From the NCBI RefSeq assembly GCF_003334305.1, contig NZ_QOWS01000017.1: a stretch of DNA of 64,000 nt, one strand, 5' to 3'. The notes under the pieces were generated by a model, which ran no database searches, was not told the DNA's origin, and was given only the letters and a program-made list of their open reading frames with translations. The position numbers and the translations under genes are program-made. Source of the DNA: Escherichia coli. GTDB taxonomy: Bacteria; Pseudomonadota; Gammaproteobacteria; Enterobacterales; Enterobacteriaceae. How positions within the stretch are numbered: the first letter of the stretch is position 1; the number at the start of each line of letters is the position of its first letter. Of this stretch, positions 1 to 64,000 are shown in pieces.

Positions 1-477
1 GACAGTTACGCAATCAGTGAAAAGAGTCACGGCAGAGAAGAAATCCGTCTTCATATTGTTTGCGATGTCCCTGATGAACTTATTGATTTCACGTTTGAAT
101 GGAAAGGTCTGAAGAAATTATGCGTGGCAGTCTCCTTTCGGTCAATAATAGCAGAACAAAAGAAAGAGCCCGAAATGACGGTCAGATATTATATCAGTTC
201 TGCTGATTTAACCGCAGAGAAGTTCGCCACAGCAATCCGAAACCACTGGCACGTGGAGAATAAGCTGCACTGGCGTCTGGACGTGGTAATGAATGAAGAC
301 GACTGCAAAATAAGAAGAGGAAACGCCGCAGAATTATTTTCAGGGATACGGCACATCGCTATTAATATTTTGACGAATGATAAGGTATTCAAGGCAGGGT
401 TAAGACGTAAGATGCGAAAAGCAGCTATGGACAGAAACTATCTGGCGTCAGTCCTTGCGGAGAGCGGGCTTTCGTAG
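1..477 (+). mobile_element. ISAs1-family / H-repeat-associated transposase, C-terminal part (open at window edge)
   Basis: Reading frame is open from base 1. C-terminal motif [30 protein letters not shown] is typical of ISAs1/H-rpt proteins. It lies where K-12 has the H-repeat pseudogene yafF next to yafV (recalled). Confidence 0.6.
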
Positions 478-518
478 TCTTACCCCGACTCTCCCCCAGC
501 CTTAAACACAACCCCCAC

Positions 519-1289
519 TCACCGCAACCTAAACTCATCCGCATCCTGCCATGCCGGAAACTTTTCTCTATATTCCCGCAATGCCACCATCGACAGCTCC
601 GCATCAATGCGCGTTGCCTGATGCGCGTCGGCAGTAGCGATAATCTCGCCCTGCGGGTTAATCACCCGGCTGTCACCGCGATAATGGCAGCCGTTGCCAT
701 CGCTGCCGACGCGATTGCATCCCGCCACATACGCCTGATTCTCAATCGCGCGGGCCGTCAGCAATGCCTGCCAGTGCAGAGAGCGCGGAGCAGGCCAGTT
801 GGCAACGTAGATGGCGAGGTCATAATCGTTGAGATTGCGCGACCACACCGGAAAACGTAAGTCGTAGCACACCAACGGCAAAATACGCCAGCCGCGCCAT
901 TCCACAATCACTCGCGCATTGCCCGCTTTATAATGTAGATGCTCATCTGCCATGCGGAACAGATGACGCTTATCATAAAAATGTACCGTGCCGCCCGGCT
1001 CAACCAGCAAAAAGCGGTTAACCGAACCAGACTCCGTTTGTAATGCAACACTGCCTGCAATCAGCGCATTGCACTGCTGCGCCTTAGCTGTCATCCAGTT
1101 CACTACGTCATCTTGTGCTAGCGACGAAGCTGCCGCTTCCATGGCAAAGCCGCTGGTAAACATCTCCGGTAGAACGATCACATCGCGCCCGGTAATACCT
1201 TCCAGTTGACGATCAAAATGACGCAGGTTGGCAGGGCCATCCATCCACACCAGTGGTTGCTGCAAAAGCGTAATCTTCAAACCAGGCAC
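519..1289 (-). CDS. yafV: C-N hydrolase / 2-oxoglutaramate amidase YafV
   Basis: ORF product (V)PGLKITLLQQPLVWMDGPANLRHFDRQLEG matches recalled YafV. It is 256 aa if the GTG at 1289 is the start. Confidence 0.85.
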   Translation of the reverse strand: MPGLKITLLQQPLVWMDGPANLRHFDRQLEGITGRDVIVLPEMFTSGFAMEAAASSLAQDDVVNWMTAKAQQCNALIAGSVALQTESGSVNRFLLVEPGGTVHFYDKRHLFRMADEHLHYKAGNARVIVEWRGWRILPLVCYDLRFPVWSRNLNDYDLAIYVANWPAPRSLHWQALLTARAIENQAYVAGCNRVGSDGNGCHYRGDSRVINPQGEIIATADAHQATRIDAELSMVALREYREKFPAWQDADEFRLR

Positions 1290-1442
1290 GGTGTACAACT
1301 CCTTTATGCGAAGGGTTTTATAACTTTAACACCTTATCAGGCAGTTGCCTTAGCGCAGAATAAATTGATAACAAATGCTGATATTGGAAATATCTGATTT
1401 GCAAATTATCGTGTTATCGCCAGGCTTTAGAAGGTTAATAAC

Positions 1443-1916
1443 ATGGGCAGGATAAGCTCGGGAGGAATGATGTTTAAGGCAATAACGACAGTCGCCGCTC
1501 TGGTCATCGCCACCAGTGCAATGGCGCAGGATGATTTAACCATTAGCAGCCTTGCAAAGGGCGAAACCACCAAAGCTGCATTTAATCAGATGGTACAAGG
1601 GCATAAGCTGCCTGCCTGGGTGATGAAAGGCGGTACTTATACTCCCGCACAAACCGTAACGTTGGGAGATGAGACGTATCAGGTGATGAGCGCGTGCAAA
1701 CCGCATGACTGTGGCTCGCAACGTATCGCTGTGATGTGGTCCGAGAAATCTAATCAGATGACGGGGCTGTTCTCGACTATTGATGAGAAAACGTCGCAAG
1801 AGAAACTCACCTGGCTGAATGTGAACGATGCGCTTTCGATTGATGGTAAAACGGTGTTGTTCGCGGCGTTGACCGGCAGCCTGGAAAACCATCCGGATGG
1901 CTTTAATTTTAAATAA
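1443..1916 (+). CDS. ivy: inhibitor of vertebrate C-type lysozyme
   Basis: 157 aa with a signal peptide ending SAMAQ and the CKPHDCG inhibitory loop. Expected neighbour of fadE. Confidence 0.9.
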   Translation: MGRISSGGMMFKAITTVAALVIATSAMAQDDLTISSLAKGETTKAAFNQMVQGHKLPAWVMKGGTYTPAQTVTLGDETYQVMSACKPHDCGSQRIAVMWSEKSNQMTGLFSTIDEKTSQEKLTWLNVNDALSIDGKTVLFAALTGSLENHPDGFNFK

Positions 1917-1931
1917 TTAGCGGATAAAGAA

Positions 1932-1951
1932 ACGGAGCCTTTCGGCTCCGT
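1932..1951. terminator. hairpin between convergent ivy and fadE
   Basis: acggagcc-tttc-ggctccgt, a perfect 8-bp stem located between two convergent stop codons. Confidence 0.5.
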
Positions 1952-1958
1952 TATTCAT

Positions 1959-4403
1959 TTACGCGGCTTCAACTTTCCGCACTTTCTCCGGCAACTTTAC
2001 CGGCTTCGTCGCCAGCTCTTCCGGATCAAAGTCATCAACGTTAATACTGCGCAGACGGCTTTCTTCAGCTTTCACCAGAATAGCGGCTTCATCTTTATCA
2101 ATCAGCCCCTTCGCCAGCGCGTTGTGCGCCAGTTCATCCAGACGGGTAAACGGCAGGTTTTTACCCAGCTCTTTACAGATCCGCTGATGAATTGGGTCGG
2201 CGGCAATCACATCCACCAGCGCCTCTTCCAGCAAGCCAACCGGATTATGCTCGCTCGGCGTCAGGTACTGACCGCGACCAATGCGGGAACGGGTGGCGTT
2301 CGGCACTTGTAAAATCTTCGCCACTTTATGATCCAGCTTGTCAGAAGGTGCCAGATAATGACGTCCGGTCGGGAAGATCACCACATTCAGCAGCCCGGCA
2401 ACCACGCGGTTCGGGAAGTTTTGCAGTAAATCATCCATCGCCTGTTCAGCCTGATACAGCGCATCTTGTACGCCCCAGTGCACCAGCGGCAGGTCGGCTT
2501 CATTACGGCCTTCGTCGTCATAACGCTTCAGCACGGCAGAGGCGAGGTAGAGCTGGCTTAAAATATCCCCCAGACGGGCCGAGATGCGCTCGCGACGTTT
2601 CAGGCTGCCGCCCAGCACTGCCATCGAGACATCAGAAAGCAGGGCGAGGTTGGCGCTCAGGCGGTTCAGGTGCTGATAGTAGCGTTTAGTGGCATCGCCG
2701 GTTGGCGTGCTGCTGGTTAAACCGCGCGTCAGGCCCAGCCAGAAGCTGCGAACTTTGTTGCTACCGACGTGACCGATATGTTTGAACAACAGTTTATCGA
2801 ACGCGTTGACGTCATTGTTCTTCGCCGCTTCCATCTCTTCCAGCACGTACGGATGGCAACGAATCGCTCCTTGTCCGAAGATCATCATGCTGCGGGTCAG
2901 AATGTTAGCCCCTTCAACGGTGATGGCAATCGGTGCGCCCTGGTAAGCACGCGCCAGGAAGTTGCTTTGCCCGAGCATAATGCCTTTGCCACCAGTGATA
3001 TCCATCGCATCAATAATCGACTGCTGCCCGCGGTGGGTACAGTGATACTTAACGATAGCCGACAGCACGGCAGGTTTTTCGCCGAGCATAATGCCGTAGG
3101 TAATCAGCGATGCCGCAGCATCCATCACGTAGGCATTACCGGCAATACGCGCCAGCGGCTCTTCAATCCCTTCCATCTTACCGATAGAGATTTTGAACTG
3201 ACGGCGAATGTGAGCATACGCGCCCGTTGCCAGCGCTACCGATTTCACGCCGCCGGTTGAGTTGGAAGGCAGGGTGATGCCGCGGCCTACCGAGAGGCAC
3301 TCCACCAGCATCCGCCAGCCTTGCCCGGCCATTTTCGGCCCCCCGATGATGTAATCGATCGGTACGAAGACATCTTTACCGCGCGTCGGTCCGTTCTGGA
3401 ACGGTACGTTCAGCGGGAAGTGGCGACGACCAATTTCCACGCCCGGCGTGGTGGTCGGGATCAGCGCACAGGTAATACCTAAATCTTCTGCGCCACCCAG
3501 CAGCTTTTCCGGGTCGGAGAGTTTAAACGCCAGCCCAAGCACAGTCGCAATCGGTGCCAGCGTAATATAGCGTTTGTTCCAGGTCAGACGCATCCCCAGC
3601 ACCTGCTGGCCCTGCCATTCGCCCATGCAGACAATCCCGGTGTCCGGAATCGCGCCCGCATCGGAACCCGCTTCCGGGCTTGTCAGTGCAAAGCAAGGGA
3701 TCTCCTGACCACGCGCCAGACGCGGCAGATAGTGATCTTTCTGCTCGTCAGTGCCGTAATGTTGCAGCAGCTCGCCCGGGCCTAATGAGTTCGGCACGCC
3801 GACGGTAATCGCCAGGATCCCGCTCACGCCGGAGAGTTTTTGCAGCACGCGAGACTGGGCATAAGCTGAGAACTCCAGTCCGCCGTACTCTTTTTTGATA
3901 ATCATCGCGAAGAAGCGATGCTCTTTAAGGTACGCCCACAACTCCGGCGGCAGATCCGCCAGCTCATGAGTAATCTGGAAATCATTCGCCATCCGGCAGG
4001 CTTCTTCTACCGGGCCGTCGAGAAACGCTTGCTCTTCGGCGGTCAGGCGCGGCTGCGGATAGTTATGCAGCTTTTTCCAGTCCGGCTTGCCCTGGAACAA
4101 GTCGCCCTCCCACCAGGTGGTGCCCGCATCAATCGCTTCTTTCTCAGTGCGCGACATCGGCGGCATCACCTTACGGAAACCGCGAAATACCGGCGCGGAA
4201 ATCATCGACTTACGCATAGGCGCAAAGTTAAATGGCACGAGGATAATGGCCAGAGGCACCAGTACCCACGCCGACCACAGACCAGCAACGCCGAGGGCGG
4301 CTGTCCAGGCGAGCAAAATCAGACTGCTGATAAATAAGCTCACGCGGTGATAGAACAACGCGCCGAGCAGGACAACCGTAGCGAGAATACTCAAAATCAT
4401 CAT
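1959..4403 (-). CDS. fadE: acyl-CoA dehydrogenase FadE
   Basis: The ORF is 840 codons. Recalled FadE is 814 aa starting [14 protein letters not shown], which places the start at 4403. N-terminal TM helices are followed by acyl-CoA dehydrogenase domains. Confidence 0.9.
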
Positions 4404-4642
4404 AACGAAAAGCCCCTTACTTGTAGGAGGTCTGACCACTTGTGATGATATGGTTGTAGTGGATGTAAAAACATTTAGCAATGTGTTTACAATATAATTA
4501 CAACAAAGCTCACATTGTTGCTGTTTTTATCCGCACTTCAGGTCAAAAAGTCCTGGTCATAGCACCTGCCCGTACTTCTCGCTTTTGGCGGTATCCGGTA
4601 CACTGCATTTTGTCTATTACATTTATGCTGAAGGATATCCTC

Positions 4643-5221
4643 ATGTACCAGGATCTTATTCGTAACGAACTGAACGAAGCGGCGGAAACGCTGGCTAACT
4701 TTTTAAAAGATGACGCCAATATTCACGCCATTCAGCGCGCGGCGGTCCTGTTAGCAGACAGCTTTAAAGCCGGTGGCAAAGTGCTTTCCTGCGGCAACGG
4801 CGGTTCCCATTGCGACGCTATGCACTTTGCCGAAGAGTTGACCGGTCGCTACCGTGAAAACCGTCCGGGCTACCCGGCGATTGCTATTTCTGACGTTAGT
4901 CATATTTCCTGCGTCGGTAATGATTTCGGTTTCAATGATATTTTCTCCCGCTACGTTGAAGCGGTAGGTCGCGAAGGCGATGTACTGCTGGGGATCTCCA
5001 CCTCCGGTAACTCTGCAAACGTGATCAAAGCGATCGCAGCGGCGCGTGAGAAGGGGATGAAAGTGATCACCCTGACCGGTAAAGACGGCGGTAAAATGGC
5101 TGGCACGGCGGATATCGAAATTCGCGTTCCGCACTTTGGTTATGCCGACCGCATTCAGGAGATTCACATTAAAGTGATCCATATCCTGATCCAGTTAATT
5201 GAAAAAGAGATGGTTAAGTAA
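4643..5221 (+). CDS. gmhA: sedoheptulose-7-phosphate isomerase (SIS domain)
   Basis: 192 aa from the internal [24 protein letters not shown]...[16 protein letters not shown] matches recalled GmhA/LpcA. Confidence 0.9.
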
Positions 5222-5223
5222 GT

Positions 5224-5365
<142 letters not shown>

Positions 5366-5426
5366 GAAAATTCTTAAATCAATCTTCGCCGGGGGCCATG
5401 CGCTCCCGCTGTTGTGGAGGTTACCC

Positions 5427-6194
5427 ATGTGCGAATTGCTCGGGATGAGCGCCAACGTCCCTACCGATATCTGCTTTAGTTTCACCGGACTTGTACAGCG
5501 TGGTGGTGGAACCGGGCCACATAAAGATGGCTGGGGCATTACCTTTTACGAAGGTAAAGGCTGTCGCACATTTAAAGATCCACAACCCAGCTTTAATTCC
5601 CCCATCGCCAAACTTGTCCAGGACTACCCGATAAAATCCTGTTCGGTGGTGGCTCATATTCGCCAGGCTAATCGGGGCGAGGTGGCGCTGGAAAATACTC
5701 ACCCATTTACCCGCGAGTTATGGGGGCGTAACTGGACTTATGCCCATAACGGACAACTGACGGGCTACAAATCACTGGAAACCGGCAACTTCCGCCCGGT
5801 CGGTGAAACCGATAGCGAAAAAGCCTTCTGCTGGCTCCTGCATAAATTAACGCAGCGTTACCCGCGCACACCGGGCAACATGGCGGCAGTGTTTAAATAT
5901 ATCGCCTCACTGGCGGATGAACTGCGGCAGAAGGGCGTTTTCAACATGCTGCTTTCTGACGGGCGCTATGTGATGGCGTATTGCTCGACTAATTTACACT
6001 GGATCACCCGCCGCGCGCCGTTTGGCGTGGCAACGCTGCTGGATCAGGATGTGGAAATCGACTTCAGCTCGCAGACCACACCGAATGATGTGGTCACGGT
6101 GATTGCAACACAGCCGCTGACGGGCAATGAAACCTGGCAAAAGATTATGCCAGGCGAATGGCGCTTATTTTGCCTCGGGGAGCGTGTAGTTTGA
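5427..6194 (+). CDS. yafJ: class-II (N-terminal Cys) glutamine amidotransferase-like protein YafJ
   Basis: [20 protein letters not shown]-terminus, 255 aa, expected position. Confidence 0.85.
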
Positions 6195-6905
6195 TGCCAG
6201 TTGTGGCTGCACAACTTCGTGGCTTAACGGCTTGCTGACCACGTAACGACCATTGACCACAGAAACGGTCGGTGGCTTACGGGTTTGCTCAAAGTAGTCG
6301 TAACCCGGCTTCAGTTGCTCCCAGAAGTCCTTAAAGTTGGAATATTTATGGCGCTTCATATTGGCGTCGGTCATGCGGAACGGGTAAATACTCACTTGCA
6401 CGCTCGGCTGACCAAACACCAGCGCACCAGTAACGAACTGGAAGATCTCATCAATACCCTGATTGGTCATTGCGTAGCAGCCGATGGAAACACAATCGCC
6501 GTGGATCATCAGGTATTTCCCTTCATAACCATGCGCACGGTCATAGGCATTGGGGAAACCAATATTAATCGCTTTGTAGTAACGGCTGTCTGGTTTTAAC
6601 TGATTACGCTGGACGCTATAAAACCCTTCCGGGCTTTTGAAATCGCCCTGACGCTGTTTTGGCCCTAAGCCGCCGGAATATTTACAGATTTTATAACTGT
6701 CGAGCAGCTGATATTGCTCGCCCATTTTGACGTAGAGATCGAGCGTACGTTCTTCCTTGAAGATCTGGATGTAGACAGGGGATCCCATCAACTGCTGCTT
6801 ATACTCTTTGCTCACTGGCGTGGTCGAGCTACTGCTGCCCAGCAAACCGGCAAACGAAACGCACGGGATCAACAACATCGCAAGAATTAATGCGATTTTA
6901 CGCAT
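6165..6905 (-). CDS. yafK: YkuD-fold L,D-transpeptidase-like periplasmic protein YafK
   Basis: Signal peptide plus the active-site-like motif [13 protein letters not shown]. 246 aa. Confidence 0.85.
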
Positions 6906-7060
6906 ACTGCTTATTCCTTGATAAAACGGTTACACACGCCAGGACGGCAAAATAGATCCCAAATCGGAATAGTCTGGATTTGGAAGGCTCACATTATCAC
7001 CAAAAGAGTTTTACGCAAGCCTGTCGGCGCAGGGTTTACAAATTTCATCGGCAGCGTGCT

Positions 7061-7339
7061 TTACCCAAAGAGCGCCGCGTGAGTTCCAGTTCTCTCAAAT
7101 CGTAAAAGTTTATCGGTAAGTTTGTAAATCAGGATCCAGTCCGGTTCGACATGAGCATCGCGATAACCTTTCCATGAACCTTGCAGCGGGTGGTCTTTAT
7201 AAACAGCTGGAAGCGGTAAAGTATTATTGATAAGAAGCGTCATAAGATATTTCAATTTATTCATATCCTTATGACGCTTTTGTGCAAGTTTTACATCCTT
7301 TGAAAATTGTCCCGAGTATTCAATATCCCTTTGAATCAT
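7061..7339 (-). CDS. yafQ: YafQ ribosome-dependent mRNA interferase toxin
   Basis: 92 aa RelE/ParE-like product, 3 nt downstream of dinJ. Sequence MIQRDIEYSGQFSKDVKLAQKRHKD is recalled. Confidence 0.9.
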   Translation of the reverse strand: MIQRDIEYSGQFSKDVKLAQKRHKDMNKLKYLMTLLINNTLPLPAVYKDHPLQGSWKGYRDAHVEPDWILIYKLTDKLLRFERTGTHAALFG

Positions 7340-7341
7340 AT

Positions 7342-7602
7342 TTAAATTCCTAATTTATCAAATAAATCATCGGCGTCTTTGGCCTTATGAACATCAACGC
7401 CAGCTTCGCTGTTTTTGATTGATTGAATGGTTAATTGATTAGGCTCGCGTAAATCAAACGGCAATGCCTTTTCACGCGCGACCTTTGTGAGGGTTATGCG
7501 AACCAGGTCAGAGATGGTCAGCCCCATCCCGGCCAGTACGTCCGCCGCCTGATTCTTCAGATCTTCATCGATTCGGGCGCGAACAAATGCGTTAGCAGCC
7601 AT
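7342..7602 (-). CDS. dinJ: DinJ antitoxin (RHH)
   Basis: 86 aa, MAANAFVRARIDEDLKNQAADVLAGMGLTISD. Sits upstream of yafQ. Confidence 0.9.
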   Translation of the reverse strand: MAANAFVRARIDEDLKNQAADVLAGMGLTISDLVRITLTKVAREKALPFDLREPNQLTIQSIKNSEAGVDVHKAKDADDLFDKLGI

Positions 7603-7618
7603 TGGGGTATCTCCTGTG

Positions 7619-7634
7619 CTGTATATTTATTCAG
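7619..7634. promoter_or_regulatory. LexA box upstream of dinJ-yafQ
   Basis: CTGTATATTTATTCAG fits CTGT-N8-ACAG and lies 17 nt upstream of the dinJ start. Confidence 0.6.
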
Positions 7635-7811
7635 CTTGAATTGTAGCTCAAATGAGCAACAGCGACAATCCATGAGTAATTTAATAAACGGATGTTTTTA
7701 CATAATTAACTGAAATATATTTATTAATTTTATAATAATGGTTTATTAAGTTTGTTCAGGTACGGGCCGGGATACACTGCAACATCAATGCATGATCAGC
7801 CATTATTGAGT

Positions 7812-8561
7812 ATGTCCTTGCCGTCGATTCCCTCTTTTGTGTTGTCGGGATTACTGTTGCTTTGCTTGCCGTTTTCTTCATTTGCCAGCGCCACCACATC
7901 ACATATCACTTTCAGCTACGCCGCCCGCCAGCGGATGCAAAATCGTGCGCGTTTATTAAAACAGTACCAAACCCATCTGAAAAAACAGGCCAGCTATATT
8001 GTGGAAGGCAATGCCGAAAGCAGAAGGGCGCTACGCCAGCACAACCGCGAACAGATAAAACAGCATCCAGAATGGTTTCCTGCGCCGCTCAAGGCGAGTG
8101 ACAGACGCTGGCAGGCGCTGGCGGAAAACAACCATTTCTTAAGCAGCGACCATCTGCATAACATCACCGAAGTAGCGATTCACCGTCTGGAGCAACAGCT
8201 TGGCAAGCCTTACGTCTGGGGCGGTACGCGGCCCGATCAAGGCTTCGACTGTAGCGGGTTAGTTTTTTATGCCTACAACAAGATCCTTGAGGCGAAACTC
8301 CCACGCACGGCTAATGAGATGTATCACTATCGCCGGGCAACCATTGTGGCGAATAACGACCTGCGCCGGGGAGATTTGCTATTTTTCCATATCCACAGCC
8401 GCGAGATTGCCGACCATATGGGGGTGTATCTGGGCGACGGTCAGTTTATTGAGTCACCGCGCACCGGGGAAACCATTCGGGTAAGTCGGTTAGCTGAACC
8501 TTTCTGGCAGGATCACTTTTTAGGCGCGCGGCGGATTTTGACGGAGGAGACGATTTTGTAA
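7812..8561 (+). CDS. yafL: NlpC/P60-family lipoprotein YafL
   Basis: Signal/lipobox-like N-terminus. Catalytic Cys motif GFDCSGLVFYAY and His motif ADHMGVYLGDG. 249 aa from the internal ATG. Confidence 0.8.
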   Translation: MSLPSIPSFVLSGLLLLCLPFSSFASATTSHITFSYAARQRMQNRARLLKQYQTHLKKQASYIVEGNAESRRALRQHNREQIKQHPEWFPAPLKASDRRWQALAENNHFLSSDHLHNITEVAIHRLEQQLGKPYVWGGTRPDQGFDCSGLVFYAYNKILEAKLPRTANEMYHYRRATIVANNDLRRGDLLFFHIHSREIADHMGVYLGDGQFIESPRTGETIRVSRLAEPFWQDHFLGARRILTEETIL

Positions 8562-8617
8562 ATGGGTAATATTGACGAACTGACAAAAGGTCGGATGCCA
8601 CGCGGCATCCGACCTGT

Positions 8618-8974
8618 TTACATCTGGGCTGAAAACTCACGTTCTAAGACATCAACAATGAGCTGGTTTTTTGAAATGGAATGTTGTCTGGCGACGATGG
8701 TCAGCCGCGAATCAATGTGATGAGGAACACGAAGCGTCAGGCGTTTTTGCTCTTCTTCTTCACGAAAAGGGGCAATACCGTCCTCTTCACAATCCGCCAT
8801 CCACTCATCCAGCGCGCTTTCGCCTTCACGATATAATGCCTCAATACTTGTGGCTACAAAGTCACAATAACCGTTTACATTGAGGAACTTGCCGCGAAAT
8901 GCGTTGATATCGGCTTCAAATGTTACTGCGGCTGGTTGACCTTTAATTGTGATAATGTTCGATGCTTTATTCAT
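8618..8974 (-). CDS. HicB-family antitoxin (HicB fold plus C-terminal RHH)
   Basis: The N-terminal half resembles HicB (FEADINAFRGKFLNVNGYCDFVATSIEALYREGESALDEWM). The C-terminal LTLRVPHHIDSRLTIVARQHSISKNQLIVDVL is RHH-like. Overlaps the upstream toxin ORF by 8 nt. Confidence 0.6.
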   Translation of the reverse strand: MNKASNIITIKGQPAAVTFEADINAFRGKFLNVNGYCDFVATSIEALYREGESALDEWMADCEEDGIAPFREEEEQKRLTLRVPHHIDSRLTIVARQHSISKNQLIVDVLEREFSAQM

Positions 8975-9266
8975 AATCTACCCCTACACAGTTAACAAAC
9001 CACTCCTTAAGACCTGCTACTGCGCCTTTATCCATCACATTCTTTGGATGTGGCTCATGTGTGCTGAATTTGGTCGTTCCAATCTGAAATTTTCGTCTGG
9101 AGCCGTTGTTATTTTTTATTGTTCCACCCACAGCTTTAATGAGTGCAACAACATCATCCCATTTAATTCCAGATTTTGGCGGCTCCGTCATTACATCGTC
9201 GAATGTTTTTCTATGACGAGAACCTAGCGCGCTGACCTTAATCATACTATCAATCCATGACGTCAT
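8967..9266 (-). CDS. HicA-family toxin-like protein
   Basis: IKWDDVVALIKAVGG...GSRRKFQIGTTKFSTHEPHPKNVMDKGAVAGLKEWF fits the HicA/YcfA pattern (GSH-like, PHP...). Toxin-first order is typical of hicAB. The exact start is uncertain. Confidence 0.5.
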   Translation of the reverse strand: MTSWIDSMIKVSALGSRHRKTFDDVMTEPPKSGIKWDDVVALIKAVGGTIKNNNGSRRKFQIGTTKFSTHEPHPKNVMDKGAVAGLKEWFVNCVGVDYE

Positions 9267-9349
9267 TGTATGGTGTCATCGTAGTCTCTTTGCAGTGTGA
9301 CGTCAATTAATGGTGTCAGGTGCTGCAAAGCATGGAAAAGAATCCCCCA

Positions 9350-11089
<1,740 letters not shown>

Positions 11090-11819
11090 TATCGCCGCGC
11101 TGCACGGGCAGTCGATTTTTAACGGTGGTGGGCTGTCGCCGTTAAATAAAATCAGCCCGTCTCATCCGCCAAAACCTGCCACCGTGGCGGTGCCGGAAGA
11201 GACGGAGAAAAAAGCGCGTGACGTCAATGAGAAAACGGTGCTGCTGAAGAAGAAATCCGCCACCGAGCTTGGCGAGCTGGCAACCAGTATCAACACCATT
11301 GCCCGTGATGCGCATATGGAAGCGAATCTGGAGATGGAGATTGTCCCGCAGGGATTACGCGTGCTGATTAAAGACGACCAGAATCGCAATATGTTCGAAC
11401 GCGGCAGCGCGCAGATTATGCCGTTCTTTAAAAGGCTGCTGGTGGAGCTCGCGCCAGTTTTCGACTCGCTCGATAACAAAATTATTATTACCGGGCATAC
11501 CGATGCGATGGCCTACAAAAACAATATCTACAACAACTGGAACCTTTCGGGCGATCGCGCGCTTTCAGCTCGTCGGGTGCTGGAAGAGGCCGGAATGCCG
11601 GAAGATAAAGTGATGCAGGTAAGCGCAATGGCGGACCAGATGCTGCTGGATTCCAAAAATCCGCAAAGCGCGGGCAACCGGCGCATTGAGATTATGGTGC
11701 TGACCAAAAGTGCGTCCGATACGCTGTATCAATACTTTGGTCAGCATGGGGATAAAGTGGTGCAGCCGCTGGTGCAAAAGCTGGATAAGCAGCAGGTGCT
11801 TTCGCAGCGAACGCGTTAA
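11090..11819 (+). pseudogene. lafU: MotB-like C-terminal fragment, Flag-2 remnant (lafU/mbhA)
   Basis: OmpA/MotB C-terminal domain (IIITGHTDAMAYKNN...NWNLSGDRALSARRVLEE...NRRIEIMVL) with no N-terminal TM segment. The upstream part of the track ORF is antisense to lfhA. Confidence 0.7.
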
Positions 11820-11857
11820 ATGCTGAATCTTTACGCATTTCTCAAACCCTGAAATCA

Positions 11858-11873
11858 CTGTATACTTTACCAG
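11858..11873. promoter_or_regulatory. LexA box of dinB
   Basis: CTGTATACTTTACCAG lies 17 nt upstream of the dinB ATG. Confidence 0.7.
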
Positions 11874-11889
11874 TGTTGAGAGGTGAGTA

Positions 11890-12945
11890 ATGCGTAAAAT
11901 CATTCATGTGGATATGGACTGCTTTTTCGCAGCGGTGGAGATGCGCGACAATCCCGCCCTGCGCGATATCCCTATTGCTATTGGCGGCAGCCGCGAACGT
12001 CGGGGGGTGATCAGCACCGCCAATTATCCCGCGCGTAAATTTGGCGTACGTAGCGCTATGCCGACAGGGATGGCGCTCAAATTATGCCCGCATCTCACCT
12101 TGCTTCCGGGGCGCTTTGACGCCTACAAAGAAGCCTCAAATCATATCCGTGAAATCTTCTCGCGCTACACCTCGCGTATTGAACCGTTGTCACTGGATGA
12201 GGCTTATCTCGACGTCACCGATAGCGTCCATTGCCACGGTTCTGCGACCCTCATCGCCCAGGAAATCCGCCAGACGATTTTCAGCGAGCTGCAACTGACG
12301 GCGTCTGCGGGCGTGGCACCAGTAAAGTTTCTCGCCAAAATCGCCTCCGACATGAATAAACCCAACGGTCAGTTTGTGATTACGCCGGCAGAAGTTCCGG
12401 CATTTTTACAAACCTTACCGCTGGCAAAAATCCCCGGCGTCGGCAAAGTCTCGGCGGCAAAACTGGAAGCGATGGGGCTGCGGACCTGCGGTGATGTACA
12501 AAAGTGTGATCTGGTGATGCTGCTTAAACGCTTTGGCAAATTTGGCCGCATTTTGTGGGAGCGTAGTCAGGGGATTGACGAGCGCGACGTTAACAGCGAA
12601 CGGTTGCGAAAATCCGTCGGCGTGGAACGCACGATGGCGGAAGATATCCACCACTGGTCTGAATGTGAAGCGATTATCGAGCGGCTGTATCCGGAACTTG
12701 AACGCCGTCTGGCAAAGGTAAAACCTGATTTACTGATTGCCCGCCAGGGGGTGAAATTAAAGTTCGACGATTTTCAGCAAACCACTCAGGAGCACGTCTG
12801 GCCGCGGCTGAATAAAGCTGACTTAATCGCCACCGCGCGTAAAACCTGGGATGAACGCCGCGGCGGGCGCGGTGTGCGACTGGTGGGGCTGCATGTGACG
12901 TTGCTTGACCCGCAAATGGAAAGACAACTGGTGCTGGGATTATGA
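11890..12945 (+). CDS. dinB: DNA polymerase IV
   Basis: 351 aa, [34 protein letters not shown]-family polymerase. Confidence 0.95.
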
Positions 12946-13394
12946 ATAACATACAAATAAGAGACTATCAGCCTGGCGATTTTCAGCAACTATGCGCTAT
13001 TTTCATTAGAGCGGTTACGATGACTGCCAGTCAGCATTATTCACCACAACAAATTGCCGCCTGGGCGCAGATTGACGAATCTCGCTGGAAGGAGAAACTC
13101 GCGAAATCACAAGTGCGGGTTGCAGTCATTAATGCAAAACTGGTCGGCTTTATTACCTGCGTTGAACACTATATCGATATGTTATTTGTTGACCCTGAAT
13201 ACACCCGCCGTGGGGTTGCCAGCGCTTTGTTAAAACCTTTGATTAAGTCTGAATCCGAACTTACGGTGGACGCAAGCATAACCGCAAAACCCTTTTTTGA
13301 ACGTTATGGTTTTCAGACAGTTAAGCAGCAACGCGTTGAATGTCGGGGAGAGTGGTTTATTAATTTTTATATGCGTTATAAACAGCAACATTAA
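12942..13394 (+). CDS. yafP: GNAT-family acetyltransferase YafP
   Basis: 150 aa, [21 protein letters not shown]. The start overlaps the dinB stop (ATGA). Confidence 0.8.
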
Positions 13395-13612
13395 ATCCAG
13401 CTTGCAATGAAAATAACGCAAGCCTAGTATGTGCGCGTTTTCTTATTCCACAAACTGCAAGGAGGTAAATCATGACAAATCCTTTATCAATGACTCTTTG
13501 CAGACCTTTCCAGGATTAATTCTTTTTTTCTTGCCCTGGATTCGTCTGCCATTTCCTGATTTTTTAATTGTTACTCTCAATAATTCAAGTCGCAACACAT
13601 GCAACTTGAAGT

Positions 13613-14779
13613 ATGACGAGTCTATTTACGGAATGGTATATGGGCAATTATATTCGTCCCTTATCCGATGCGGTATTTACCATCGCATCTGATGACCTGT
13701 GGATCGAGAGTTTAGCGATCCAACAATTACACACCACGGCAAATTTACCCAACATGCAGCGCGTAGTGGGGATGCCAGATTTACATCCCGGACGCGGCTA
13801 TCCGATTGGCGCAGCGTTCTTCTCTGTTGGTCGTTTTTATCCGGCACTGGTCGGCAATGATATCGGCTGCGGTATGGCGCTATGGCAAACAGATATTCTC
13901 ACTCGCAAATACAACGCCGATAAGTTTGAAAAGCGATTATCAGATCTGGATGACGTTGCTGAAGAAAGCTGGCTGGAGGAAAACCTGCCGTCAGCATTTG
14001 CACAGCATCCGTGGCGCAGCTCGCTTGGCTCTATCGGTGGCGGCAATCATTTCGCTGAACTGCAACAAGTTGATCAAATCATCAACGCTGAACTGTTTGC
14101 ACTGGCAGGTCTGGATGCACAACATCTGCAACTGTTGGTTCATAGCGGCTCGCGGGGGGTGGGGCAGTCTATTTTACAGCGGCATATTGCCTCGTTCTCG
14201 CATCATGGTTTGCCTCAAGGCAGTGACGACGCGCTACGGTATATTGCGGAACATGACGATGCGCTGGCGTTTGCGTGTATTAATCGCCAGATGATCGCTT
14301 TGCGCATAATGCAACAAGTTAAGGCCACGGGAAGTCCGGTTCTGGATGTGGCGCATAACTTTGTTAGCGCGTGTCAAATCGGCGATCAACAGGGCTGGTT
14401 GCATCGTAAAGGTGCCACGCCGGATGACAACGGTCTGGTGATTATTCCCGGTTCACGTGGTGATTACTCCTGGATTGTACAGCCTGTTGCGAACGAAAAA
14501 ACGCTCCACTCGCTGGCGCATGGGGCAGGGCGTAAATGGGGGCGCACCGAGTGTAAAGGGCGTCTGGCAGCGAAATACACGGCGACGCAACTCTCGCGTA
14601 CTGAACTTGGCAGTCGGGTAATTTGTCGCGATAAACAACTCATCTTTGAAGAAGCGCCACAAGCCTATAAATCGGCTGAAAGCGTGGTGCAATGTCTGGT
14701 GCAGGCCGGTTTAATTATTCCTGTCGCGCGGCTGCGTCCGGTGCTAACGCTCAAAAACAGTGGAGGGAAAAAAGGATGA
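13613..14779 (+). CDS. RtcB-family RNA ligase paralogue (intact version of the K-12 ykfJ locus)
   Basis: RtcB motifs [21 protein letters not shown] and PGSRG. The stop overlaps the prfH start. The start could be 13640 instead. Confidence 0.8.
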
Positions 14780-15390
14780 TCTTGCTACAACTCTCCTCAG
14801 CGCAGGGGCCGGAAGAATGTTGTCTCGCAGTGAAAAAGGCGCTGGACAGGCTAATTAAAGAAGCTGCCCGACAAGACGTCGCGGTAACGGTGTTGGAAAC
14901 AGAAACGGGCCGCTACTCTGACACGCTGCGTTCAGCTCTGGTTTCTCTGGATGGCGATAACGCATGGGCATTAAGCGAAAGCTGGTGCGGCACTATTCAG
15001 TGGATTTGTCCGAGTCCGTATCGGCCTCATCATGGGCGCAAAAACTGGTTTCTGGGCATTGGGCGTTTTACCGCTGATGAGCAGGAACAATCGGATGCAA
15101 TCCGTTATGAGACGTTGCGTTCGTCGGGGCCGGGCGGTCAACATGTCAATAAAACCGACTCGGCGGTACGCGCCACGCATTTGGCATCCGGTATTAGCGT
15201 GAAGGTTCAGTCAGAGCGTAGTCAGCATGCTAACAAGCGGCTGGCACGATTGCTGATTGCCTGGAAGCTGGAGCAGCAGCAACAGGAAAATAGCGCGGTG
15301 CTGAAATCGCAGCGGCGAATGTTCCATCACCAGATTGAACGTGGCAACCCGAGACGGACATTTACAGGGATGGCTTTTATCGAAGGATAA
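14776..15390 (+). CDS. prfH: peptide chain release factor H
   Basis: 204 aa from the ATG overlapping the rtcB stop. GGQ motif [16 protein letters not shown]. Confidence 0.85.
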
Positions 15391-15446
15391 TGAAGGATGA
15401 AACTGCCGGAAGGCGATTAAACGCCATCCGGCAGCAAATCAAATAA

Positions 15447-16904
15447 TTACTTCGCCGGAATTTCTTTCAGCAGTTCAGTCAGCAGTGTCCAGTAATGACC
15501 TACGCTTTCGATGTGAACTTGCTCATCCGGAGAGTGTGGACCGGTGATAGTTGGCCCGATAGAAACCATGTCCATTTCCGGATACGGTTTTTTGAACAGA
15601 CCACATTCCAGGCCCGCGTGGATAATCTGGATGTTCGGTGTTTTGTTGAACAGACGCTGATAGGTTTCACGTACCAGATGCATCACCGGAGAATTAGCGT
15701 CCGGCTGCCAGCCAGGATATGCGCCTTTCGCTTCGGTTTTCGCGCCAGCTAGTTTACCCAGCGAATCCAGCATGCTCACCACGTAGTCTTTACCGCTGTC
15801 GATCAGTGAACGGATCAGGCAGTGAATTTCTACGTTATTGTCAGTCATGGTCACCACACCGACGTTCAGGGAGGTTTCGACCACACCTTTTGCCACGTCG
15901 GAATTGCGGATCACACCGTTCGGGGTGGCGTTCAGCAGACGAATAAAGGTATCGCGAGATTTCGCAATCAGGGCAGCTTTATCGTTCGCTACAGAGTCCA
16001 GCAACAAGGCCAGATTTTTCTCTTTCTCTGCCAGCTCGTTTTTCAGGATCTCCTGATAGGTATTCACCAGAGATTTCAGGACGTCGACTTTATCAGCTGC
16101 GACAGCAATGGTCGCAAAGGCTTCACGCGGGATGGCGTTACGCAGTGTGCCGCCGTTGAAATCGATAAGGCGCAGATCCAGTTCTTCCGCATGACCCGCC
16201 AGGAAGCGCACCAGTAGTTTGTTGGCATTACCCAGGCCAACGTGGATTTCACCGCCGGAGTGACCGCCTTTCAGACCTTTTAAGGTTAACTTGAAGGTTT
16301 CAAAACCAGCTGGAACCGCTTCACGATCTAAATGCAGGTTGGAGGTGAAGTCGATACCCCCCGCACAACCCATGTAGATTTCACCTTCTTCTTCGGAGTC
16401 GGTGTTAATCAGAATATCAGCCTGCAACCAGTTGCTCTGTAAGCCGAACGCACCGTCCATACCGGCTTCTTCGGTCATGGTCAGCAGCACTTCCAGCGGG
16501 CCGTGAACCACGTTTTCGTCAGCCAGAACCGCCAGCGCAGACGCCATACCAATGCCGTTATCTGCACCCAGCGTGGTGCCGCGCGCTTTAACCCATTCGC
16601 CATCAATATAAGGCTGGATAGGATCTTTCGTGAAGTCATGCACGGTGTCGTTATTTTTCTGCGGCACCATATCGAGGTGGGCCTGTAAGACGACCGGTTT
16701 ACGATTTTCCATACCTGCGGTAGCAGGTTTACGAATCAGGATATTACCTACCTGATCGCGTTCGACATGGAAACCTTTCTCTTTTGCCCAACCAACAATG
16801 TATTCAGCGAGTTGCTCTTCATGATAGGACGGGTGAGGAATAGAACAGATTTTGGCAAAAATATCCCACAGCGGCTGTGGAGATAATTGAGACAGTTCAG
16901 ACAC
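15447..16904 (-). CDS. pepD: aminoacyl-histidine dipeptidase (peptidase D)
   Basis: 485 aa, MSELSQLSPQPLWDIFAKICSIPHPSYHEE. Confidence 0.95.
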   Translation of the reverse strand: MSELSQLSPQPLWDIFAKICSIPHPSYHEEQLAEYIVGWAKEKGFHVERDQVGNILIRKPATAGMENRKPVVLQAHLDMVPQKNNDTVHDFTKDPIQPYIDGEWVKARGTTLGADNGIGMASALAVLADENVVHGPLEVLLTMTEEAGMDGAFGLQSNWLQADILINTDSEEEGEIYMGCAGGIDFTSNLHLDREAVPAGFETFKLTLKGLKGGHSGGEIHVGLGNANKLLVRFLAGHAEELDLRLIDFNGGTLRNAIPREAFATIAVAADKVDVLKSLVNTYQEILKNELAEKEKNLALLLDSVANDKAALIAKSRDTFIRLLNATPNGVIRNSDVAKGVVETSLNVGVVTMTDNNVEIHCLIRSLIDSGKDYVVSMLDSLGKLAGAKTEAKGAYPGWQPDANSPVMHLVRETYQRLFNKTPNIQIIHAGLECGLFKKPYPEMDMVSIGPTITGPHSPDEQVHIESVGHYWTLLTELLKEIPAK

Positions 16905-17164
16905 GTTAAGTCTCCTTGTCGATCACCCGCAAAACAGTATTGCAGGTCACAGGGTTAGCAGAAAATGTTGTCAACACAAGACAGGCTTGCGAGATATGTT
17001 TGAGAATACCACTTTATCCCGCGTCAGGGAGAGGCAGTGCGTAAAAAGACGCGGACTCATGTGAAATACTGGTTTTTAGTGCGCCAGATCTCTATAATCT
17101 CGCGCAACCTATTTTCCCCTCGAACACTTTTTAAGCCGTAGATAAACAGGCTGGGACACTTCAC

Positions 17165-17623
17165 ATGAGCGAAAAATACATCGTCACCTGGGACATGTTG
17201 CAGATCCATGCACGTAAACTCGCAAGCCGACTGATGCCTTCTGAACAATGGAAAGGCATTATTGCCGTAAGCCGTGGCGGTCTGGTACCGGGTGCGTTAC
17301 TGGCGCGTGAACTGGGTATTCGTCATGTCGATACCGTTTGTATTTCCAGCTACGATCACGACAACCAGCGCGAGCTTAAAGTGCTAAAACGCGCAGAAGG
17401 CGATGGCGAAGGCTTCATCGTTATTGATGACCTGGTGGATACCGGTGGTACTGCGGTTGCGATTCGTGAAATGTATCCAAAAGCACATTTTGTGACTATC
17501 TTCGCAAAACCGGCTGGTCGTCCGCTGGTTGATGACTATGTTGTTGATATCCCGCAAGATACCTGGATCGAACAGCCGTGGGATATGGGCGTCGTATTCG
17601 TCCCGCCAATCTCCGGTCGCTAA
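17165..17623 (+). CDS. gpt: xanthine-guanine phosphoribosyltransferase
   Basis: 152 aa, [27 protein letters not shown] motif [11 protein letters not shown]. Confidence 0.95.
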
Positions 17624-17714
17624 TCTTTTCAACGCCTGGCACTGCCGGGCGTTGTTCTTTTTAACTTCAGGCGGGTTACAATAGTTTCCAGTAAGTATTC
17701 TGGAGGCTGCATCC

Positions 17715-18959
17715 ATGACACAGGCAAACCTGAGCGAAACCCTGTTCAAACCCCGCTTTAAACATCCTGAAACCTCGACGCTAGTCCGCCGCTTTAATCA
17801 CGGCGCACAACCGCCTGTGCAGTCGGCTCTTGATGGTAAAACCATCCCTCACTGGTATCGCATGATTAACCGTCTGATGTGGATCTGGCGCGGCATTGAC
17901 CCACGTGAAATCCTCGACGTCCAGGCACGTATTGTGATGAGCGATGCTGAACGTACCGATGATGATTTATACGATACCGTGATTGGCTACCGTGGTGGCA
18001 ACTGGATTTATGAGTGGGCCACCCAGGCGATGGTGTGGCAACAAAAAGCCTGTGCGGAAGAAGATCCGCAACTCAGTGGTCGACACTGGCTGCATGCGGC
18101 TACGTTGTACAACATTGCCGCCTATCCTCATCTGAAAGGAGATGACCTGGCCGAGCAAGCGCAGGCTTTATCAAACCGCGCCTATGAAGAGGCCGCCCAG
18201 CGTCTGCCGGGCACGATGCGGCAGATGGAGTTTACCGTACCCGGCGGTGCGCCCATCACCGGCTTTTTGCATATGCCGAAAGGCGATGGCCCGTTCCCGA
18301 CAGTATTAATGTGTGGTGGTCTGGATGCGATGCAGACGGACTATTACAGCCTGTATGAACGTTATTTTGCGCCGCGCGGCATTGCGATGCTGACTATTGA
18401 TATGCCGTCGGTGGGCTTTTCTTCAAAATGGAAGCTCACCCAGGACTCCAGCCTGTTGCATCAGCACGTCTTAAAGGCGCTGCCTAACGTACCGTGGGTG
18501 GATCACACTCGCGTCGCGGCCTTTGGTTTCCGTTTCGGCGCTAACGTTGCCGTGCGTCTGGCATACCTTGAATCGCCGCGTCTGAAAGCGGTTGCCTGTC
18601 TTGGTCCGGTAGTTCATACCCTGTTGAGTGATTTTAAGTGCCAGCAACAGGTGCCGGAAATGTATCTTGACGTTCTGGCGAGTCGTTTGGGGATGCATGA
18701 TGCTTCCGATGACGCGTTGCGCGTGGAGCTGAATCGCTATTCATTAAAAGTGCAAGGATTGCTGGGACGTCGCTGCCCAACGCCAATGTTATCAGGCTAC
18801 TGGAAGAACGATCCGTTCAGCCCGGAAGAGGACTCACGCTTAATCACCTCATCATCTGCTGACGGTAAATTATTAGAGATCCCATTTAACCCGGTGTATC
18901 GGAATTTTGACAAAGGTCTTCAGGAAATCACCGGCTGGATCGAAAAACGCTTGTGTTAA
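17715..18959 (+). CDS. frsA: fermentation/respiration switch esterase FrsA
   Basis: 414 aa alpha/beta hydrolase, [24 protein letters not shown]. Confidence 0.9.
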
Positions 18960-19418
<459 letters not shown>

Positions 19419-19456
19419 GTGAAATGTGCCGGATGCATCACATCCGGCAATAATCA

Positions 19457-20512
19457 TTAAAACTGATAGGTCATGCCAACCGCGACAATATCATCATTAT
19501 TAATATTCAATTTGTTATCGCTATCCAGTTGGTTGATTTTATAATCAACAAACGCTGACATATTTTTGTTGAAATAATATGTAGCCCCGACATCGATATA
19601 ATTGACCAGATCTTCATCACCGATACCTTCAATATCTTTCCCTTTCGATAAGACATAACCCAGCGATGGACGCAGACCAAAGTCAAACTGGTATTGAGCG
19701 ACCGCTTCAAAGTTCTGTGTCTTATTGGCAAAGCCGCCAGTTATTGGCGTCATTTTGCGTGTTTCAGAATAAAAAGTTGCCAGATAAATATTATTGGCAT
19801 CGTATTTCAGACCTGTTGCCCATGCTTCTGCACGCTTGCCAGTGCCACGGCTTTGCAGGTTCTGCTCGTTGGTGCGATCTGAGTTGGTATAGGCACCACT
19901 AATGGCGAAATCGCTGCCGCCAAAGTCATATGTCAATGACGTGCCGAAGCCATCGCCGTTTTGCTTTTTAACGTCGCGGTTTTCGTTTTTCCCTTGATAT
20001 TGCAGGGTTAAGTTCAGGCCATCGATAACGCCGAAGAAGTCGGTGTTCCGATACGTCGCCAGACCGCTGGCGCGTTTGGTCATAAAGTTGTCGGTCTGCG
20101 CCGAGGAGTCGCCACCAAATTCCGGGAACATATCGGTCCAGGCTTCCACGTCATACAACGCGCCCAGGTTACGGCCATAGTCGAAAGAACCCAAATCTTT
20201 ATACTTCAATCCGGCAAAAGCGAGACGCGTTTTTTGCTGTGCAGTATCACTCTCCGCTTTATTTCCGGCAAACTCCGCTTCCCAACGGCCATAGCCAGTC
20301 AGTTGATCGTTAATTTGTGTTTCGCCTTTAAAACCAAAACGGATATAACTCTGGTCGCCATCTTTACTGTCGTTATCACTCATATAATGCATGGCTTTAA
20401 CTTTGCCATAGACATCCAGTTTATTACCGTCTTTGTTATATATTTCTGCGGCCTGTACGGATGCAGATGCCACAATGCCCATCACCACTAATGCCAGAGT
20501 GCTCTTTTTCAT
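19457..20512 (-). CDS. phoE: phosphoporin PhoE
   Basis: General porin with C-terminal ...VAVGMTYQF. 351 aa from [21 protein letters not shown]. Confidence 0.9.
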
Positions 20513-20799
20513 TTTCATTCCTGATTTTAATTAACGCGCGAATATTCAGCGGGAGAGCCCCGTTGAAAACAGGAAAGTTTTTAACCTGAGATTGTTAAAG
20601 ATATATTACAGATTAATAATATTCTTAAAATGTGGTAATTTATTAAATCTGTAATAAAAGCGTAAACAACTGCCGCTAGGCTTGCTGATCCCGCGCAACA
20701 AAACGCCATGCTTTGCTTGCAGATGGTTGGCAACCGACGACAGTCCTGCTAAAACGTTCGTTTGATATCATTTTTCCTAAAATTGAATGGCAGAGAATC

Positions 20800-21903
20800 A
20801 TGAGTGACAGCCAGACGCTGGTGGTAAAACTCGGCACCAGTGTGCTAACAGGCGGATCGCGCCGTCTGAACCGTGCCCATATCGTTGAACTTGTTCGCCA
20901 GTGCGCGCAGTTACATGCCGCCGGGCATCGGATTGTTATTGTGACGTCGGGCGCGATCGCCGCCGGACGTGAGCACCTGGGGTACCCGGAACTGCCAGCG
21001 ACTATCGCCTCGAAACAACTGCTGGCGGCGGTAGGGCAGAGTCGACTGATTCAACTGTGGGAACAGCTGTTTTCGATTTATGGCATTCACGTCGGGCAGA
21101 TGCTGCTGACCCGTGCTGATATGGAAGACCGTGAACGCTTCCTGAACGCCCGCGACACCCTGCGTGCGTTGCTCGATAACAATATCGTTCCGGTAATCAA
21201 TGAGAACGATGCTGTCGCTACGGCAGAGATTAAGGTCGGCGATAACGATAACCTTTCTGCGCTGGCGGCGATTCTGGCGGGTGCCGATAAACTGTTGCTG
21301 CTGACCGATCAAAAAGGTTTGTATACCGCTGATCCGCGCAGCAATCCGCAGGCAGAACTGATTAAAGATGTTTACGGCATTGATGACGCACTGCGCGCGA
21401 TTGCCGGTGACAGCGTTTCAGGCCTCGGAACTGGCGGCATGAGTACCAAATTGCAGGCCGCTGACGTGGCTTGCCGTGCGGGTATCGACACCATTATTGC
21501 CGCGGGCAGCAAGCCGGGCGTTATTGGTGATGTGATGGAAGGCATTTCCGTCGGTACGCTGTTCCATGCCCAGGCGACTCCGCTTGAAAACCGTAAACGC
21601 TGGATTTTCGGTGCGCCGCCGGCGGGTGAAATCACGGTAGATGAAGGGGCAACTGCCGCCATTCTTGAACGCGGCAGCTCCCTGTTGCCGAAAGGCATTA
21701 AAAGCGTGACTGGCAATTTCTCGCGTGGTGAAGTCATCCGCATTTGCAACCTCGAAGGTCGCGATATCGCCCACGGCGTCAGTCGTTACAACAGCGATGC
21801 ATTACGCCGTATTGCCGGGCACCACTCGCAAGAAATTGATGCAATACTGGGATATGAATACGGCCCGGTTGCCGTTCACCGTGATGACATGATTACCCGT
21901 TAA
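20800..21903 (+). CDS. proB: glutamate 5-kinase
   Basis: 367 aa from [20 protein letters not shown]-terminal PUA domain. Confidence 0.95.
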
Positions 21904-21914
21904 GGAGCAGGCTG

Positions 21915-23168
21915 ATGCTGGAACAAATGGGCATTGCCGCGAAGCAAGCCTCGTATAAATTAGCGCAACTCTCCAGCCGCGAAAAAAATCGCGTGCTGGA
22001 AAAAATCGCCGATGAACTGGAAGCACAAAGCGAAATCATCCTCAACGCTAACGCCCAGGATGTTGCTGACGCGCGTGCCAATGGCCTTGGCGAAGCGATG
22101 CTTGACCGTCTGGCACTGACGCCCGCACGGCTGAAAGGCATTGCCGATGATGTGCGCCAGGTGTGTAACCTCGCCGATCCGGTGGGGCAGGTAATCGATG
22201 GCAGCGTACTGGACAGCGGCCTGCGTCTTGAGCGTCGTCGCGTGCCGCTGGGGGTGATTGGCGTGATTTATGAAGCGCGCCCGAACGTGACGGTTGATGT
22301 CGCTTCGCTGTGCCTGAAAACCGGTAATGCGGTGATCCTGCGTGGTGGCAAAGAAACCTGTCGCACTAACGCGGCAACGGTGGCGGTGATTCAGGACGCC
22401 CTGAAATCCTGTGGCTTACCGGCGGGTGCCGTGCAGGCGATTGATAATCCTGACCGTGCGCTGGTCAGTGAAATGCTGCGTATGGATAAATACATCGACA
22501 TGCTGATCCCGCGTGGTGGCGCTGGTTTGCATAAACTGTGCCGTGAACAGTCGACAATCCCGGTGATCACAGGTGGTATAGGCGTATGCCATATTTACGT
22601 TGATGAAAGTGTAGAGATCGCTGAAGCATTAAAAGTGATCGTCAACGCGAAAACTCAGCGTCCGAGCACATGTAATACGGTTGAAACGTTGCTGGTGAAT
22701 AAAAACATCGCCGATAGCTTCCTGCCCGCATTAAGCAAACAAATGGCGGAAAGCGGCGTGACATTACACGCAGATGCAGCTGCACTGGCGCAGTTGCAGG
22801 CAGGCCCTGCGAAGGTGGTTGCTGTTAAAGCCGAAGAGTATGACGATGAGTTTCTGTCATTAGATTTGAACGTCAAAATCGTCAGCGATCTTGACGATGC
22901 CATCGCCCATATTCGTGAACACGGCACACAACACTCCGATGCGATCCTGACCCGCGATATGCGCAACGCCCAGCGTTTTGTTAACGAAGTGGATTCGTCC
23001 GCTGTTTACGTTAACGCCTCTACGCGTTTTACCGACGGCGGCCAGTTTGGTCTGGGTGCGGAAGTGGCGGTAAGCACACAAAAACTCCACGCGCGTGGCC
23101 CAATGGGGCTGGAAGCACTGACCACTTACAAGTGGATCGGCATTGGTGATTACACCATTCGTGCGTAA
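21915..23168 (+). CDS. proA: gamma-glutamyl phosphate reductase
   Basis: 417 aa, [25 protein letters not shown]. Confidence 0.95.
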
Positions 23169-23282
23169 ATAAAACCGGGTGATGCAAAAGTAGCCATTTG
23201 ATTCACAAGGCCATTGACGCATCGCCCGGTTAGTTTTAACCTTGTCCACCGTGATTCACGTTCGTGAACATGTCCTTTCAGG

Positions 23283-23358
23283 GCCGATATAGCTCAGTTG
23301 GTAGAGCAGCGCATTCGTAATGCGAAGGTCGTAGGTTCGACTCCTATTATCGGCACCA
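23283..23358 (+). tRNA. thrW: tRNA-Thr (anticodon CGU)
   Basis: 76-nt cloverleaf GCCGATA/TATCGGC acceptor stem, anticodon loop TTCGTAA, T-arm GTAGGTTCGACTCCTAT, encoded CCA. Lies downstream of proA as in K-12. Confidence 0.95.
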
Positions 23359-23360
23359 TC
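23340..23360. repeat. att core copy 1 (thrW 3' end; attL of the P4-like element)
   Basis: actcctattatcggcaccatc is repeated exactly at 35185-35205 and imperfectly at 47262-47280. Confidence 0.85.
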
Positions 23361-23522
23361 CCCACTTCTTCAAACGTCCGTATTTGTCCGTAACCATACT
23401 GTTTTATAAAAGATTTTTTGTTCTTGTTGTCCGTATTAGTCCATAACCTTCCAGTAGAATCCAGTACTAAATGTGTATAGGATTATGTATATGTTCCTGT
23501 TCGACTTTGGAATTCTATACAC

Positions 23523-24692
23523 ATGCCCCTAAATGATATGCAGATTCGTCGTGCTAAACCTGAAGCTAAAGCCTATACACTTGGGGATGGGCAAGGGCTG
23601 TCTTTACTTGTAGAGCCAAATGGAAGTAAAAGCTGGCGATTTCGTTATCGCTATGCAGGTAAACCTAAAATGATCTCGCTTGGTGTCTATCCAACGATCA
23701 CACTTGCTGAAGCTCGTTCCCGTCGTGATGAGGCCCGAAAAATAGTGGCTGAGGGAAAAAACCCTAGTGAGGTACGAAAAGAACAAAAACTAGCATTAAG
23801 AATTCAATCTGAGAATGCATTCGAAAAGATTGCTAGAGAGTGGCATCGGATGAAGTCGTTAAAATGGTCTGCTGGGTACGCCTCGGATATTATGGAAGCG
23901 TTCCAGAATGATATTTTTCCGTATGTGGGAACGAGGCCTATAGGAGAAATTAAACCGCTAGAGCTGTTAAATGTACTGCGTAAAATTGAGAAGCGTGGCG
24001 CATTGGAGAAAATGCGAAAAGTACGGCAACGTTGCTCAGAAGTTTTTCGATATGCCATTGCTACCGGAAGAGCAGAGTTTAATCCTGCCGCAGATCTATC
24101 CAGTGCTCTCGAAGTACATAAATCAAATCATTTTCCATTCTTAAAATCAGATGAGATACCTGATTTTCTGCGTGCTTTAGATCGCTATACAGGGAGTCAA
24201 CTTGTCGTTATTGCTACGAAGTTATTGATGATCACGGGAGTAAGAACCATCGAATTACGTACCGCATTATGGTCAGAATTTGATTTGGATAACGCTATTT
24301 GGGAAATTCCTGCTGAAAGAATGAAAATGCGCAGGTCACATCTTGTTCCATTGTCGACTCAAGCGTTAGATTTACTTAATGAACTCAAGATAATGACAGG
24401 GAACTATCGTTATGTTTTTCCGGGGCGGAACGACCCGAACAAGCCTATGAGTGAGGCGAGTATAAATCAGGTTATCAAAAGGATTGGTTATGGCGGAAAA
24501 CTTACTGGACACGGATTTAGGCATATGATGTCTACATTGTTGCATGAACAAGGGTTTGATTCATTTTGGATTGAGATTCAATTAGCCCATGTAGATAAAA
24601 ATAGTATTCGTGGAACTTATAATCATGCGCTGTATTTAGAAAAGCGAAGAGATATGCTTCAGTGGTACTCTTCTTTTATAATGGAGCACTAA
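23523..24692 (+). CDS. int: P4-type tyrosine integrase
   Basis: 389 aa. N-terminal arm-binding domain (AKAYTLGDGQGLSLLVEPNGSKSWRFRYRYAGKPK). Catalytic R (TGVRTIELR), HxxR (GHGFRHMMST) and Y (IRGTYNH). Adjacent to the tRNA. Confidence 0.9.
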   Translation: MPLNDMQIRRAKPEAKAYTLGDGQGLSLLVEPNGSKSWRFRYRYAGKPKMISLGVYPTITLAEARSRRDEARKIVAEGKNPSEVRKEQKLALRIQSENAFEKIAREWHRMKSLKWSAGYASDIMEAFQNDIFPYVGTRPIGEIKPLELLNVLRKIEKRGALEKMRKVRQRCSEVFRYAIATGRAEFNPAADLSSALEVHKSNHFPFLKSDEIPDFLRALDRYTGSQLVVIATKLLMITGVRTIELRTALWSEFDLDNAIWEIPAERMKMRRSHLVPLSTQALDLLNELKIMTGNYRYVFPGRNDPNKPMSEASINQVIKRIGYGGKLTGHGFRHMMSTLLHEQGFDSFWIEIQLAHVDKNSIRGTYNHALYLEKRRDMLQWYSSFIMEH

Positions 24693-24693
24693 A

Positions 24694-26397
24694 ATGTATA
24701 TTGATAATGTGTATTTAAAAGGATTTAGGAACTATTCTGATAGTTTTGTAAAATTTAATTATTCAACTCTTATAATTGGTGGTAATGATGTTGGTAAGAC
24801 CAACTTATTGTATTCATTAAGGATTTTGTTGGATAAAAGCTTTTCGGATTTAGATTTAGAACCTAAAAATAGCGATTTTCATATTGATGCGAAAGGAAAT
24901 CAGTGTGAAGAGTTAGAAATAATAATTAATTTTCGTGAAGTAAAAGAGGATGCTGTTCTCTCTAAGTTAGCGGGGTATGTTAGTGATGATGCACAAACAT
25001 ACATCAAATATAAAGCATACAGAGCTACTCTTGATTACAAGTTATATATAGGCCACAAAGAATCTGAAATGGATGAGATTAGTGGCAGATTTTATCTTAA
25101 ATATTTAAATTTACGCTATGTGAATTCACAGCGAGACCTTGCTAAATATATATCTACAGAGAAAAAACATTTACTTCGGCTTGCTCAGGAAATGAGAAAC
25201 GAGGAGCAAGTGCGGAAGGATGAAAATACTTTGAATGAATTAACTAATTTATTAAATGATGTCAATGATAAGGTAAAAGAAATAAGCTACGTCTCGACCG
25301 CTACGGAAGAATTGAATGATGAGTTAAAGAAATTATCATATAACAATGAAAAGATTTCTGTAATGCTCGATTCTGGAGCAATTGGTGTTGATCAGTTTAT
25401 TGAAAAATTAGAGTTAAGTTCAAATACAAATGGAAAAAAGGTAATGCTTGGAGGGGACGGATTTAATAACCAAGTATTACTTGCATTATGGAAAGCCAAG
25501 AGTGTACGCGAGCACGATACTGAAAATGAAGTGGTTATATATTGTGTTGAAGAACCTGAATCACATCTTTATCCGCACCAACAGAGAAAATTATCTGAGT
25601 ATTTAATTAGTAAATTGCCGGGGCAGTCTCTAGTAACTACGCATTCTCCGCAAATTGCCATTAATTACTCACCAGATTCAATAATTAAAATTTGCTCTTA
25701 TAACGGTGAGTCTTACGCAGCAAGTGAAGGGTGTTCAGATTGCATAAGTAATGCCTGGAGTGGAATGGGATACAGGATGAGTATACTTCCTGCAGAGGCA
25801 TTCTTCGCTAATGTCGTATTCTTGGTCGAAGGGCCTTCTGAAATGTTATTTTATCAGGCCCTTGCAAAAGAGTGCCAAATTGATCTGGATTTCTTTAATA
25901 TAAGTATATTATCAGTTGATGGCGTTCAATTTGAAGTTTATAGAAAAATTCTTGATGCACTTGAGATTAAATGGGTTGCTCGTACAGATAATGATTCGTC
26001 TAAAGTTCCAAGGAAAAAAGAGTGGCAATATTCAGGTTTAAATCGAGCTTTGGCTCTATGTGGAATGGAGCCACTAAAGAATGAATTAACGGAAATATCT
26101 CAAGCTCAAAGAATAGAGAAACACAAAATTTATAAAGATAAGCTTAAACATCATAATATATTTGTTTCAATTAATGATCTCGAGGGTGATATTGGCGTTG
26201 AGTTAAGTACACAGCTGAAAGAATATGTAGGTGTTGATAATGAGGAAATTGCTGCTGATTATTTAAGAGGAAAGAAAGCAATAAGGATGCAAGAGTTCTT
26301 AGGTGAATACTCTTATGCACTGAAAAATATTTCAGACGGTGAATTAATTCAACCCCTTTTAACTGCTGTAAAATTGGCTACGGAAGAGTTGAGATGA
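24694..26397 (+). CDS. gajA: OLD-family ATPase-TOPRIM nuclease (Gabija GajA-like, class 2 OLD)
   Basis: 567 aa. Walker A GGNDVGKTN, VEEPESHLYPHQQRKL (Walker B/D-loop). C-terminal TOPRIM-like VFLVEGPSE ... SVDG ... ARTDNDS. AT-rich compared with its flanks. Overlaps the following helicase gene. Confidence 0.75.
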   Translation: MYIDNVYLKGFRNYSDSFVKFNYSTLIIGGNDVGKTNLLYSLRILLDKSFSDLDLEPKNSDFHIDAKGNQCEELEIIINFREVKEDAVLSKLAGYVSDDAQTYIKYKAYRATLDYKLYIGHKESEMDEISGRFYLKYLNLRYVNSQRDLAKYISTEKKHLLRLAQEMRNEEQVRKDENTLNELTNLLNDVNDKVKEISYVSTATEELNDELKKLSYNNEKISVMLDSGAIGVDQFIEKLELSSNTNGKKVMLGGDGFNNQVLLALWKAKSVREHDTENEVVIYCVEEPESHLYPHQQRKLSEYLISKLPGQSLVTTHSPQIAINYSPDSIIKICSYNGESYAASEGCSDCISNAWSGMGYRMSILPAEAFFANVVFLVEGPSEMLFYQALAKECQIDLDFFNISILSVDGVQFEVYRKILDALEIKWVARTDNDSSKVPRKKEWQYSGLNRALALCGMEPLKNELTEISQAQRIEKHKIYKDKLKHHNIFVSINDLEGDIGVELSTQLKEYVGVDNEEIAADYLRGKKAIRMQEFLGEYSYALKNISDGELIQPLLTAVKLATEELR

Positions 26398-28016
26398 TAG
26401 ATTTTACCCATGAGCAAAAAGCAGCAATAGATTACCCATCTAGTATGGTATTGACGGCTTGTCCTGGAAGTGGGAAAACAGCAGTAATCGTAGAGAAGAT
26501 TGTCCGTGACTTGGTGGAATGCAAGGAATATCAGGGTGTTATTGCCATATCGTATACTAACAAAGCAAGCGATGAACTGAAAAAGAGATGTTTAAAGGCT
26601 ACTCCAAATTCAAAATCAAGCTTTTTTGGGACAATAGATAAATTTTATTTGACTGAAGTTATTTTACCATTCATTAAGCAATTATGGGGAAGAGTTGATG
26701 ACTTACATGTAGTTAAGCTTAATGAGTTAGCTTCTTCTGAAAAAGATAGGCTTTCTGCTTTTTTTAATGTCGAATTCATTTGTGAAAAAATTAATGAGTA
26801 TGATTTTAAGGATATAAAGGAACTATACGCCAATGGTATTCTAATACTGGAGTTTATACCATTGCTTGCATTTTATATATTGCGTAACTCGTTAGCATGT
26901 CGCCGATATATCGCTAAAAAATACACATCTATATATATTGATGAGTATCAAGATGCTGGATGTGTTCAGCATCTTCTTTTTCTTTATCTTTTCGAACTTG
27001 GAGTAAAAGCGGTTGCAGTTGGTGATGCTGACCAATCCATATATTCATATGCGGGTAAAAGTTCGAAATACTTAATGTCTTTACTGGATGAAAAAAGTGG
27101 CTTTGCCCCTTTTAAAATAACTATAAATCATCGTTCTCATTCATCTATAGTTAATTATGCTTCTCGATTGTTGAATGAAAACTGTGACTTGTTAATAACA
27201 GATGAAATTCGTGTCTACAGAAAAACTGTTAATGGTACTCAATGTGAAATAGCTAAGTGGATTGATGCTAATATTAACAATATTAAACGAAAGTTCAATA
27301 TTTCAAAAGAAAAAGAGATAGCGATACTTACTGCAACGAATAGTTCTGTCGCTTTAGTATCCGGCCTTATAAACTCCAAAGCAAGAGCATATCTTGATGA
27401 TGAGCTGTCTGTACTCGGTGGAGATGTGTCTCTCTTATTAAAGAACCTTTTGAATTATCGATTTAATAAAACGATTACAGCACAGGCTATCATTGAAAGT
27501 TTAAATTACAAGGTGCTAGAGAGGAATGCAATAAGAAAGATGAGGGGGGTTATTAGAGATGTGAGAGATTCTAATGACAACCAACTTATTCCTGATTTAC
27601 GTAAGGCAGTAAAATTATTAATCAACGCTGATATTTCTGCTAACCATATTGATGCCATTAACTCAATCTTACACAATAAAATGATGCTAAATAATTATTT
27701 ACCAGTTAGTGATGATGAGTTACAAATAATGACTTTACATAAAGCAAAAGGACTAGAGTTCGACTTTGTTTTTCATTTGGATCTTTATGATTGGATATTA
27801 CCGCGAAGGGAATATATAAAACATTGTTTTGATGAGGTTTTTTCACATTATGAGCAATGTCTGAATCTTCATTATGTTGGAGTTACTAGGGCCAAAAAAG
27901 CCGTGGTATTAATAAATTCTACTGAGCGTTTAAATTATCAGAGTGAATTAAAAAAAGCGAAACCATCTCAGTTCTTGTCACTAAAAGGACTTGAAAGTCT
28001 GTATAAAAAAATTTAA
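26394..28016 (+). CDS. gajB: UvrD/PcrA/Rep-like SF1 helicase (Gabija GajB-like)
   Basis: 540 aa. Motif I ACPGSGKT, II IYIDEYQD, III VGDADQSIY, IV NHRS, V/VI TLHKAKGLEFDFVF and YVGVTRAKK. 4-nt overlap with the upstream OLD-like gene. Confidence 0.75.
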   Translation: MIDFTHEQKAAIDYPSSMVLTACPGSGKTAVIVEKIVRDLVECKEYQGVIAISYTNKASDELKKRCLKATPNSKSSFFGTIDKFYLTEVILPFIKQLWGRVDDLHVVKLNELASSEKDRLSAFFNVEFICEKINEYDFKDIKELYANGILILEFIPLLAFYILRNSLACRRYIAKKYTSIYIDEYQDAGCVQHLLFLYLFELGVKAVAVGDADQSIYSYAGKSSKYLMSLLDEKSGFAPFKITINHRSHSSIVNYASRLLNENCDLLITDEIRVYRKTVNGTQCEIAKWIDANINNIKRKFNISKEKEIAILTATNSSVALVSGLINSKARAYLDDELSVLGGDVSLLLKNLLNYRFNKTITAQAIIESLNYKVLERNAIRKMRGVIRDVRDSNDNQLIPDLRKAVKLLINADISANHIDAINSILHNKMMLNNYLPVSDDELQIMTLHKAKGLEFDFVFHLDLYDWILPRREYIKHCFDEVFSHYEQCLNLHYVGVTRAKKAVVLINSTERLNYQSELKKAKPSQFLSLKGLESLYKKI

Positions 28017-28035
28017 TTACGTATCTTGGCGCGCA

Positions 28036-28054
28036 GTGCTCTCCCCGCCTCGCC
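28036..28054. other. P2/P4-type cos cohesive-end sequence
   Basis: The reverse complement reads GGCGAGGCGGGGAGAGCAC, one mismatch from the recalled 19-nt P2/P4 cos end GGCGAGGCGGGGAAAGCAC. Positioned next to psu as in P4. Confidence 0.7.
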
Positions 28055-28219
28055 CGCCCGCTTTGCGGGGCGGTTTTAATGCAGTTGCACTGACACGCTC
28101 AGACCGCGCCGGGAATGGCGCGGTCTGCAGAAAATGAGTCAGGAAAACGCATGCAAAGCCATGCACCTTATCGATGCATGGCTTTTTTCAGTAAAAACAG
28201 GCGGATTTTTCGGGGAGTT

Positions 28220-28792
28220 TTACACAGACTGACGTGATGCCAGTTCTGCACTTTTACGCGAAAAAATCATGTTCTGCGCAGGGGTGAATTTTTCACGGCT
28301 GTCATCCACCGAAGCCGCGTCAGGCCTGAATCCGATGGTCGTTAAAATGTCGCTATCCTGTGCGGAATAATTAATTTTTTCCCCCTTCGCAAGCCAGGAC
28401 AGAAGGGCTTCACGCAGGGCATCTGTGGCACGCTGTATGGCACAGTTTCGGGCAATGGCCGTCAGCTCACTGTAGCCCATCAGCTCCGGTGCCAGTGCGG
28501 CCGCCAGTGCTGTGCCGTGCTGCTGCATAAAATCATTCAGCCGCTCGCGGATGCTGATGTGCTGAACGGCTTCATGCGAACGAACATAACGACCGGCGGC
28601 CTGATTCACCTGCCATTTTCTGACTTCGATAATATTGCGTAATTCGTCCAGGCGACTGACGTTTCTGCCTTCCCCGGACAGAAGCCGCAGATATTCCTGT
28701 TCGGCTGCCGCCAGTTCATTTTTGCGCTGAAGCCATGCCGCTTTGTTATTCTGGCAGACCTCAAAAGCCTGCTGTAATGACATTGTGGTCAC
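28220..28792 (-). CDS. psu: Psu (polarity suppression / capsid decoration protein)
   Basis: 190 aa, MTTMSLQQAFEVCQNNKAAWLQRKNELAAAEQEYLRLL. Position and length match P4 Psu. Confidence 0.85.
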   Translation of the reverse strand: MTTMSLQQAFEVCQNNKAAWLQRKNELAAAEQEYLRLLSGEGRNVSRLDELRNIIEVRKWQVNQAAGRYVRSHEAVQHISIRERLNDFMQQHGTALAAALAPELMGYSELTAIARNCAIQRATDALREALLSWLAKGEKINYSAQDSDILTTIGFRPDAASVDDSREKFTPAQNMIFSRKSAELASRQSV

Positions 28793-28806
28793 ACCCCGTC
28801 TCCTGA

Positions 28807-29052
28807 TTAATGGTTGAATGGTGAGCTGTAACAGCCTTTAACTTTTCGGACAACAGCCGGTGCTGTGCTTGCCGGTGCTGGTTTTTCCTCCGTGACCGGA
28901 GAACGAATCACGGCACAAATTGACTCATGCGTTTTAAATGTCGCCGAACAGTAAATATTCTGGCACTGCAGATAACTTTCTTTGACATTGTCACTCACAT
29001 ACCGGCTGGTGCGGGTATGCGCTGAATGACGACAGAAAGGGCAGCGCATCAT
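28807..29052 (-). CDS. delta: Ogr/Delta-family zinc-finger late transcription activator
   Basis: 81 aa with CPFC...CQNIYC, the four-Cys arrangement typical of Ogr/Delta. Lies between sid and psu. Confidence 0.8.
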   Translation of the reverse strand: MMRCPFCRHSAHTRTSRYVSDNVKESYLQCQNIYCSATFKTHESICAVIRSPVTEEKPAPASTAPAVVRKVKGCYSSPFNH

Positions 29053-29783
29053 GACAGCAGTCCTCTGGCCTTAAGCACTGCTCCCTGCTGGTCTATTTTG
29101 TCCTGCCACACCTTGCGCTGTGCCGGTGTGCCTGCCACCTCATAATCCATGTGCGGGAGTGTTGCCGCTGACAGTCCGGTCAGCCGGAGAACCGGCTCGC
29201 CGGTGAGGCTGATTTGCATCTGTTTTATTTTCTGTTCCAGCGATGATTTCACCTGCTGCATGACAGCTTTATCGGGTGCGACGTAGCCCTGATGGCCGGT
29301 GGTGTTGGCGAGCGGATTTTCCTGTACCAGGATACTCAGATGCATTGCCCGGACAAGCGCCTCACAGGTTTCATTCAGGGCGTGTTCCAGCTCATGCTCT
29401 GCATACAGACTCAGAAGGTGATGATGTGCCTTCCGGTAGGCGGTGGCCGTGCTGTCACACGCCCCTTTCAGGCGTTCACGTTCAAAATTCAGCACCACGG
29501 CCAGATTGTCATATTCCTGTACCAGCTCCCGGCGTGCCACGCGCTCAATGTGGCGCTGTTTCAGCTCATCGCTCAGGACACCACCGGCTGCACGAAAGGC
29601 CGTGCGCCAGTCGTCAGCGTCGTTTCCGTCGGCCTGCGCCAGCGCATTTTTTTCCTGCTCTGCCCGTTCAATGGCCGTAACGGTCTCATCCATCAGGCGG
29701 GCGTTCTCAAGATGGGCGGCTCTGGACTTTTCCAGTTGTGCCAGTGCGGGTTGCAGATATTCAGGGATAGTGTGGTCAGACAT
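29049..29783 (-). CDS. sid: Sid capsid size-determination (external scaffold) protein
   Basis: 244 aa from MSDHTIPEYLQPALAQLEK, coiled-coil rich. The longer 266-codon ORF start is unlikely because the Ogr/Delta box fits a TSS near 29810. Confidence 0.8.
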   Translation of the reverse strand: MSDHTIPEYLQPALAQLEKSRAAHLENARLMDETVTAIERAEQEKNALAQADGNDADDWRTAFRAAGGVLSDELKQRHIERVARRELVQEYDNLAVVLNFERERLKGACDSTATAYRKAHHHLLSLYAEHELEHALNETCEALVRAMHLSILVQENPLANTTGHQGYVAPDKAVMQQVKSSLEQKIKQMQISLTGEPVLRLTGLSAATLPHMDYEVAGTPAQRKVWQDKIDQQGAVLKARGLLS

Positions 29784-29855
29784 TTTCCGGCTCCTCGTCA
29801 CTTCAGGTTGAGAAAATTGTGACGTACACCGGACAACAACACGACGCATTGCAGA

Positions 29856-29873
29856 TGTGCCAGCCCTGACACA
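29856..29873. promoter_or_regulatory. TGT-N12-ACA activator box (Psid-like late promoter)
   Basis: tgtgccagccctgacaca. Its centre is about 55 bp upstream of a TSS that would lie ~27 nt before the sid ATG. This fits recalled P2/P4 late promoter architecture. Confidence 0.55.
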
Positions 29874-29952
29874 GGAGACTCATCCTCAGACCGGCAAGCC
29901 AGGAAAAGGTCGCAGGAAAAACCGGCTTACTGTTTGTTTTTTTATATTTTAC

Positions 29953-30056
29953 TGTTCACCTCTGTTCACCATAAGAAAAAAGATAAGTAATACAGTAAGT
30001 TAAAGGGTGAACAATCGCAGTAATGACTGTTCACCGTCTGTTCACCACTGTTCACC
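29953..30056. repeat. P4 ori-like iteron cluster (TGTTCACC octamers)
   Basis: Six copies: 29953, 29963, 30028, 30039 and 30049 direct, and 30006 inverted. Recalled alpha-protein type I repeats. Confidence 0.75.
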
Positions 30057-30215
30057 CGTTGATGGGCTTTTTGTGCTGTTTATTACTGTTTGTTTTTATT
30101 AATTCGCCGGGAATGAATAAGAAAAAACGATTTGTATTTCACTATAAAAATTACGAATTGCTTTAAGTGGCTTTAAATGACTTTAAGTGGAGATGAACAA
30201 AAAACACACAAGCAT

Positions 30216-30233
30216 TGTAAGGCTGCCGGAACA
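30216..30233. promoter_or_regulatory. TGT-N12-ACA activator box (PLL-like late promoter toward vis)
   Basis: tgtaaggctgccggaaca, centred ~110 bp upstream of the vis ATG and divergent from Psid. Confidence 0.5.
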
Positions 30234-30335
30234 AATCCCCCCTGTTGCGTCTGCTGAAAATATTCACAAAATAAAACGCTACCCGAAGCCGGACGGACTT
30301 ATCCGGTGCTGTATGGACATTAACGAGGTAGCCCG

Positions 30336-30602
30336 ATGCAAGCTGTTTTTTCTTCCCCGTCTCCTGCCCCTGTGACGCCACTGATGCCGCTGCCGGACAT
30401 CACACAGGAGCGTTTTTTACGTCTGCCGGAAGTGATGCACCTGTGCGGCCTGTCACGCTCGACCATCTATGAACTTATCCGTAAGGGGGAATTTCCGCCG
30501 CAGGTGAGTCTTGGCGGTAAAAATGTGGCCTGGCTGCACTCTGAAGTCACCGCATGGATGGCCGGGCGCATTGCCGGACGCAAACGGGGGTACGACGCAT
30601 GA
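30336..30602 (+). CDS. vis: Vis / AlpA-family excisionase-regulator
   Basis: 88 aa. MerR-like w[49 protein letters not shown]. Same length as P4 orf88 (Vis). Confidence 0.8.
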
Positions 30603-30637
30603 TGATGCCCGCTCTGCAAAAAGTCCCTTTTTCTGGC

Positions 30638-30667
30638 TTGCCTTTTTCCGGCATTTGCGGATATAGT
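30638..30667 (+). promoter_or_regulatory. candidate PLE-like sigma70 promoter
   Basis: TTGCCT - 18 nt - TATAGT immediately downstream of vis, where P4 places its early/immunity promoter (recalled). Confidence 0.35.
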
Positions 30668-30991
30668 TTTTCCGTTGCCGCAAAATCGGCAGCCGGGCGT
30701 GAGAACCCGTGTAACTCGAAGGCGACATATGACGCGCCATGCGTCTTTTTTTGTGTCGCAATCAACGCCACAGAGCGCCAGATTATGGTGTGGCGTGTGG
30801 TTTGCCGTGCAGGTATGATCCTGTTCGCAATCGCATGTTATGCCACTGAGTCAATGGTAGCTCAGGCGGGGCAGCCTCCGGGCTGGCCGGTATTCTTCGA
30901 GGCCGGTATTCTCACCCCCGTCTGGGCTATCGCCATCGAGCGTGAGAACTCCGGCGATAGCAGTTATTTGCTACTCGAAGGAGGCTGCCTT

Positions 30992-31189
30992 ATGGCTACA
31001 ACCCTTACCCCCTCACACCCTGAATTTGTCTTTGTGTTTGCGGCTGTCCGTCGCGCAGACCGTCATCCCCGTATCTGCATGCTTCGCACCGTCGCCGGTG
31101 ATGAACGCAGCGCCCGCCGTTCCCTTGTCCGTGACTATGTGCTCTCCCTTGCTGCCCGTCTGCCGGTGGTGGAGGTGTCCCGTGCGTAA
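30992..31189 (+). CDS. Icd-like / P4 kil-region small protein
   Basis: 65 aa [45 protein letters not shown]... with a strong RBS gaaggagg 6 nt upstream. Resembles proteins annotated as Icd-like cell-division inhibitors in P4-like elements (recalled). Confidence 0.5.
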
Positions 31190-31469
31190 TAAAAAAGCCC
31201 CTCAGACCGTCTCAGCACGTCATGACGCCCGTGAACACCTCAGCATTGAGGCTTACCATAAGCTCAACCGCGCCAGCTCCGTATCCCAGTTTGTTGGGGG
31301 TGATTTGATTCACCGTGAACTCTCCGGCCTGCATCAGCTCTACATTCCGCATATTTTCAGCTACCTGAATGAAGATATTGATTTTGTGCTGAATGAGCTG
31401 AAAGCCAAAGGCCTGTGCCGCGATTTTCTCGCCCAGCAGAAAGACCGGGGAGACAGGACGCATGTTTGA
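31182..31469 (+). CDS. eps: Epsilon-like antirepressor (derepresses P2-type helper)
   Basis: 95 aa from a GTG preceded by ggaggtg. Position directly upstream of orf151 as in P4. Confidence 0.6.
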
Positions 31470-31917
31470 TTTTCCCCAGCCCGGTGAGATTTACCGTTCT
31501 GCCGGTTTTCCCGATGTGGCCGTGGTCGGCATTCTGGAAGACGGTATTCCGTGGGAAATGCCGTACCGCTGCCCGGACATTGTCTGGAACCCGTACCGCC
31601 GTAAATTCAGTATCCTTGTGCGTATCCTCGCTGACGGACGCACCACAGACATCCCGCTGGGGCGTTTTCTGCGGGAATTTACCTGTGACCGTCCTGACCT
31701 GTTTAAACGCAGCCCCGTAAACCGGCATGCGGTACTGAAAGAAATGGCCGGAGACCCGGAATTACAGAAATGGCGGGAAAAATATCTGGATATTTACCCG
31801 CAGGCCCCTGTTCCGGTCAGCCGGGCGGCACCGGTGGCGCGGGAATGGCGGGAAATTCCCCGCACGGAGCCTGACCCGGAAATCACCCCGGATAACAGTT
31901 ACCGCAATTATCTGTAA
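31462..31917 (+). CDS. P4 orf151-like protein
   Basis: 151 aa. The start overlaps the epsilon stop. Same length and position as P4 orf151. Confidence 0.65.
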   Translation: MFDFPQPGEIYRSAGFPDVAVVGILEDGIPWEMPYRCPDIVWNPYRRKFSILVRILADGRTTDIPLGRFLREFTCDRPDLFKRSPVNRHAVLKEMAGDPELQKWREKYLDIYPQAPVPVSRAAPVAREWREIPRTEPDPEITPDNSYRNYL

Positions 31918-32052
31918 TTAAAAAACGACACCCGAAAAATTAAATGTGCGTATTCGCGCAGGGATACGCACGTCTTCAGGAGACGCAGATATGCCTTATC
32001 AGTTAATGCAACCGGCACGGAATGCAGTCATCTGTCACAGGGAGGAAAGCAA

Positions 32053-32373
32053 ATGAAAACCCCCTTACCGCCCGTCTTACGCGCAGCCCTTTACCGTCGC
32101 GCTGTCGCCTGTGCCTGGCTGACCGTGTGCGAACGTCAGCACCGCTACCCGCATCTCACCCTTGAATCACTGGAGGCGGCCATCGCCGCTGAGCTGGAAG
32201 GCTTTTATCTGCGCCAGCACGGTGAGGAAAAAGGGCGTCAGATAGCCTGTGCCCTGCTGGAAGATTTAATGGAATCCGGCCCCCTGAAGGCCGCGCCGTC
32301 GCTGTCCTTTCTCGGGCTGGTTGTGATGGATGAACTCTGTGCCCGTCACATAAAAGCGCCGGTACTGCACTGA
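32053..32373 (+). CDS. conserved P4-family hypothetical protein upstream of alpha
   Basis: 106 aa with RBS gggagga. Same position, and as far as I recall the same length, as a P4 left-operon ORF. Confidence 0.55.
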
Positions 32374-32387
32374 AGGAGAACAACACC

Positions 32388-34721
32388 ATGAAAATGAACG
32401 TAACCGCCACCGTCAGCCATGCACTCGGCCACTGGCCGCGTATTCTCCCGGCGCTGGGGATTCAGGTGCTGAAAAACCGTCATCAGCCCTGTCCGGTCTG
32501 TGGCGGGAGTGACCGCTTCCGTTTTGATGACAGGGAGGGGCGCGGCACCTGGTACTGCAATCAGTGTGGTGCCGGTGACGGCCTGAAACTGGTTGAAAAG
32601 GTGTTTGGTGTTTCCCCGTCCGACGCGGCCGCAAAGGTGGCTGCCGTGACCGGCAGCCTGCCACCGGCTGACCCGGCAGTGACGGCCGCCGCCGTTGCTG
32701 AAACAGACGCTGCCCGGAAGAACGCCGCCACACTGGCACAAACCCTGATGGCGAAAACCCGTACCGGAACCGGTAACGCCTACCTGACCCGCAAGGGCTT
32801 TCCCGGCCGGGAATGCCGGATGCTGACCGGCACACACAGAGCCGGTGGCGTGAGCTGGCGCGCCGGTGACCTTGTGGTGCCACTGTATGACGACAGCGGC
32901 GAACTGGTTAACCTTCAGTTAATCAGTGCTGACGGCCGTAAGCGCACCCTGAAAGGCGGACAGGTCAGGGGCACCTGTCACACCCTTGAAGGACAGAATC
33001 AGGCCGGAAAACGTCTGTGGATAGCGGAGGGATACGCGACCGCACTTACCGTACATCACCTGACCGGTGAAACGGTGATGGTGGCGCTTTCTTCCGTGAA
33101 CCTCCTTTCTCTGGCCAGCCTTGCCCGGCAGAAGCATCCGGCCTGTCAGATTGTCCTTGCCGCAGACCGTGACCTCAGCGGTGACGGCCAGAAAAAAGCC
33201 GCCGCAGCCGCAGATGCGTGTGAGGGCGTTGTTGCCCTGCCGCCGGTCTTCGGTGACTGGAATGATGCCTTCACGCAGTACGGCGGGGAGGCCACCCGTA
33301 AGGCCATTTACGATGCCATCCGGCCACCGGCTGAAAGCCCGTTCGACACCATGAGCGAAGCAGAGTTTTCCGCCATGAGTACCAGCGAAAAGGCCATGCG
33401 TATCTATGAGCATTACGGTGAGGCGCTCGCGGTCGATGCCAACGGCCAGCTTCTGTCTCGCTATGAAAATGGTGTCTGGAAGGTGCTGCCGCCACAGGAC
33501 TTTGCCCGGGATGTGGCCGGGCTGTTTCAGCGTCTGCGCGCGCCGTTCTCCTCCGGGAAGGTGGCCTCCGTGGTGGACACCCTGAAGCTGATTATTCCGC
33601 AGCAGGAAGCCCCCTCCCGCCGCCTGATTGGCTTTCGTAACGGTGTGCTCGACACACAGAACGGCACGTTCCACCCGCACAGTCCGTCACACTGGATGCG
33701 CACCCTGTGCGATGTGGATTTCACCCCGCCGGTGGACGGTGAAACGCTGGAGACCCACGCCCCCGCGTTCTGGCGCTGGCTTGACCGTGCCGCCGGTGGC
33801 CGTGCGGAAAAACGCGACGTGATTCTGGCCGCACTGTTTATGGTGCTGGCAAACCGCTATGACTGGCAGCTCTTTCTGGAGGTGACCGGTCCCGGCGGCA
33901 GCGGCAAAAGTATCATGGCCGAAATAGCCACCCTGCTGGCCGGGGAGGATAACGCCACGTCGGCCACCATTGAGACGCTGGAATCCCCGCGTGAACGTGC
34001 CGCGTTAACTGGCTTCTCACTGATACGCCTGCCGGACCAGGAAAAATGGAGCGGCGACGGTGCCGGACTCAAGGCCATCACCGGCGGCGATGCGGTGTCC
34101 GTTGACCCGAAATACCGGGATGCATACTCCACGCATATCCCGGCGGTGATTCTGGCCGTGAACAATAACCCGATGCGCTTCACCGACCGCAGCGGCGGCG
34201 TGTCACGCCGGCGGGTGATTATTCACTTCCCGGAACAGATAGCCCCGCAGGAGCGCGACCCGCAGCTTAAGGACAAAATCACCCGCGAGCTGGCGGTCAT
34301 CGTGCGTCACCTGATGCAGAAGTTCAGCGACCCGATGCTCGCCCGGTCACTGCTTCAGTCCCAGCAGAACTCAGACGAGGCGCTGAACATCAAACGGGAT
34401 GCCGACCCGACGTTTGATTTTATCGGCTATCTGGAAACCCTGCCGCAGACCAGCGGCATGTATATGGGGAACGCCAGTATCATCCCGCGTAATTACCGTA
34501 AATACCTCTATCACGCCTATCTGGCCTACATGGAGGCAAACGGCTACCGGAATGTACTCAGTCTGAAAATGTTCGGGCTGGGGCTGCCGGTGATGCTGAA
34601 GGAATACGGACTGAATTACGAGAAGCGCCATACCAAACAGGGGATACAGACCAACCTGACGCTGAAAGAGGAAAGCTACGGCGACTGGCTGCCAAAATGT
34701 GACGACCCTGCAACAACCTGA
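32388..34721 (+). CDS. alpha: Alpha primase-helicase-origin binding protein
   Basis: 777 aa. Zinc-ribbon CPVCGGSDRFRFDD...WYCNQCG, TOPRIM primase region, Walker A GPGGSGKS helicase domain. Confidence 0.9.
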   Translation: MKMNVTATVSHALGHWPRILPALGIQVLKNRHQPCPVCGGSDRFRFDDREGRGTWYCNQCGAGDGLKLVEKVFGVSPSDAAAKVAAVTGSLPPADPAVTAAAVAETDAARKNAATLAQTLMAKTRTGTGNAYLTRKGFPGRECRMLTGTHRAGGVSWRAGDLVVPLYDDSGELVNLQLISADGRKRTLKGGQVRGTCHTLEGQNQAGKRLWIAEGYATALTVHHLTGETVMVALSSVNLLSLASLARQKHPACQIVLAADRDLSGDGQKKAAAAADACEGVVALPPVFGDWNDAFTQYGGEATRKAIYDAIRPPAESPFDTMSEAEFSAMSTSEKAMRIYEHYGEALAVDANGQLLSRYENGVWKVLPPQDFARDVAGLFQRLRAPFSSGKVASVVDTLKLIIPQQEAPSRRLIGFRNGVLDTQNGTFHPHSPSHWMRTLCDVDFTPPVDGETLETHAPAFWRWLDRAAGGRAEKRDVILAALFMVLANRYDWQLFLEVTGPGGSGKSIMAEIATLLAGEDNATSATIETLESPRERAALTGFSLIRLPDQEKWSGDGAGLKAITGGDAVSVDPKYRDAYSTHIPAVILAVNNNPMRFTDRSGGVSRRRVIIHFPEQIAPQERDPQLKDKITRELAVIVRHLMQKFSDPMLARSLLQSQQNSDEALNIKRDADPTFDFIGYLETLPQTSGMYMGNASIIPRNYRKYLYHAYLAYMEANGYRNVLSLKMFGLGLPVMLKEYGLNYEKRHTKQGIQTNLTLKEESYGDWLPKCDDPATT

Positions 34722-34728
34722 CCCACCT

Positions 34729-34753
34729 GACCGGCATCTGCCGGTCTTTTTTT
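34729..34753 (+). terminator. intrinsic terminator after alpha
   Basis: gaccggca-tc-tgccggtc followed by T7. Confidence 0.7.
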
Positions 34754-34767
34754 ATCCCTGAATTCCC

Positions 34768-35070
34768 CGAAGGTGAACAATCCACTGTTCACCCTTCACC
34801 GTATATTCACCCGTTATCACACTGAAATTAAAAGAGAAAAACGAAAGGTGAACAGTGTGAACAATCAAATCAAAAAAAACTTTTTTCTTCCTGAGTGATT
34901 TCAGCACGGGAAATTAATCCCCTGCACAAGTCACACCGGCAGAATGCCGGAGGTGAAGAATCGAATGTTCACCCTTCACCCATTATTCACCACCTATCCA
35001 ACTGAAATAAAAGGAGAAAACAGAAAGGTGAACAGTGTGAACAGTTCTTTCGAAAAAAAATTTTTTTCTT
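34768..35070. repeat. crr-like cis replication region: two ~120-bp direct repeats with TGTTCACC/GGTGAACA octamers
   Basis: 34768-34885 and 34948-35065 align nearly base for base (ggtgaa[c/g]aatc..tgttcacccttcacc..attcacc..gaaaggtgaacagtgtgaaca). About 4.8 kb from the ori cluster, as in P4. Confidence 0.75.
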
Positions 35071-35184
35071 ATTTTTAATTGTGCGAAAAACAAGCGACAC
35101 ACGCAGTGTGTATAGATATGTGTATAGTTATATTTTTTGAATATTATAATGTATTACAAATCAATGTGTTAGCTTGTAATATTC

Positions 35185-35205
35185 ACTCCTATTATCGGCA
35201 CCATC
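35185..35205. repeat. att core copy 2 (attR of P4-like element = attL of second island)
   Basis: Exact 21-bp copy of the thrW 3' end. Confidence 0.85.
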
Positions 35206-35270
35206 AAGAAAATCAATAACTTAGCTTAACTTCTCTAAGAAATTGTATCTTCTGTTATCACTTACAAACG

Positions 35271-35675
35271 CCTATACGTTGTTATGGGCTTTGGTAGTGT
35301 AACACGTATGGGCGAGTAGTTCCCAGGCTCAACCTCGTAACAAGTTCCTTTGAAGCTGGAAGACGTGCCACCGTCTCTAAACCTTCTACCAAAACTCTTA
35401 GCAAGATGTTCCACACCTGGCGCGGTGTCCAATGATGCTACACGTCGTGAGACGTTGCAGAGGATAAACAGGCTAAATGATGGGAAGAGTTTTAAGTGCA
35501 ATAGTGGATTAAAGCCCACCTCTTCAAAACCTAACTTGATCGGGAAAGAATCAAGCTCTAGCACGGTTTCGTCCACCGGAGTACAACGGGTGCCTGATAA
35601 GAGAAGAACTGCTAAGACTTCATAGCTTTTGTGAAAAAGCCCTTTTTAGTGGATACGCCTACGGCGCTTATTTTT
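35271..35675 (+). ncRNA. candidate structured non-coding RNA (class unknown)
   Basis: GC-enriched patch in AT-rich DNA. Contains a 13-bp hairpin (35271-35311), GUGA-capped hairpins (35442-35455 and 35625-35640), 6-bp helices (35484-35525 and 35535-35555), and a weak stem plus T6 at 35656-35676. The only ORFs here are two mutually antisense ones without RBS. Confidence 0.3.
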
Positions 35676-35808
35676 TGGTATAACCATCAAAGGCGCTTTA
35701 TGGCTCCTATTGTCTTGAAAATGTATCTTTACTTGTATTGTGTTTTATGCGTAGTCTCCCTGTGTAGTATGTAACTTGTTAATTTTCATATGAATACAGA
35801 GGCACACG

Positions 35809-35967
35809 ATGAAAAACATTGCAGCTATCAAACGGAATAACCGCAAGATTCACGCTCGTAAGTTCCTGTCTACGCCAGAAGGAAAAGCCTGGCTAGAGCG
35901 TAAACAGAGAGAAAACGAAGAAAGAAAACTCCTTAGTGAGTTGAAATGGCTTAGAGAGGATTTCTGA
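35809..35967 (+). CDS. small basic hypothetical protein (52 aa)
   Basis: MKNIAAIKRNNRKIHARKFLSTPEGKAWLERKQRENEERKLLSELKWLREDF. Weak RBS (gagg). Below the size cutoff of the ORF track. Confidence 0.3.
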   Translation: MKNIAAIKRNNRKIHARKFLSTPEGKAWLERKQRENEERKLLSELKWLREDF

Positions 35968-36310
35968 AAATCTCCAGAACGCAACAGGACGCATTCTAAC
36001 GCTGTTTTCATTACTCGGTATAGGGATTATAGGTGATGTGTGTTTAATGCGTCTGTGAGCTTGTTTTGTGCCTTATTTTGCATTTTCATAATGCAGGAGA
36101 GAACACGGAAAGCCTTAAAATTAATTATTGGGGTATTTAAGGCTATTTTTAGGTTATTTAAGGGTATTAAACTTGATTTAATTGATTGAAATATAAACAG
36201 ATAATTATGTATCTTATTGATTTATAAGGTTATTTTTAAATAAAGGTAAATAAAAAATAAATAGCCATAAATAGCTATAAATACATCTAAATACCTATAT
36301 CCCTTCCCTT

Positions 36311-36694
36311 ATGGCTAGATTGCGAGAAGTGCTTAACGCGATTTTCAGCGCCCCCCGATCTGGAAAATCCAGAATCCCCAAATATCAGCAAGGAATTTTC
36401 TTGCGTAATCAACATCGTTTTTACCTATTAAATCATTACACAGAAAGCCTTTCTGTAATGTCTCTCACTAAACTTTCACTAAACACGAGAATGATCGGTT
36501 TTATGTCGGATCAGATGCTAGAAATAGCACCACGTCTCACAAGGGCTGTAAGCGATGAAACCAGTGTTTATGCGGGTGCAGGTCAAAATATAGGCCAAAA
36601 TACATTTAACATAATAAACGTAATATGCACTAAGGAACACATAGAACGCCTTGAGTTGATGTATCAGGGGAAAAGTGGTGGATTTTTTACGTAG
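36311..36694 (+). CDS. hypothetical protein
   Basis: 127-codon ORF with no recognisable domain and no clear RBS. An internal start at MSLTKLSLNTR is possible. Confidence 0.3.
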   Translation: MARLREVLNAIFSAPRSGKSRIPKYQQGIFLRNQHRFYLLNHYTESLSVMSLTKLSLNTRMIGFMSDQMLEIAPRLTRAVSDETSVYAGAGQNIGQNTFNIINVICTKEHIERLELMYQGKSGGFFT

Positions 36695-36713
36695 GAGCAC
36701 GAGAGGGCTTCTA

Positions 36714-36741
36714 TTGACTTTTGTATGCTATGAAATATAAT
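36714..36741 (+). promoter_or_regulatory. candidate sigma70 promoter
   Basis: TTGACT - 16 nt - TATAAT. It overlaps the putative start of the 36730 ORF, so one of the two calls is probably wrong. Confidence 0.35.
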
Positions 36742-36999
36742 AGAAGGTTTTTTTATGTTGATAGTGATTGCACATTAAAGATTGAAAGCAAATTTAAACA
36801 TAAATTTTCAACACGTGAAAGAGAACTTGTTCGACAAATGATAAAACGTTTATTGAGCAACAATTTTGCAGTGATGCGCTATATGCCGAATTACACAAGG
36901 CTTTGCGAAAGTGATGTAAAAGTGAAGAAAGTAAGAATTGCAACTTTAAGCTACTTTTCATTGAATTTTTTAGTATGGAATTACACAGGAATAAGTTAG
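36730..36999 (+). CDS. hypothetical protein (doubtful)
   Basis: 89-codon ORF from ATG 36730. No domain recognised. The 3' end runs into the TTACAC motif field. Confidence 0.2.
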   Translation: MKYNRRFFYVDSDCTLKIESKFKHKFSTRERELVRQMIKRLLSNNFAVMRYMPNYTRLCESDVKVKKVRIATLSYFSLNFLVWNYTGIS

Positions 37000-37084
37000 G
37001 GATATTCTATGATTTACACAGGGAATATAGGGGGATTATGGCACACACATAGAAAGACATTACACAAAGTGCTATGTGACAAAT

Positions 37085-37305
37085 GGATGTAACGAGAGGT
37101 TACATTCAGCTATCTGAAATGCTCTCTGTAAGAAAGTTGGTAGTAACGATATGTTACATAGACTAATTATTGAATGTAACGATATTACACATCGGTAGTA
37201 ACGATACGTTACATCGACTAATTATTGAATGTAACGATATTACACATCGGTAGTAACGATACGTTACATCGACAGATGATTGGATGTAACGAAAGGTTAC
37301 ACAAT
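37085..37305. repeat. iteron array: 55-bp tandem repeats carrying GTAAC-N5-GTTAC palindromes
   Basis: Units at 37139-37193 and 37194-37248 differ at 2 positions. A third partial unit runs 37249-37302, with a further palindrome atgtaacgagaggttacat at 37087-37105. That makes about 7 palindromic or half-palindromic sites. Confidence 0.85.
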
Positions 37306-37500
37306 AAGACTATATTATTTATAATACTAAATAAAACTATATTAGATTATTAATTAGATCATAATAATATTCTTTATATCTATATATATGATCTTTTGCC
37401 TTCCGGCGTTAGCTTCACTCCCTGGCAAGCAGCCTTACTCCGCTACCTTTCGGGCTACGTTGGCTGGCCCGTTCCGCTCACACCGAAAGCAAAGCGTTAC

Positions 37501-37542
37501 TTTCTTCGTGTAACTATCGTGGCGGTAACGCCCACGAAGAAA
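37501..37542. other. long hairpin with GNRA-capped inner helix inside a GC-rich patch
   Basis: tttcttcgtg (37501-37510) pairs perfectly with cacgaagaaa (37533-37542). Inner ggcg-GTAA-cgcc at 37521-37532. Confidence 0.5.
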
Positions 37543-37624
37543 TACTATTGCGCTGTGCGCAGAAGAGTAATCACCTAACCAATCATAGATTGCTTATGTG
37601 TTAACTCTCTCTACCTCTTAATTC

Positions 37625-37776
37625 CACTTCCTACATTTAATAACTCTGTTATTCTCTGTAGTTGTGTAATTACTCGAAGAGAGAGCGGCTAAAGCTCAAT
37701 TACACTCTGCTTTCCTCGTGTAAGTTCACTAAGCCTCAATACAATTTCACTTCCTACATTCTGTAGTCGTGTAATT
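37625..37776. repeat. dispersed direct repeats (cacttcctacatt and ctgtagtYgtgtaatt)
   Basis: cacttcctacatt at 37625 and 37748. ctgtagttgtgtaatt at 37656 and ctgtagtcgtgtaatt at 37761. The modules are adjacent in copy B and 18 bp apart in copy A. Confidence 0.75.
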
Positions 37777-38398
37777 GTTTTCGGTGGAAAAGCCAGAGGC
37801 GACACCGAAAGAGAATTCTGATCTTATTAATCTTATCTATCTTAGTTAATCTTCTTACTTTATCTACTTTATTATTAATAATAGCTTTATAAGCTCTGTG
37901 TAGCTCTCTGACGCAAGAAACAGCATTCAGGAAGGGAATCACCTTAGAAAAGGTGTTCTTTGCGTCATAATGTGTTTTATGAAGGATTCAGAGGTGTTTC
38001 ATAACAGGAATGTATAGAGGATATTTTAATTAATTAAAAATAAGGGGTCTAAATGCTTCTCTAACAACATTAAGCAGGGTAGGGAATGGAAACGCATTGC
38101 CTACATATAATAAGCTCACTACAGGGCTTTACAGAGCGTTTTATAAAGTGACTCTCTGTTTTATATTTACCATTACCTTTTCATATACCTAACAAATACA
38201 AAATAAGCCCCTTCAATAAGCCTCTGGCGAGCGAAACAGCCATTAGATAAGGGAATGTATTGCTTTTATCAAAATCTCGTCAGAATGCGATTGAGAGTGT
38301 TTTAGCGGATAATGAAGAATAGCACTACATAGAAGAGCACGAATTGTTAAGCAAAATCATAACATACTGAAAAAGATCAGTTTTTTTGTGAAAAGGTA

Positions 38399-38427
38399 TT
38401 GACAAACGTCTCTTTCTGTGCAATAAT
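38399..38427 (+). promoter_or_regulatory. strong sigma70 promoter P1 (extended -10)
   Basis: TTGACA - 17 nt - TGcAATAAT, followed by agg-TATTAG-aGGGG. Paralogous to the promoter at 40928. Confidence 0.65.
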
Positions 38428-38486
38428 AGGTATTAGAGGGGACAGGAATAGATTCTTATCCTCTAAATAATTAAACCAATGCACCG

Positions 38487-38526
38487 CACTTTGAAGCCCA
38501 AGAGGCTTGCAAGGTGTTTTTTCTTT
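38487..38526 (+). terminator. intrinsic terminator ending the P1 leader
   Basis: Interrupted stem (acttt-g-aagcc / ggctt-gc-aaggt) followed by gTTTTTTCTTTT. Ends 29 nt before the first ATG of the operon. Confidence 0.6.
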
Positions 38527-38554
38527 TAACCAAATCGAATAAGGAGGCTAATTA

Positions 38555-38731
38555 ATGAAATATTTCACTCCACAGGATGTAGTAGAAGCCTGGAAACGTG
38601 GTGAGATCAACCGCTTTAAAGTAAGGATGTATAGAAACACCGCTCGCCGTTGTGGTTATCCAGAGCGTGAAAAATGTTTTGACGATGCACTGAAAATTAT
38701 TGATGAACTGCGTAAAGCTGAGAAAGAATAA
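38555..38731 (+). CDS. small hypothetical protein (58 aa)
   Basis: ATG preceded by aaggagg at optimal spacing. MKYFTPQDVVEAWKRGEINRFKVRMYRNTARRCGYPEREKCFDDALKIIDELRKAEKE. Missed by the 60-aa ORF cutoff. Confidence 0.55.
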   Translation: MKYFTPQDVVEAWKRGEINRFKVRMYRNTARRCGYPEREKCFDDALKIIDELRKAEKE

Positions 38732-38753
38732 TAGACAAGAGAAGGAGAAAACT

Positions 38754-38921
38754 ATGAGCGAAACTAAGAAACCAATTCCGCGCACTTACCTTCACGTTGA
38801 CCCTGAAATCTTCAAGGTTTTATTTGCTGAAGCCAAGAAAAGGCAAATTATGGTCAGTGATTTGATGTTAGAAATCATTACTGAAGCAGCAGAGAACATC
38901 AAACAAAAAAAGGGTAAGTGA
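38754..38921 (+). CDS. ribbon-helix-helix (Arc/CopG-like) DNA-binding protein
   Basis: 55 aa from the ATG after gaaggag. The pattern PRTYLHVDPEIFKVLFAEAKKRQIMVSDLMLEIITEAAENI fits strand-helix-helix. Confidence 0.5.
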   Translation: MSETKKPIPRTYLHVDPEIFKVLFAEAKKRQIMVSDLMLEIITEAAENIKQKKGK

Positions 38922-38974
38922 TCCTCATTCACTTTAGTAGCGCATTAAGCGTGATTTATAAGGAGATGATTCTA

Positions 38975-39718
38975 ATGTCTAAAATTAAATTGATTCGTGA
39001 AAAATACCAGTATGTTGATAAACAAACAGGAGAAATTAAAGACCGAACTTTGAATATACCGCATTACTTTTGTGAGATTGAATTTATCTACTCCTCAAGT
39101 GTTGATGGTGGAAAAGTTAAGTTTAGTGCAGAAATGCAAAAATTATATTGCTATGTTTCAGATTGGGAGAAATCAGGGGGGATATGTTTTGAAACACAAA
39201 CGAAGTTAAGTAAAGTTTGTGGCTGTAGCCGTAAGACAGTTAATGAACTGATTGGTCTTATGATTAAAATCGGTCTTTTAGAAGAGGTCGGAGAACGAAT
39301 TCCAAAACGTCCTTTAAAATTACGTGCGCTACCTCTCACAGATGCACATATTACTCCCCCAGGAGAATCATCACTCTCTGATCTTTCTGAGGCAGAAGAA
39401 GCACAGGAACAACCTAAAGGCCATAAACAGCCTTCTTTTGATGTTCTTGATGATTGGGATGCGCCTTTACCGTGGGAGACGGAAGAAACACCTGTTTCAT
39501 CAAGTGAAAAGGTAGCTAATGATAATGAGGAGGATGTATTAGAGAATTTTGCCTCTCTTATCATCCAGGAGAAACACACAAGAACAGGAGGAGCATCATT
39601 TATTGAGTTTGCAAATTCACTAGCTTATAGATACGGGCTAAAACGACCAAATGGTATTGAGGCATATTTTTCTAAGAATTACCCAAATGTATATGATGAA
39701 TTTGATATTCCCTTTTAA
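38975..39718 (+). CDS. wHTH replication-initiator-like protein with acidic linker
   Basis: Start after taaggag. The segment LYCYVSDWEKSGGICFETQTKLSKVCGCSRKTVNELIGLMIKIGLLEE resembles HTH_36-type plasmid/phage Rep N-domains (recalled pattern). Has an acidic D/E/S-rich middle. Confidence 0.45.
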   Translation: MSKIKLIREKYQYVDKQTGEIKDRTLNIPHYFCEIEFIYSSSVDGGKVKFSAEMQKLYCYVSDWEKSGGICFETQTKLSKVCGCSRKTVNELIGLMIKIGLLEEVGERIPKRPLKLRALPLTDAHITPPGESSLSDLSEAEEAQEQPKGHKQPSFDVLDDWDAPLPWETEETPVSSSEKVANDNEEDVLENFASLIIQEKHTRTGGASFIEFANSLAYRYGLKRPNGIEAYFSKNYPNVYDEFDIPF

Positions 39719-39729
39719 TAAGGAGGACT

Positions 39730-40009
39730 ATGATTCAATATTTAGTAAAAAAATCAAGTAGACAGAATTCAGTGTAATGACACAGGAAAACGCATCTACG
39801 AAACACTTGCTTACCTCTATAAAGGAAAGCCAACACCGCTAAAATATAGCGATGTGTTACATCGAGCAGGGTGCTCTGAAGCTGGTTTAAAATTCTGGCT
39901 GAAACAGCTATCAAATTTCGGTGTTATTGAAATGAAAGAGCTGTCTTTTTCTACATTCAATCTCAAAAGATTAGATAAAGAAATAGAATTCATCTATTCC
40001 ACTCTCTAA
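39730..40009 (+). pseudogene. wHTH protein gene interrupted by a frameshift in an A7 run (or using programmed slippage)
   Basis: Strong RBS taaggagg then ATG 39730. The frame closes at 39777. The +1 frame stays open to 40009 and encodes ...GKRIYETLAYLYKGKPTPLKYSDVLHRAGCSEAGLKFWLKQLSNFGVIEMKE. The switch point is A7 at 39747-39753. One fewer A gives a continuous 92-aa ORF. Confidence 0.5.
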
Positions 40010-40050
40010 AATCTCTCTATGTAATTAAAATATAAAAGGAAAACATTATT

Positions 40051-40170
40051 ATGATAGTAGCTATGTATTGGTTATTGTTCTTTCTCACGTTAGAAGCATA
40101 CTTTGGGGTGTTTTCCTTTAAAAGAAAAGGAAAAGTAAATAATGGCAAAAAGAAAAAACAACGTTGTTAA
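40051..40170 (+). CDS. small hydrophobic peptide with polybasic tail (39 aa)
   Basis: MIVAMYWLLFFLTLEAYFGVFSFKRKGKVNNGKKKKQRC: one TM helix plus a K-rich tail. RBS-like aagga 10 nt upstream. Overlaps the next ORF by 29 nt. Confidence 0.3.
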   Translation: MIVAMYWLLFFLTLEAYFGVFSFKRKGKVNNGKKKKQRC

Positions 40171-40558
40171 GAAAATCGGTGATTCAGCTTCTCTTCTAAG
40201 TAAACCTAAACCTAAATCTATTCTAAGACGTAAAGACTTTAAAGAGCTAGTTACGCTCACCAAGCAAAATAGCGCCCCTGGCGAATGGAAAACAGAGATC
40301 ATAGAACATTCTCCCTCTGTGCCTTGTGGAGATGAATTTAACGCCTTGCAAGAAATCTTATCTTCAACACCTGGCGTATTCTGGAAACCTAGAAAAAGAA
40401 AAGAGTATATCGTTGATAGCTCTGATTTACGCAAATACCAGATTTTAGGATTTGAAGATTATAACCACTACGTCGGTTATCTCGCCACCAATGGCCTAAA
40501 TAATTTAGTTCCTGAATTCCAAATTTTAGATAATGCTGATCACTATGGAGACTTTTAA
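40142..40558 (+). CDS. hypothetical protein with basic N-terminus
   Basis: 138 aa in the same orientation as the operon. No domain recognised. Confidence 0.5.
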   Translation: MAKRKNNVVKKIGDSASLLSKPKPKSILRRKDFKELVTLTKQNSAPGEWKTEIIEHSPSVPCGDEFNALQEILSSTPGVFWKPRKRKEYIVDSSDLRKYQILGFEDYNHYVGYLATNGLNNLVPEFQILDNADHYGDF

Positions 40559-40559
40559 T

Positions 40560-40898
40560 ATGAACAAAAACACGTATGACACAATTTATTCACTAATTAA
40601 TTATTATGAGGATGATTACCTCCTGCCTTTAAACCGCGCTGAACTTGAAGCATACAAAGAAAACACGCCAGGGGCGCTAAATGAGGCGTTTAAACACTGG
40701 GATTTAGCTGTGAATGCCTTTGAGCACCTTTCTAAAAGAGTAGAGATGCTCTGTAAGCGTGAAAACGCATACCTGACAGCCGATCAGATATGGGAGCTAT
40801 CAAACTGGATAGAAGATATTGAATCTGATGTTCGCTATGTAGGGGATGGCCTGGTTGAATTAGCTCAACGCTTAGGCGCTACTATCACAGAAGAATAA
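40560..40898 (+). CDS. hypothetical protein
   Basis: 112 aa from an ATG 2 nt after the upstream stop. Helical and acidic. No domain recognised. Confidence 0.5.
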   Translation: MNKNTYDTIYSLINYYEDDYLLPLNRAELEAYKENTPGALNEAFKHWDLAVNAFEHLSKRVEMLCKRENAYLTADQIWELSNWIEDIESDVRYVGDGLVELAQRLGATITEE

Positions 40899-40927
40899 AA
40901 AAAGCAACAAAAAAGTTGTAAAATATC

Positions 40928-40956
40928 TTGACATTCCATCTATTGTATGTTAATAT
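40928..40956 (+). promoter_or_regulatory. strong sigma70 promoter P2 (extended -10)
   Basis: TTGACA - 17 nt - TGtTAATAT, followed by aat-TATATA-GGGG. Same layout as P1. Confidence 0.65.
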
Positions 40957-41094
40957 AATTATATAGGGGTGATTATTTTTCCTTTATTGGTTCGATATTA
41001 AAAATTCTTCCTGTCATTAAAGGGGAGTAAAATCTCCGCTCCCCGCTTCTCCTCCTTAAGTAAATACTGTGTCATTATACCTCTTTTTTCCTTT

Positions 41095-41124
41095 GTTATG
41101 CATACATCTTGGAGTATGCATAAC
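41095..41124. other. perfect 10-bp inverted repeat in the P2 leader
   Basis: gttatgcata-catcttggag-tatgcataac. Confidence 0.6.
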
Positions 41125-41153
41125 ATAGGGTAATTACATAGGTATGAGTTAAT

Positions 41154-41185
41154 AAAAGGCGGCTCTAAATGCTGCCTTTTATTTT
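41154..41185 (+). terminator. intrinsic terminator ending the P2 leader
   Basis: aaaaggcggc-tctaaat-gctgcctttt (10 bp including one G-U) followed by ATTTT. Ends 63 nt before ATG 41248. Confidence 0.65.
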
Positions 41186-41247
41186 GCCCGTTATGCAACT
41201 TAAAAGTTGTATTTCTTACTTTAAAAAAGGTAACAAGGTTTATATAA

Positions 41248-41460
41248 ATGTTGTTTTTAAACGATAAAGAGCAAATCATCAAGTATAAAGATGAAATGCT
41301 GAAAATTAATCCACAAATTACCGAAATGGTAGCTAAATACGCTGGGTGTTCTGTCGAGGAAGTAGAAAGATGTGTTGAAAAATATTTTTCTCCTTCTACT
41401 CCGTCTACACCTTCCCTTAATGAATTAATCAAATTAAAAGCTAAGGAGATTACTAAATGA
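41248..41460 (+). CDS. small hypothetical protein
   Basis: 70 aa. First gene after the P2 leader. The stop overlaps the next start (ATGA). Confidence 0.5.
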   Translation: MLFLNDKEQIIKYKDEMLKINPQITEMVAKYAGCSVEEVERCVEKYFSPSTPSTPSLNELIKLKAKEITK

Positions 41461-41819
41461 TTATTGATTTAGACACTCTGTTTCCAGTTAGAAAGACTTT
41501 CACAGATATTGTAAGTTATTGTACTGATCCGTTTGCCTCTGTAGAAAGCAAGGTTTTTGCTTCTCTTCCTGCTGATGTTGAGTGCGGCGACTTGATCACC
41601 AGTACTGGCGCTAAATATGAATCAGGAGATGATATCTATGTTGTTATGAGTGAATTTGTAACGGCTGGAGAAAACAAGCCTGTAGATGTGCTACGTAGTA
41701 ATGCTGGTCTTGTCTGCATCAAAGCTGATGCGCTGAATGCTGTAAGTGAAGCAGCAAAAACAGCATTAATTAAAAAAGGCTTCCAGCTTGAAGGGTTCCA
41801 TTCTGTTTTCACTTCTTAA
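41457..41819 (+). CDS. head-decoration-like protein (lambda D-like position and size)
   Basis: 120 aa directly upstream of the capsid-like gene. The size and G-rich beta-type pattern loosely resemble lambda gpD-type decoration proteins. The call is based on synteny. Confidence 0.4.
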   Translation: MIIDLDTLFPVRKTFTDIVSYCTDPFASVESKVFASLPADVECGDLITSTGAKYESGDDIYVVMSEFVTAGENKPVDVLRSNAGLVCIKADALNAVSEAAKTALIKKGFQLEGFHSVFTS

Positions 41820-41837
41820 TAAAAGGAATAATAATAA

Positions 41838-42869
41838 ATGATTCTAGGTAATGATTACGTTGATTTAGCTCCGCTTTTCCAGGCACACAGCACTAGAAAC
41901 TTTCTGCTCTCTACCCTCGACTTCACTGATCCGGTGGGCGTTAGTTCTCATAAAGTAGCTGTTTCTCAGCTTGTCGAAAGCAACGAATCTCTGTTCAACA
42001 AAGAAACCTCTCGTTTCTCTTCTGAACACAATGTTACTAAGCGTGAACAAGGTAAAGAATGGCTGATTGAAATCCCGTATTTTCTTCGTGAAGATGTGAT
42101 CCGTCCTTCTGATGTTCAAGGCAAGCGTAAGCCTGGCACTGATTTTCAGGAAACACTCACTGATATCTATGCGGAATATATCGCTAAACACCACGTAGCG
42201 TATCAGCGTACAAAAGAGAGCGTGTTGGCTGCATCTCTGTTTAGCGGTAAAACTTACACGCCTAAAACTGATGATGTTCTTATCGAGTGGGGCAAGCTGT
42301 TTAACGTGGCACCTATGAAAGCCACCTTGAACGCTTCCAGCACTGACACAATGACCGTTTTCAAGCAATTTGACCAGCTTGCTACGGATATGATTGCTAA
42401 GGCACAAAACCAGGCTGCAACCATTGAGCGTGTTGTTGTGTTCTGTAAACCTGCGGCATTCAACGCTATTCGTTACAGTGTTGGTATGGTCAATGCTTTC
42501 CAATATGCAAGCCCTGTAGACGATGCCAACGTGGTGTTTAATGTGCGTTCCCTGCTACCAGGTGTAACTACTTTCACCATTCCAGGAACTAACATTGACC
42601 TGATCAAAGTGACTGATCCGCTACACCTTGCACATATGGCTTCTGATGCGGTTGCTGTGCCTAAATTCGCTAAGGGGGCAGGTGTTTACCAATCTATCTA
42701 TGGGGCAGCTTCCAGCACCTTTGAACTGATCAATGCCGCTCCTGCTGAGGTGTATAGCTATAGCTATGAATCTTCTTCTCGTGGTGATGCTGTTAACGTT
42801 GTTACAGAGAATAGCCAGATGGTGGTAAACCACGGCGTTGGTTTCTCCGTTCAAATCACTGTTAAATAA
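41838..42869 (+). CDS. major capsid protein, lambda gpE-like family (putative)
   Basis: 343 aa (lambda gpE is 341 aa). N-terminal LAPLFQAHSTRNFLLSTLDF resembles the P.TFLLDTFF motif I recall from Phage_cap_E proteins. RBS aaaggaa. Followed by a strong terminator. Confidence 0.5.
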   Translation: MILGNDYVDLAPLFQAHSTRNFLLSTLDFTDPVGVSSHKVAVSQLVESNESLFNKETSRFSSEHNVTKREQGKEWLIEIPYFLREDVIRPSDVQGKRKPGTDFQETLTDIYAEYIAKHHVAYQRTKESVLAASLFSGKTYTPKTDDVLIEWGKLFNVAPMKATLNASSTDTMTVFKQFDQLATDMIAKAQNQAATIERVVVFCKPAAFNAIRYSVGMVNAFQYASPVDDANVVFNVRSLLPGVTTFTIPGTNIDLIKVTDPLHLAHMASDAVAVPKFAKGAGVYQSIYGAASSTFELINAAPAEVYSYSYESSSRGDAVNVVTENSQMVVNHGVGFSVQITVK

Positions 42870-42887
42870 TATTTTAACGTGTAATAG

Positions 42888-42922
42888 AGGCGTGGCGTGA
42901 ATAACACGCTTCGCCTTTTTTT
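42888..42922 (+). terminator. intrinsic terminator after the capsid-like gene
   Basis: aggcg-tg-gcgtg aataa cacgc-tt-cgcct followed by T6. Confidence 0.7.
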
Positions 42923-42955
42923 ATTTATTTTTAAATTTTGAGAGGTGATTAAAAT

Positions 42956-43159
42956 ATGGAAGTGATTCTGAAATCAAAAAATGGTGTACACGTTTATTTA
43001 GATGCTAATGATTCAAGAGGCTTGTTAAATCTGAAATATCTATGTTCTCTCTTGGATGTTCCATATGAAGGCGTAAAAGCCCGAATGTTCAGATTAAACG
43101 AGAGTATTGATCAAGCTCTACACCATTTCTTAAGCAAAGAAGGTGGTAAAAATGATTAA
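42956..43159 (+). CDS. small hypothetical protein (possible HTH)
   Basis: 67 aa with RBS gagagg. The segment LKYLCSLLDVPYEGVKARMFRLNESIDQAL looks HTH-like. Confidence 0.45.
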   Translation: MEVILKSKNGVHVYLDANDSRGLLNLKYLCSLLDVPYEGVKARMFRLNESIDQALHHFLSKEGGKND

Positions 43160-43173
43160 TAAGGGGATTTTAA

Positions 43174-45012
43174 ATGTTAGAAATTAACACTTCTAAAATT
43201 AAGAACACAGTAACATTTAGTGTAGATAAAGACAGCTTGAAAAAAGCGAAAGACTCTATTACAGGCTTAAAGGAATTCACAGAAAACATCAAGCCAGCTA
43301 AATTAAGGTTTGATAGTGTCACTAAAGGCTATAAGAAAGCACAAAGCGAAGTAGACAAGATTGCTCAACAGAAAGCTAAAACAGAAAAGCAGAATCAAAG
43401 AGCACAAGCTGCCGCAGCAAGAGCACAGGCAAGGCAACAGACACAAATAGCAGCACGTAAAGAGAAAGCAGAATTAAAGCTCCTCGATGTGTCAAGCTCT
43501 ATCAGTGCAATGCACCGCCTCTCTGTAGCGGAACAATACAAAGCTATTGCACAGGCTAGAGAGATAGCAAAACAATATGAGCAAGGGGCTATCTCGCTTG
43601 CACGTATGAATAGTCAGATGAAACGCCTACAACAGCAACAACGTAAGATTAATGGCAACAGAAAAGCTCAATTAGCCCCCGTTAAGGGAGGAGGATCAGG
43701 GAATTCCGCCACGATGGGTGCTCTGTTATTTGGAGGCGCTACAGCGGCTGCTGGCGTGATGGCTGTTAGTAAAGCGTCGGAGTTTGTTAGTAACAGTTTC
43801 GCTAACGCAGAGACACAAGGTGAGCTAATTCAACGTGCAAGGCTTGGCGGTGTAGACGTTAACCAGATGTACAACATTACAGAATGGGCCTATAGAAACG
43901 GCGTTGACTCTATGATGGGTGATCAAGGGGCTAGGAAATACCTGGATCAGATGAAAGATGTTAGGGAACGTGCCGCAAAATCCTATAGTGAAGCTGAATA
44001 TGTAGTCGATAAAAAAACTGGTAAAGGCGGCGAATGGAAAGGCGGTGATAACGCTATTAATGAACTTCTAAACATCGGTGTTATTAACAAGAGCGACCTT
44101 AAAAAATTTGCTGATAATCCAGCCGGATTAATTTCTAAGGCTGTTAATGGAATGATGAAAAAAGGGTTTTCAGACTCCCAAATTGGACAACGTTTAGAAG
44201 ACCTGGGTGATGATTTGATGCTTACATCAAAATATTGGCAACGTTCCGTTAAAGATGTACAAACAAGCATCGAGCAGCAAAAAGCCTCTGGAAAATGGCT
44301 AACAGAAACACAGCAAGATTCTATTGTTAAATTCAGAGAACTAAACAGACAGCTTTCACAGCTTTCTGATGCAAGACAAGTAGCATTTGTAGACGGCTTT
44401 ATGAAATCTCTCGATCCAAAAGTAACGGAAGAGTTTATGAAAAACCTTTCTAATCTCACTCCGTATTTTACAAAGCTGGGAGAAGCTACAGGAAGTCTCT
44501 TTGAAGCTATTATGAAGATTGTAAACTGGTTTAATCGTAATGATGATAAGACAGATGCTATTCAGAAAAATTTAGGTGATGCACCGCCATTAAGCAATGA
44601 AGGAATGAAACAGAATCTTTCTAATCTCGTTCCTGATCAATATAAAGGCGCTGGCACCGGAACAACTAAGCCAGATAACAGCAATTCCCTGTTTAACACT
44701 ATTAAGGGATTGCTTTTCGATGATAAGTCTTCTTCTGTGTCAGATGTAAAAATGTCAGTCAGCGAAGCACCGATAACCAATCTCAAACAGGGCGCTTTAA
44801 ATAATCTTGCAATGACAACTCCGGCTTATAATTTATCTCCTGTGTTTAATCTGAATCCTACATTTGAAGTGGTAACAGAGGTTCCTCTTACTATTAATTC
44901 TGACACATCAAGATTAAGCGATTATGTGGATTTTACAGCGAGATCAAGTCGGGATAGCTTCTTGAAATCATTAACATTAACCAGCTTATCAGGACAATCT
45001 AACGGCGGGTAA
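43174..45012 (+). CDS. tape-measure-like protein
   Basis: 612 aa. N-terminal Q/A/K-rich coiled coil, Gly-rich hydrophobic segment GGGSGNSATMGALLFGGATAAAGVMAV, then a long helical region. This composition is typical of tail tape measure proteins. Confidence 0.45.
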   Translation: MLEINTSKIKNTVTFSVDKDSLKKAKDSITGLKEFTENIKPAKLRFDSVTKGYKKAQSEVDKIAQQKAKTEKQNQRAQAAAARAQARQQTQIAARKEKAELKLLDVSSSISAMHRLSVAEQYKAIAQAREIAKQYEQGAISLARMNSQMKRLQQQQRKINGNRKAQLAPVKGGGSGNSATMGALLFGGATAAAGVMAVSKASEFVSNSFANAETQGELIQRARLGGVDVNQMYNITEWAYRNGVDSMMGDQGARKYLDQMKDVRERAAKSYSEAEYVVDKKTGKGGEWKGGDNAINELLNIGVINKSDLKKFADNPAGLISKAVNGMMKKGFSDSQIGQRLEDLGDDLMLTSKYWQRSVKDVQTSIEQQKASGKWLTETQQDSIVKFRELNRQLSQLSDARQVAFVDGFMKSLDPKVTEEFMKNLSNLTPYFTKLGEATGSLFEAIMKIVNWFNRNDDKTDAIQKNLGDAPPLSNEGMKQNLSNLVPDQYKGAGTGTTKPDNSNSLFNTIKGLLFDDKSSSVSDVKMSVSEAPITNLKQGALNNLAMTTPAYNLSPVFNLNPTFEVVTEVPLTINSDTSRLSDYVDFTARSSRDSFLKSLTLTSLSGQSNGG

Positions 45013-45046
45013 TTCCCGCCATAACATTACAAGGAAAATTATTATT

Positions 45047-45760
45047 ATGGCGACCGCCGGGATTTTAACCATACGTGCAGCAAATACTCCAGAACAACAC
45101 GTTCAGGCTGTTTACAAAGCAGAACAAGATATAAATTCTACAAAAAACGAAAATAGCAAAGCTAATAAAACAAAAGGAGAGAACGGATTTGCTATTGTTA
45201 CCAGTGGCTTGGCATCTTCTGGCAATGACGTTTATGAAAATTATATGGCCCTGGCCTTTGACAGTGTAGACGATGTGAACGTGAGACGTTCGGCAGATGT
45301 CACAAGCTACCCCGTAGAAAATGGTGCTACTGTGTCTGATCACGTTCAAATTAAAAACAATAAGTTTTCTCTTAAAGGAAGGATCACTGAAACACCGATT
45401 AAAAGCGATCCTGGCTTGTTAAAGAGTGCAGGGGTGAACGGGAACAGAAGATCATTAGCCATAGACTACTTGAATCAGATTATGGACAGTAGACAGCCTT
45501 TTCTTCTTGTTACAGAAAATAAAACTTTTGAGAACGTTGTTTTAACAGGCATCGAATACACAGAAGAGGCAAGCGAATCCCTGGTATTTGATCTTAGCTT
45601 TGAGCAGATCAGATTAGTTTCTTATGGCACTGTATCCACTATTGCACTTAAAACACAACCATCTAAGAACATCGGGGCGAATATGAAAAAACGTGTTAAC
45701 ACTGAAAAATCAAGTAGTGAAGGTGAAGACACTATTACTCCTGCCTTTAAGCAGAAATAG
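45047..45760 (+). CDS. putative virion (tail-lumen / tube-initiator-like) protein
   Basis: 237 aa directly after the TMP-like gene. The motif VTSYPVENGATVSDHVQIKNNKFSLKGRITE recalls the (H)EYPGRD..VEDLG...S..G pattern of Mu gp43-type tail proteins. The resemblance is weak. Confidence 0.3.
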   Translation: MATAGILTIRAANTPEQHVQAVYKAEQDINSTKNENSKANKTKGENGFAIVTSGLASSGNDVYENYMALAFDSVDDVNVRRSADVTSYPVENGATVSDHVQIKNNKFSLKGRITETPIKSDPGLLKSAGVNGNRRSLAIDYLNQIMDSRQPFLLVTENKTFENVVLTGIEYTEEASESLVFDLSFEQIRLVSYGTVSTIALKTQPSKNIGANMKKRVNTEKSSSEGEDTITPAFKQK

Positions 45761-45801
45761 CCGTAAACGCCTCTAAAACGCTCTGTAACGATGTAATTAT
45801 A

Positions 45802-45834
45802 AAAGAGGCTGCCAATCTATGTTGAAGCCTCTTT
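45802..45834. terminator. bidirectional hairpin between convergent genes
   Basis: aaagaggct - 15 nt - agcctcttt, a 9-bp perfect stem between the 45760 stop and the integrase stop. Confidence 0.55.
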
Positions 45835-45841
45835 ATTGTGT

Positions 45842-47206
45842 TTATGGCGTTGTTTTACGCCTTAAATTTGATTTTTTATTGATTGATAAGCCTTTCTCTA
45901 TTTCAGGGTAGCGTAGAAGCTCAATATAGTTTTTAAGCTCTACTGGAGAAGCTGCATTCTTGCTATATGTGCGGAATGTCTCTGTATTGCCGCGTGTATG
46001 GCCCAGGAGAAGGGCGATCCTGTCTTCTGGAATTTGATTTCGATCAAGAAGCTGTGCTACTCCGTGTCTCAGAGAATGAAACACTTTCCTTTCTGTTCCC
46101 TTTTCCCCTAAAGCCTTTCGTTTAGCTCTTGTAAATCTCTGCGTGTGCCACGTGGAACGTTTACCATCAGCACGCTCTGTAATGCTGGCGTGATAGAACA
46201 AAAAGCCATTATGAGGCTTTTCACGCAGCGACAACACCAACGGAGTGATAAGGCTATGTACAGGCACAACACGTGCCGCAGCTTTCGTTTTTCCCTGTGT
46301 GATTTCAAAACACAGCACACCTTCGATCTCTTTCACATCGTCTATTGTGAGACTTGCTATCTCATTGATCCGCATACCTGTATATAAACCGATAAGACAC
46401 AAAGCCATCATTTCTTTGTTTTCTGCTGAATTACCGGAAAATACTTGCAACACCTGCAATAGCTCTTTGTTAGAAAATGCCTCGTAGCTCTCTCTACTTT
46501 GTGCCACATCAAGCCTATGCCCTCGCCAGGGGGAGAGCGCCCTTTCTGGCGCATCGTGGTAACGTGATGAAGCTAACTCCCATAGCTGGGCTATTGGGCT
46601 GATATAATTTGCAATTGATTGTTGTGAAAGAGTTTTTTGCATGTGTTCTATCCAGCCTGTAACAGTGGTGCGGCTCACATCTTGCAATGCAATATCAGGC
46701 TTTTTACGGTAGGAGAGAAACATCTCTACCGCTTTTCTTGCCTTAGCTAAAGTGGCTGGCTTCTTCTTCGTGCTGTTAATTGTCAGGTAGATTTCAAGAA
46801 TTTTAAGCAATGACGGACACGAAGACGCTGTATCTTGCATTCTGGTAGCTGTTTTGGCGTATTTAGCCTTACTGCGTAACAGCTCCAGCGTGTTCTCTAT
46901 TGTGCTGTTTACAGGGGCGACACTCTCCCGTAGGCAATGGTATTCATCTGCAATCTGATCACGCTTTCTACGTGCAACACGAAGATTATTTGTGTGTAGA
47001 CTTCTGACAAACGTCCTTTTTCCTTCAAAAAAGGGCTGCATATACACAGGCAGCGTGATCCTTAAATAGTAGTTACCGTAAGAATCACAGATTAAGTATT
47101 GGTTAGGCTTGTATCTCATAAAATCTCCGGCTAAAGTGTCGGAGCGTTTGTAATGTGAAAATTGATTGTAACGCATAGAAAATGATAATTTTTCTATAAG
47201 ATTCAA
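45842..47206 (-). CDS. tyrosine recombinase/integrase of the second island (K-12 IntF-like position)
   Basis: 454 aa. Catalytic R (TGMRINEIASL), HxLRH (FHSLRHGVAQLL) and HTRGNTETFRTYSK (H...Y). N-terminal YYLRITLPVYMQPFFEGKRTFVRSLHT arm-type domain. Adjacent to the thrW-like fragment, as intF-ptwF is in K-12 (recalled). Confidence 0.85.
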   Translation of the reverse strand: MNLIEKLSFSMRYNQFSHYKRSDTLAGDFMRYKPNQYLICDSYGNYYLRITLPVYMQPFFEGKRTFVRSLHTNNLRVARRKRDQIADEYHCLRESVAPVNSTIENTLELLRSKAKYAKTATRMQDTASSCPSLLKILEIYLTINSTKKKPATLAKARKAVEMFLSYRKKPDIALQDVSRTTVTGWIEHMQKTLSQQSIANYISPIAQLWELASSRYHDAPERALSPWRGHRLDVAQSRESYEAFSNKELLQVLQVFSGNSAENKEMMALCLIGLYTGMRINEIASLTIDDVKEIEGVLCFEITQGKTKAAARVVPVHSLITPLVLSLREKPHNGFLFYHASITERADGKRSTWHTQRFTRAKRKALGEKGTERKVFHSLRHGVAQLLDRNQIPEDRIALLLGHTRGNTETFRTYSKNAASPVELKNYIELLRYPEIEKGLSINKKSNLRRKTTP

Positions 47207-47217
47207 TCAATTAGTAA

Positions 47218-47280
47218 TGGTCGTAGGTGATGGCATTAACACGAGATTAATCGAGTGTTTTACTCCTATTATCGCACCAT
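47218..47280 (+). pseudogene. thrW-like tRNA 3' fragment / degenerate att core copy 3 (ptwF-like)
   Basis: ggtcgtaggt (as thrW 23328-23337), then 34 nt of unrelated sequence (47228-47261), then actcctattatcg-caccat (thrW 3' end with a 1-nt deletion). Confidence 0.65.
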
Positions 47281-47405
47281 TAAAATCAAAGAGTTACCCC
47301 ATATTTAAATACACCACGTTTCCTCCTGTGCCGCATTTGTGCCATTGTAACCTTGGCAATTCATCAAAATACTGTTCTGACATCAGGCAGTGCAGGTGCA
47401 GCTAT

Positions 47406-47790
47406 TTAAACCAATTGCTGCCGCCATTCTTTGACGTAGTCAATCAGGGCGCGGAGCTTTGGTGCAATATTGCGACGCTGTGGGAAATACAGATAGAAGC
47501 CCGGAAATTGTGGAAGAAAGTCATCAAGCAGCGATACAAGCTTACCGCTTTCAATATATGGCCTGAAAGTTTCCTGAGTGGCAATTGTTATTCCTCCGCC
47601 GGCAAGAGCCAGCCTCAACATCAGACGCAGATCATTAGTCGTAATCTGCGGTTCAATCGCAAGGTCGAAAGTTCTCCCGTTTTCTTCAAATGGCCAGCGA
47701 TAAGGCGCAACCTCCGGGGACTGACGCCAGCCGATACACTTATGGGTATTTCCCCCGGAGGCGAGAAAGCGCTCTCCACGCCCGGCCGCA
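47406..47790 (-). pseudogene. yagP: LysR-family regulator C-terminal fragment (yagP-like)
   Basis: Only the effector-binding C-terminal half is present (ITTNDLRLMLRLALAGGGITIATQETFRPYIESGKLVSLLDDFLPQFPGFYLYFPQRR). There is no HTH. The upstream part of the track ORF overlaps paoD out of frame. Confidence 0.6.
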
Positions 47791-47794
47791 AGGA

Positions 47795-48751
47795 TCAGGA
47801 CGACGGGGGCAGGCATGAATCCTCCTCCTGATGGAGACGTACAGAGGCGACTTCTGCCAGCACGGAGAGTGCCAGAGTATGCGCATCCCGGGCTTTGGGG
47901 AATATCCCGACGGGTGCCCGGATTTGCGTTGTTTCCTCCCTGGACCATCCCAGCTCGTGGAGCTTTTGCAGACGTAACGTGTGGGTTCGATAGCTGCCCA
48001 ATGCGCCGAGATAAAAGGGTTTTGCTTCTCGCGCGGCCTGCAACACTGGCAGCTCCCGGTTGAGATCATGGCACAGCAAAATGACCGCCGTATCGGTATC
48101 GATCTGAGCGCTGGCTGAGGCCGGAAAAAGATCGAAGATATGGCTGTCATAGCCTGTGGCTGCTGCAAGACTCGCAGTTGCCTGCGCCTCAAGAGAACGT
48201 CCGTAAATCATCAGCCTGACGCATGGCCTGAACCCCACCTCAAAGCCATTGAGATTCCAGCCCGTTCGGGTTTGCGTGGGCAGGCACACCAGCGATTGTG
48301 CTTGCGGATCGTAGCGCAGCCCCGCCGGTTTTCTCTGTTCCAGACGGTTCAGCACGGCGAGCAGAGGCTGTGCCGAGCGTAGTTTATGGAGCGTCAGCGT
48401 GATCCCACCGCCGCAGGGCAGAACGATGTCAAACCACGGCGAACCTTCGCCATAGCGAATTTCGCGATCGCGGCCTGAGCCCATCATCTCCAGCGCTTCA
48501 AAAGCGGCAGCGGCCTCCACGCAGCCGCCAGAGACAAAACCGCAGTAACGACCATCTTCGCGAACCACCATCTGCGCCCCGAGCGGGCGCGCTGCGCCGC
48601 CGCGTATCTCCACCAGCGTCACCAGCACCGCTCCTTTACCGGACATTAGCGCCTCTACGGCGAAGCGCAGAATGGTCCGGTGGTCATCGGTGAGAAACGC
48701 CTGCTCTGGCTTATGCCAGTGTTCGTCTTTATCAAAAAGCGGGTATGACAT
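47795..48751 (-). CDS. paoD: molybdenum cofactor insertion chaperone PaoD (XdhC-like)
   Basis: 318 aa, MSYPLFDKDEHWHKPEQAFLTDDHRTILRFAVEAL. Sits downstream of paoC. Confidence 0.85.
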   Translation of the reverse strand: MSYPLFDKDEHWHKPEQAFLTDDHRTILRFAVEALMSGKGAVLVTLVEIRGGAARPLGAQMVVREDGRYCGFVSGGCVEAAAAFEALEMMGSGRDREIRYGEGSPWFDIVLPCGGGITLTLHKLRSAQPLLAVLNRLEQRKPAGLRYDPQAQSLVCLPTQTRTGWNLNGFEVGFRPCVRLMIYGRSLEAQATASLAAATGYDSHIFDLFPASASAQIDTDTAVILLCHDLNRELPVLQAAREAKPFYLGALGSYRTHTLRLQKLHELGWSREETTQIRAPVGIFPKARDAHTLALSVLAEVASVRLHQEEDSCLPPSS

Positions 48752-48760
48752 TGTTTCTCC

Positions 48761-50959
48761 TTAAACCACATCCGGCAGCTTATCGAGCAGCTTATCCAGA
48801 GTGATGGGATAATCCCGTACCCGAATACCGGTGGCGTTATACACCGCGTTGGCGATAGCCGCGCTCACGCCGCACAGGCCCAGCTCACCGACACCTTTGG
48901 CCTTCATCGGGGAGGATATGGGGTCGGTATCATCCAGGAAAATCACCTCCTGTTTTGGGATATCCGCATGGACCGGCACCTCATACCCCGCCATATCGTG
49001 ATTAACGAAGTAGCCCAAACGGTCATCCACCGCCAGCTCCTCCATCAGTGCCGCGCCCATGCCCATAGTCATTGCGCCAATGACCTGGCTGCGCGCAGTT
49101 TTCGGATTCAGGATGCGTCCTGCAGCACACACAGCGAGCATACGCCGGACCCGAACTTCTCCCGTCGCGCTATGCACGCCGACCTCCACAAAATGCCCGG
49201 CAAAGGTCGACTGCTGGTACTCTTTGCTCAGTGTTCCGAATTCAATGCTCTCTTCCGCTGTCAGTCTGCCGCCTGCGGTGGCTTCATGTAGCGTGGCGCT
49301 TCGGGTACCGTTGGTAATCTTGCCGTCGGCAAACTGCGACTGCTCAGGATCAAACCCGACTGCCGAGGCAATCATTTCGCGAAGCTTCATACAGGCGGCG
49401 TAAACGCCGGAGGTGGAGGTATTCGCGCCCCATTGTCCACCAGAACCCGCAGAAACCGGGAAACTGGAATCGCCGAGGTGAACCGCAACCTGCTCCAGCG
49501 GTACGCCAAGCATTTCCGCTGCCGTCTGGGCCAGAATGGTGTAGCTGCCGGTGCCAATGTCGGTCATGTCCGTTTCTACGGTAACGGTGCCGTTTTGTTC
49601 GAGGTGAACCCGAGCACCCGATTTTTCCAGCAGATTATTGCGAAAGCCCGCCGCAACACCGTGGCCGACTAGCCACTCCCCGTCGCGCACCTGTCCGGGT
49701 GTGGCGTTGCGCTGCTTCCAGCCAAATTTATCCGCTCCGGTGCGCAAGCACTCGATAAGCTGACGGCGAGAGAAGCAGCGCGTCGGGTCGGCGGGGTCAA
49801 CCTGAGTGTCATTCAGGATGCGAAACTCGACGGGATCGATGCCCGCTTTTTCCGCCAGTTCGTCGATCGCGATTTCGAGCGCCATCAGACCGGGGGCTTC
49901 GCCGGGCGCACGCATGGCGTTCCCTTCCGGCAAATCAAGCGTGGCGAGCCGCAGGCCGGTATGACGATTCGCCCCGGCGTAGAGTAATTCGCTTTGCTGT
50001 ACCGCCGTTTCCGGCGTGCCGCCGGGCAGGTTTCCAGACCAGCTTTCATGTGAGATAGCGGTGATTTTCCCGCTCTGGTCGGCACCGATACGCAAGTGCT
50101 GAAGGGTGGCGGGGCGGTGCGTGGTGTTATTGGGAATAGAGGGGCGGGGGAGCATCACTTTAACCGGACGTTTCACCGCTCGGGCGGCGAGGGCCGCCAG
50201 CAGCGCATCGCTTCTCAGGAACAGCTTGCCGCCAAACCCTCCGCCGATATACGGGGAGATAATACGCACATTCTCCACGGGAACTTTCAGCGTTTTTGCC
50301 AGATCGGTGCGGCACCAGTCAATCATCTGATTTGAGGTCCAGAGGGTAAGCTTATTTCCATCCCAGACGGCCATCGAGGCATGCGGCTCCATCGCCATAT
50401 GGCTCTGGTCCGGGGTCGTGTAGGTAGCATCAATCTTCACCGCAGCGGAGGTGAAAGCCCCGTCAAAGTCACCGACGTTTTTGTCGGGCGTGTCTTCCGG
50501 CGGCTGATTGACGGCCTGTTTTTCGTCCGCCAGGGGGTAAGCTCCTTTATTACGGCGATAGTGTGCCTGCACCAGCGAGGCCGCCGCTCGCGCCTGTTCG
50601 AAGGTCTCGGCCACTACCAGCGCAATGGCCTGATGATAGTGCTCAATAGTGGGGCCGCCTAACAGCCTGGCGGTGTTTTTGTCGCCTTTGCCGAGTGCCC
50701 CGGCGTTACTGGCGGTAATGACAGCCAGTACGCCCGGCGCTTTTTGCGCGGCGTCCGTATCAAGGGCGGTGAGGCGTCCTTTGGCAATGGCGGAACCGAC
50801 GATATAGCCATAGGCGGCGTTGGGGGCCTCTTCATGCCATTCGTAGGCGTAGCGTGCCGTGCCGGTAGTTTTCAGCGGTCCGTCGATGCGGTCATGGGGA
50901 CGACCGACAACCTTCAGCTGATCGATCGGGTTTTCCCCTGCGGGTTTATCAAATTTCAT
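48761..50959 (-). CDS. paoC: periplasmic aldehyde oxidoreductase, molybdopterin subunit
   Basis: 732 aa xanthine-dehydrogenase-family MoCo subunit. Confidence 0.9.
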
Positions 50960-51912
50960 GCCTGTGCCCTCGCTTCAGCCAGTACGGAGGCAAGCGTTCG
51001 CTTCGCCAACAGGAGTTTAAAGGTGTTTTCAGCGGTGGGATGGGCGCTGGCGAACAGCGTGTCATATACGGCCTGCGCCCCCTGGGATAGCTGAGCATCC
51101 GCAGCCTCAATGCGCCAGGGCTTATGTGCTACTCCGCCCAGCGCGACGCGCCCGCTGCCGTCAGGCTGAATAATCGCCGCGACCGATACCAGGGCAAAGG
51201 CGTAGGAGGCGCGATCGCGCACCTTACGGTAGATATGTTTTCCGCCGAGCGGTGGAGGTAACGTCACCGCAACGATAAGCTCACCGGGAAGCAGGGCGGT
51301 TTCAATGTGCGGCGTTTTCCCCGGTGGGTGATAAAAATCAGCCAGTGTGATACTGCGAGTCTTTCCCTCCGGCGTGATGGTTTCCACCACCGCATCCAGC
51401 AACCGCATTGCGACCGCCATATCGCTCGGATGGGTGGCTATGCAGGCTTCACTTACGCCTACCACCGCGTGCTGACGGCTAAAGCCTTCAAGCGCCGCGC
51501 AGCCGCTCCCGGGCAGGCGCTTATTGCAGGGCTGATTGGTGTCGTAAAAATAGGGGCAGCGCGTGCGCTGGAGCAGATTACCTGCGGTGGTTGCCTGATT
51601 ACGTAACTGACCAGATGCGCCAGCGAGCAGGGCGCGGGAGAGTACCGCGTAATCACGACGCACGCGCTCGTGAGCCGCCAGGTCGGTGTTCCGTACCAGT
51701 GCGCCGATGCGCAGCCCACCCGCGTCGGTCACTTCAATCTTATCGAGCCCGAGGCCGTTCACATCGATAAGGTGGGTGGGCGTTTCAATTTCCAGCTTCA
51801 TCAGGTCCAGCAGATTGGTCCCGCCCGCGATAAATTTTGCGCCGGGTACGCGCTGAGCGCTAAGTGCCGCCTCGGCTGGGGTGTTCACTCGTTCATAGGT
51901 AAACGCCTTCAT
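50956..51912 (-). CDS. paoB: aldehyde oxidoreductase FAD-binding subunit
   Basis: 318 aa CO-dehydrogenase-flavoprotein-like product with overlapping stops/starts with paoA and paoC. Confidence 0.9.
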
Positions 51913-52598
51913 GATTTTATCTCCCCCGCAGCATCTTCAATGGCGGCAAGGATGTTAGCGTATGCACCACAGCGACAGATGTTGCCGCTCATACGTTCAC
52001 GGATCTCATCGGCAGTTGTTTCTGGAGCGGAAACCAAATCGACCGTGACGTGACTGGGAATGCCGTCCTGAATCTCTTTTAGCACCGCTACTGATGAGCA
52101 AATTTGCCCGGAGGTGCAGTAGCCGCACTGGAAGCCATCATGCTTGATAAAGGCCGCCTGCATGGGGTGAAGATTATCTGGCGAACCCAGGCCTTCAATG
52201 GTGGTGATCTCGGCCCCCTGATGCATGACTGCAAGCGTCAGGCAGGCATTAAGCCTGCGACCATTGACCAGCACGGTACAGGCTCCGCACTGTCCGTGAT
52301 CGCAACCTTTCTTGGTACCGATCAAATGCAGATTTTCACGCAAAGCGTCCAGTAGCGTGGTTCGGGTATCCACCTCAAGCTGCTCGGTTTTGCCGTTCAC
52401 CTTCAGTGTCAGGGGCATTATCTCTGGCGCGGGTGTAGCTGCCGGAACGCTTGCCGCCAGCGTAGAATGAGGATAAACCACGGCGGTCGCCGCTGTTGCG
52501 GCGCTCACTTTAATCAGATCGCGACGGGTCAAACTTAAATCGTGCGGCTCGTGCTTCCCAACCCGATTATCTTCGGGGTATTCGCCTTGGTTGCTCAT
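51909..52598 (-). CDS. paoA: aldehyde oxidoreductase 2Fe-2S subunit with Tat signal
   Basis: 229 aa. Twin-arginine motif LTRRDLIKV. Two [2Fe-2S] Cys clusters ([19 protein letters not shown]). Confidence 0.9.
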
Positions 52599-53015
52599 AC
52601 CAGGCCTCCGGTATTCTAAAGGGGAAAATAAGAGTGCGTTGCGAGAGTGCTGATGCTTTTTTAAATGTTAAGCATAGTCGGCGACAGCAGGAGGATTATT
52701 CTTAAAACGCGAATGCAGCTATGAGCCCGGCTAATAAATTCATGTTCGCCGGGATGTTGATGATGATGGGAGCTGGTTTATTGCTTTAGTTGTACGATGC
52801 AAAAACCAATAAGGAAACCTGTGATTTTCAGCTCTGCATCACCCTGCAAATCTCTGTCACTTCTAATATAAAAATAGGGAGAAATGATGGAGCTTATATT
52901 CATTGGCGATTAGGAAACCATCTTGTTATACAAAACAATACAGTTCTTTACATTTGCCTTGTTTTATGAATACTCCTGAAGAGGTGTATAACATAATGGT
53001 ACAAGCAGGGTAGAT

Positions 53016-53630
53016 ATGAATATATTTGAACAAACTCCACCGAACCGCAGACGTTATGGTCTTGCTGCATTCATTGGGCTGATTGCTGGCGTTGTTTCCG
53101 CATTCGTGAAGTGGGGGGCTGAAGTTCCATTGCCGCCACGTAGCCCGGTGGATATGTTTAATGCAGCGTGTGGCCCGGAATCATTAATCAGGGCTGCAGG
53201 CCAAATTGATTGCTCGCGTAATTTTCTCAATCCACCGTATATTTTTCTTCGAGACTGGTTGGGGCTGACAGATCCCAATGCGGCTGTTTATACCTTTGCC
53301 GGGCATGTCTTTAACTGGGTTGGTGTTACGCACATTATCTTTTCGATAGTGTTTGCTGTCGGTTATTGTGTGGTCGCTGAAGTATTTCCAAAAATTAAAC
53401 TCTGGCAGGGCTTACTGGCAGGTGCTTTAGCCCAACTTTTTGTTCATATGATTTCATTCCCTCTCATGGGACTGACGCCACCTCTGTTTGATCTCCCGTG
53501 GTATGAGAATGTTTCTGAAATTTTTGGACATTTAGTCTGGTTCTGGTCTATTGAAATTATTCGCAGAGATTTACGAAACAGAATTACTCATGAGCCAGAC
53601 CCTGAGATCCCTTTAGGCTCAAACAGATAA
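53016..53630 (+). CDS. yagU: inner membrane protein YagU (DUF1440)
   Basis: 204 aa, multi-[36 protein letters not shown]. Confidence 0.85.
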
Positions 53631-53877
53631 TGCATTGAATGATAAAAATGGCGCAAATACAGCGCCATTTTTATAGGTTAAAAACATTGCTTTTTATATT
53701 CTGATGCAGATAGTCAGTGAGTATATCGCGCTACTTCAGGATGATGTAGATCCGAAGAACGCTACAGAAGAGAGGCATTGTTGCTGGCAAATAGAAGAAG
53801 TATCGGGTTTTGTTACCCCTGAAAAACGAAGCCCCGCTATTATCGCTGGCGGGGCATTGCAATTAATTATTGTATGT

Positions 53878-54207
53878 TTATAACGGTGTCAGCCCGTATT
53901 TAGCCCTTGCACGATTGCAAGCCTCATTGACGACTCCGTTCTCACCAGACATGGCGAATTCTCTGCATGTGGACGATCGATTTTTATATATCGTGCAGCA
54001 GGCATTTTTGCCCGGGGTTCCTGCAAGGGCAATACATCGGGGGTTTTTCTGATTGGTACCGCTCATGCATCGGTGAAAAGGGGATATTTGTTCAGTGAGC
54101 CTGGCGGGAATAGTACCGCCAGCATCGTCGGCTTCGGCCCAGTAAAAAGAGACGCGGAAAAATGCACAACAGGCACCACACGTCATGCATGGATTCAGAT
54201 TGCTCAT
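53878..54207 (-). CDS. ykgJ: YkgJ zinc/iron-chelating Cys-rich protein
   Basis: 109 aa, [15 protein letters not shown]... CxxCxxCC motif. Confidence 0.85.
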
Positions 54208-54519
54208 AATTCACCAGTACAGCTAAAAATCGTAAAGAGAACAGCGGTACATCGTATGTAAGAACGTACCGCGGTTGGCTGGGGAACTTTCGATAGTGTG
54301 AGTATTGAATGATTTCCAGCCGTTACCGATTTTACGTACTAATTCGTGATTAAACCACTCGTTAGCAGGCTGCCTGATACCTTTCCGTGTCTCCTGAACA
54401 CTATGGTGTGCATATGAGAAAGCCCATCGTTACAGGTGATATTGACGATCGCTTCCACATCATTTAAACGATTTTTGGGGCTCTGAGGTGGAATTCTTCC
54501 CTCGACCGATGGATAAGTC

Positions 54520-55230
54520 TTAGTCCGCCGAAGGGGGCTTAGCCGGACAGGAATCGCTAATCTTAATGAATTTGTCGTTATAGACCAGATAATGATTCCC
54601 CGGCTGACGTAACTCAGGCTGATGAACCACGTCTCCCGGACGTAGATACCAGGCATCGCCTTCCTCTTCGGTCGAATCACATCCTGGCTTAATCAGTAGC
54701 TTAAACCATGTGTTGCCAGTGTTACTTACCGTTCCTGTCACCTTGTCGAAGGACCATTTAAACTGAACCTGACGTGGTCGTACTACCAGAATGGTATCCA
54801 TCACCACCACCGGCTCCGTGCTGACCTCGCCGCCGGTTGGGCTACGTCTTGTCTGGTTACGAGTGGGGACTTCGCGAAATGAGACCCGGTAGTAGCGCTC
54901 GCGGTTATCCCGTGGACCATGATAGTAAAATTTAAAATACTCGCTCTCACCAGCCTGCAACGCCAGTTGGCGGGGGGCGAAAAGCAGTTCACCATCCACC
55001 GGTCGGGTGCGCAATTCACTGCTGCCCGGGCTATCAATAGCACTGATGGCAATACGGTATATCCGTGCGCTTTTGTTGTTATTCACTACACGTTTGCTGA
55101 CAAAGTCAGTCTCGGACGGCAGCGAAAATGTCAGATTGCCGACCGAAATCGCCTGTGTCAAAGGTGCCGCCAGCATACAGACCGCTGTCAGCAGGGCTTT
55201 AGTTAATGTTACGCCACGTCGCCTGAACAT
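54520..55230 (-). CDS. ecpE: E. coli common pilus chaperone EcpE
   Basis: 236 aa from [27 protein letters not shown]. Last gene of the ecp operon. Confidence 0.85.
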
Positions 55231-56842
55231 GAATCTCTCCTGAAGCGCTGACTTCGCCAAACCAGCCGTTATCATCTACCGTACGCAGCGAAATGGCGTT
55301 ATCCATTGGAATCGAAAATTTGACTGTGGTCTTATCCATCTGCCCCACTTCGCCAGAGATATCAGTCCACGGTGTGGTCAACCACAGCGCATCGGTCATA
55401 TCCCGCCAGCTATCATCGCACCCGGCATCGTAGGTTTTTGTAGCTCCGTTGCGGGTAATAAAGGAAAGTGTCGCCGGGAACGGTACTTTCGCCTTACCGT
55501 CATCGGAGCTGAAGACACAATAGGAGCGCCCGCCAATCACCTGCGCGGGTCCGGTCACCTTGATCAGCACTTCGTCGGCAGCTGTTTTACCGCTGGTGGT
55601 TACGATATAGCCGAAATCGAGTGCCGACTCGCCGCTGCCAACATATCCCTCCCGCGACGGTGTCTGAGTATATTCATCGGAGATAATACTGATGCTGAAA
55701 TCACGGGGTTTGATAATCAGCGTGTTGGAGGTAGAAAATTCATACCAGCCAGACTCCGGTGATGTGGTGTTCTGAAAGCGAAAGTTGAATAGATCTTTGG
55801 TGTTGATATCGCTGATCCCGAGGTTCACCATCTGCTTAAAGAAGTTGCTCGAGAAGAAAACATAGATCGAGTCTGCGCTCTTCATCTCGTTGAAGGTGTA
55901 GTAATAGGCGGTATTGCTCACCGGTTTCCATGAACTGCCATTCAGACTGAACTGCATATCGTACGCCCCGACGGCCGAGGCTAACGACGAGTTGGCGATC
56001 GCCGGGAATATATGGATTGAGGTGTTGCTGAGTCCGTTTGTTTGCAGGGTATAGTTGACCATCTTACAACTTAATCCTGAAAGGCTGCCGATGGTCTGTG
56101 TCCGGCAGTCGGCGTTCCCTTCGCCCAGAGTCGGTACTCCGTCGCTGTTGATAAATACCTCCGCCAGCGAGTGGGTATTTATTAACCGCAGATTTGCTGC
56201 TTTCGTATGGGTGACGTTGCGAACATACCAGTTGCCGGTGGCCTGATCCTTACAGCGTGCGCCGCTGCTGGCGTCATAGTTCACAGAGGTCTGGCAGGCA
56301 TTGATGGTCATTGTAAAGCTGCTGCCGACGGGCATTTGTTGCAGATACTGGTAAAACGCGTCTGACAACATGCCGTGCATCCACTTCGCGCCGCCGCTGG
56401 TCACCGTCGCGCCATAAAATCCACTGGCGTCGGTGGTTTGCGGCAGGATAAGACTGGTGGTCATATTACACCCAGCGTACCAGTTGATGCAGCGCAAGCC
56501 AGTTAAAGGAGATGAAACTGGTGAATTTTCCAGCCACATATCAAACTTCCAGTTGGTATAAAGGCCGGTGTTGTAACCGTTATCAATGTAGCCGAGGCTT
56601 TGCTGATAGATGGTTCCTGAACCAGTGTATTTTAAACCGGTCCAGCGGTTGGCACCGGTCAGGCGCGGATCCAGCGCCCCGCCAGGAGTGACGAAAAAGT
56701 TGTCGTCTGAGTTGTTTTCGACAAACACAAACTCGCGTGCCGGTGCATCCGCCCAGGTTGTTTTGCTCACTGCCGCTCTGAGCTCAGTTACTGGCCAGAT
56801 TAGCGCGAAAATTATCATCGTTATTAGTAGGTTAACTCTCAT
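55199..56842 (-). CDS. ecpD: ECP tip adhesin/polymerised fibre subunit EcpD
   Basis: 547 aa with signal peptide. Position within ecpRABCDE. Confidence 0.85.
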
Positions 56843-59357
56843 TCTCTTCTCCTGTCTGCGTCACCGCCGCCCACGATGAGAGGCCGCTGCAGACCACATC
56901 ACCGACCCAGACGGCACCGCGCGCCTGGTTGAGTTCCAGTGCCACTTCGCAGGTTTTATTGCCACTGTAGCGAAAATCGATAGTGGGATATTTCTTATCC
57001 ACGTCCATGACAAACTCGCCGTTTTCATCGGTTCGGGTTCGGCCGATATGGTTGTTAATCCGTGCGTTAGCCAGCAGTGTGCCGTCTTCCGCACGGATAC
57101 GACCGGAGACGGTAACCATCTGCTTCACCTCTGGCTCAATGACAGCGACATTGCCTGGATAGAGAGTCAGATGGCTTTTGCGGCCGCTGACGATATCGTA
57201 GCTGTCGAGTGAGTTTTTGCTGTTCTGTAACTCCACCTCATATCTTCCATAGGGAGAGAGCGGGAGATAGTTACGCTTGCCGTTAAGCGGGAAAATCCGC
57301 CCGTTGATTTTGGCGCTGATCTGACCGTCGTCCTCCAGCCCGGTGTTGAATATCACCCCAGCGTTGCCATCAGTCCGCCCGCTGGCAGCGATGTTTTTAC
57401 CCTGCCAGCCGACGCTGCCATTGGCGGTCAAGTTGGTATTGATGTAGCCGTCCGCCGCGCTATTGACGTTCAGCGTTCCGCTGGCGTAACGAGCGTCGAA
57501 CTGTGCATACGCCCCACCGCTGAGGGTTTTGTCATCACCGGTATCGCCGGAGATGGCACGTGACAGATTGGCACCAACAGTGCGAATGGTTCCTTCATCA
57601 AACTGTTTGCGTGCTGACAGGTTTGCCATGGTGTAGCCGTTTTGATGGGTCATCCCTGCGCTAAACCAGTTGCCCAGTGGTAGCGAGAGATCGAGAGCGA
57701 TATATTTCCCTGTATTGGCGTTGCTGTCGCCGTTGTTATAGCGCTGAATACCGGCCCGCAGGCCAAGCGAACCAAAGGTACCGCTGTAGACATTTTGATA
57801 GTAATCTGCCGTGTAATAATGGCTGTTGTAACGGCGGTCATCATTGTAGCTGATGCTGAATGTGCCCAGCTTCGACCACAGTGAGTTCAGGTTGAGTGTG
57901 CCGCCGATTGCACGGTTGTCGGCATCGCTACGTCGCAATTGATTGCCAATGCGGGTTTTTTCCTGGTTAACCCACAGCGAACTAAAGCCTCCCGGTAGAG
58001 TGGCGCTGATGCTGCCGATGCTGCTCCATGAGCTGTCACTGGCCAGCATATTTTGCAGGTTAACGTTGATCGCCCCCCCAAGCGGCAGCGTCAGACGGGT
58101 TTCACCCACCGCCTGATTATCGTATCCATATCCCGTTGCCGCCCAGCTAAGCGTACTCAATGAGCCGGAGGTCGAGGCACCTGCTAGCCAACTCTCTTTA
58201 GCTGGTCGCGTCTTTTTCCCGTTTTCCGACCAGCGATCCATATGAAAGCTACCGCCCCATACCTGCCACGCCAGTGGTGCACCGACGCCGCGCCCCCGGC
58301 TAAACAGCTTATTGACCCGCTGGGGGCGTTTGCTGATCACGCGACCGTTAACGATCACCTCAACTTCCACATCGTAAATCCCGTACGGTAGACCCCGGGT
58401 ATCCACTTCATGATTGCCCATAGTGAAGTTCTGAACGCTTAGTAGCCGCCCATCACGGGTGAGATGTACTTCGCCCGCCGCCGGTAAAAAGGCGATCACT
58501 GGCGTGGCTGACTGGCTGCTGTCGAAGATGGTGGAGCTGGCCTGGTTTCCCCAGGAAAGGCCGTAAATCTTCCCTGCTGAAATGGCGGTCATCGGCCCTA
58601 AGGACTGCAAGTTCCAGGTGTCGAGCATTCCACCGGCAAATCGGTGACCGGCAAAATCGCGTTCATACATCGCTTTATATAATTCACTGTCCTGTTGACC
58701 GCTACCGATCCCGTACAGCGAGCCGTCGAGCACCACATGATGTTCGCGCAGCGCAGTAACGTTATTCAGCGACAGATAGCTGGATGTGTTGCTCCCGCCG
58801 TTACGCAACTGGTTGTTATAGACGCCCAAGTTATAGCTCAGATTACTGCTGAGGGTGTTAACACTGGACTGCCCGATGTCTTCGCTACGTGAGCGTAGTA
58901 CGGTGCCCAGCGCTTCGCGCTTGACCACCAGCTGCAGCAGCAGTTGGCGCAAGCTGAGATCCAGCTGCGCGTTGTCAGTCAGGGGGATGGTAAGGGCCTC
59001 ATTGAACGGGGCGTTGGCCAGAGCCATCAGCTGCTGTCGAGTTTGTTCGCTGACACTGGCGTTATCTTCACTCTCTTCCAGCTGTATTTTCCGGATGCGT
59101 AGCTGTCCATCATCCAGCCAGATAAAAGCGCTGCCGATTCGCTGATCGTCCTGGCGACCCTGGCTACCGGCGAGATGAATATAGAGCGGGACGCTCATGC
59201 CGTCCTGAAGCGCCTGACTGAAGGCCTGCGGAATAATCACCCCACCTATTTGCTGCGCACTTATGTCAGCAGCGCTGGCATCGGGTTGAACGAACAAAAA
59301 GACCATGCCGAAGGCAAACTGGGCTTTCAGTCCTGGGGAGAACCGTCGTAAAGGCAT
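56832..59357 (-). CDS. ecpC: ECP outer-membrane usher EcpC
   Basis: 841 aa usher-sized beta-barrel protein. Confidence 0.85.
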
Positions 59358-59382
59358 TGTCGTTATCCATCTGCACAGCTAT

Positions 59383-60051
59383 CTATTTCACGGGAATGAA
59401 CTTATCACCCTGCCAAAGTGCAACCCGTCCTTTGTTATCCGCAGTGTCCACACGGGTAAAACGACGCGACTTGCCCGGCATCAGGTAGTAATTCTCTTTA
59501 CACTCCTTACCGTTGGCGGCTTTCAGGCAAGGGCCGTAGGCGAGGATCCGCAGCGTCGCATTTCCTGTATTTGTCAGGGAGCCGTTGGCGTACTGAAAGT
59601 GGTAGTTCGCCTGGCGAGGGGCGACGACCAGAATGGTGCCGATGCGGGCGGAAGCAGTGGCCACAGCGCTGCGGTTGGCATTATCGCGCTGCGCATCACT
59701 GAGGGCCTGATCAAACCAGACAATGCGGTAGTAGCGCTCTTTTTCATCTGCGGGTCCCTTATAGAAGAAGCGGATCACTTCGCTGGCTTGGGCGGGTAGC
59801 AGCAAGCTGGCGGGAGTGAGTAGCAACTCATCCGGCTTGTCCATTGAGATAACCTGCCCGTCGTCAAGCGGTGAAGAGAGCCGTTCGAGACGGATATTGA
59901 TAAGGCGACCACTGTCGGTACTGTTTTTGATCGTTTTGCTCAGCGTGCTGCTGTCACTGTTCATAAACGATGATATATCGCCGACATCCAGCGCCTGGGC
60001 CGGAGGTATTCCGGAAAACAGCAGAGCGAGAGGCAGAAGGTGCTTTTTCAT
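59383..60051 (-). CDS. ecpB: ECP periplasmic chaperone EcpB
   Basis: 222 aa with signal peptide. Confidence 0.85.
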
Positions 60052-60108
60052 AACAATTCCGTCCAGGAATAAAGCAGGGGGGCTACCCCTGCTGGTACAT
60101 CAGAGAGA

Positions 60109-60696
60109 TTAACTGGTCCAGGTCGCGTCGAACTGTACGCTAACGTCGCCGCTCCAGATGCCTTCCGGTAGAGTGCTGTAATCGGTTACTGCGGTGGTAC
60201 CATTGGTGGTGCCGCTGATGATGGTGAAGGTGAAACCATCCTGTGCGGTGGTACGATTGCTGGCATTGTAACCGTTAGCCAGCGGGCTAAGGTTGCCGCC
60301 CAGTACGCCGTTGGCGGTATCGATCATCACGGTATCGCCAGTTTTTTCGACTGCCGCGCCGTTATAATCCACGCCCACATTCAGTGTGGAACCTGAGGTA
60401 TCCAACTGGGTTAATGTGTTGGTGATAAGACGTGAGGTCAGTTTAAAGGCGGTAGCCGTTGAGTCACCCTCGATAGCCACGTCAAATAGACCTTTCTGTG
60501 AGTTAAAACCTTTAATGCCTTCGGCATACTGGAACGCCAGGCTACCGAGTGGCGTCACAACCAGCTTACTGGTGGTGTCTTTTTTGGCTGTTGCCGACCA
60601 GGTCGCTACAGCCTGAGCTGTTACGTCAGCAGCCTGCGCCACACCCATGCCGGTAAACACCGTTACCAGAGCTATTGCCAGAACCTTTTTTTTCAT
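60109..60696 (-). CDS. ecpA: ECP major pilin EcpA (MatB)
   Basis: 195 aa, [35 protein letters not shown]. Confidence 0.9.
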
Positions 60697-60770
60697 TGCA
60701 TTTCTTCCCGAGTTGAATTGAGGACGTGATGTCCCAGTGAGTCATTTTTTAAAACTAACTTGCCTGGAGT

Positions 60771-61382
<612 letters not shown>

Positions 61383-62131
61383 TTACAGGTGCATTCAGTT
61401 TCCTTAGTAAACCGGAAGTAAATAAGATACGTAGTACATATCAATAAAGGTTAAACGAGATTAAGTTTAATTATTTTCGATTGGGCTTAAATTTATGTTT
61501 TTTTCCCGATGAGTGTCAATATGTGAACGGAAAAGGAATTCAATGGTTAAGTCAATATTTAGAAAAACTGAAAATATTGCTTTTTTGATAAGAAGAAAAA
61601 GACATTTGGTTTCATAAGGTTATTGGCAATATAACGTTCAATTCTTACTTGCATTTTATATTGGTCAGGAACTTTGCCCTGAAGTGTTAGGAATAGTCTT
61701 AATGCGCTGTGTGATGGACTAGTAAAAAAAACAAGTTTTAAGGGTAAGGGATAGAATATAAAACTATAATGAGCTGTCATTGAAGATGATTTGCCAATCA
61801 GTAAGAAATTTTAATGGATTAACATGCCGCACAAAATGGTTATAGGTGTTCATTACAATAAGTGATGGAAAATTGAACGGGCGTATGTACGTCATCTGTT
61901 CGGTAAGACCCCCAAGAGCCAGATTAAGTGAAGTTAAACGAAGGCTGCCAGCTGTCACAGGAACGATGGCCTCTTTGTCAGGGCACTGAGTGCAGTTATC
62001 TGTGCGCGTTACTCTAACTGGCACTCGAACGTCGGCGATGGGCTTACCGGTGGATCAAACTGTTCCTGTGGCGTAAACGTTTTTATGTTAGTACCAACAG
62101 ATTTACCACATTTATCATCTTAACAGTTTGA

Positions 62132-62365
62132 GTGAAAACGCAGGCTGCGCCGCAAAGGGAGGAGACTGAGTGGCGTGTTCAGTCTAAAAGAGGGTTGATG
62201 CCAGCATACAGGGGCGAAGCTGGTCAACAAGTCAACATTAAGATAATGGAATATTCGGAGAGAAACGTCAGGCAGTTGGCCTCAAATGAACAGGAAGAAT
62301 ATATCCCCAGGAAAATTAATGTTGGTGTTATAAACACACCAACATTAATCCGATCTGATTATTAA
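62132..62365 (+). CDS. ykgL: YkgL-like small protein
   Basis: 77-codon ORF at the position of K-12 ykgL (recalled). No domain recognised. Confidence 0.45.
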   Translation: MKTQAAPQREETEWRVQSKRGLMPAYRGEAGQQVNIKIMEYSERNVRQLASNEQEEYIPRKINVGVINTPTLIRSDY

Positions 62366-62399
62366 TCAGACAAATATCGTTAATTCGTCGAATTTTGAA

Positions 62400-62540
62400 T
62401 CAACGTTTTTTCTTACGACCCTGAACGGCCTTAAAACGTGGATTAGATTTACAAATCACATACAACCGTCCTTTTCGCTTCACAATCTGACAGTCTTGAT
62501 GGCGTTCTTTTGCGGTACGCAGAGAGTTAAGAACTTTCAT
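62400..62540 (-). CDS. ykgO: zinc-independent ribosomal protein L36 paralogue
   Basis: 46 aa [46 protein letters not shown] on the minus strand. The start overlaps the ykgM stop by 1 nt. Too short for the ORF track. Confidence 0.85.
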
Positions 62541-62806
62541 TACGCCCCCTTTTTCGTGCTAACAAAACGACCAAAACGTTGGGTGAACCGTGCAACATTT
62601 CCTTCTGATGCCACTGTTCTCAGCTTCCCTGTATAGAACGGGTGCGATTTCGAAGAGACATCAATTGTTACGTACGGATACGTTACGCCATCCAGCTCAA
62701 TCTCACGGTCTGTTTTGATAGTCGAGCCGATTTTAAAGTACTCATCAACACTGGTGTCGTGGAACACCACAGTACGATACTCAGGATGGATATTGGGCTT
62801 CATCAT
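62540..62806 (-). CDS. ykgM: zinc-independent ribosomal protein L31 paralogue
   Basis: 88 aa, [29 protein letters not shown]. Lacks the CxxC zinc ribbon. Confidence 0.9.
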
Positions 62807-62814
62807 TTTTACCT

Positions 62815-62832
62815 GTTATGTTATAACATAAC
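62815..62832. promoter_or_regulatory. Zur box upstream of ykgM-ykgO
   Basis: Perfect palindrome GTTATGTTATAACATAAC 9 nt upstream of the ykgM start. ykgMO is a known Zur target. Confidence 0.7.
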
Positions 62833-63165
62833 CATAAAGATACATGCTCATCCGGATCATTTCAACACCCAATCCCTGTGACTCTTTGTGGATGTGGAAT
62901 TTTCGCAACGGGGAACTCTGGCATTGTTAGCAGCCATTGGTGACGCTCCCATAAACGCCTGGATGAGTGATTGATGATGGTTTTGCTGAGAGTATGGATT
63001 TTTCGACAATGGAGGTTATCTCCACTTTACTGGCCGATGATTTATCGCAGTATGATTGATTACCTGACAGCGTGTATTCCTCTCCCACGGATATAATAAT
63101 TACTTACAAAAAGGGAGAGGATGCATATTTTAAATATCACTGAAGTGAACAGTTTATTGCCGTTA

Positions 63166-63267
63166 TTAATAGAAATGGAGAAATAAATAGGCGTATTCTA
63201 CAATTGCGACAAAAACAACGATATTAATCAGTTTATGACTGATTTGTTGTACTTTATTCTCTTTCAT
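63166..63267 (-). CDS. ykgR: small membrane protein YkgR
   Basis: 33 aa MKENKVQQISHKLINIVVFVAIVEYAYLFLHFY on the minus strand. Matches the recalled K-12 small protein. Confidence 0.6.
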   Translation of the reverse strand: MKENKVQQISHKLINIVVFVAIVEYAYLFLHFY

Positions 63268-64000
63268 TGGTACTTCCTCGCTTTAAAAAAGAGCGCACTT
63301 CGTAAGTGCCCTTATATAAATAACGAGTTTGGTCAACCAATTTTTTGACATGTATCACAAATTTGAATAGATGTATTACATCGGCTATCTTTTATTGCAC
63401 CAACGTCATTGATATATGTCGCCTGAAGTCAGTTCCGGGAATGAGTCTGATCTCAAGACTGGCCCAGTCCGGGCGTTGATTGGCGCTGAGGAGCATATCG
63501 CATCTCATCATAATGTCGTATCTCCTGGGGTGTTATACAAGATATCGTTGTTGGTGACCTGGGAGAGGAATTGAGTTCTATTAAACCGTCAACTATGCCG
63601 GATACATACTGGATTACACTGCAGGCACGCCTTACGAGAGAACGTGCCGCAGTGACGGGTTAATTATCTGAAAGAATTTGTGAGGCTGTATCGGTTACTC
63701 ATTGATTTGATAGTTTTACTCTCGGGAGAGTAATAGATATTTAATCTATTAACGGAAACCAGCCAGTTCCTTTCGATGCCTGAATTTGATTCCATAGTTT
63801 ATCCGGAATGGTTAATTCATGAATAAGTTGTGTTCTCGTTCATGAGAAGCATAACGTAAAGGGAAAAGCTCGATTAGACGGCAGGATTTGTCAGGGGTTA
63901 TGAACGAAATTCATAAATCTGTTTGAGTGTTGCGATGGGTAGTGCAAGTTCGAAATCTCCGCAATTTACAGTCCGATGAAGGAAAATGAATATCCATAAA

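Follow-up and report, generated by a model that had tools for sequence, protein, structure and literature searches.

A P4-like satellite and an uncharacterised phage-like element stacked at thrW in Escherichia coli A7, with a one-base att difference that may bear on their order of arrival

In E. coli strain A7, the thrW tRNA gene is occupied by two integrative elements in tandem, a P4-like satellite (E1) next to the tRNA and an AT-rich phage-like element (E2) beyond it. The window analysed here, a stretch of 64,000 nucleotides, derives from this strain and is 100% identical to NZ_CP028767.1. The arrangement is an ordinary tandem tRNA array. It is almost certain that the two elements are stacked in this way and that an unusual arm beside the distal repeat, made of the block GGTCGTAGGT and 33 nt, belongs to E2. 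The whole picture, that of an independent two-member array with the arm being E2's own and the P4-like element having arrived first, is probable. The site is organised as follows.

23283-23358, + strand: thrW, intact tRNA-Thr(CGU) (ARAGORN; Rfam tRNA, 71.8 bits)
23340-23360, + strand: core copy 1, attL of E1, junction tRNA / GG / P4-like left arm (exact match; junction context)
35185-35205, + strand: core copy 2, attR of E1 and attL of E2, junction P4 right arm / GG / E2 left arm
47219-47261, + strand: E2 att arm, tRNA-like block GGTCGTAGGT (47219-47228) then a 33-nt spacer (47229-47261), adjoining core copy 3
47262-47280, + strand: core copy 3, attR of E2, junction E2 arm / single G / native thrW downstream flank
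47406-47744, - strand: truncated remnant of yagP (LysR), chromosomal flank (RefSeq annotation)

The 21-bp core ACTCCTATTATCGGCACCATC occurs exactly at 23340-23360 and 35185-35205 (chance expectation 0, pattern match), and a third copy, ACTCCTATTATCGCACCAT at 47262-47280, has one G fewer. Pattern matching thus confirmed the three repeats reported in the first-pass annotation, at the tRNA 3' end, at 35185 and, short of a G, at 47262. A single tRNA-Thr(CGU) gene is present in the region, at 23283-23358 (ARAGORN); the distal copy is not recognised as a tRNA, ARAGORN and Rfam each finding thrW alone. To the right of core copy 3, the flank is identical to that of K-12 ptwF and of empty sites. The locus therefore has the anatomy of a tandem tRNA-gene array: an intact thrW at one end is followed by co-oriented core copies at 35185 and 47262, each member has its own integrase (Int1 and Int2) with an intact PF00589 domain, and sites with E1 alone, with E2 alone and with neither all occur.

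These states were counted among 5426 complete E. coli genomes. The thrW site was empty in 948, and thrW was followed by the left end of E2 in 393 (~7%). The right end of E2 met the chromosome in 278 genomes, and that of P4 in 461-506. Each element is found alone in hundreds of E. coli genomes: solo E2 in O104:H4 and many STEC, and solo E1 at thrW in strain KCJ3K291, for example, whose Int and GajA accessions are identical to those of A7. The middle junction of the A7 type (P4 right arm/GG/E2) was present in only two genomes, A7 and SC467, and the opposite order, thrW-E2-P4, in 29, counted with one P4 variant. The initial proposal of two separate tandem elements, each with an integrase and flanking cores, is borne out by the finding of both singly, and the possibility that they never occur apart can be set aside, each being alone in many genomes. 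The link of the third copy to att recombination likewise holds, as empty sites are found without any third copy.

Tandem arrays form by integration into either regenerated core (PMC7192596, PMC4383910), and the Islander count is 125 tandems for 3919 islands; arrays that combine unlike elements at a single tRNA are common (PMC4383910, PMC7192596). The A7 array is like the Islander/TIGER ones in that every member comes with an integrase and a tRNA-derived fragment of its own. Nothing essential differs; the extra feature is a one-base attP difference that apparently records the site used.

E1 is a genuine P4 relative with a thrW-specific integrase and att module. Its features are the following.

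23361-35184, no strand assigned: E1, P4-like satellite, ~11.8 kb (alpha identity, psu/delta/sid annotation, C4 RNA and isrK, solo copy in KCJ3K291)
23523-24692, + strand: Int1, P4-type tyrosine integrase, 389 aa (Pfam Arm-DNA-bind_3, Phage_int_M and Phage_integrase)
24694-26397, + strand: gajA, Gabija (PADLOC GajA, E 1e-253)
26394-28016, + strand: gajB, Gabija (PADLOC GajB, E 3e-229)
28220-29849, - strand: psu, delta-like and sid homologues (RefSeq annotation of the identical record; ORF list)
30661-30937, + strand: P4 immunity RNAs c4-a1b1, isrK and C4 antisense RNA (Rfam, above gathering score)
32388-34721, + strand: alpha primase-helicase (772 of 776 residues identical to P4 alpha, 99%)

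With P4 (NC_001609) and the P4-like satellites (PMC8628076, PMC9122126), E1 shares alpha, psu, delta, sid, epsilon, the C4 RNA (74 bits in Rfam) and a P4-type integrase; psu, delta, sid and epsilon were assigned by RefSeq product names and matching ORF sizes. Like P4-like satellites, it measures ~11.8 kb and carries defence cargo between int and psu, a known defence hotspot of these elements (PMC9122126). In E1 this position holds a predicted Gabija defence system, GajA (ATPase plus OLD/TOPRIM nuclease) adjoining GajB (UvrD-like helicase) according to PADLOC and Pfam domains. E1 departs from P4 as follows: Int1 shares only 39% identity with P4 Int (E 8e-102) and targets thrW instead of leuX, Gabija stands in place of gop/beta/cII, and the attP arm, as inferred, has one G fewer than the tRNA, where the P4 attP core has GG.

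E2 is a member of an uncharacterised family of phage-like elements of ~12-13 kb whose right end carries a DUF6538-type integrase; relatives with conserved synteny are found in E. coli, Klebsiella and Citrobacter.

35206-47261, no strand assigned: E2, AT-rich phage-like integrative element of an uncharacterised family, ~12 kb (GC 34-43%; left end at thrW in 393 genomes)
38918-39718 as ORF, 38975-39718 in RefSeq, + strand: putative replication initiator / HTH protein (Pfam HTH_36; PHROG)
41838-42869, + strand: lambda-E-like major capsid protein homologue (PF03864, E 2.8e-14, full length)
43174-45012, + strand: tape-measure-protein homologue, phi92 gp134 type (PDB 21vq_V Phi92_gp134, E 2.4e-38)
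45047-45760, + strand: tail tube initiator homologue, phi92 gp135 type, Dit-like (PDB 21vq_N Phi92_gp135, E 3.1e-78)
45842-47119, - strand: Int2, DUF6538-type tyrosine integrase (Pfam DUF6538, SAM_5 and Phage_integrase)

The capsid homologue also matches phrog_29 and PDB 9zbi_A (E 1e-9), and the tube initiator homologue PF21821 (E 4e-29). The tape-measure homologue matches phrog_16051 (E 4e-54) and is 31-36% identical to proteins of E. coli phages of ~130-150 kb, several of them annotated as tape measure, the role of gp134 in phi92 (PMC13450770). For the putative replication initiator, the HTH_36 match is below the curated cutoff, and PHROG replication-initiation families are matched at E 9e-7. 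Ten ORFs of E2 were scanned with Pfam and PHROG, the small ORFs being partly covered, and no terminase, portal, protease or alpA was detected among them. E2 resembles phage satellites, capsid-forming PICIs included, in its small size, its integrase and its site specificity, and in having capsid-protein and tail-related genes that fall far short of a full virion set. However, the full module of capsid-forming PICIs (terS, portal, protease, MCP, connectors, alpA, pri-rep) is not found in the 10 scanned ORFs, where only the MCP homologue and the weak replication-initiator match are seen, and the resemblance of the tail genes is to phi92, a virulent myophage, which sets E2 apart from capsid-forming PICIs. 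Literature searches for thrW with satellite, for DUF6538, and for satellites with tape-measure or tube-initiator genes returned no description of E2. To our knowledge, neither a helper nor induction has been described for it.

The first-pass annotation had placed integrases of two families at the two ends. The 389-aa one adjoining the tRNA was confirmed (23523-24692, + strand). At the far end, the 454-aa ORF exists (45842-47206), yet the protein probably starts at 47119 and has 425 aa, this start being the RefSeq one and conserved in relatives. The architectures differ (Arm-DNA-bind_3 and Phage_int_M in Int1, DUF6538 and SAM_5 in Int2) and BLASTP detects no similarity between the two proteins (E 0.33); calling them unrelated is nevertheless an overstatement, because the PF00589 tyrosine-recombinase catalytic domain is common to both. 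Used as a query against the genome contigs, Int2 had one close relative only. Scans for promoters and terminators near int2 gave matches at consensus level only.

Comparison with the intF-ptwF junction of K-12 had also been suggested. The cryptic prophage CP4-6 occupies the same chromosomal site, with the same right flank (aaaatcaaagagttacccc...), and its integrase is distal and reads inward, like that of E2. Gene content differs, and ptwF is a contiguous 59-bp repeat starting from the anticodon stem, with GG, whereas A7 has 19 contiguous nt and a separated 10-mer. Int2 and IntF align over 162 residues of the catalytic domain only (24% identity, E 2e-5) and are not orthologous.

This separated 10-mer had been taken for part of a tRNA 3' half with an insertion in the T-arm. 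The match itself is real: GGTCGTAGGT occurs twice only in the 64 kb, at 47219-47228 and in thrW at 23327-23336, one base to the left of the 23328-23337 first given. The spacer is 33 nt (47229-47261), not 34 (47228-47261), and contains a palindrome (47238-47259). The proposed origin fails, as the segment stays with E2 beside P4-like elements: an identical arm adjoins P4-like left ends in CRE1540 and in three viral contigs (L023, L035, L036), and the block with its 33 nt is absent from empty thrW sites and from K-12 ptwF. It is instead part of the E2 attP arm, either a tRNA-derived relic or a binding region. The block is very unlikely to resemble the tRNA by chance alone. It is short, and a relative of 49% identity, L033, shows only a degenerate block at this position in an in-register alignment; against this, of 5000 shuffles, 21 gave a match of at least 10 nt to thrW positions 1-57 in the 150 nt preceding the third copy, a Citrobacter relative matches thrW exactly over 14 nt at the same arm position, and leuX-targeting relatives have 10-14-nt exact leuX matches ~32 nt upstream of the tRNA fragment. 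In the alignment with L033, the arm has equal length with or without contiguous tRNA homology, so that a simple insertion is not established. An intron-like insertion was considered and dropped, because the spacer starts after position 37 in the leuX relatives and in the T-loop in the thrW types.

The G missing from core copy 3 had been described as lost. Decay of this copy does not fit, since a single G is constant at P4-like right ends. It was read beside the chromosome in all those examined (KCJ3K291, CRE1540, 120899 and UTAK-1). The best 25 matches of a search for the P4 right end joined to the chromosome were all one base short, and with a GG query the best match of the 5426 genomes still had one gap. 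In viral contigs, four complete P4-like elements have GG on the int side but a single G on the alpha side, and junctions between two P4-like elements have a single G too. The left partners of P4 left arms, be they the tRNA, anticodon-type fragments or the E2 arm, keep GG. For E2, 41 of the best 60 matches of the right end joined to the chromosome were one base longer than in A7, E2-only strains of O26, O103 and O111 among them, and GG was directly read in SC467 and E1V33. E2 right ends beside the chromosome thus appear to be mostly GG. We had considered that the E2 arm carries the single G, with Int2 crossing in CACCAT, as hinted by a leuX-type relative, L007, with a one-G-short fragment beside the chromosome. 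This was rejected, because SC467 and E1V33 read GG and most of the best-matching E2-only genomes are one base longer.

A scheme can be proposed from these junctions. E1 and E2 use a common 20-bp identity block (the last 19 tRNA nt plus one base), in which Int1, of the P4 type, would exchange strands 3' of the G(G), within CACCAT, and Int2 5' of it, within the segment running from ACTCC to TATTATCG. P4-like elements of the thrW type would carry in their right arm a copy of the tRNA end one G short, a GG form reading ...TATTATCGGCACCATC...; with such an arm, the P4-like right junction would always have a single G, and thrW would keep GG. E2, with GG in its attP, entering the right end of a resident P4-like element would yield P4 arm-GG-E2 arm and E2 arm-G-chromosome. 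KCJ3K291 carries the predicted precursor junction, P4 arm-G-chromosome. As this event accounts exactly for the pair of junctions in A7, the most likely history runs from an empty site to E1 and then to E2, and we favour, with moderate confidence, arrival of the P4-like element before E2. The G/GG pattern hence points to the order opposite to that first suggested, the island first and P4 later. Two strains complicate the picture, as does the one-G-short fragment of L007, for which the scheme does not account. In O104:H4, E2 is alone with a single-G distal copy, which under the P4-like-first model requires an earlier P4-like element, since lost. SC467 has GG at the middle and distal junctions alike and fits neither order, unless its P4 variant has GG or the assembly has a one-base error.

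Two other histories were weighed. E2 could have come first and the P4-like element later into the intact tRNA, leaving the third copy as a displaced tRNA half that decayed with an insertion. The sequence to the right of the third copy is indeed the native thrW downstream sequence, and E2 beside thrW is common (393 genomes) when the A7-type junction is rare (two). We nevertheless find this unlikely, for the 10-mer and its 33 nt move with E2 and are missing from unoccupied sites, and, given a P4 arm with one G, an E2-first order should have left P4 arm-G-E2 arm and E2 arm-GG-chromosome, the reverse of the pair found in A7. Alternatively, the displaced chromosomal fragment could have undergone, once, a one-base deletion that was then passed on and left the single G, with both integrases crossing on the 5' side, in which case the order could not be read. 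That the same E. coli flank with a single G lies behind both P4 and E2 arms (A7, O104:H4), and that SC467 and K-12 have GG throughout, would agree with it. Yet the single G also follows P4-type arms beside another P4-like left arm or a flank other than the paoD side (L020, L021, L025, L034, L037), and GG is found at none of ~500 sampled or top-ranked E. coli P4-arm/chromosome junctions. We give this second history little credence as well.

Excision of the two elements as a 24-kb composite, envisaged at first, finds no support. Should the elements be mobile today, an excised E2 circle would, under the P4-like-first scheme, read ...gagtgttttACTCCTATTATCGGCACCATCaagaaaatc and leave a scar like that of KCJ3K291, ...taatattcACTCCTATTATCGCACCATTaaaatc; an E1 circle would read taatattcACTCCTATTATCGGCACCATCcccacttc and leave thrW + caagaaaatc, and a composite circle would be absent. 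In viral contigs, a strict pattern for the excised P4-like attP found none, and a pattern for the E2 arm found no excised E2 attP, its sole match being a phage distinct from E2 that also targets thrW, with ctgtgttTTACTCC...GG...tcaacagaaaa as its attP. Neither attP was thus directly observed, the excised circular form having been found for neither element.

The tandem array itself is textbook, and A7 adds one more documented case at thrW, a gene targeted by integrases of at least four or five types. The one-base att difference seems to preserve, within the sequence itself, the choice of regenerated site made by each integrase. Arrays could then be read for the order in which their members arrived, and the difference also suggests two cutting positions, one for each integrase, within the shared 20-bp block. 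E2 is widespread and unnamed, lying beside thrW in ~7% of complete E. coli genomes, with relatives in Klebsiella and Citrobacter, and, given its capsid and phi92-type tail genes, it is a candidate for a new satellite or an element that acts against phages. More speculatively, E2 might represent a new enterobacterial phage-satellite or tail-interference family, with its own lambda-E-like capsid gene and phi92-like tape-measure and tube-initiator homologues, that switches between thrW and leuX through a swapped N-terminal part of the integrase and a tRNA-mimicking att arm; such switching would be why it repeatedly shares tRNA cores and arrays with P4-like satellites.

The thrW locus of the window, identical (100% match over 23000-47600) to that of E. 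coli A7 (NZ_CP028767.1), is an ordinary tandem array of two elements, which we call E1 and E2. The first-pass annotation was right in this; its further interpretations (a split tRNA, a lost G, an order of arrival, a composite excision) are wrong or unsupported. The features are:

23283-23358, thrW (Thr-CGU), the single tRNA called by ARAGORN
23340-23360, first core copy
23361-35184, E1, 11.8 kb
23523-24692, plus strand, Int1, the E1 integrase
24694-28016, GajA and GajB, a complete Gabija pair, between int and psu of E1 (PADLOC, E 1e-253 and 3e-229)
35185-35205, second core copy
35206-47261, E2, AT-rich
45842-47119, minus strand, Int2, the E2 integrase (DUF6538, SAM_5 and catalytic domain)
47262-47280, third core copy

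Pattern matching found two exact copies of the 21-mer ACTCCTATTATCGGCACCATC, at 23340 and 35185, where none is expected by chance, and a third at 47262, one G short (ACTCCTATTATCGCACCAT); the repeat originally noted is real and non-random. A match to the tRNA upstream of the third copy had also been noted. It exists: GGTCGTAGGT occurs in the whole window only at 23327-23336 and 47219-47228, and when the 150 nt before the third copy were shuffled 5000 times, a match of at least 10 nt was reached in 21 cases, which confirms the observation. Its coordinates had been one base off, and the spacer before the core (47229-47261) is 33 nt, not the length first given.

States of the thrW site among 5426 complete E. 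coli genomes
Empty site (thrW directly joined to native flank): 948 genomes
thrW / E2 left end junction: 393 genomes
E2 right end / chromosome junction: 278 genomes
P4-like right end / chromosome junction: 461-506 genomes
A7-type middle junction: 2 genomes, A7 and the soil isolate SC467
Reverse arrangement, thrW-E2-P4-like: 29 genomes, counted for one P4 variant (CRE1540 type)

The same E1 is present without E2 in KCJ3K291, whose Int and GajA proteins have the A7 accessions, and E2 is present without E1 in O104:H4. The two elements found in tandem are therefore separable, and the third core copy is missing wherever no island is present. In tandem arrays studied with Islander and TIGER, a second element enters either regenerated core (PMC7192596, PMC4383910), and the A7 array is of the same kind. 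Among the members of thrW arrays in viral contigs and other genomes are also anticodon-type phages and a different type of phage. Several viral contigs of 10-51 kb (L016-L019, IMG/VR) have a free attP that contains the thrW core (ctgtgttTTACTCCTATTATCGGCACCAtcaacagaaaa). The right-hand arm of this attP recurs in SC467 (L005 13696), where it is the left end of an element lying beyond the P4-like satellite; this is a further integrase and element type on the thrW core. Beside the att site, yagP (LysR family, 47406-47744) is a pseudogene, truncated in the window as it is in K-12 and in genomes with an empty site; at this position, going by annotation label alone, O157:H7 and O55:H7 records have a LysR family transcriptional regulator and not a truncated domain.

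E1 is a genuine relative of P4: its alpha protein agrees with P4 alpha at 772 of 776 residues, it carries annotated psu, delta-like, sid, Icd-like and derepression protein genes, and Rfam finds the C4 immunity RNA, isrK and c4-a1b1. In Int1 the domains are those of the P4 type, with 39% identity to P4 Int. The int-psu interval holding Gabija is a defence hotspot of P4-like satellites (PMC9122126). Other thrW P4-likes hold different cargo there, such as a SIR2-family protein or a gene for a reverse transcriptase (RNA-directed DNA polymerase).

Which element came first can be approached by tabulating junctions as left arm, G state (full GG or single G) and right arm. Beside the chromosome, the P4-like right arm had a single G in every genome read (KCJ3K291, CRE1540, 120899, UTAK-1) and was one base short in all of the best 25 matches listed; with a GG query, the best match among the 5426 genomes still had one gap. 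The arm keeps its single G even beside another P4-like left arm or a non-E. coli-type flank. Viral contigs supply four complete P4-likes that read GG on the int side and a single G on the alpha side. GG is retained whatever lies left of the P4 left arm (tRNA, anticodon-type fragment or E2 arm). The single G, previously read as a change in the third copy, is thus a constant of P4-like right ends. Beside the chromosome, most E2 right ends appear to have GG. Of the best 60 matches, 41 exceed that of A7 by one base, and direct reading gave GG in SC467 and E1V33.

In the simplest reading, the right arm of thrW-type P4-likes would hold a copy short of one G, with strand exchange 3' of the G, within CACCAT. 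P4 itself, which uses leuX, differs from this inferred arm in having GG in its attP core. The A7 junctions are P4 arm-GG-E2 arm and E2 arm-G-chromosome. This is exactly the pair to expect if strands are exchanged 5' of the G when an E2 with GG in its attP enters the right end of a resident P4-like (P4 arm-G-chromosome), and the opposite order would predict the opposite pattern. For this reason we consider the succession empty site, E1, E2 moderately probable, and the G pattern points away from the order first proposed, with the E2 island before the P4-like. Four points qualify it: SC467 has GG at both junctions; O104:H4, with E2 alone, has a single G, for which the model needs an earlier P4-like, since lost; a pattern search of viral contigs revealed no free-form attP of either element; and the leuX attP core of P4 itself, as said, has GG. 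In a leuX-type relative of E2 (L007, about 9830-9850, minus strand), the right-end piece of leuX likewise lacks one G of TCGGCACCA, the same change as at thrW, though in P4 the leuX core is GG.

Separate excision of E1 and of E2 is plausible, since both integrases are intact, a separate pair of arms flanks each element, and every single or empty state is found in genomes. The 24-kb composite excision also put forward would require pairing the E1 left arm with the E2 right arm, and such hybrid sites are poor substrates for arm-dependent lambda-type integrases. Its size exceeds the P4 capsid limit of about 12 kb (PMC9122126). Nothing was found in its support. An IHF-consensus-like motif, AATCAAnnnnTTA, lies in the P4-like right arm (35158-35175), the E2 left arm (35210-35227) and the native chromosomal flank just past the tRNA (47282-47296); the first two form an 18-nt direct repeat, 83% identical.

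The distal fragment with GGTCGTAGGT had been taken for a split tRNA 3' half with a T-arm insertion. Neither ARAGORN nor Rfam calls this fragment a tRNA, and the flank right of the third copy is native thrW downstream sequence, found in identical form at empty sites and beside ptwF in K-12. Because GGTCGTAGGT and the 33 nt stay with Int2 where the E2 right end borders not the chromosome but the left arm of a P4-like (CRE1540 and the viral contigs L023, L035 and L036), they are E2's own att arm, not chromosomal sequence. Relatives have counterparts: in a Citrobacter element (Int 55% identical), 14 nt match thrW exactly and a 35-nt spacer separates them from the core, and leuX-targeting elements of E. 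coli, Klebsiella and Enterobacter (Int 57-65% identical) have exact leuX matches of 10-14 nt, a spacer of about 32 nt with a palindrome, then the leuX 3' part. In a more distant one (L033, Int 49% identical) thrW homology is contiguous from position 40, with only a degenerate block at the place of GGTCGTAGGT in A7 and an unchanged total arm length. We conclude that the block before the spacer really derives from a tRNA and is carried by the element; it may have arisen by insertion, duplication or remodelling.

Int1 and Int2 are both tyrosine recombinases, with no similarity detectable by BLASTP. Int2 is not K-12 IntF (24% identity over the catalytic domain). A 23-nt inverted repeat (47160-47212, 83% complementary) overlaps a minus-strand sigma-70-like promoter upstream of int2 (TTGATT-17-TATCAT), and an imperfect 22-bp palindrome lies inside the 33-nt spacer (47238-47259); at the level of consensus matches, both could be regulatory or binding sites.

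E2 encodes a replication/HTH protein (O-like, weak match), a lambda-E-type capsid homologue (PF03864) and a 612-aa homologue of gp134 (PDB 21vq_V, E 2e-38), the phi92 tape measure protein (PMC13450770). The gene that follows immediately codes for a homologue of gp135, the phi92 tube initiator (E 3e-78). These last two (43174-45760) are ordered as in phi92, with the capsid gene alongside. No terminase, portal or protease was detected in a scan of 10 E2 ORFs, a combination unusual for a 12-kb integrative element. Syntenic elements occupy thrW and leuX in E. coli, Klebsiella and Citrobacter, with the order integrase, tube initiator (not always present), tape-measure homologue, small ORF, capsid homologue, small ORFs and replication-like gene, and a P4-type integrase is often their back-to-back neighbour (L008, L010, L011); at leuX one such neighbour has a Hachiman system.

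The capsid accession WP_000999103.1 is common to thrW copies and one leuX copy. Near-identical E2 bodies stand at leuX with an integrase 57-65% identical (L007-L010 and L011, E. coli F5505-C1 16830-29640), and the match of the leuX copy to the A7 int is confined to its 3' third (window 45784-46396, about 93% nucleotide identity), which suggests that an integrase specificity module was swapped between thrW- and leuX-type copies. The A7 copy is a mosaic. Its left 3.5 kb or so (35206-38900) is AT-rich and almost without annotated genes, its middle has no nucleotide similarity to the SC467, O104:H4 and F5505-C1 copies, and it lacks the resolvase-family gene that these have in their left part.

A literature search found no publication describing the E2 family. 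E2 may be a satellite, or a decaying prophage, or an element that interferes with phage tails. This uncharacterised family is one of two main leads from the locus, the other being the G/GG state as a record of integration order.

Follow-up and report, generated by a model that had tools for sequence, protein, structure and literature searches.

The cassette between the integrase gene and the cos site of a P4-like satellite in Escherichia coli raises the questions of what it encodes, how it is expressed and how it came to lie there. All coordinates given here are positions in the whole 64,000-nt stretch of E. coli DNA that was analysed (the window). We are confident in one overall explanation: the int-cos hotspot of a complete P4-like satellite, inserted at thrW, has a Gabija defence operon as its cargo. 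An earlier note on this DNA had already called the cassette Gabija, and that call is correct without being new: a published catalogue already has the system type, its location in the P4 hotspot and both protein accessions. Two observations go beyond the note. The tight junction between int and the cargo is general over nine cargo types, and the module that is swapped between satellites starts inside int.

Identification of GajA and GajB

The genes gajA (24694..26397) and gajB (26394..28016) are adjacent on the + strand and overlap by 4 nt in an ATGA at 26394-26397. ORF calls and the junction sequence confirm the proposed products of 567 and 540 aa. The cassette (24694-28016) fills the slot between the int stop codon, ending at 24692, and the cos core starting at 28036. 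It corresponds to the AT-rich block described before, with a GC content of 0.31-0.38 over 24500-28000; the int body has 0.41-0.44 and the P4 core genes have 0.51-0.64. Both proteins are matched over their full length by PADLOC profiles with E-values of 1e-254 and 3e-229, and these sequence facts are thus not owed to chance. On profile and motif evidence, gajA and gajB make up an intact Gabija system against phages, with two genes that encode a nuclease-ATPase (GajA) and a helicase (GajB).

GajA combines an ABC-type ATPase (AAA_15) and an OLD-type TOPRIM nuclease in a fusion protein, as assigned by PADLOC, Pfam and Bacillus cereus structures. It scores 841 bits against the PADLOC GajA profile PDLC00066 (over 1-564 of the 567-position profile), and Pfam places AAA_15 (104 bits) and OLD-like_TOPRIM (65.6 bits at residues 370-434) in one polypeptide. 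The ATPase motifs are GGNDVGKT at 29-36 with K35, VEEPESHL at 285-292 and THSP at 316-319 with H317, while the nuclease part holds EGPSE at 379-383 (E379), TDND at 431-434, NDLEGD at 494-499 (D495) and RGKK at 525-528 (K528). The best relatives of solved structure are B. cereus GajA (E=2.6e-34; 139 identities over 491 aligned positions, 28%). The TOPRIM catalytic residues match in this alignment, with E379 in EGPSE and D495 corresponding to E379 and D511 of B. cereus GajA.

GajB is a UvrD-like SF1 helicase according to PADLOC, Pfam, B. cereus structures and its motifs. It reaches 760 bits with the PADLOC GajB profile PDLC00123, covering positions 2-540 of 540, against 125 bits with the RTasHel profile of the same collection. 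Pfam detects UvrD-helicase (98.9 bits) and UvrD_C (69.4 bits), so that the pairing of a class 2 OLD nuclease with a UvrD-like helicase, on which the Gabija reading had been built, agrees with the domain content of both proteins. The helicase motifs are GSGKT (25-29), DEYQD (183-187), GDADQSIY (210-217), TLHKAKGLEF (447-456) and YVGVTRAK (494-501), and the best relatives of solved structure are B. cereus GajB (E=1.1e-35). The earlier note had put GajB at about 45 aa longer than the Bacillus prototype, and this holds against the PDB chains of B. cereus GajB, which have 493-499 aa. The length of 540 aa is normal for the subfamily, since the best PADLOC GajB profile itself has 540 positions.

All seven residue positions that were mutated in the tested Gabija system of E. 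coli ECOR49 are conserved in the window proteins, with unchanged numbering. K35, H317, E379, D495 and K528 of GajA occupy such positions, as do the Walker A Lys/Thr and D183/E184 of GajB. A search of NCBIfam gave no Gabija-specific model, only far-sub-threshold matches to RecF, MADS3 and Rep/UvrD, which accounts for the generic product names in RefSeq.

The host satellite and the proposed exchange of its cargo

The satellite is complete and has its att repeats, int, cos, psu, delta, sid, alpha and crr in P4 order. It spans 11.87 kb (23340-35205) and is integrated at the tRNA-Thr (CGU) gene thrW (23283..23358, + strand), downstream of proBA, as predicted by ARAGORN and annotated by RefSeq in the identical locus of strain A7. 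A 21-nt exact direct repeat bounds the element, the attL core at 23340..23360 being 100% identical to the attR core at 35185..35205. The int gene (23523..24692, + strand) encodes a tyrosine recombinase of 389 aa with the Pfam domains Arm-DNA-bind_3, Phage_int_M and Phage_integrase, and its product shares 86-93% identity with Int of elements that carry other cargo. The cos core (28036..28054, - strand) begins 20 nt after the end of gajB and was placed with a 19-nt sequence that we take to be the P2/P4 cohesive end. It differs from this reference at one position, and the search returned one match where 0.02 were expected.

The genes psu (polarity suppression/capsid decoration; 28220..28792), delta (28807..29052) and the sid homologue (29049..29849) follow on the - strand. 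Psu carries its RefSeq name at the identical locus and is positioned as in P4. Delta is a short, single Ogr-like form of 81 aa (RefSeq 'ogr/Delta-like zinc finger'). The sid ORF comprises 266 aa, with a shorter RefSeq start (735 nt), and its position is equivalent to that of P4 sid. The alpha primase-helicase gene (32388..34721, + strand; ORF and RefSeq) encodes 777 aa, and two crr-like direct repeats of 120 nt, with a spacing of 180 nt, come after it (34767..35066). Among 5,426 complete E. coli genomes, 15 contain the DNA of the locus, conserved at 99.7-100%, and the carrier strains come from orangutan, chicken, cattle and human hosts.

Comparison with sister elements delimits what is exchanged. 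Between the window and locus L002, which has a SIR2 cargo, there are 17 mismatches over 23523-24434 (98% identity) but 64 over 24464-24692 (72% identity), which sets the left crossover zone at 24435..24463, inside int and about 250 nt before its stop codon. On the right, the window differs from L002 and L004 at many positions up to 28030 and at few beyond it, so the variable module has its edge at 28017..28030 and the P4 backbone resumes at about 28031, with a sliding identity of 91-96% from ~28030 onward. By these mismatch maps the swapped module thus reaches from ~250 nt inside int to ~28030, just short of cos. Since it starts so far within int, each cargo comes with its own form of the ~80 codons at the end of int, which include the catalytic His/Arg/Tyr region. 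We propose that the cassette was gained by homologous exchange between P4-like elements, with crossovers probably inside int (~24435-24463) and at the cos edge (~28030). In sister elements the same slot is occupied by SIR2, DRT3, a UG7 reverse-transcriptase system, a Septu-like pair of AAA ATPase and HNH protein, a HEPN protein or an ABC-three-component system.

The int-gajA junction

The stop codon TAA of int (24690-24692) is followed by a single A and then by the ATG of gajA at 24694, as the earlier note had seen. A Shine-Dalgarno-like GGAG for gajA lies in the last int codons (24683..24686, + strand), and a purine-rich equivalent is present in all nine loci compared. In nine cargo types linked to the same int family the first cargo gene starts between -29 and +11 nt from the int stop codon, so the tight junction is not specific for Gabija, and at all nine junctions this gene is co-oriented with int and preceded by a purine-rich SD-like motif in the int tail.

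The note had argued that the 1-nt spacing leaves no room for a promoter and implies co-transcription with int. The argument is strengthened by the recurrence of the abutment with eight other cargo types, but it is incomplete, because a promoter can sit inside the int coding sequence. Given this recurrence, co-transcription of int and gajAB is a plausible and the most economical reading of the arrangement. gajAB would most likely be expressed from an int transcript that is extended at its 3' end, with translation of gajA starting from the GGAG embedded in int and gajB being translationally coupled to gajA by the ATGA overlap. A candidate terminator of this transcript, a G+C-rich hairpin followed by a T-run, is found at 28054..28073 (+ strand), in a scan that as a whole was not above chance (4 terminator-like sites in 23200-28400, 3.0 expected). 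The promoter scan of the same range was also at chance level, with 19 promoter-like sites against 18.0 expected.

Predicted function and alternative explanations

Gabija has been studied in related systems, and the mechanism outlined here follows a published summary (bioRxiv 10.1101/2022.08.21.504612). In B. cereus a GajA tetramer binds GajB subunits (summarised in bioRxiv 10.1101/2022.08.21.504612), and the window proteins would likewise form a large complex. At normal NTP and dNTP levels the ABC ATPase domain within GajA may hold the TOPRIM nuclease off. Depletion of nucleotides by a replicating phage would, by homology, allow GajA to bind and nick DNA, and the resulting DNA ends would stimulate nucleotide hydrolysis by GajB, deepen the depletion and abort the infection. 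Nucleotide sensing and sequence-specific nicking by GajA are transferred by homology on the basis of conserved residues, and the anti-phage role of the window lineage is a prediction, tempered by an identity of only 62% (GajA) and 49% (GajB) to the tested ECOR49 system and of 28% (GajA) to the B. cereus prototype. For the satellite, the operon probably serves to shield the host, and with it the satellite itself, from competing phages.

Two other accounts of the gene pair have to be weighed. It could belong to another family of OLD/ABC ATPases, such as PARIS AriA/AriB, Septu PtuA/PtuB or a retron-linked ATPase-nuclease, as the AAA_15 ATPase domain is common to them, PADLOC AriA scores 92 bits over residues 1-322 and there are weak structure matches to the retron Ec78 ATPase and to SMC heads. 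With GajA profiles, however, the protein reaches as much as 841 bits along its whole length, which is nine times what AriA gives. In PARIS the TOPRIM domain resides on a separate DUF4435 protein (AriB), apart from the ABC ATPase AriA, whereas it is fused to the ATPase in the window protein, and the partner is a UvrD-type helicase and neither an HNH nor a DUF4435 protein. The window pair is accordingly not an ABC ATPase with a separate DUF4435/TOPRIM protein, and the same arrangement is named Gabija in the published catalogue (PMC9122126). Profile scores and architecture thus rule out PARIS, Septu and other OLD-family assignments, the reassignment that the earlier note had allowed for is not seen, and we regard this possibility as extremely improbable. 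The cassette might also be a silent or decaying passenger, or serve satellite DNA metabolism or helper exploitation instead of defence. AT-rich foreign DNA is frequently silenced in E. coli, and the locus is as rare as the 15 carrier genomes indicate. Against this speak two intact ORFs with every catalytic motif, the 99.7-100% identity among strains from four kinds of host, the recognised defence systems that hold the slot in sister elements and the protection conferred by the ECOR49 sister Gabija (bioRxiv 10.1101/2022.08.21.504612), which together make a passenger or non-defence role very unlikely.

For expression the choice is less clear. A cassette-borne promoter in the AT-rich 3' end of int may drive gajAB independently of int, and the 1-nt spacing would then be mere compaction of a size-limited satellite. 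The swapped module reaches ~250 nt back into int and could hold cassette-specific regulatory sequence there. A perfect TATAAT occurs inside int at 24677-24682, with a poor -35 element, and could give a transcript with a short leader. Gene packing is favoured by the tight limits that P4 capsids set on genome size. Several P4 hotspot systems were active when cloned 'with native promoters' (Rousset et al., PMC9122126). Yet the + strand between 24014 and 24674 contains no sigma-70-like site with at least 9 of 12 matches, the TATAAT has no usable -35 element and its transcript would begin past the GGAG, and it is absent as a conserved feature from the other eight junctions. The SD-like motifs and the co-orientation with int are kept at all of them, which fits translational coupling on a shared mRNA. 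A promoter of its own is thus possible for gajAB but rather doubtful, and we retain expression from the int transcript as the preferred reading.

Whether this extends to the thrW-type int family as a whole, with defence cargo built as a 3' extension of int, is a tentative proposal that we rate a little short of an even chance. We did not find the idea stated in the P4-hotspot literature covered by a partial search. The operon layout is not universal in P4-like elements, since P4 itself has a 66-nt gap between int and cII and gop/beta on the opposite strand, and cargo is found in either orientation in the P4 hotspot (Rousset et al., PMC9122126). If cargo is transcribed from the int promoter alone, both the expression of defence and the exchange of cargo would be coupled to the integrase gene, and 'native promoter' clones that lack the int upstream region could give false negatives. 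The abutment of cargo and int and the crossover inside int are therefore of modest value beyond this locus, as they bear on the expression, swapping and cloning of systems from the slot.

Comparison with known systems

The reference satellite P4 (NC_001609) shares the backbone order int, hotspot, cos, psu, delta, sid and alpha, the 777-aa length of the alpha product and two 120-bp crr repeats next to alpha (at 4291 and 4471, 180-nt spacing). Its slot contains gop-beta-cII instead of gajA-gajB, and the 66-nt int-cII gap with opposite-strand gop/beta contrasts with 1 nt and co-orientation in the window. P4 Int has 440 aa, while the 389-aa Int of the window belongs to a different, thrW-targeting family, and Delta has 166 aa in P4 but 81 aa here.

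GajA and GajB of B. cereus VD045 (PDB 8SM3, 8J4T, 8TK0, 8JQB and others) show the same domain order. In GajA the Walker A Lys, the sensor His in THSP, the TOPRIM Glu of EGPSE, the DxD and the D511 equivalent align, and in GajB the helicase motifs do. They differ in sequence (~28% identity for GajA), in host and in mobile-element context, and the window GajB is longer by ~46 aa, mainly near residues 100-160 and 465-490 and in the C-terminal tail. Class 2 OLD genes reportedly adjoin a gene for a UvrD/PcrA/Rep-like helicase, a description said to stem from Schiltz et al. in 2019, and the window likewise has an OLD-family ATPase-TOPRIM gene in tandem with a UvrD-like helicase gene. The TOPRIM region of GajA (364-436) matches the class 2 OLD structures 6NK8 and 6NJV (E ~1e-5). 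These C-terminal regions from Burkholderia and Xanthomonas were studied as catalytic regions on their own, with no defence phenotype, and are much more distant from GajA than the GajA structures are.

The closest counterpart is system #6 of the P4 hotspot survey (Rousset et al. 2022, Cell Host Microbe, PMC9122126), where Table S1B gives it the label 'Gabija (Doron et al., 2018)' and counts it 153 times. It agrees with the window in the slot between int and psu/cos and in the two-gene architecture, and there is no difference of substance. WP_021546002 and WP_024236189, the very proteins encoded in the window, are included in Table S1A of the hotspot loci (Rousset et al. 2022, PMC9122126), which bears out the placement in the int-cos accessory slot. 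The Table S1B representative belongs to a sister lineage (MRIETVYIKGF...) that is 62% (GajA) and 49% (GajB) identical to the window pair. A tblastn search of PLSDB plasmids with GajA gave no match at or above 60%, the best being on Pantoea and Erwinia plasmids (59%), and plasmid-borne Gabija of E. coli is thus of a different subfamily.

The sister system of ECOR49 is already validated by experiment. Expressed from pBAD, outside its native context, it protected 1e5-fold against lambda, defended against other phages too and behaved as an abortive infection system, and defence was lost in ATPase, TOPRIM and helicase mutants (Wu et al., bioRxiv 10.1101/2022.08.21.504612). Its forward primer matches the start of the sister-lineage gajA with one mismatch and its reverse primer fits the P4 backbone next to psu in the window exactly, so the ECOR49 system very probably derives from the same P4 slot; in locus L003 the reverse primer had no match with up to 3 mismatches allowed. 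The ECOR49 proteins are of the same PADLOC subfamily and of nearly the same size (566/540 compared to 567/540 aa), but their identity to the window proteins is only 62% and 49%, and because of this distance the phage range and the sensitivity to Gad1/Gad2-type inhibitors may differ. The window thus offers a clean and complete example of a satellite-borne Gabija lineage distinct from the one assayed in ECOR49.

Identity of the cassette

The two open reading frames between int and cos, gajA (24694-26397, plus strand, 567 aa) and gajB (26394-28016, plus strand, 540 aa), share an ATGA and thus overlap by 4 nt. Coordinates, lengths and overlap agree with an earlier note made from the sequence alone, and all motifs quoted there were found in the proteins. 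Its assignment to Gabija, an OLD-type nuclease paired with a UvrD-like helicase in the P4 slot, is confirmed by full-length profile matches in a P4-like setting: GajA scored 841 bits with PADLOC PDLC00066 (residues 1-564, 567-position profile) and GajB 760 bits with PDLC00123 (residues 2-540, 540-position profile), and Pfam placed AAA_15 and OLD-like_TOPRIM in GajA, UvrD-helicase and UvrD_C in GajB. Among other OLD/AAA_15 systems, PARIS AriA was rejected as the identity of GajA, its PADLOC profile reaching just 92 bits within the ATPase half.

The closest solved structures are the GajA (E = 2.6e-34) and GajB (E = 1.1e-35) chains of B. cereus. With B. cereus GajA 139 of 491 aligned positions are identical (28%), and the alignment retains the TOPRIM catalytic residues, namely the EGPSE glutamate, which is E379 in either protein, as well as DND and D495, the counterpart of D511 in the window. 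Both sequence-based grounds on which the note would have been refuted, a better assignment to another OLD/AAA_15 system and missing TOPRIM residues, were examined, and neither applied. GajB is indeed about 45 aa longer than the Bacillus prototype (540 versus 493-499 aa), a normal length for its subfamily, since the PADLOC profile itself has 540 positions. The RefSeq names are generic ('ATP-dependent nuclease' for GajA, 'UvrD-helicase domain-containing protein' for GajB) because NCBIfam, when searched with both proteins, held no specific Gabija model. For the satellite's sid homologue (29049-29849; L001 21850-22584), RefSeq uses 'glycoprotein 3' or 'hypothetical protein' depending on the genome; both cases are annotation gaps, not biology.

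Satellite and neighbouring element

The 3' end (23340-23360) of the tRNA-Thr(CGU) gene at 23283-23358, downstream of proBA, was found by repeat search to recur exactly at 35185-35205, which delimits an 11.87-kb element. Its gene order, int, gajAB, cos, psu, delta, sid, regulatory genes, alpha (777 aa) and two crr-like repeats, is that of the P4 map, and the element represents a P4-like satellite in complete form. The 19-nt cos core (28036-28054) has one mismatch to the P2/P4 cohesive end, with 0.02 matches expected by chance. It begins 20 nt past the gajB stop and gajA starts 1 nt past the int stop, so the cassette fills the int-cos slot completely. The AT-rich block described earlier is real, with a GC content of 0.31-0.38 across 24500-28000; the int body has 0.41-0.44 and the satellite core genes have 0.51-0.64.

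Two 120-nt direct repeats between alpha and attR (34767-35066; 81% identical, spacing 180 nt) match the layout of the P4 cis-replication region crr. Delta (28807-29052) is a short single Ogr-like form of 81 aa, as in the Gabija element of a sister lineage (L003), whereas P4 and the related elements L002, L004, L006 and L009 have the 166-aa double form.

Directly past attR lies a second, AT-rich integrative element (35206-47206), almost devoid of ORFs of at least 90 aa between 35.6 and 38.9 kb. It encodes a replication-initiator-like protein (38918-39718), a major-head-like protein (41838-42869), a 612-aa protein matching a tape-measure PHROG (43174-45012), a tail-fibre/endolysin-like protein (237 aa) and, on the minus strand, an integrase (45842-47206), and could be either a further satellite or a defective prophage, arranged in tandem at thrW. 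Upstream of its Rep-like ORF, a related motif of 21 nt at 37084 precedes three 55-nt tandem repeats (37139-37303); inverted GTAACG...CGTTAC motifs occur in each unit, and the array (37084-37303) looks like iterons of a replication origin.

Proposed cargo exchange and the int-cargo junction

Against the SIR2-cargo element L002, int shows 17 mismatches over the 912 nt up to 24434 (98% identity), but 64 over the 229 nt from 24464 to its stop (72%). At the right end, mismatches are dense to 28030 and sparse from 28031. These shifts delimit an exchanged module of about 24450-28030, with a left crossover zone at 24435-24463 and a right edge at 28017-28030. By this comparison the module starts about 250 nt inside int and includes its last ~80 codons, so that each cargo lineage carries its own int C-terminal tail; this also explains why GC content already drops within int. 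The alignment of int proteins shows the same division, being near-invariant to about residue 320 and variable beyond. The pattern fits homologous recombination as the route by which P4-like elements swap cargo, one arm being placed in int, the second at cos/psu.

The int gene (23523-24692, plus strand; Pfam Arm-DNA-bind_3, Phage_int_M, Phage_integrase) ends with a TAA followed by a single A and the gajA ATG, and a GGAG lies within int at 24683-24686 (plus strand). The 1-nt spacing emphasized in the earlier note is real, but not peculiar to Gabija. At ten loci with nine cargo types and an int of the same thrW-type family, the first cargo gene was always co-oriented with int, starting -29 to +11 nt from its stop: +1 nt in the window and 0 nt in the sister lineage of Gabija, +2 for SIR2, -4 for an ORC/CDC6-like ATPase, -29 for HEPN, -8 for UG7 reverse transcriptase (two loci), +11 for an AAA ATPase with HNH, +3 for an ABC-three-component system and +1 for DRT3. 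All ten int tails contain a purine-rich SD-like motif. In P4, by contrast, int and cII are 66 nt apart, with gop/beta encoded on the opposite strand.

The note had concluded from the missing room for a promoter that gajAB is co-transcribed with int. As a promoter can sit inside coding sequence, this argument does not hold by itself, and a perfect TATAAT does occur within int at 24677-24682; however, it has no good -35 element and shows no conservation across the remaining junctions, and a consensus promoter scan gave results at chance level. Since abutment and SD-like motifs recur at all ten loci, co-transcription with int is still the most economical, though unproven, reading.

Within a limited literature check, neither Rousset et al. 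2022 nor a 2026 NAR study on P4/P2 hotspot dynamics was found to describe such cargo exchange or the int-cargo operon layout. Only the general abutment and the crossover inside int are mildly new.

Distribution and comparison with characterised Gabija systems

Window 23200-28300 is 100% identical to E. coli strain A7, and the segment is present at an identity of at least 99.7% in 15 of 5,426 complete E. coli genomes. In four genomes (hits H12, H13, H15, H16) the satellite match begins only at 23313, inside the tRNA and without the proA flank, which suggests tandem or secondary integration contexts; the H13 copy is split by IS1A. The encoded proteins, WP_021546002 (GajA) and WP_024236189 (GajB), are exactly those in the P4 hotspot locus table of Rousset et al. 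2022, whose curated summary lists system #6 'UvrD_C/AAA_19 | AAA_15' with 153 occurrences and annotates it as 'Gabija (Doron et al., 2018)' (PMC9122126). This Gabija is hence already catalogued under its own accessions and not new.

The sister lineage is found in this slot in another 18 complete genomes, its GajA and GajB being 62% and 49% identical to the window proteins. For the 'Gabija from ECOR49' cloned by Wu et al. (bioRxiv 10.1101/2022.08.21.504612), the forward primer corresponds to the sister-lineage gajA start with one mismatch and the reverse primer to the P4 backbone adjoining psu (exact at window 28202-28219), from which we infer the same satellite slot as the origin of the E. coli Gabija tested experimentally. 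By homology, the mechanism summarised by Wu et al. would also apply to the window cassette: nucleotide depletion upon infection would be sensed by the GajA ATPase domain and release TOPRIM nicking activity, and the nicked DNA would stimulate nucleotide hydrolysis by GajB, leading to aborted infection (bioRxiv 10.1101/2022.08.21.504612). ECOR49 Gabija protects 1e5-fold against lambda, and activity is lost when GajA K35, H317, E379, D495 or K528, or GajB Walker A or D183/E184, are mutated (bioRxiv 10.1101/2022.08.21.504612); all of these residues are kept at the same positions in GajA and GajB of the window.

Follow-up and report, generated by a model that had tools for sequence, protein, structure and literature searches.

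The locus described here raises the question of which kind of element occupies the 12.1 kb of AT-rich DNA lying between an exact 21-bp copy and a degenerate copy of the thrW 3' end in Escherichia coli. In the analysed window, a stretch of 64,000 nucleotides, the tRNA-Thr(CGU) gene is located at 23283-23358. There are exactly two copies of the 21-mer ACTCCTATTATCGGCACCATC, one at 23340-23360 (thrW 3' end) and one at 35185-35205, a duplication for which 0 of 100 shuffled sequences gave a match. The GC content is 0.34-0.43 over 35-46 kb compared to about 0.5-0.6 in the flanks. An earlier note on this DNA had named both boundary copies, a P4-like satellite directly upstream and a distal tyrosine integrase convergent with the other genes, all of which were placed on the + strand. 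Both copies were located, the integrase gave a Pfam Phage_integrase match on the minus strand, and comparison of the gene calls with the identical RefSeq record of E. coli A7 (NZ_CP028767.1) bore out the satellite (23.5-35.1 kb) and the common orientation of the other genes.

35185-35205, + strand: attL, 21 bp exactly matching the thrW 3' end, also forming the right junction of the P4-like satellite upstream
45842-47206, - strand: tyrosine integrase with DUF6538, SAM-like and catalytic domains (Pfam Phage_integrase and DUF6538); 425 aa from the RefSeq start at 47119
47262-47280, + strand: attR, degenerate copy of the thrW 3' end, ACTCCTATTATCGCACCAT, with one base deleted; the same fragment is ptwF in K-12

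The same chromosomal site (thrW ... ptwF/yagP) harbors CP4-6 in K-12, and the ptwF fragment with its flank is 98.6% identical. The assumption that the island is an intact relative of the CP4-6 core had to be abandoned: only the ptwF fragment and the chromosomal flank (47262-47400) are common to both, yagJ-yagN have no homologues in the island, and the gene orientation of CP4-6 is opposite. Orthology of the island integrase to IntF was rejected, as the identity is 24% and confined to the catalytic domain.

As a unit (coverage of at least 80%), the island is kept in 227 of 5,426 complete E. coli genomes with about 93-94% identity. The gene order is the same in relatives from Klebsiella, Enterobacter and Sodalis, and homologues of the capsid protein were additionally found in Citrobacter, Cronobacter and Serratia. 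Judged by dN/dS values of 0.06-0.17 in ten of eleven genes compared and by zero amino acid changes in the RHH gene, the island genes are under purifying selection. Profile and family searches in all frames of the island found no gene for a terminase, portal, protease, sheath, tube or lysis protein, as had been noted before, and no scaffold was identified. These gaps, together with conservation and selection, agree with the previous view of an element which is not an autonomous phage, yet intact. A free 12-kb form was not found, as the metagenome and IMG/VR contigs carrying the capsid gene turned out to have chromosomal flanks or to be isolate genomes; a publication describing the island was not found in the literature either. 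The island appears to represent a type of phage satellite not described so far. Based on the sequence comparisons, it is probably an integrative satellite of virulent Stephanstirmvirinae, with a phi92-like Justusliebigvirus as helper of this copy.

A decaying cryptic prophage, i.e., the remnant of a temperate phi92-like relative kept by chance or for one useful gene, would suit the tRNA hot spot with other adjoining elements and the loss of a start codon from the 39764-40009 gene in this strain. However, 227 E. coli genomes as well as other genera retain this 12-kb gene set, which speaks against decay, as do the low dN/dS values, and no known temperate Stephanstirmvirinae were matched. We regard it as the least probable explanation, with a very small chance of being correct.

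The late genes provide information on the helper.

40928-41247, + strand: strong sigma-70-type promoter (40928-40956), then a 290-nt structured leader (z = -5.5)
41248-41460, + strand: helical conserved protein, 70 aa, first in the capsid operon, 43% identical in Enterobacter
41457-41819, + strand: candidate capsid decoration/cement protein, 120 aa, at the position of phi92 gp123
41838-42869, + strand: major capsid protein of the Phage_cap_E family with HK97 fold, sharing about 20-25% identity with those of phi92 and phiWec188
42894-42910, + strand: intrinsic-terminator-like hairpin 3' of the capsid operon
42956-43159, + strand: small protein, 67 aa, at the position of phi92 gp133
43174-45012, + strand: tape measure protein, 612 aa, full-length homologue of phi92 gp134 (26%)
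45047-45760, + strand: Dit-like tail tube initiator, 237 aa, sharing 61% identity with phi92 gp135

The major capsid protein (distantly), the tape measure protein and the initiator have homologues in Stephanstirmvirinae, virulent myoviruses like phi92 with genomes of 147 kb. The order of decoration and capsid genes corresponds to phi92 gp123-124, that of small protein, tape measure and initiator genes to gp133-135, although the 67-aa protein has no sequence similarity to gp133. By this homology the candidate helpers are large virulent myoviruses of the phi92/phAPEC8 group and not the siphophages that had been suggested. The capsid assignment was secured by Pfam Phage_cap_E (53 bits, cut-off 22.9) and that of the tape measure protein by phrog_16051 (4e-54) and PDB Phi92_gp134 (2e-38). 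The 237-aa protein, formerly called virion-like, could be specified as tail tube initiator by Pfam Dit_like (4e-29) and PDB Phi92_gp135 (21vq_N, 3e-78), and it also matches the PDB "tube initiator" chains 9cuy_K and 7yfz_a; this gene is missing in the Klebsiella and Enterobacter relatives. The label "gpD-like" for the 120-aa protein was dropped, since sequence searches gave no match; with a weak fold match to capsid decoration proteins it is at best of the decoration type of Felix-O1/Sf14-like myovirus capsids. A scaffold-like role of the 70-aa protein is only a guess. The leader contains a terminator-like hairpin (41155-41186) upstream of the operon and is a candidate for antitermination control. 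The promoters resemble host sigma-70 promoters, which is also true of phi92, and are thus uninformative on helper dependence.

The tape measure protein is about 40-47 aa shorter than those of the helpers, and its presence in a satellite counts against the satellite reading. The late genes could instead belong to an anti-phage defence island, in which decoy tape measure, initiator and capsid proteins poison the assembly of phi92-like phages and which spreads rarely or by other means. Satellites often double as defences, portal and terminase are missing, and the likeness to the helper is closest where partner contacts are expected, namely in residues 1-66 of the tape measure protein (55% identity to gp134) and in the initiator (61%). 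Nevertheless, a capsid and decoration pair under purifying selection across genera would be needless for defence, an explanation we consider unlikely also in view of the elements in the left part of the island.

35809-35967, + strand: conserved hypothetical ORF, 52 aa (WP_000788777.1), identical in A7, APEC O1 and ST866
36314-36390, - strand: mimic of the helper terminal-repeat boundary, candidate packaging/terminase site, resembling phi92 318-357
37084-37303, no strand: iteron array, candidate origin, five perfect GTAAC-N5-GTTAC palindromes and half-sites with a 55-bp period
37304-37390, no strand: AT-rich stretch adjoining the iterons, candidate DNA-unwinding element, read from the sequence
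38032-38053, - strand: 22-bp match (21/22 identical) to the phi92 right-end non-coding region (147334-147355)

The left 3.3 kb contain few ORFs, which might be expected of a prophage remnant; however, they are the best-conserved part of the island and hold the key cis elements in organised form. Family searches with the 52-aa ORF gave no match. The core of the mimic (36320-36359) agrees in 39 of 40 positions with phi92 318-357, a sequence spanning the inner end of the direct terminal repeat, which the depositor annotated at 343. This 40-bp site is likely a packaging signal, and by analogy a terminase cut is predicted between 36333 and 36334. Its blocks ATTGCGAGARGTGCTTAACGCGATTTT and CCCAAATATCA are also conserved in Klebsiella and Citrobacter Stephanstirmvirinae. 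Among 22 sampled E. coli elements, 15 carry a perfect 24-nt core and seven lack the phi92-type core; the L042 subfamily matches the terminal region of Phapecoctavirus genomes in its place, and for the elements of Klebsiella and Enterobacter the match is to the left end of a Stephanstirmvirinae phage of Klebsiella. Such a boundary copy tracking the helper genus would be of no need for a defence island. Between copies, the flank with the mimic site shows 97.5-98.5% identity compared to about 94% elsewhere. Only one boundary is mimicked, as the outer boundary of the phi92 repeat has no match in the island. The 22-bp match and the mimic share order and orientation with a phi92 concatemer junction; this evidence is weak.

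The iterons are candidate binding sites of a protein encoded in the regulatory/replication block.

38399-38427, + strand: sigma-70 promoter close to the consensus, with extended -10, preceding the regulatory/replication operon
38555-38731, + strand: small conserved protein, 58 aa, 38% identical in the Enterobacter relative
38754-38921, + strand: RHH/Arc-like protein, 55 aa (Arc-like phrog_582 at 0.025)
38975-39718, + strand: Rep-like initiator, 247 aa (HTH_36 at 1.5e-4; O-like initiator phrogs at 1e-6)
39764-40009, + strand: second wHTH gene (92-93 aa in relatives), without start codon in this strain
40142-40558, + strand: conserved protein, 138 aa, basic N-terminus, widespread and diverse among elements of Klebsiella, Enterobacter and Raoultella
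40533-40898, + strand: conserved protein, 121 aa (112 aa from the RefSeq start)

The RHH and wHTH Rep-like assignments made previously are supported by context, whereas their profile support is weak. The second wHTH gene is intact in APEC O1 (92 aa) and probably inactive in this strain. The Rep-like initiator combines a swappable N-terminal wHTH DNA-binding domain (about residues 1-120) with a conserved C-terminal one (about 95% to APEC O1). Five types of the N-terminal domain co-vary with five iteron types over 22 loci, which makes the iteron array a candidate origin to which this domain would bind. Pure defence would again not call for a replicon that is inducible and swaps its Rep and iterons rapidly.

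This region is shared with phages. Positions 38742-39367 are 97.6% identical on the nucleotide level to phage inny, and the RHH/Arc-like protein has counterparts in the phi92-like phages inny and muut with 100% identity across the 53 and 55 residues aligned. The exchange of DNA with living phages at 97-99% nucleotide identity indicates a current interaction and further disfavors a remnant. In addition, inny_184, muut gp094 and Mt1B1_P17 gp053, which come from three phi92-like phages, each consist of two satellite-type domains followed by a shared MUG113/GIY-YIG-like nuclease. The first domain is of the A7 type in inny_184, of the L009/Enterobacter type in muut gp094 and of the L042 type in Mt1B1_P17 gp053 (99.2% nucleotide identity), and the second is of the L036 type in all three (93-97%); overall, the domains show 86-99% nucleotide identity to Reps of E. 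coli elements and 66% amino acid identity to an Enterobacter Rep. Nucleases of some phi92-like phages appear to be built to destroy the island. If phages evolved nucleases against it, the island harms phages, which would also fit a defence role; both roles are compatible and combined in PLE.

Alternatively, the island might be a satellite whose DNA-binding domains were shared by homing-endonuclease shuffling, with the phage genes targeting other phages or having acquired HTH domains, so that an anti-satellite system would not exist. Members of the nuclease domain family are indeed frequent as putative homing endonucleases in phages, T5-like ones among them. Nevertheless, three independent phage alleles each combine a different satellite Rep domain with a common second one, in the satellites these domains are matched by specific iterons, and exactly this architecture was demonstrated experimentally for ICP1 Odn acting on the PLE origin (PMC8263062), so that we consider shuffling very unlikely. 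The helper-dependent satellite proposed in the earlier note remains the best reading, given the helper-type terminal-repeat site, the helper-type tail genes and the DNA exchanged with helpers. Points against it are the single mimicked boundary, the seven sampled E. coli elements lacking the phi92-type core, the initiator gene missing from the Klebsiella and Enterobacter relatives, the low capsid identity and the failure to find a free 12-kb form.

As such a satellite, the island would reside at thrW by means of its own tyrosine integrase and would be derepressed and excised upon helper infection, with the RHH protein, the small proteins and the terminator-containing leader as candidate control points. 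Replication would start from the iteron origin, where the wHTH Rep would recruit host or helper replication enzymes. Major capsid and decoration-type proteins of the island would form its own shell, presumably small and fitted to 12 kb, on the helper portal; co-assembly with helper portal and scaffold is an assumption, given that the capsid proteins of island and helper share only 20-25% identity. The helper terminase would cut and package the satellite DNA at the copy of the inner-end sequence, and sheath, tube, baseplate and fibres of the helper would form a tail primed and measured by the satellite's initiator and tape measure protein. Some helpers would counter-attack with the chimeric GIY-YIG/T5orf172-type nucleases, whose Rep DNA-binding domains presumably direct the cut to the satellite origin, and this would select for swaps of Rep domain and iterons.

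The gene set lies outside the described satellite families, as had been claimed; the families were compared partly by description. The Streptomyces satellites MiniFlayer and MulchMansion likewise encode their own encapsidation proteins and are helper-dependent, but hosts and sequences are unrelated, and the abstract mentions no tape measure or initiator genes (PMC10690885). P4-like satellites share the size of about 12 kb, the integration at a tRNA gene, the packaging via a copy of the helper terminase site (proposed for the island), the expected small capsid and the decoration-type protein. Homologues of sid, psu, delta and the alpha primase are missing from the island, which encodes a capsid protein where P4 reshapes that of P2, and whose helpers have direct terminal repeats, whereas the P4 helper is temperate with cos ends. 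The cfPICIs of Enterobacteria are integrative satellites with their own HK97-fold major capsid protein and tail parts from the helper as well. They carry a complete head/packaging module (portal, protease/scaffold, connectors, small terminase) and, to our knowledge, no tail genes. In comparison to cfPICIs, known here by description, the island possesses only capsid and decoration-type genes without portal or terminase, adds tail-internal genes, and has virulent helpers.

A close parallel in lifestyle is PLE with its helper ICP1: an integrative satellite of a virulent myovirus with an iteron origin, a Rep whose variants have exchanged their N-terminal DNA-binding domains, and reliance on helper terminase and most virion parts (proposed for the island). 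No sequence homology was seen between PLE genes and the island, and the hosts are Enterobacterales instead of Vibrio cholerae. The PLE recombinase is a large serine recombinase, whereas the island has a tyrosine integrase. PLE remodels the ICP1 coat protein with a scaffold; the island encodes its own capsid and decoration proteins as well as a tape measure protein and a tube initiator. Like the phi92-like phages, ICP1 possesses in Odn a chimeric GIY-YIG/T5orf172-type nuclease copying the satellite Rep DNA-binding domain (PMC8263062), with 42% identity on the protein level, whereas the phi92-like nucleases carry two tandem satellite-type domains and reach up to 99% identity on the nucleotide level.

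The window sequence is identical to that of E. coli A7 (NZ_CP028767.1). The thrW gene, encoding tRNA-Thr (CGU), is located at 23283-23358; the 21-mer made up of its last 19 bases and the two that follow (ACTCCTATTATCGGCACCATC) is repeated exactly at 35185-35205, with no third exact copy in the window, and a version lacking one G is found at 47262-47280. The two repeat copies enclose a 12.1-kb segment with a GC content of 34-43%, for which the RefSeq annotation lists 13 genes on the plus strand and a single integrase gene on the reverse strand. The earlier note had described the segment accurately. The stretch from thrW to 35185 is occupied by a P4-like satellite (23523-34721), whose genes include int, psu, delta, sid and alpha. 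Its AT-rich cargo (24694-28016), situated between integrase and psu, comprises a complete Gabija system (GajA 1e-253, GajB 3e-229; PADLOC), which accounts for the drop in GC at 24-28 kb. At 47218-47230, GGTCGTAGGT corresponds to ten bases of the thrW T-arm. It lies some 30 bp upstream of the degenerate att copy, with unrelated sequence in between, and is not among the sequence shared with K-12; it could belong to the attP of the element or have arisen by chance. The suggestion that the element is an intact relative of the CP4-6 core, an IntF-type island, had to be rejected: the identity to IntF is 24% over 162 aa and YagJ-YagN yielded no tblastn matches. The relation of the element to K-12 CP4-6 is limited to the common insertion site.

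The main gene assignments made earlier from the sequence were recovered by profile searches:

Genes of the element with profile matches
38754-38921, plus strand: Arc/RHH-like protein, 55 aa (weak profile match)
38975-39718, plus strand: Rep-like initiator with a wHTH domain, 247 aa (HTH_36 and O-like replication-initiator phrogs, weak)
41838-42869, plus strand: major capsid protein, 343 aa (Phage_cap_E, 53 bits at a cut-off of 22.9; phrog_29)
43174-45012, plus strand: tape measure protein (TMP), 612 aa (phrog_16051, 4e-54)
45047-45760, plus strand: tail tube initiator, 237 aa (Pfam Dit_like, 4e-29; PDB chains of Phi92_gp135 and 'tube initiator' chains of two other myoviruses)
45842-47119, minus strand: integrase, 425 aa (DUF6538, SAM-like and catalytic domains)

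All frames of the element were negative for terminase, portal, protease, sheath, tube, baseplate wedge, fibre and lysis proteins. The integrase was the sole gene with an NCBIfam match, Rfam returned nothing meaningful for the element and PADLOC gave no match for four of its proteins. Antisense ORFs, which showed no family matches and are absent from the RefSeq annotation, were taken as spurious. For the 138-aa protein the AlphaFold model (pLDDT 55, pTM 0.26) was too poor for a structure search. A second wHTH gene (39764-40009) encodes 92 aa and is intact in the elements of APEC O1 and ST866 and in the related locus L036; the A7 copy has no ATG, GTG or TTG start. In A7, part of the element may be defective.

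At least 80% of the 12 kb was found in 227 of 5,426 complete E. coli genomes at ~93-94% identity (megablast), so that about 4% of these genomes carry a near-complete copy. Relatives in Klebsiella are abundant. In APEC O1 and ST866 the element is inserted directly at thrW. Capsid homologues with 39-64% identity are encoded on chromosomes of Klebsiella, Enterobacter, Citrobacter, Cronobacter, Dryocola, Sodalis and Serratia, and the Klebsiella, Enterobacter and Sodalis loci examined have the following gene order in common:

Block 1: small protein, RHH protein, Rep, proteins of ~93 aa, ~130 aa and ~114 aa
Block 2: proteins of ~70 aa and ~120 aa, capsid protein
Block 3: protein of ~62 aa, TMP (615-650 aa), then the DUF6538 integrase in reverse orientation

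Variable parts are the replication module (HTH_36, DUF6945 or a 485-aa helicase-like protein), the left-arm cargo (e.g., Dam, HNH or a 185-205-aa recombinase-like gene) and the tube initiator, which occurs in the E. coli and Sodalis copies and is absent in the Klebsiella and Enterobacter copies. Comparison of A7 with APEC O1 gave dN/dS values of 0.06-0.17 for 10 of the 11 genes compared, and the RHH gene showed no amino acid change. The element is real, intact and widespread; judged by its prevalence, constant gene order and low dN/dS, it is a conserved unit and not debris. A search of genome contigs with a single protein detected close relatives only. No free or virion form was found in public contigs: metagenome contigs of 11-13 kb have chromosomal flanks, and IMG/VR matches to the element are prophage calls from isolate genomes.

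The virion genes point to one group of phages. In tblastn the TMP matched solely the ~147-kb virulent Stephanstirmvirinae, namely phi92 and other members of Justusliebigvirus as well as Phapecoctavirus. Two local gene orders are common to the element and the late region of phi92, gp123 (decoration)-gp124 (capsid) and gp133 (75 aa)-gp134 (TMP)-gp135. The tube initiator is 61% identical to phi92 gp135 over 205 residues and 53% identical to its Phapecoctavirus homologue. For the TMP the identity to gp134 is 26% over the length and 55% over the first 66 residues, and the extreme C-terminus can be aligned too. TMPs of the E. coli, Klebsiella and Enterobacter elements measure 612-622 aa, compared with 651-659 aa in the phages. 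The capsid protein is distantly related to that of the presumed helper (20-25%, E 1e-7 to 1e-13).

For the 120-aa protein, whose gene lies upstream of that for the capsid protein, no sequence relatives were found beyond the element family and a profile search of the PDB gave no match; it and the 67-aa protein lack BLASTP similarity to phi92 gp123 and gp133, respectively. The AlphaFold model of the 120-aa protein is of low confidence (pLDDT 58.6), and the sole notable Foldseek matches of this model were ~124-aa chains in the capsid reconstructions of three myoviruses, Bas63, Sf14 and PhiTE (E 2e-3 to 0.2). These matches weakly support a decoration or cement protein; they give no support to lambda gpD, to which the protein had been likened.

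Near-consensus sigma-70 promoters with an extended -10 element precede two operons:

38399-38427: before the regulatory operon
40928-40956: before the capsid operon

Helper-specific late promoters were sought, and the phi92 late genes and the element both have the host-like TTGACA / extended -10 type; the promoter type is therefore uninformative on the helper. The leader of the capsid operon (290 nt) folds far better than shuffled sequences (z = -5.5) and contains a terminator-like hairpin at 41155-41186, which may point to an antitermination control of this operon.

A further connection to the phages was found in the ORF-poor left part of the element, which in a blastn search against 50,697 phage records matched solely Stephanstirmvirinae. 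Positions 36320-36359 are identical to phi92 318-357 on the opposite strand in 39 of 40 bases. Because the direct terminal repeat of phi92 is annotated at 1-343 (coordinates of the depositor), the motif straddles the inner end of this repeat, which is where the mature right genome end arises. The outer (left) boundary of the phi92 repeat has no match in the element, so one boundary is mimicked. A weaker match of 38032-38053 to phi92 147334-147355 (21/22) follows in the order and orientation of a concatemer junction. The blocks ATTGCGAGARGTGCTTAACGCGATTTT and CCCAAATATCA are kept in Klebsiella phage phi1_175008 (near the left end) and Citrobacter phage Tr1. A core of 24 nt is perfect in 15 of the 22 E. 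coli elements sampled, and the flank with the terminal-repeat mimic is the best-conserved part of the element (97.5-98.5% versus about 94% elsewhere).

The locus L042 represents a second E. coli subfamily, with a capsid protein of 80% identity and without the phi92-type motif. It carries an 83-bp stretch which is ~81% identical to the matching region of Phapecoctavirus (e.g., WPEC4 and WPEC6 at 273-357), a region that occurs at each end of the genome in records containing the two repeats. Klebsiella and Enterobacter elements possess one or two collinear pieces matching the terminal region of the Klebsiella phage. Since these elements carry genus-matched versions, the motif tracks the likely helper genus. 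We infer that 36320-36359 may serve as the terminase recognition or cut site of the satellite, with a cut predicted, by analogy to phi92, between 36333 and 36334.

An ORF of 127 aa (36311-36694) has its start precisely at the terminal-repeat mimic; lacking a family match and a RefSeq annotation, it is probably not a gene. A hypothetical CDS is annotated over its phage counterpart in the record PQ360875.1. Most relatives outside the A7/APEC O1 type contain a short gene with a Phage_integrase domain (185-205 aa), which the A7-type left arm lacks:

L042:4015-4572, minus strand: short Phage_integrase-domain gene, adjoining the terminal-repeat mimic
L015 (Enterobacter):4166-4726, minus strand: the same, within a few hundred bp of the mimic
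L011:2968-3585, minus strand: the same, within a few hundred bp of the mimic
L014:3576-4133, minus strand: the same gene

Multimer resolution and end processing are possible functions of this gene.

Five perfect GTAAC-N5-GTTAC palindromes are located at 37084-37303, followed by an AT-rich stretch. A sixth with one mismatch lies elsewhere in the window, and six matches were reached in none of 100 shuffles. When A7 is compared with APEC O1 or ST866, just two segments cannot be aligned; one is the iteron region, the other comprises ~120 codons at the start of rep. The C-terminal domains of these Rep proteins are ~95% identical and the N-terminal wHTH domains are barely related. Over 22 E. coli loci and the Enterobacter locus L015, the Rep domain type predicts the iteron type:

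Rep domain types and iterons
A7 type, 4 loci: GTAAC-N5-GTTAC, 3-5 copies
APEC type, 10 loci: TAGGTCAnnGTGAGCTA, 2-7 copies
L009/Enterobacter type, L009 and L015: TACCCCTATCAA, 4-5 copies
L036 type, L036: ACCTAGGAAATGATTTCC, 3 copies
L042 type, L042: AACAG-N5-CTGTT type, 5 copies

Such co-variation is the signature of an initiator and its putative origin. The elements of APEC O1 (L020:3350-3870) and ST866 (L021:3570-4010) hold several iteron families side by side, namely the TAGGTCA type, the ACCTAGGAA type, the TACCCCTATCAA type and a few GTAAC-N5-GTTAC copies; they look either like relics of earlier replicon swaps or like decoys. A 9.4-kb contig of a MAG labelled 'Bacillota bacterium' (JAEWTL010000083.1) contains an A7-type element with the phi92-type motif and GTAAC iterons, and the label most probably reflects mis-binned E. 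coli DNA.

Parts of the replication module also occur in the phages. The RHH gene together with the first 131 Rep codons (38742-39367) shows 97.6% nucleotide identity to Justusliebigvirus inny. Over 53 aligned residues the protein inny_185 (L006:4013-4195) does not differ from the RHH protein, and the copy of a second phi92-like phage, muut gp095 (L022:2513-2680), is 100% identical where it aligns. The phage RHH copy may have hitch-hiked with the Rep domain or may allow the phage to repress the satellite. Three phage proteins contain Rep domains:

L006:4233-5336: inny_184, 367 aa
L022:2732-3730: muut gp094
L023:2414-3400: Mt1B1_P17 gp053

Residues 1-145 of inny_184 are 88% identical to the A7 Rep, and nearly identical over the first ~125; a second HTH_36 domain and a C-terminal nuclease of the MUG113 / GIY-YIG clan follow (phrog_681 'endonuclease', 4e-18; relatives annotated as GIY-YIG or homing endonucleases). 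The C-terminal 245 residues of muut gp094 are 92% identical to inny_184, its first domain shares 66% identity with the Rep of the Enterobacter type, and the nucleotide identity of its locus to the E. coli element L009 is 86%. The first domain of Mt1B1_P17 gp053 matches the Rep start of the loci L042 and L043 with 99.2% nucleotide identity. In all three proteins the second wHTH corresponds to the Rep domain of L036/L039 (93-97% nucleotide identity). On these matches each protein consists of two satellite-type DNA-binding domains and a nuclease, the first domain being variable and the second of the L036 type throughout, which suggests that one phage nuclease targets two satellite origin types. 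Full-length versions were found in four phages only, and the APEC type, the commonest Rep type in E. coli, has no counterpart among sequenced phages. The nucleotide identities of 97-99% show that elements and phages recombine in the same cells today, whichever the direction of transfer. A similar architecture is known from ICP1 Odn, in which a T5orf172/GIY-YIG nuclease is joined to an N-terminal domain that shares 42% identity with PLE RepA; it was established experimentally that Odn cuts the PLE origin in an iteron-dependent manner and selects for replicon swaps (PMC8263062). Like Odn, inny_184, muut gp094 and Mt1B1_P17 gp053 combine a Rep-like N-terminal domain with a nuclease of the GIY-YIG/T5orf172 superfamily, and they would presumably cleave the satellite origin.

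The sequence itself shows the boundaries and the gene set of the element, its conservation and purifying selection, the homology of its tail proteins to those of the helper, the copied terminal-repeat boundary and its variants matched to the helper genus, the co-variation of Rep and iterons, and the chimeric nucleases of the phages; we regard it as likely that the element represents a new satellite family of Stephanstirmvirinae phages. The helper would induce the element, a small capsid would be assembled on the helper portal, satellite DNA would be packaged at the 36320-36359 motif, and the TMP and tube initiator of the satellite would function in the tail. The chances are about even for the fuller picture of an undescribed, widespread Enterobacterales satellite family of phi92/phAPEC8-group myoviruses which uses its own small capsid, replaces TMP and tube initiator inside the contractile tail of the helper, and is engaged in an arms race like that of PLE and ICP1, with nucleases carrying two stolen satellite domains in tandem. 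Phages of this group are virulent myoviruses of large size that find use in phage therapy; the E. coli satellites known so far (P4-like, PICI, cfPICI) parasitise temperate ones. To our knowledge, tail hijacking by replacement of TMP and initiator has been described for no satellite. If true, the element would offer a tractable E. coli counterpart to Vibrio PLE-ICP1, could explain part of the strain-to-strain resistance to phi92/phAPEC8-type therapy phages, and would allow the setting of capsid size and contractile-tail length to be studied in a natural experiment. Capsid, decoration protein and TMP, with or without tube initiator, could be added as a gene-set type to satellite detection tools. 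Phage nucleases in which two DNA-binding domains of satellite origin can be swapped would carry the Odn principle further and could be used as programmable sequence-specific nucleases. The terminase recognition or cut site of direct-terminal-repeat myoviruses is poorly defined, and the 40-bp site would pinpoint a likely one.

With its integrase, its Rep and iterons and its structural gaps, the element agrees with the general definition of a satellite, i.e. own integration and replication with an incomplete virion set; a helper packaging signal is present at the sequence level, as the 39/40 match to the phi92 boundary and the genus-matched variants elsewhere. No published description of the element was found in the literature searched, the coverage of which was incomplete, so that an earlier description is possible. 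The earlier statement that the gene set matches no known satellite family holds for the gene-content definitions of all five families compared. P4-like satellites are defined by psu, sid, delta/ogr, the alpha primase-helicase, epsilon and a P2-type cos; Pfam, PHROGs and NCBIfam detected none of these in 35185-47280, and they are present in the neighbouring element. Classical Gram-negative PICIs comprise int, alpA, pri-rep and genes for capsid-size or terminase redirection, without structural genes for capsid or tail, whereas the element encodes capsid, TMP and tube initiator and has no AlpA or primase domains. A cfPICI carries a full head module of capsid protein, portal, protease/scaffold, head-tail connectors and small terminase, of which the element has the capsid and a decoration-type protein only. 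The PLE core of Vibrio cholerae, with ICP1 as helper, includes a large serine recombinase, a RepA_N initiator, TcaP and others; a tyrosine recombinase and an HTH_36/O-like Rep set the element apart by gene class, and the likeness is functional. PICMI are described as minimal Vibrionaceae islands without structural or capsid-remodelling genes (PMC10803314), and the element has structural genes. It differs from all five families in a capsid shell without portal or terminase and in the tail-internal TMP and tube initiator. The need for a small capsid places it nearest to cfPICI and P4; in function it is closest to the PLE, with which it has in common a virulent myovirus as helper, the diversification of Rep and iterons and an Odn-like counter-weapon.

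Follow-up and report, generated by a model that had tools for sequence, protein, structure and literature searches.

The island and its left arm

The window (the whole 64-kb stretch of Escherichia coli DNA that was analysed) contains the att core ACTCCTATTATCGGCACCA(T) at 23340, at the 3′ end of a tRNA-Thr gene, at 35187 and, with one deletion, at 47263, with 19-20 nt of the attL core recurring at 23340-23358 (tRNA) and 47263-47281 (attR). The copies at 35187 and 47263 therefore delimit an island of ~12.1 kb (35187-47281), of which the 3.2-kb arm between the left core and promoter P1 (35206-38398) makes up 26%, in keeping with the quarter given in a preliminary description of this DNA. In strain FDN-11 the island directly adjoins thrW, and the same island abuts thrW in further strains too. 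The island carries 12 genes, all but int on one strand downstream of P1, and the integrase and att sites expected of a satellite are both present, with the tyrosine integrase gene at 45842-47119. The P4-like element proper is the neighbour at 23359-35186, which holds the psu/delta/sid/epsilon/alpha-type genes and, at 34767-35066, the crr repeats; none of the P4 hallmarks psu, delta, sid, epsilon, alpha primase-helicase and crr repeats was found in the island. Profile searches recognised only capsid, tape-measure and Dit-like proteins as virion proteins of the island, no terminase, portal, sheath or tube genes were found among its proteins, a virion and packaging set as incomplete as that of a satellite would be, and nine island proteins scanned against defence models, these three included, gave no match. 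The features of the arm are collected in Table 1; all those named in the preliminary description were found where it places them.

Table 1. Features of the left arm and its flanks (positions in the window)
Feature	Position	Strand	Remarks
attL core	35187-35206	+	Copy of tRNA-Thr (thrW) 3′ end; left island boundary
Candidate structured RNA A1, ~470 nt	35207-35685	+	Same orientation as tRNA gene; covarying hairpins
Motif GGCGCTTTATGGCTCCTATTGTCT	35692-35715	+	Between A1 terminator and 52-aa gene; no function known
Gene for 52-aa basic protein (WP_000788777.1)	35809-35967	+	Sole coding sequence in arm; PGAP-annotated
Phased A/T repeat block	36124-36295		Six TAAATA (36237-36293) facing two inverted TATTTA (36134, 36155)
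Copy of phi92-like DTR right-hand junction	36314-36388	-	46-nt match plus weaker extension
Dispensable filler/cargo slot	36391-36700		Body of false ORF 36311-36694
Sigma-70 promoter TTGACT-16-TATAAT	36714-36741	+	11/12 positions; reads towards origin
Conserved core with TTACAC boxes (36890, 36980, 37013, 37059)	36885-37066	+	Possibly weak DnaA boxes
Seven dyad iterons (TGTAACG-ATA-CGTTACA, variant TGTAACGATATTACACA)	37084-37303		55-nt double units
AT-rich tract	37304-37395		Presumed DNA-unwinding element beside iterons; GC minimum
Block D	37396-38125		~760-nt nearly invariant hairpin-rich non-coding block; no assigned function
Block D universal motifs	37474-37487; 37549-37560		CCGCTCACACCGAA; TGCGCTGTGCGC
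Block D repeat units	37620-37671; 37743-37776		CTACA..TGTAG inverted repeat, then GTGTAATT
Block D long hairpin	37909-37967
Second copy of ~40-nt motif (CTCTGGCGAGCGAAACAGC...AAGGGAAT)	38219-38262	+	First copy at 37903-37945
Promoter P1 (TTGACA-17-AATAAT)	38399-38427	+	11/12, extended -10 TG; island's single long + strand operon
Leader hairpin and T-run	38486-38530	+	Between P1 and first gene, just outside arm

The preliminary description had taken the arm to be mostly non-coding, with three weak ORF candidates (35809-35967, 36311-36694 and 36730-36999) lacking any recognisable domain. The three ORFs are present, none of the arm ORFs (35809-35967, 36311-36694, 36721-36999 and four others) has a significant Pfam or PHROG match, and comparison with ~50 related loci bears out the non-coding reading, with checks of codon position and ORF intactness in agreement. 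RefSeq annotates only 35809-35967 in the arm, annotated genes occupying 159 of its 3193 nt (5%) compared with ~7.5 of 8.6 kb (87%) in 38555-47119. ORF 36311-36694 is frameshifted in four of 10 distinct relatives and has variable sites distributed 6/11/6 over the codon positions, ORF 36721/36730-36999 has 1-nt indels in relatives, and the four further candidates are broken there by frameshift or stop. Since all arm ORFs except 35809-35967 are frameshifted or stopped in relatives, only ~5% of the arm is coding. The exception is not the weak candidate it had been taken for but a real gene (variable sites 3/2/10), its product being 78% identical to the copy in the related locus L029, where the flanking DNA is only 73% identical. 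No family match was found for this protein in Pfam, PHROG, NCBIfam or defence-model scans.

Parts of the arm are found in 762 of 5,426 complete E. coli genomes and are without annotation in every one, as had been foreseen of annotation pipelines. Conservation exceeds that of the island genes, with 35207-35700 being 98-100% identical where the capsid gene is 76-86% identical. A gene-free stretch of 1.0-1.8 kb lies between the conserved core and P1 in 30/30 family loci scanned, including those with different integrases, while insertion sequences lie within the arm in several strains and whole blocks of it are exchanged or absent among relatives. The arm is ~95% non-coding, conserved and built from exchangeable modules.

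A candidate RNA next to attL

Element A1 is 98-100% identical across all thrW islands and is present in 564 genomes, annotated in none; diverged copies are 73% identical and partial copies occur in tRNA-Gly islands. It ends with a short GC stem and T-run at ~35655-35682, a terminator-like stem retained through compensatory changes. The A1 hairpins are kept in the same manner, with 8/33 and 6/58 pairs changed on both sides (14/91 overall) against 0-2 in slid controls. The loops are of the GNRA type, G-U pairs favour the + strand and ORFs overlapping A1 are broken in relatives. This case draws on three independent lineages only, with the structures derived from those same sequences.

Two GC-enriched hairpin patches had previously been proposed in the arm. 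The rise in GC was found at both (0.44-0.45 at ~35200-35600 and 37400-37800 compared with 0.30-0.38 around), whereas the folding energy supported only the second patch and then modestly (37390-37600, z ~-2.4 on either strand), with 35255-35690 folding no better than shuffled sequence (z -0.4 on the + strand and -0.1 on the - strand). As such, it is covariation and not folding energy that justifies calling the first patch a hairpin patch. The Rfam check suggested in the preliminary description revealed no known RNA family in the arm, a scan of 35150-38560 giving only chance-level matches (E at least 0.85, scores far below thresholds) and a scan of 34000-48500 giving nothing inside the arm. There is moderate support for A1 as a putative RNA gene, its transcription being inferred only. 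The motif GGCGCTTTATGGCTCCTATTGTCT beyond it is common to thrW-type and tRNA-Gly-type islands that are otherwise different.

The origin region and the sequences upstream of P1

The near-consensus promoter reported at 36714-36741 is present and, with P1, is one of the top two promoter matches in the region (11/12 each), both hexamers being kept in 10/10 relatives having this block. In the conserved core that follows, GCATTACACAAGGCTTTGCGAAAGTGATGTAAAAGTGAAGAAAG...GGAATTACACAGG is retained throughout the family, even in elements whose integrases and iterons differ. The TTACAC field and the iteron array noted earlier both proved real. ATTACAC occurs 17 times in the window against 7.2 expected, with nine of the 17 copies within 36435-37775, while GTAACGA occurs 16 times against 5.8 expected, seven of them within 37089-37292 in an array of seven TGTAACG-N3-CGTTACA type copies. 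The TTACAC boxes differ from the relaxed DnaA box consensus (TTATCCACA / TTWTNCACA) by 1-2 mismatches and are possibly weak DnaA boxes, for which there are no binding data.

Across ~25 loci, a change in the N-terminal domain type of the O-like initiator goes with a change of iteron sequence, whatever the C-terminal domain, at least five N-terminal types each being paired with a distinct iteron sequence, and the layout of iterons and AT-rich tract is repeated in relatives with other iterons. The initiators (that of the window and those of seven other N-terminal types, from eight further loci) have O-like and DnaD-like matches among the PHROG replication-initiation families with E down to 1e-10, and also match HTH_36. 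As the iterons co-vary with the N-terminal domain of the initiator, this region is identified as the origin. By comparative evidence, in the absence of binding data, the arm can be concluded to hold an iteron-type origin matched to the O-like initiator, giving the island the replication module of its own that a satellite would be expected to have. All database names call the initiator a transcriptional regulator, and in principle the iterons could accordingly serve a regulator as its operators. A search for related plasmid replicons gave none.

The arrangement is similar to lambda ori/O and to iteron plasmids of the pSC101, P1 and F type, in which several dyad-symmetric iterons lie beside an AT-rich tract (at least four for the lambda type, with seven here), an N-terminal winged-helix initiator sets iteron specificity, a promoter reads into the origin and DnaA-like boxes are possible. 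In lambda, however, the origin is located inside the initiator gene, while in the island the initiator gene (38975-39718) begins 1.7 kb downstream of the iterons and no P-like helicase loader was recognised in the island. Neither lambda nor the iteron plasmids have a counterpart of the 760-nt hairpin block between AT-rich tract and promoter.

This block D is 90-99% identical across type-1 islands, with its ORFs broken in relatives, while type-2 islands have a diverged block D keeping both universal motifs with a different hairpin between them. Its variation is too low for a covariation test, and its GC and AT skews are opposite to those of the + strand genes of the island. Both copies of the ~40-nt motif are recognisable in the type-2 island L011 and may be regulator sites upstream of P1, a function that is inferred. 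In P1, TTGACAAA is invariant in 25 relatives, and in the leader GCACTTTGAAGCC-loop-GGCTTGCAAGGTG, then TTTTTCTTTT, is kept in 25/25 relatives; the leader hairpin is likely to be an attenuator, although this is a prediction.

A copied phage genome end and the satellite hypothesis

The phased A/T repeat block was confirmed, with TAAATA at 36237, 36247, 36258, 36268, 36278 and 36288 (spacing 10-11 nt). Its copy number in relatives shifts by whole 10-nt units, such that phase is kept and coding is ruled out. The neighbouring junction copy is phage-derived, 36334-36359 being the last 26 nt of the phi92-like repeat and 36314-36333 the first unique bases beyond. In total 43/46 nt match phi92 nt 318-363, spanning the annotated repeat end at 343, with the part inside the repeat identical at 26/26 positions and a weaker match (GATATTTGGGG) extending to 36388. 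The match, which has E = 7e-9 in a search of 2.3 Gb of phage DNA, was found in 54 Justusliebigvirus records, and most relatives show an unbroken run of 40 identical nt. Of 5,426 E. coli genomes, 424 have the junction copy, and the segment is 98-100% conserved in almost all carrier islands (L020 has a diverged partial copy) with flanks at 88-99%. The thiM-type elements have a second variant that corresponds to phi92 289-332, in the neighbouring part of that repeat end. While the identity to the phi92-like repeat is clear, a role as packaging signal, whether in phage or in island, is only inferred. No counterpart of the left repeat boundary of the phage was found in the island, leaving the production of a unit-length genome with terminal repeats unexplained.

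The adjoining slot at 36391-36700 is replaced by a minus-strand serine recombinase gene in 11 relatives, four of the relatives keeping the filler have, upstream of it within this slot, an additional secreted protein of 183 aa, and L017 has an IS3-family element inserted at 36472-36474. The phage-derived sequence and the mosaic make-up of the arm had both been missed in the preliminary description.

A further link to these phages is found among the island proteins. The Dit-like protein shares 58-61% identity with the tail-tube initiator of Justusliebigvirus and the tape-measure protein is related to the phi92-like one, the two genes being neighbours whose order does not differ between phage and island; both proteins derive from phi92-like phages. 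The rest of the island gave no further match to a phi92-like phage, and its capsid protein is unrelated to phi92-like capsids.

The junction copy in the arm suggests that the island parasitises phi92-like lytic phages. The arm is probably, though by no means certainly, the cis-acting control region of an undescribed thrW satellite-like island with a phi92-like lytic myovirus (Justusliebigvirus) as helper or target, its function being inferred. The RNA genes and/or large cis-acting sites that had been postulated for the arm are supported as regards cis-acting sites (origin and junction copy) and moderately as regards RNA (covariation). In the proposed scheme, A1 RNA would be made next to attL in the integrated island, probably by read-through from the tRNA gene, stopping at its own terminator. 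The 52-aa basic protein gene would follow and then a cargo slot, occupied by serine recombinase or secreted protein in relatives and by filler here. The bent, phased TAAATA array and the junction copy would form a site recognised and cut by the end-making and packaging machinery of the helper, and cutting of replicated island DNA would lead to packaging of the island instead of, or beside, the phage. The constitutive-looking promoter at 36714-36741 would fire into the origin, where the N-terminal winged helix of the initiator would bind the seven iterons and open the adjacent AT-rich tract, with the TTACAC boxes binding a conserved host or island factor. Block D is left unassigned, its position being one in which a regulatory RNA, or a structure for priming or helicase loading, would be anticipated, while P1 and the leader terminator would gate the initiator, capsid, tape-measure and tail-tube-initiator genes.

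It is proposed only tentatively that the arm is the first instance of a chromosomal E. coli element that copies the DTR junction of a lytic myovirus (phi92-like Justusliebigvirus) so that the phage would cut and package the element. If true, a new satellite family would thereby be defined, equivalent in E. coli to the Vibrio PLEs and carried by some 8-14% of the complete genomes of this species. Its members would also have an undescribed 470-nt structured RNA fed by the promoter of the host tRNA and, beside the origin, a conserved element of 760 nt.

No packaged, excised or linear form was found among metagenome contigs, 26/26 of those bearing the junction being integrated islands or a phage. 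Island-sized Logan contigs ending in the att core are no more than a hint of excision or heterogeneity. Against the satellite model, there are no experimental or read-level data for excision on infection, replication or packaging, the capsid protein is unrelated to those of phi92-like phages, and the island has no terminase or portal gene.

Other explanations have been considered for the arm. The segment 35207-35700 may be a long attP arm, with arm-type integrase sites and sites for bending or excision factors, rather than an RNA gene, its conservation then following the integrase module. This is somewhat improbable: while the segment directly adjoins the att core, is conserved alongside the integrase (96-99%) in islands differing elsewhere and has no unusually stable overall fold, parts of A1 recur in tRNA-Gly islands with a different integrase, and protein-binding sites would not need compensatory hairpin changes, GNRA loops or a kept terminator. 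Some overlap of the two roles within the first ~100 nt is also possible. It is very unlikely that the arm consists for the most part of hitch-hiking filler and decayed coding DNA, conserved through recent spread and recombination and not through function. The 90-100% identity of 35207-35700 and 37396-38125 where capsid genes reach only 76-86%, the gene-free stretch in every sub-family, the co-variation of iterons with initiator, the 10-nt phase preserved in the A/T array and the compensatory changes maintaining hairpin pairing all speak against decay, even though ORF 36311-36694 is intact in 6/10 relatives, insertion sequences and swapped or missing blocks would fit, and 98-100% identity would equally be expected from a recent sweep.

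The junction copy has likewise been open to other readings. As a decoy, in an island that serves mainly anti-phage defence and is not itself transferred, it would titrate or misdirect the phage terminase or end-processing enzyme, with variant tape-measure and tube-initiator proteins poisoning tail assembly. This unlikely reading would account for the copying of the right repeat boundary alone, for the presence of only two phage tail protein homologues, possibly acting as dominant-negative subunits, and for the lack of packaged or excised forms in metagenomes. However, the integrase, att sites, initiator, origin and own major capsid protein are hard to explain without particle formation, and no defence model was matched by the nine proteins scanned. 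Neither are interference and transfer mutually exclusive, PLE and P4 doing both. It is regarded as highly improbable that the copy is instead a res/crossover-type site of the neighbouring small serine recombinase, letting the island recombine with, or resolve from, phage/island concatemers. In 11 relatives a resolvase-family gene of 179-185 aa does end, past a hairpin, at the junction copy or its variant on the same strand, and phi92 encodes the resolvase/invertase-family protein gp053, but this is only 32% identical to the island recombinase over 81 aa, and no recombinase accompanies the copy in the window or in many relatives. The exact position of the match at the mapped genome end is an argument for end formation.

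The satellite reading can be set against known systems. P4 and PICI satellites are likewise chromosomal islands with an integrase, att sites in tRNA genes, their own initiator and origin and few or no virion genes, and some carry a helper cos or pac copy as the island carries a short copy of a helper genome-end/packaging region. They differ in that psu, delta, sid and alpha are absent from the island and no PICI-type Stl repressor next to int, pri-rep/primase-helicase or small-terminase/redirection genes were found among its proteins, and in that their signals are the cos or headful pac of temperate phages, in contrast to the DTR junction of a lytic 148-kb myovirus. PLE of Vibrio cholerae is a satellite of the lytic myovirus ICP1, and PICMIs are satellites of virulent vibriophages. 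The island would similarly have a virulent (here putative) helper, combine parasitism with defence and depend on helper structural and packaging proteins; unlike these elements, to which it has no sequence relationship, it resides in E. coli and has its own lambda-E-type capsid gene with tape-measure and tube-initiator homologues. In the literature consulted there was no report of a satellite of Stephanstirmvirinae. The cf-PICIs are also small islands encoding their own major capsid protein, but their portal, protease, head-tail connector, small terminase and HNH were not detected among the 12 genes of the island, which has tail genes instead. To our knowledge, nothing is known of end formation in phi92-like phages. 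In T7/T3-type short DTR phages a specific repeat/unique junction sequence defines genome-end formation. The island has copied one boundary and not the other, but what it has copied is exactly such a repeat/unique junction.

Setting, coding status and modular make-up of the arm

The gene-poor left arm belongs, as its cis-acting part, to a widespread and unannotated satellite-like island, whose satellite function is inferred and not shown. The three kilobases that annotation leaves empty in hundreds of genomes resolve into a predicted origin, a putative packaging site, a candidate RNA and a conserved block without an explanation. The 3′ end of the thrW tRNA-Thr (ACTCCTATTATCGGCACCA) is found again at 35187 and 47263, such that two elements stand in tandem at thrW, the second being the 12.1 kb island. 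As a complete P4-like satellite separates thrW from the island, two different satellites occupy one att site in tandem; in strains FDN-11 and 2013C-4830 the island directly adjoins thrW. In the RefSeq annotation the region downstream of the P4-like satellite is a second island of low GC, after which come a LysR pseudogene and paoD. Strain A7 of E. coli (NZ_CP028767.1, 1020379-1023571) carries the arm at 100% identity. The variable hotspot of the P4-like satellite carries a Gabija system.

PGAP predicts a single CDS of 159 nt in the 3193-nt arm, with the remainder of the island about 87% coding. The preliminary description had read the arm as a long non-coding stretch with three weak ORFs, and both the observation and its general interpretation hold. 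All three ORFs are present, as are the two GC-enriched patches, the iterons (GTAACGA seven times within 200 nt), the phased A/T block and the TTACAC field, in which nine of the 17 ATTACAC sites of the window fall within 1.3 kb. The two promoter-like sites match at 11 of 12 positions each and are the best matches in the region. Complete E. coli genomes, IMG/VR and metagenomes supplied about 50 related loci, against which the arm was aligned block by block. Frameshifts and indels indicate that two of the three ORFs (36311-36694 and 36721-36999) are not genes, while the third was wrongly ranked with them, its variable sites lying mainly at the third codon position and its protein keeping 78% identity to that of a copy with only 73% identity in the upstream DNA. 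On this comparison, it is the only ORF in the arm that behaves as a gene, and genuine genes filling most of the region, which would have refuted the earlier reading, are not seen, the remaining ORFs being broken. Searches of Pfam and PHROG with every arm ORF gave no match, nor did NCBIfam and PADLOC with the 52-aa product.

Features of the arm, the island and related loci (window coordinates unless a locus is named)
Feature	Position	Observation
tRNA-Thr (thrW)	23283-23358	RefSeq annotation
P4-like satellite	23359-35186	int, nuclease/helicase pair, psu, delta, sid, epsilon, alpha primase-helicase; RefSeq annotation
GajA	24694-26397	Gabija, E = 1e-253
GajB	26394-28016	Gabija, E = 3e-229
Alpha primase-helicase	32388-34721	in P4-like satellite; RefSeq annotation
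crr repeats	34767-35066	two, 120 nt each, within P4-like satellite
Island	35187-47281	
Arm	35206-38398	
Element next to attL	35207-35700	
ORFs	35262-35576(-), 35350-35625(+), 37396-37578(+), 37754-37942(-)	broken in relatives
52-aa ORF	35809-35967	variable sites 3/2/10 over codon positions
TAAATA array	36237, 36247, 36258, 36268, 36278, 36288	
ORF	36311-36694	4/10 distinct relatives frameshifted; 6/11/6 variable sites by codon position
Junction copy	36314-36388	
Promoter-like site	36714-36741	
ORF	36721-36999	crossed by 1-nt indels in relatives
TTACAC boxes	36890, 36980	
Conserved core	36907	GAAAGTGATGTAAAAGTGAAGAAAG
Putative origin	37084-37395	
Block D	37396-38125	
Repeated motif of about 40 nt	37903-37945, 38219-38262	
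Promoter P1	38399-38427	
P1 leader	38430-38554	
Initiator gene	38975-39718	
Gene-free gaps in operon	39719-40141, 40899-41247	about 420 and 350 nt
Capsid gene	41838-42869	
612-aa protein gene	43174-45012	
Dit-like protein gene	45047-45760	
Slot contents in relatives	L007 11193-11732; L010 8236-8793; L008 10805-11356	
Shorter relatives	L009 5736-13564; L012 3467-12453	about 7.5-9 kb
phi92 gp053	L080 15493-16155	

Parts of the arm are present in 762 of 5,426 complete E. coli genomes, many O26, O111 and O104 pathogens being among the genomes that carry the island. Islands that have only 76-86% DNA identity in their capsid gene show 98-100% identity over the element next to attL and 90-99% over block D, and other segments of the arm are exchanged as cassettes among relatives. 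Between the universally conserved core and P1, a gene-free stretch of 1.0-1.8 kb was found in all 30 family loci scanned, including tRNA-Gly islands and shorter thiM TPP riboswitch elements with a different integrase. These comparisons support an arm that is non-coding and modular. The shorter relatives L009 and L012 lack capsid and tail genes and have the conserved core, block D, P1 and initiator in common with the window island; they are inserted in the thiM TPP riboswitch, duplicating it at both ends.

The slot, the region between the 52-aa gene and the conserved core, differs among relatives and its content is thus dispensable. In 11 relatives it holds a minus-strand serine recombinase of 179-185 aa, whose stop codon and terminator hairpin lie directly against the junction copy, a segment resembling the end of a phage terminal repeat. 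Four relatives retaining the filler have an additional 183-aa secreted protein, with a signal peptide, upstream in the slot, and one has an IS3-family insertion at 36472-36474. Insertions of IS1A, IS600 and IS3 also occur within the arm in several E. coli strains (seven genomes, H8-H12, H16 and H32). The phage phi92 has its own serine recombinase of the resolvase/invertase family, gp053, and the slot recombinase was rejected as a close copy of it with only 32% identity over 81 aa.

A phage terminal-repeat junction and shared tail genes

Comparison of the whole arm with 50,697 phage records gave essentially one kind of match. Positions 36314-36359 are 93.5% identical to nt 318-363 of phi92, a lytic myovirus (Justusliebigvirus), with the same match in 54 Justusliebigvirus records in all. 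Since the left direct terminal repeat (DTR) of phi92 is annotated as 1-343, the match straddles the right boundary of the DTR, the 26 nt inside it being identical and 17 of the following 20 unique nucleotides matching. Most relatives have 40 contiguous nucleotides identical to the phage, and a weaker match (GATATTTG-GGGG) lengthens the copy to about 75 nt. The segment is 98-100% conserved in almost all carrier islands, with flanks at 88-99%; the exception is one locus (L020) with a diverged partial copy, which forms a third variant. The second variant is that of the thiM-type elements, in which the first 44 nt match phi92 289-332 at 89-93%. The junction copy is present in 424 genomes, nearly always single-copy and never annotated, and the phased TAAATA array lies 40 nt from it, its copy number varying only by whole 10-nt units. 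A blastn comparison (word size 7) of the island with the two ends of phi92 and an entire Justusliebigvirus genome revealed no left DTR boundary. Alignment supports the presence in the arm of a copy of the phage terminal-repeat junction. This E. coli-phage junction sequence also occurs in four UNVERIFIED ‘Campylobacter phage’ records (MG065639.1, MG065645.1, MG065656.1 and MG065689.1), which are Justusliebigvirus genomes and whose stated host is probably wrong.

Protein alignments tie the island to these phages independently of the junction, supporting its sharing of predicted phi92-type tail genes. Its Dit-like protein is 58-61% identical to the Justusliebigvirus ‘tail tube initiator’ over about 90% of its length (best alignment 61% over 205 aa), and its 612-aa protein is related to the tape-measure protein (54% over the N-terminal 66 aa), and a complete Justusliebigvirus genome has the two genes side by side in the order seen in the island. 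Outside the tail-gene pair and the junction, island and phage shared a single DNA match, a weak one of 65 nt at 38241-38305 (71% identity). The capsid is of lambda-E type, unrelated to Justusliebigvirus and distant from any deposited phage.

The junction copy is inferred to be a packaging or cleavage site, with two rival readings, that it is a decoy or that it is a recombination site. Metagenomes yielded no excised, circular or linear forms, the 26 contigs with the junction 26-mer being integrated islands or phage. Two Logan contigs, L084 (12,093 nt, DRR634353) and L085 (12,171 nt, ERR13369719), are whole islands with a variant att core (TGTGATTGGCATA), both of whose ends lie inside that core and not at the junction; such ends fit excision or population heterogeneity, with integrated and excised or empty-site forms, and are uninformative on packaging ends. 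One metagenome contig starting beside the junction was dismissed as a packaging end, since a break in the assembly at the repeat common to phage and island accounts for it best.

Phi92-like and the related rV5-like phages have been widely isolated for E. coli therapy and typing. A common chromosomal element copying a phage genome-end junction and two tail genes would be a hitherto unrecognised determinant of the host range, yield and gene transfer of these phages. The copied 40-46 nt point to sequence relevant for end formation in phi92-like phages, and as such are a candidate signal; no packaging signal of these phages was found described in the literature searched. The literature search returned no satellite of phi92-like, rV5-like or Stephanstirmvirinae phages and no island with this gene set. 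The Tai tail-interference system was set aside as a match, its paper dealing with other proteins.

A candidate RNA next to attL

The element next to attL is found in 564 genomes, always without annotation. A 73%-identical copy lies at thrW in another island, where the 52-aa gene once more comes after it, and partial copies follow the att site in the tRNA-Gly sub-family. Several of its hairpins remain paired between lineages through compensatory changes, with CTTGAT...ATCAAG of the window replaced by CCGGAT...ATCCGG or CTGCAT...GTGCAG, CTTTT-GTGA-AAAAG by CCCT-GCGA-AGGG and GACG...CGTC by GAGT...ACTC. Pairs changed on both sides numbered 8 of 33 and 6 of 58 in the two half-alignments, and slid controls, with partners shifted by 1-3 columns, gave 0-2 double changes. 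The loops are of GNRA type, G-U pairs would read A-C on the opposite strand, and a GC stem with a T-run is retained at about 35655-35682, from which a plus-strand RNA of about 470 nt is inferred, its transcription being untested. Such an RNA would be co-transcribed with the tRNA while the island is integrated. The covariation is limited to three lineages, with structures predicted from those same sequences, and the fold of 35255-35690 as a whole was not significantly more stable than shuffles. Integrase arm sites may equally well lie in roughly the first 100 nt. Rfam, proposed in the preliminary description as a check for RNA genes, gave chance matches only, both in a scan of 34000-48500 and in a permissive rescan of the arm.

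Origin of replication, block D and the P1 leader

The initiator encoded downstream of P1 matches PHROG families of the ‘replication initiation protein / O-like / DnaD-like’ kind and falls just below threshold for Pfam HTH_36, and initiators from eight more loci, covering seven other N-terminal types, gave the same matches (E down to 1e-10). A ‘LexA family’ label on some homologues was rejected, no peptidase domain supporting it. Across about 25 loci, the repeat motif downstream of the conserved core changes with the N-terminal type of the initiator, ATGTAACGA pairing with the window type and GGTAGGTCA, ATAGGGGTA, AACAGAATTCTGTT and CCCTAGCTCAC with others, and the C-terminal type has no effect on it. 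The seven dyad iterons with an adjacent AT-rich tract, the family assignment of the initiator and the co-variation of the iterons with its N-terminal domain support a lambda-style iteron origin, on comparative grounds and without binding data. The promoter-like site at 36714-36741 is directed towards the origin and retained in all ten relatives having the block. The two TTACAC boxes are kept in every sub-type whatever the initiator and are therefore not initiator-specific; by inference they resemble weak DnaA boxes. No plasmid relatives of the origin and no solved structures related to the initiator were found, and a search of GTDB genomes for cross-species relatives of the initiator returned only three Escherichia-type loci.

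Block D follows the AT-rich tract and varies hardly at all among type-1 islands. Its fold is modestly more stable than that of shuffled sequences (z about -2.4) and its GC and AT skew are reversed, a hint of present or past reading from the minus strand. Over 37200-38000 both skews are negative, opposite to the plus-strand island genes and like the minus-strand integrase gene. In type-2 islands a diverged block keeps the motifs CCGCTCACAnCGAA and TGCGCTGTGCGCAG...TAAT.A.CTAAC but encloses another hairpin between the two. No double changes were detected in 15 sequences, variation being too low for a covariation test. The position of block D suggests either a regulatory RNA or a structure for priming or helicase loading, readings that could not be discriminated, and the block stays unexplained. 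Its link to the C-terminal type of the initiator was rejected as evidence of functional coupling, since both simply track the division of the family into two backbones. A motif of about 40 nt occurs twice, in and beyond block D, and is recognisable in type-2 islands.

P1 is universal in the family, and a hairpin with a T-run between it and the first gene was retained in all 25 relatives compared. This leader is probably an attenuator or antitermination target and, with such a structure universal before the first gene, expression of the long operon probably needs antitermination or other release. Two more gene-free gaps lie within the operon.
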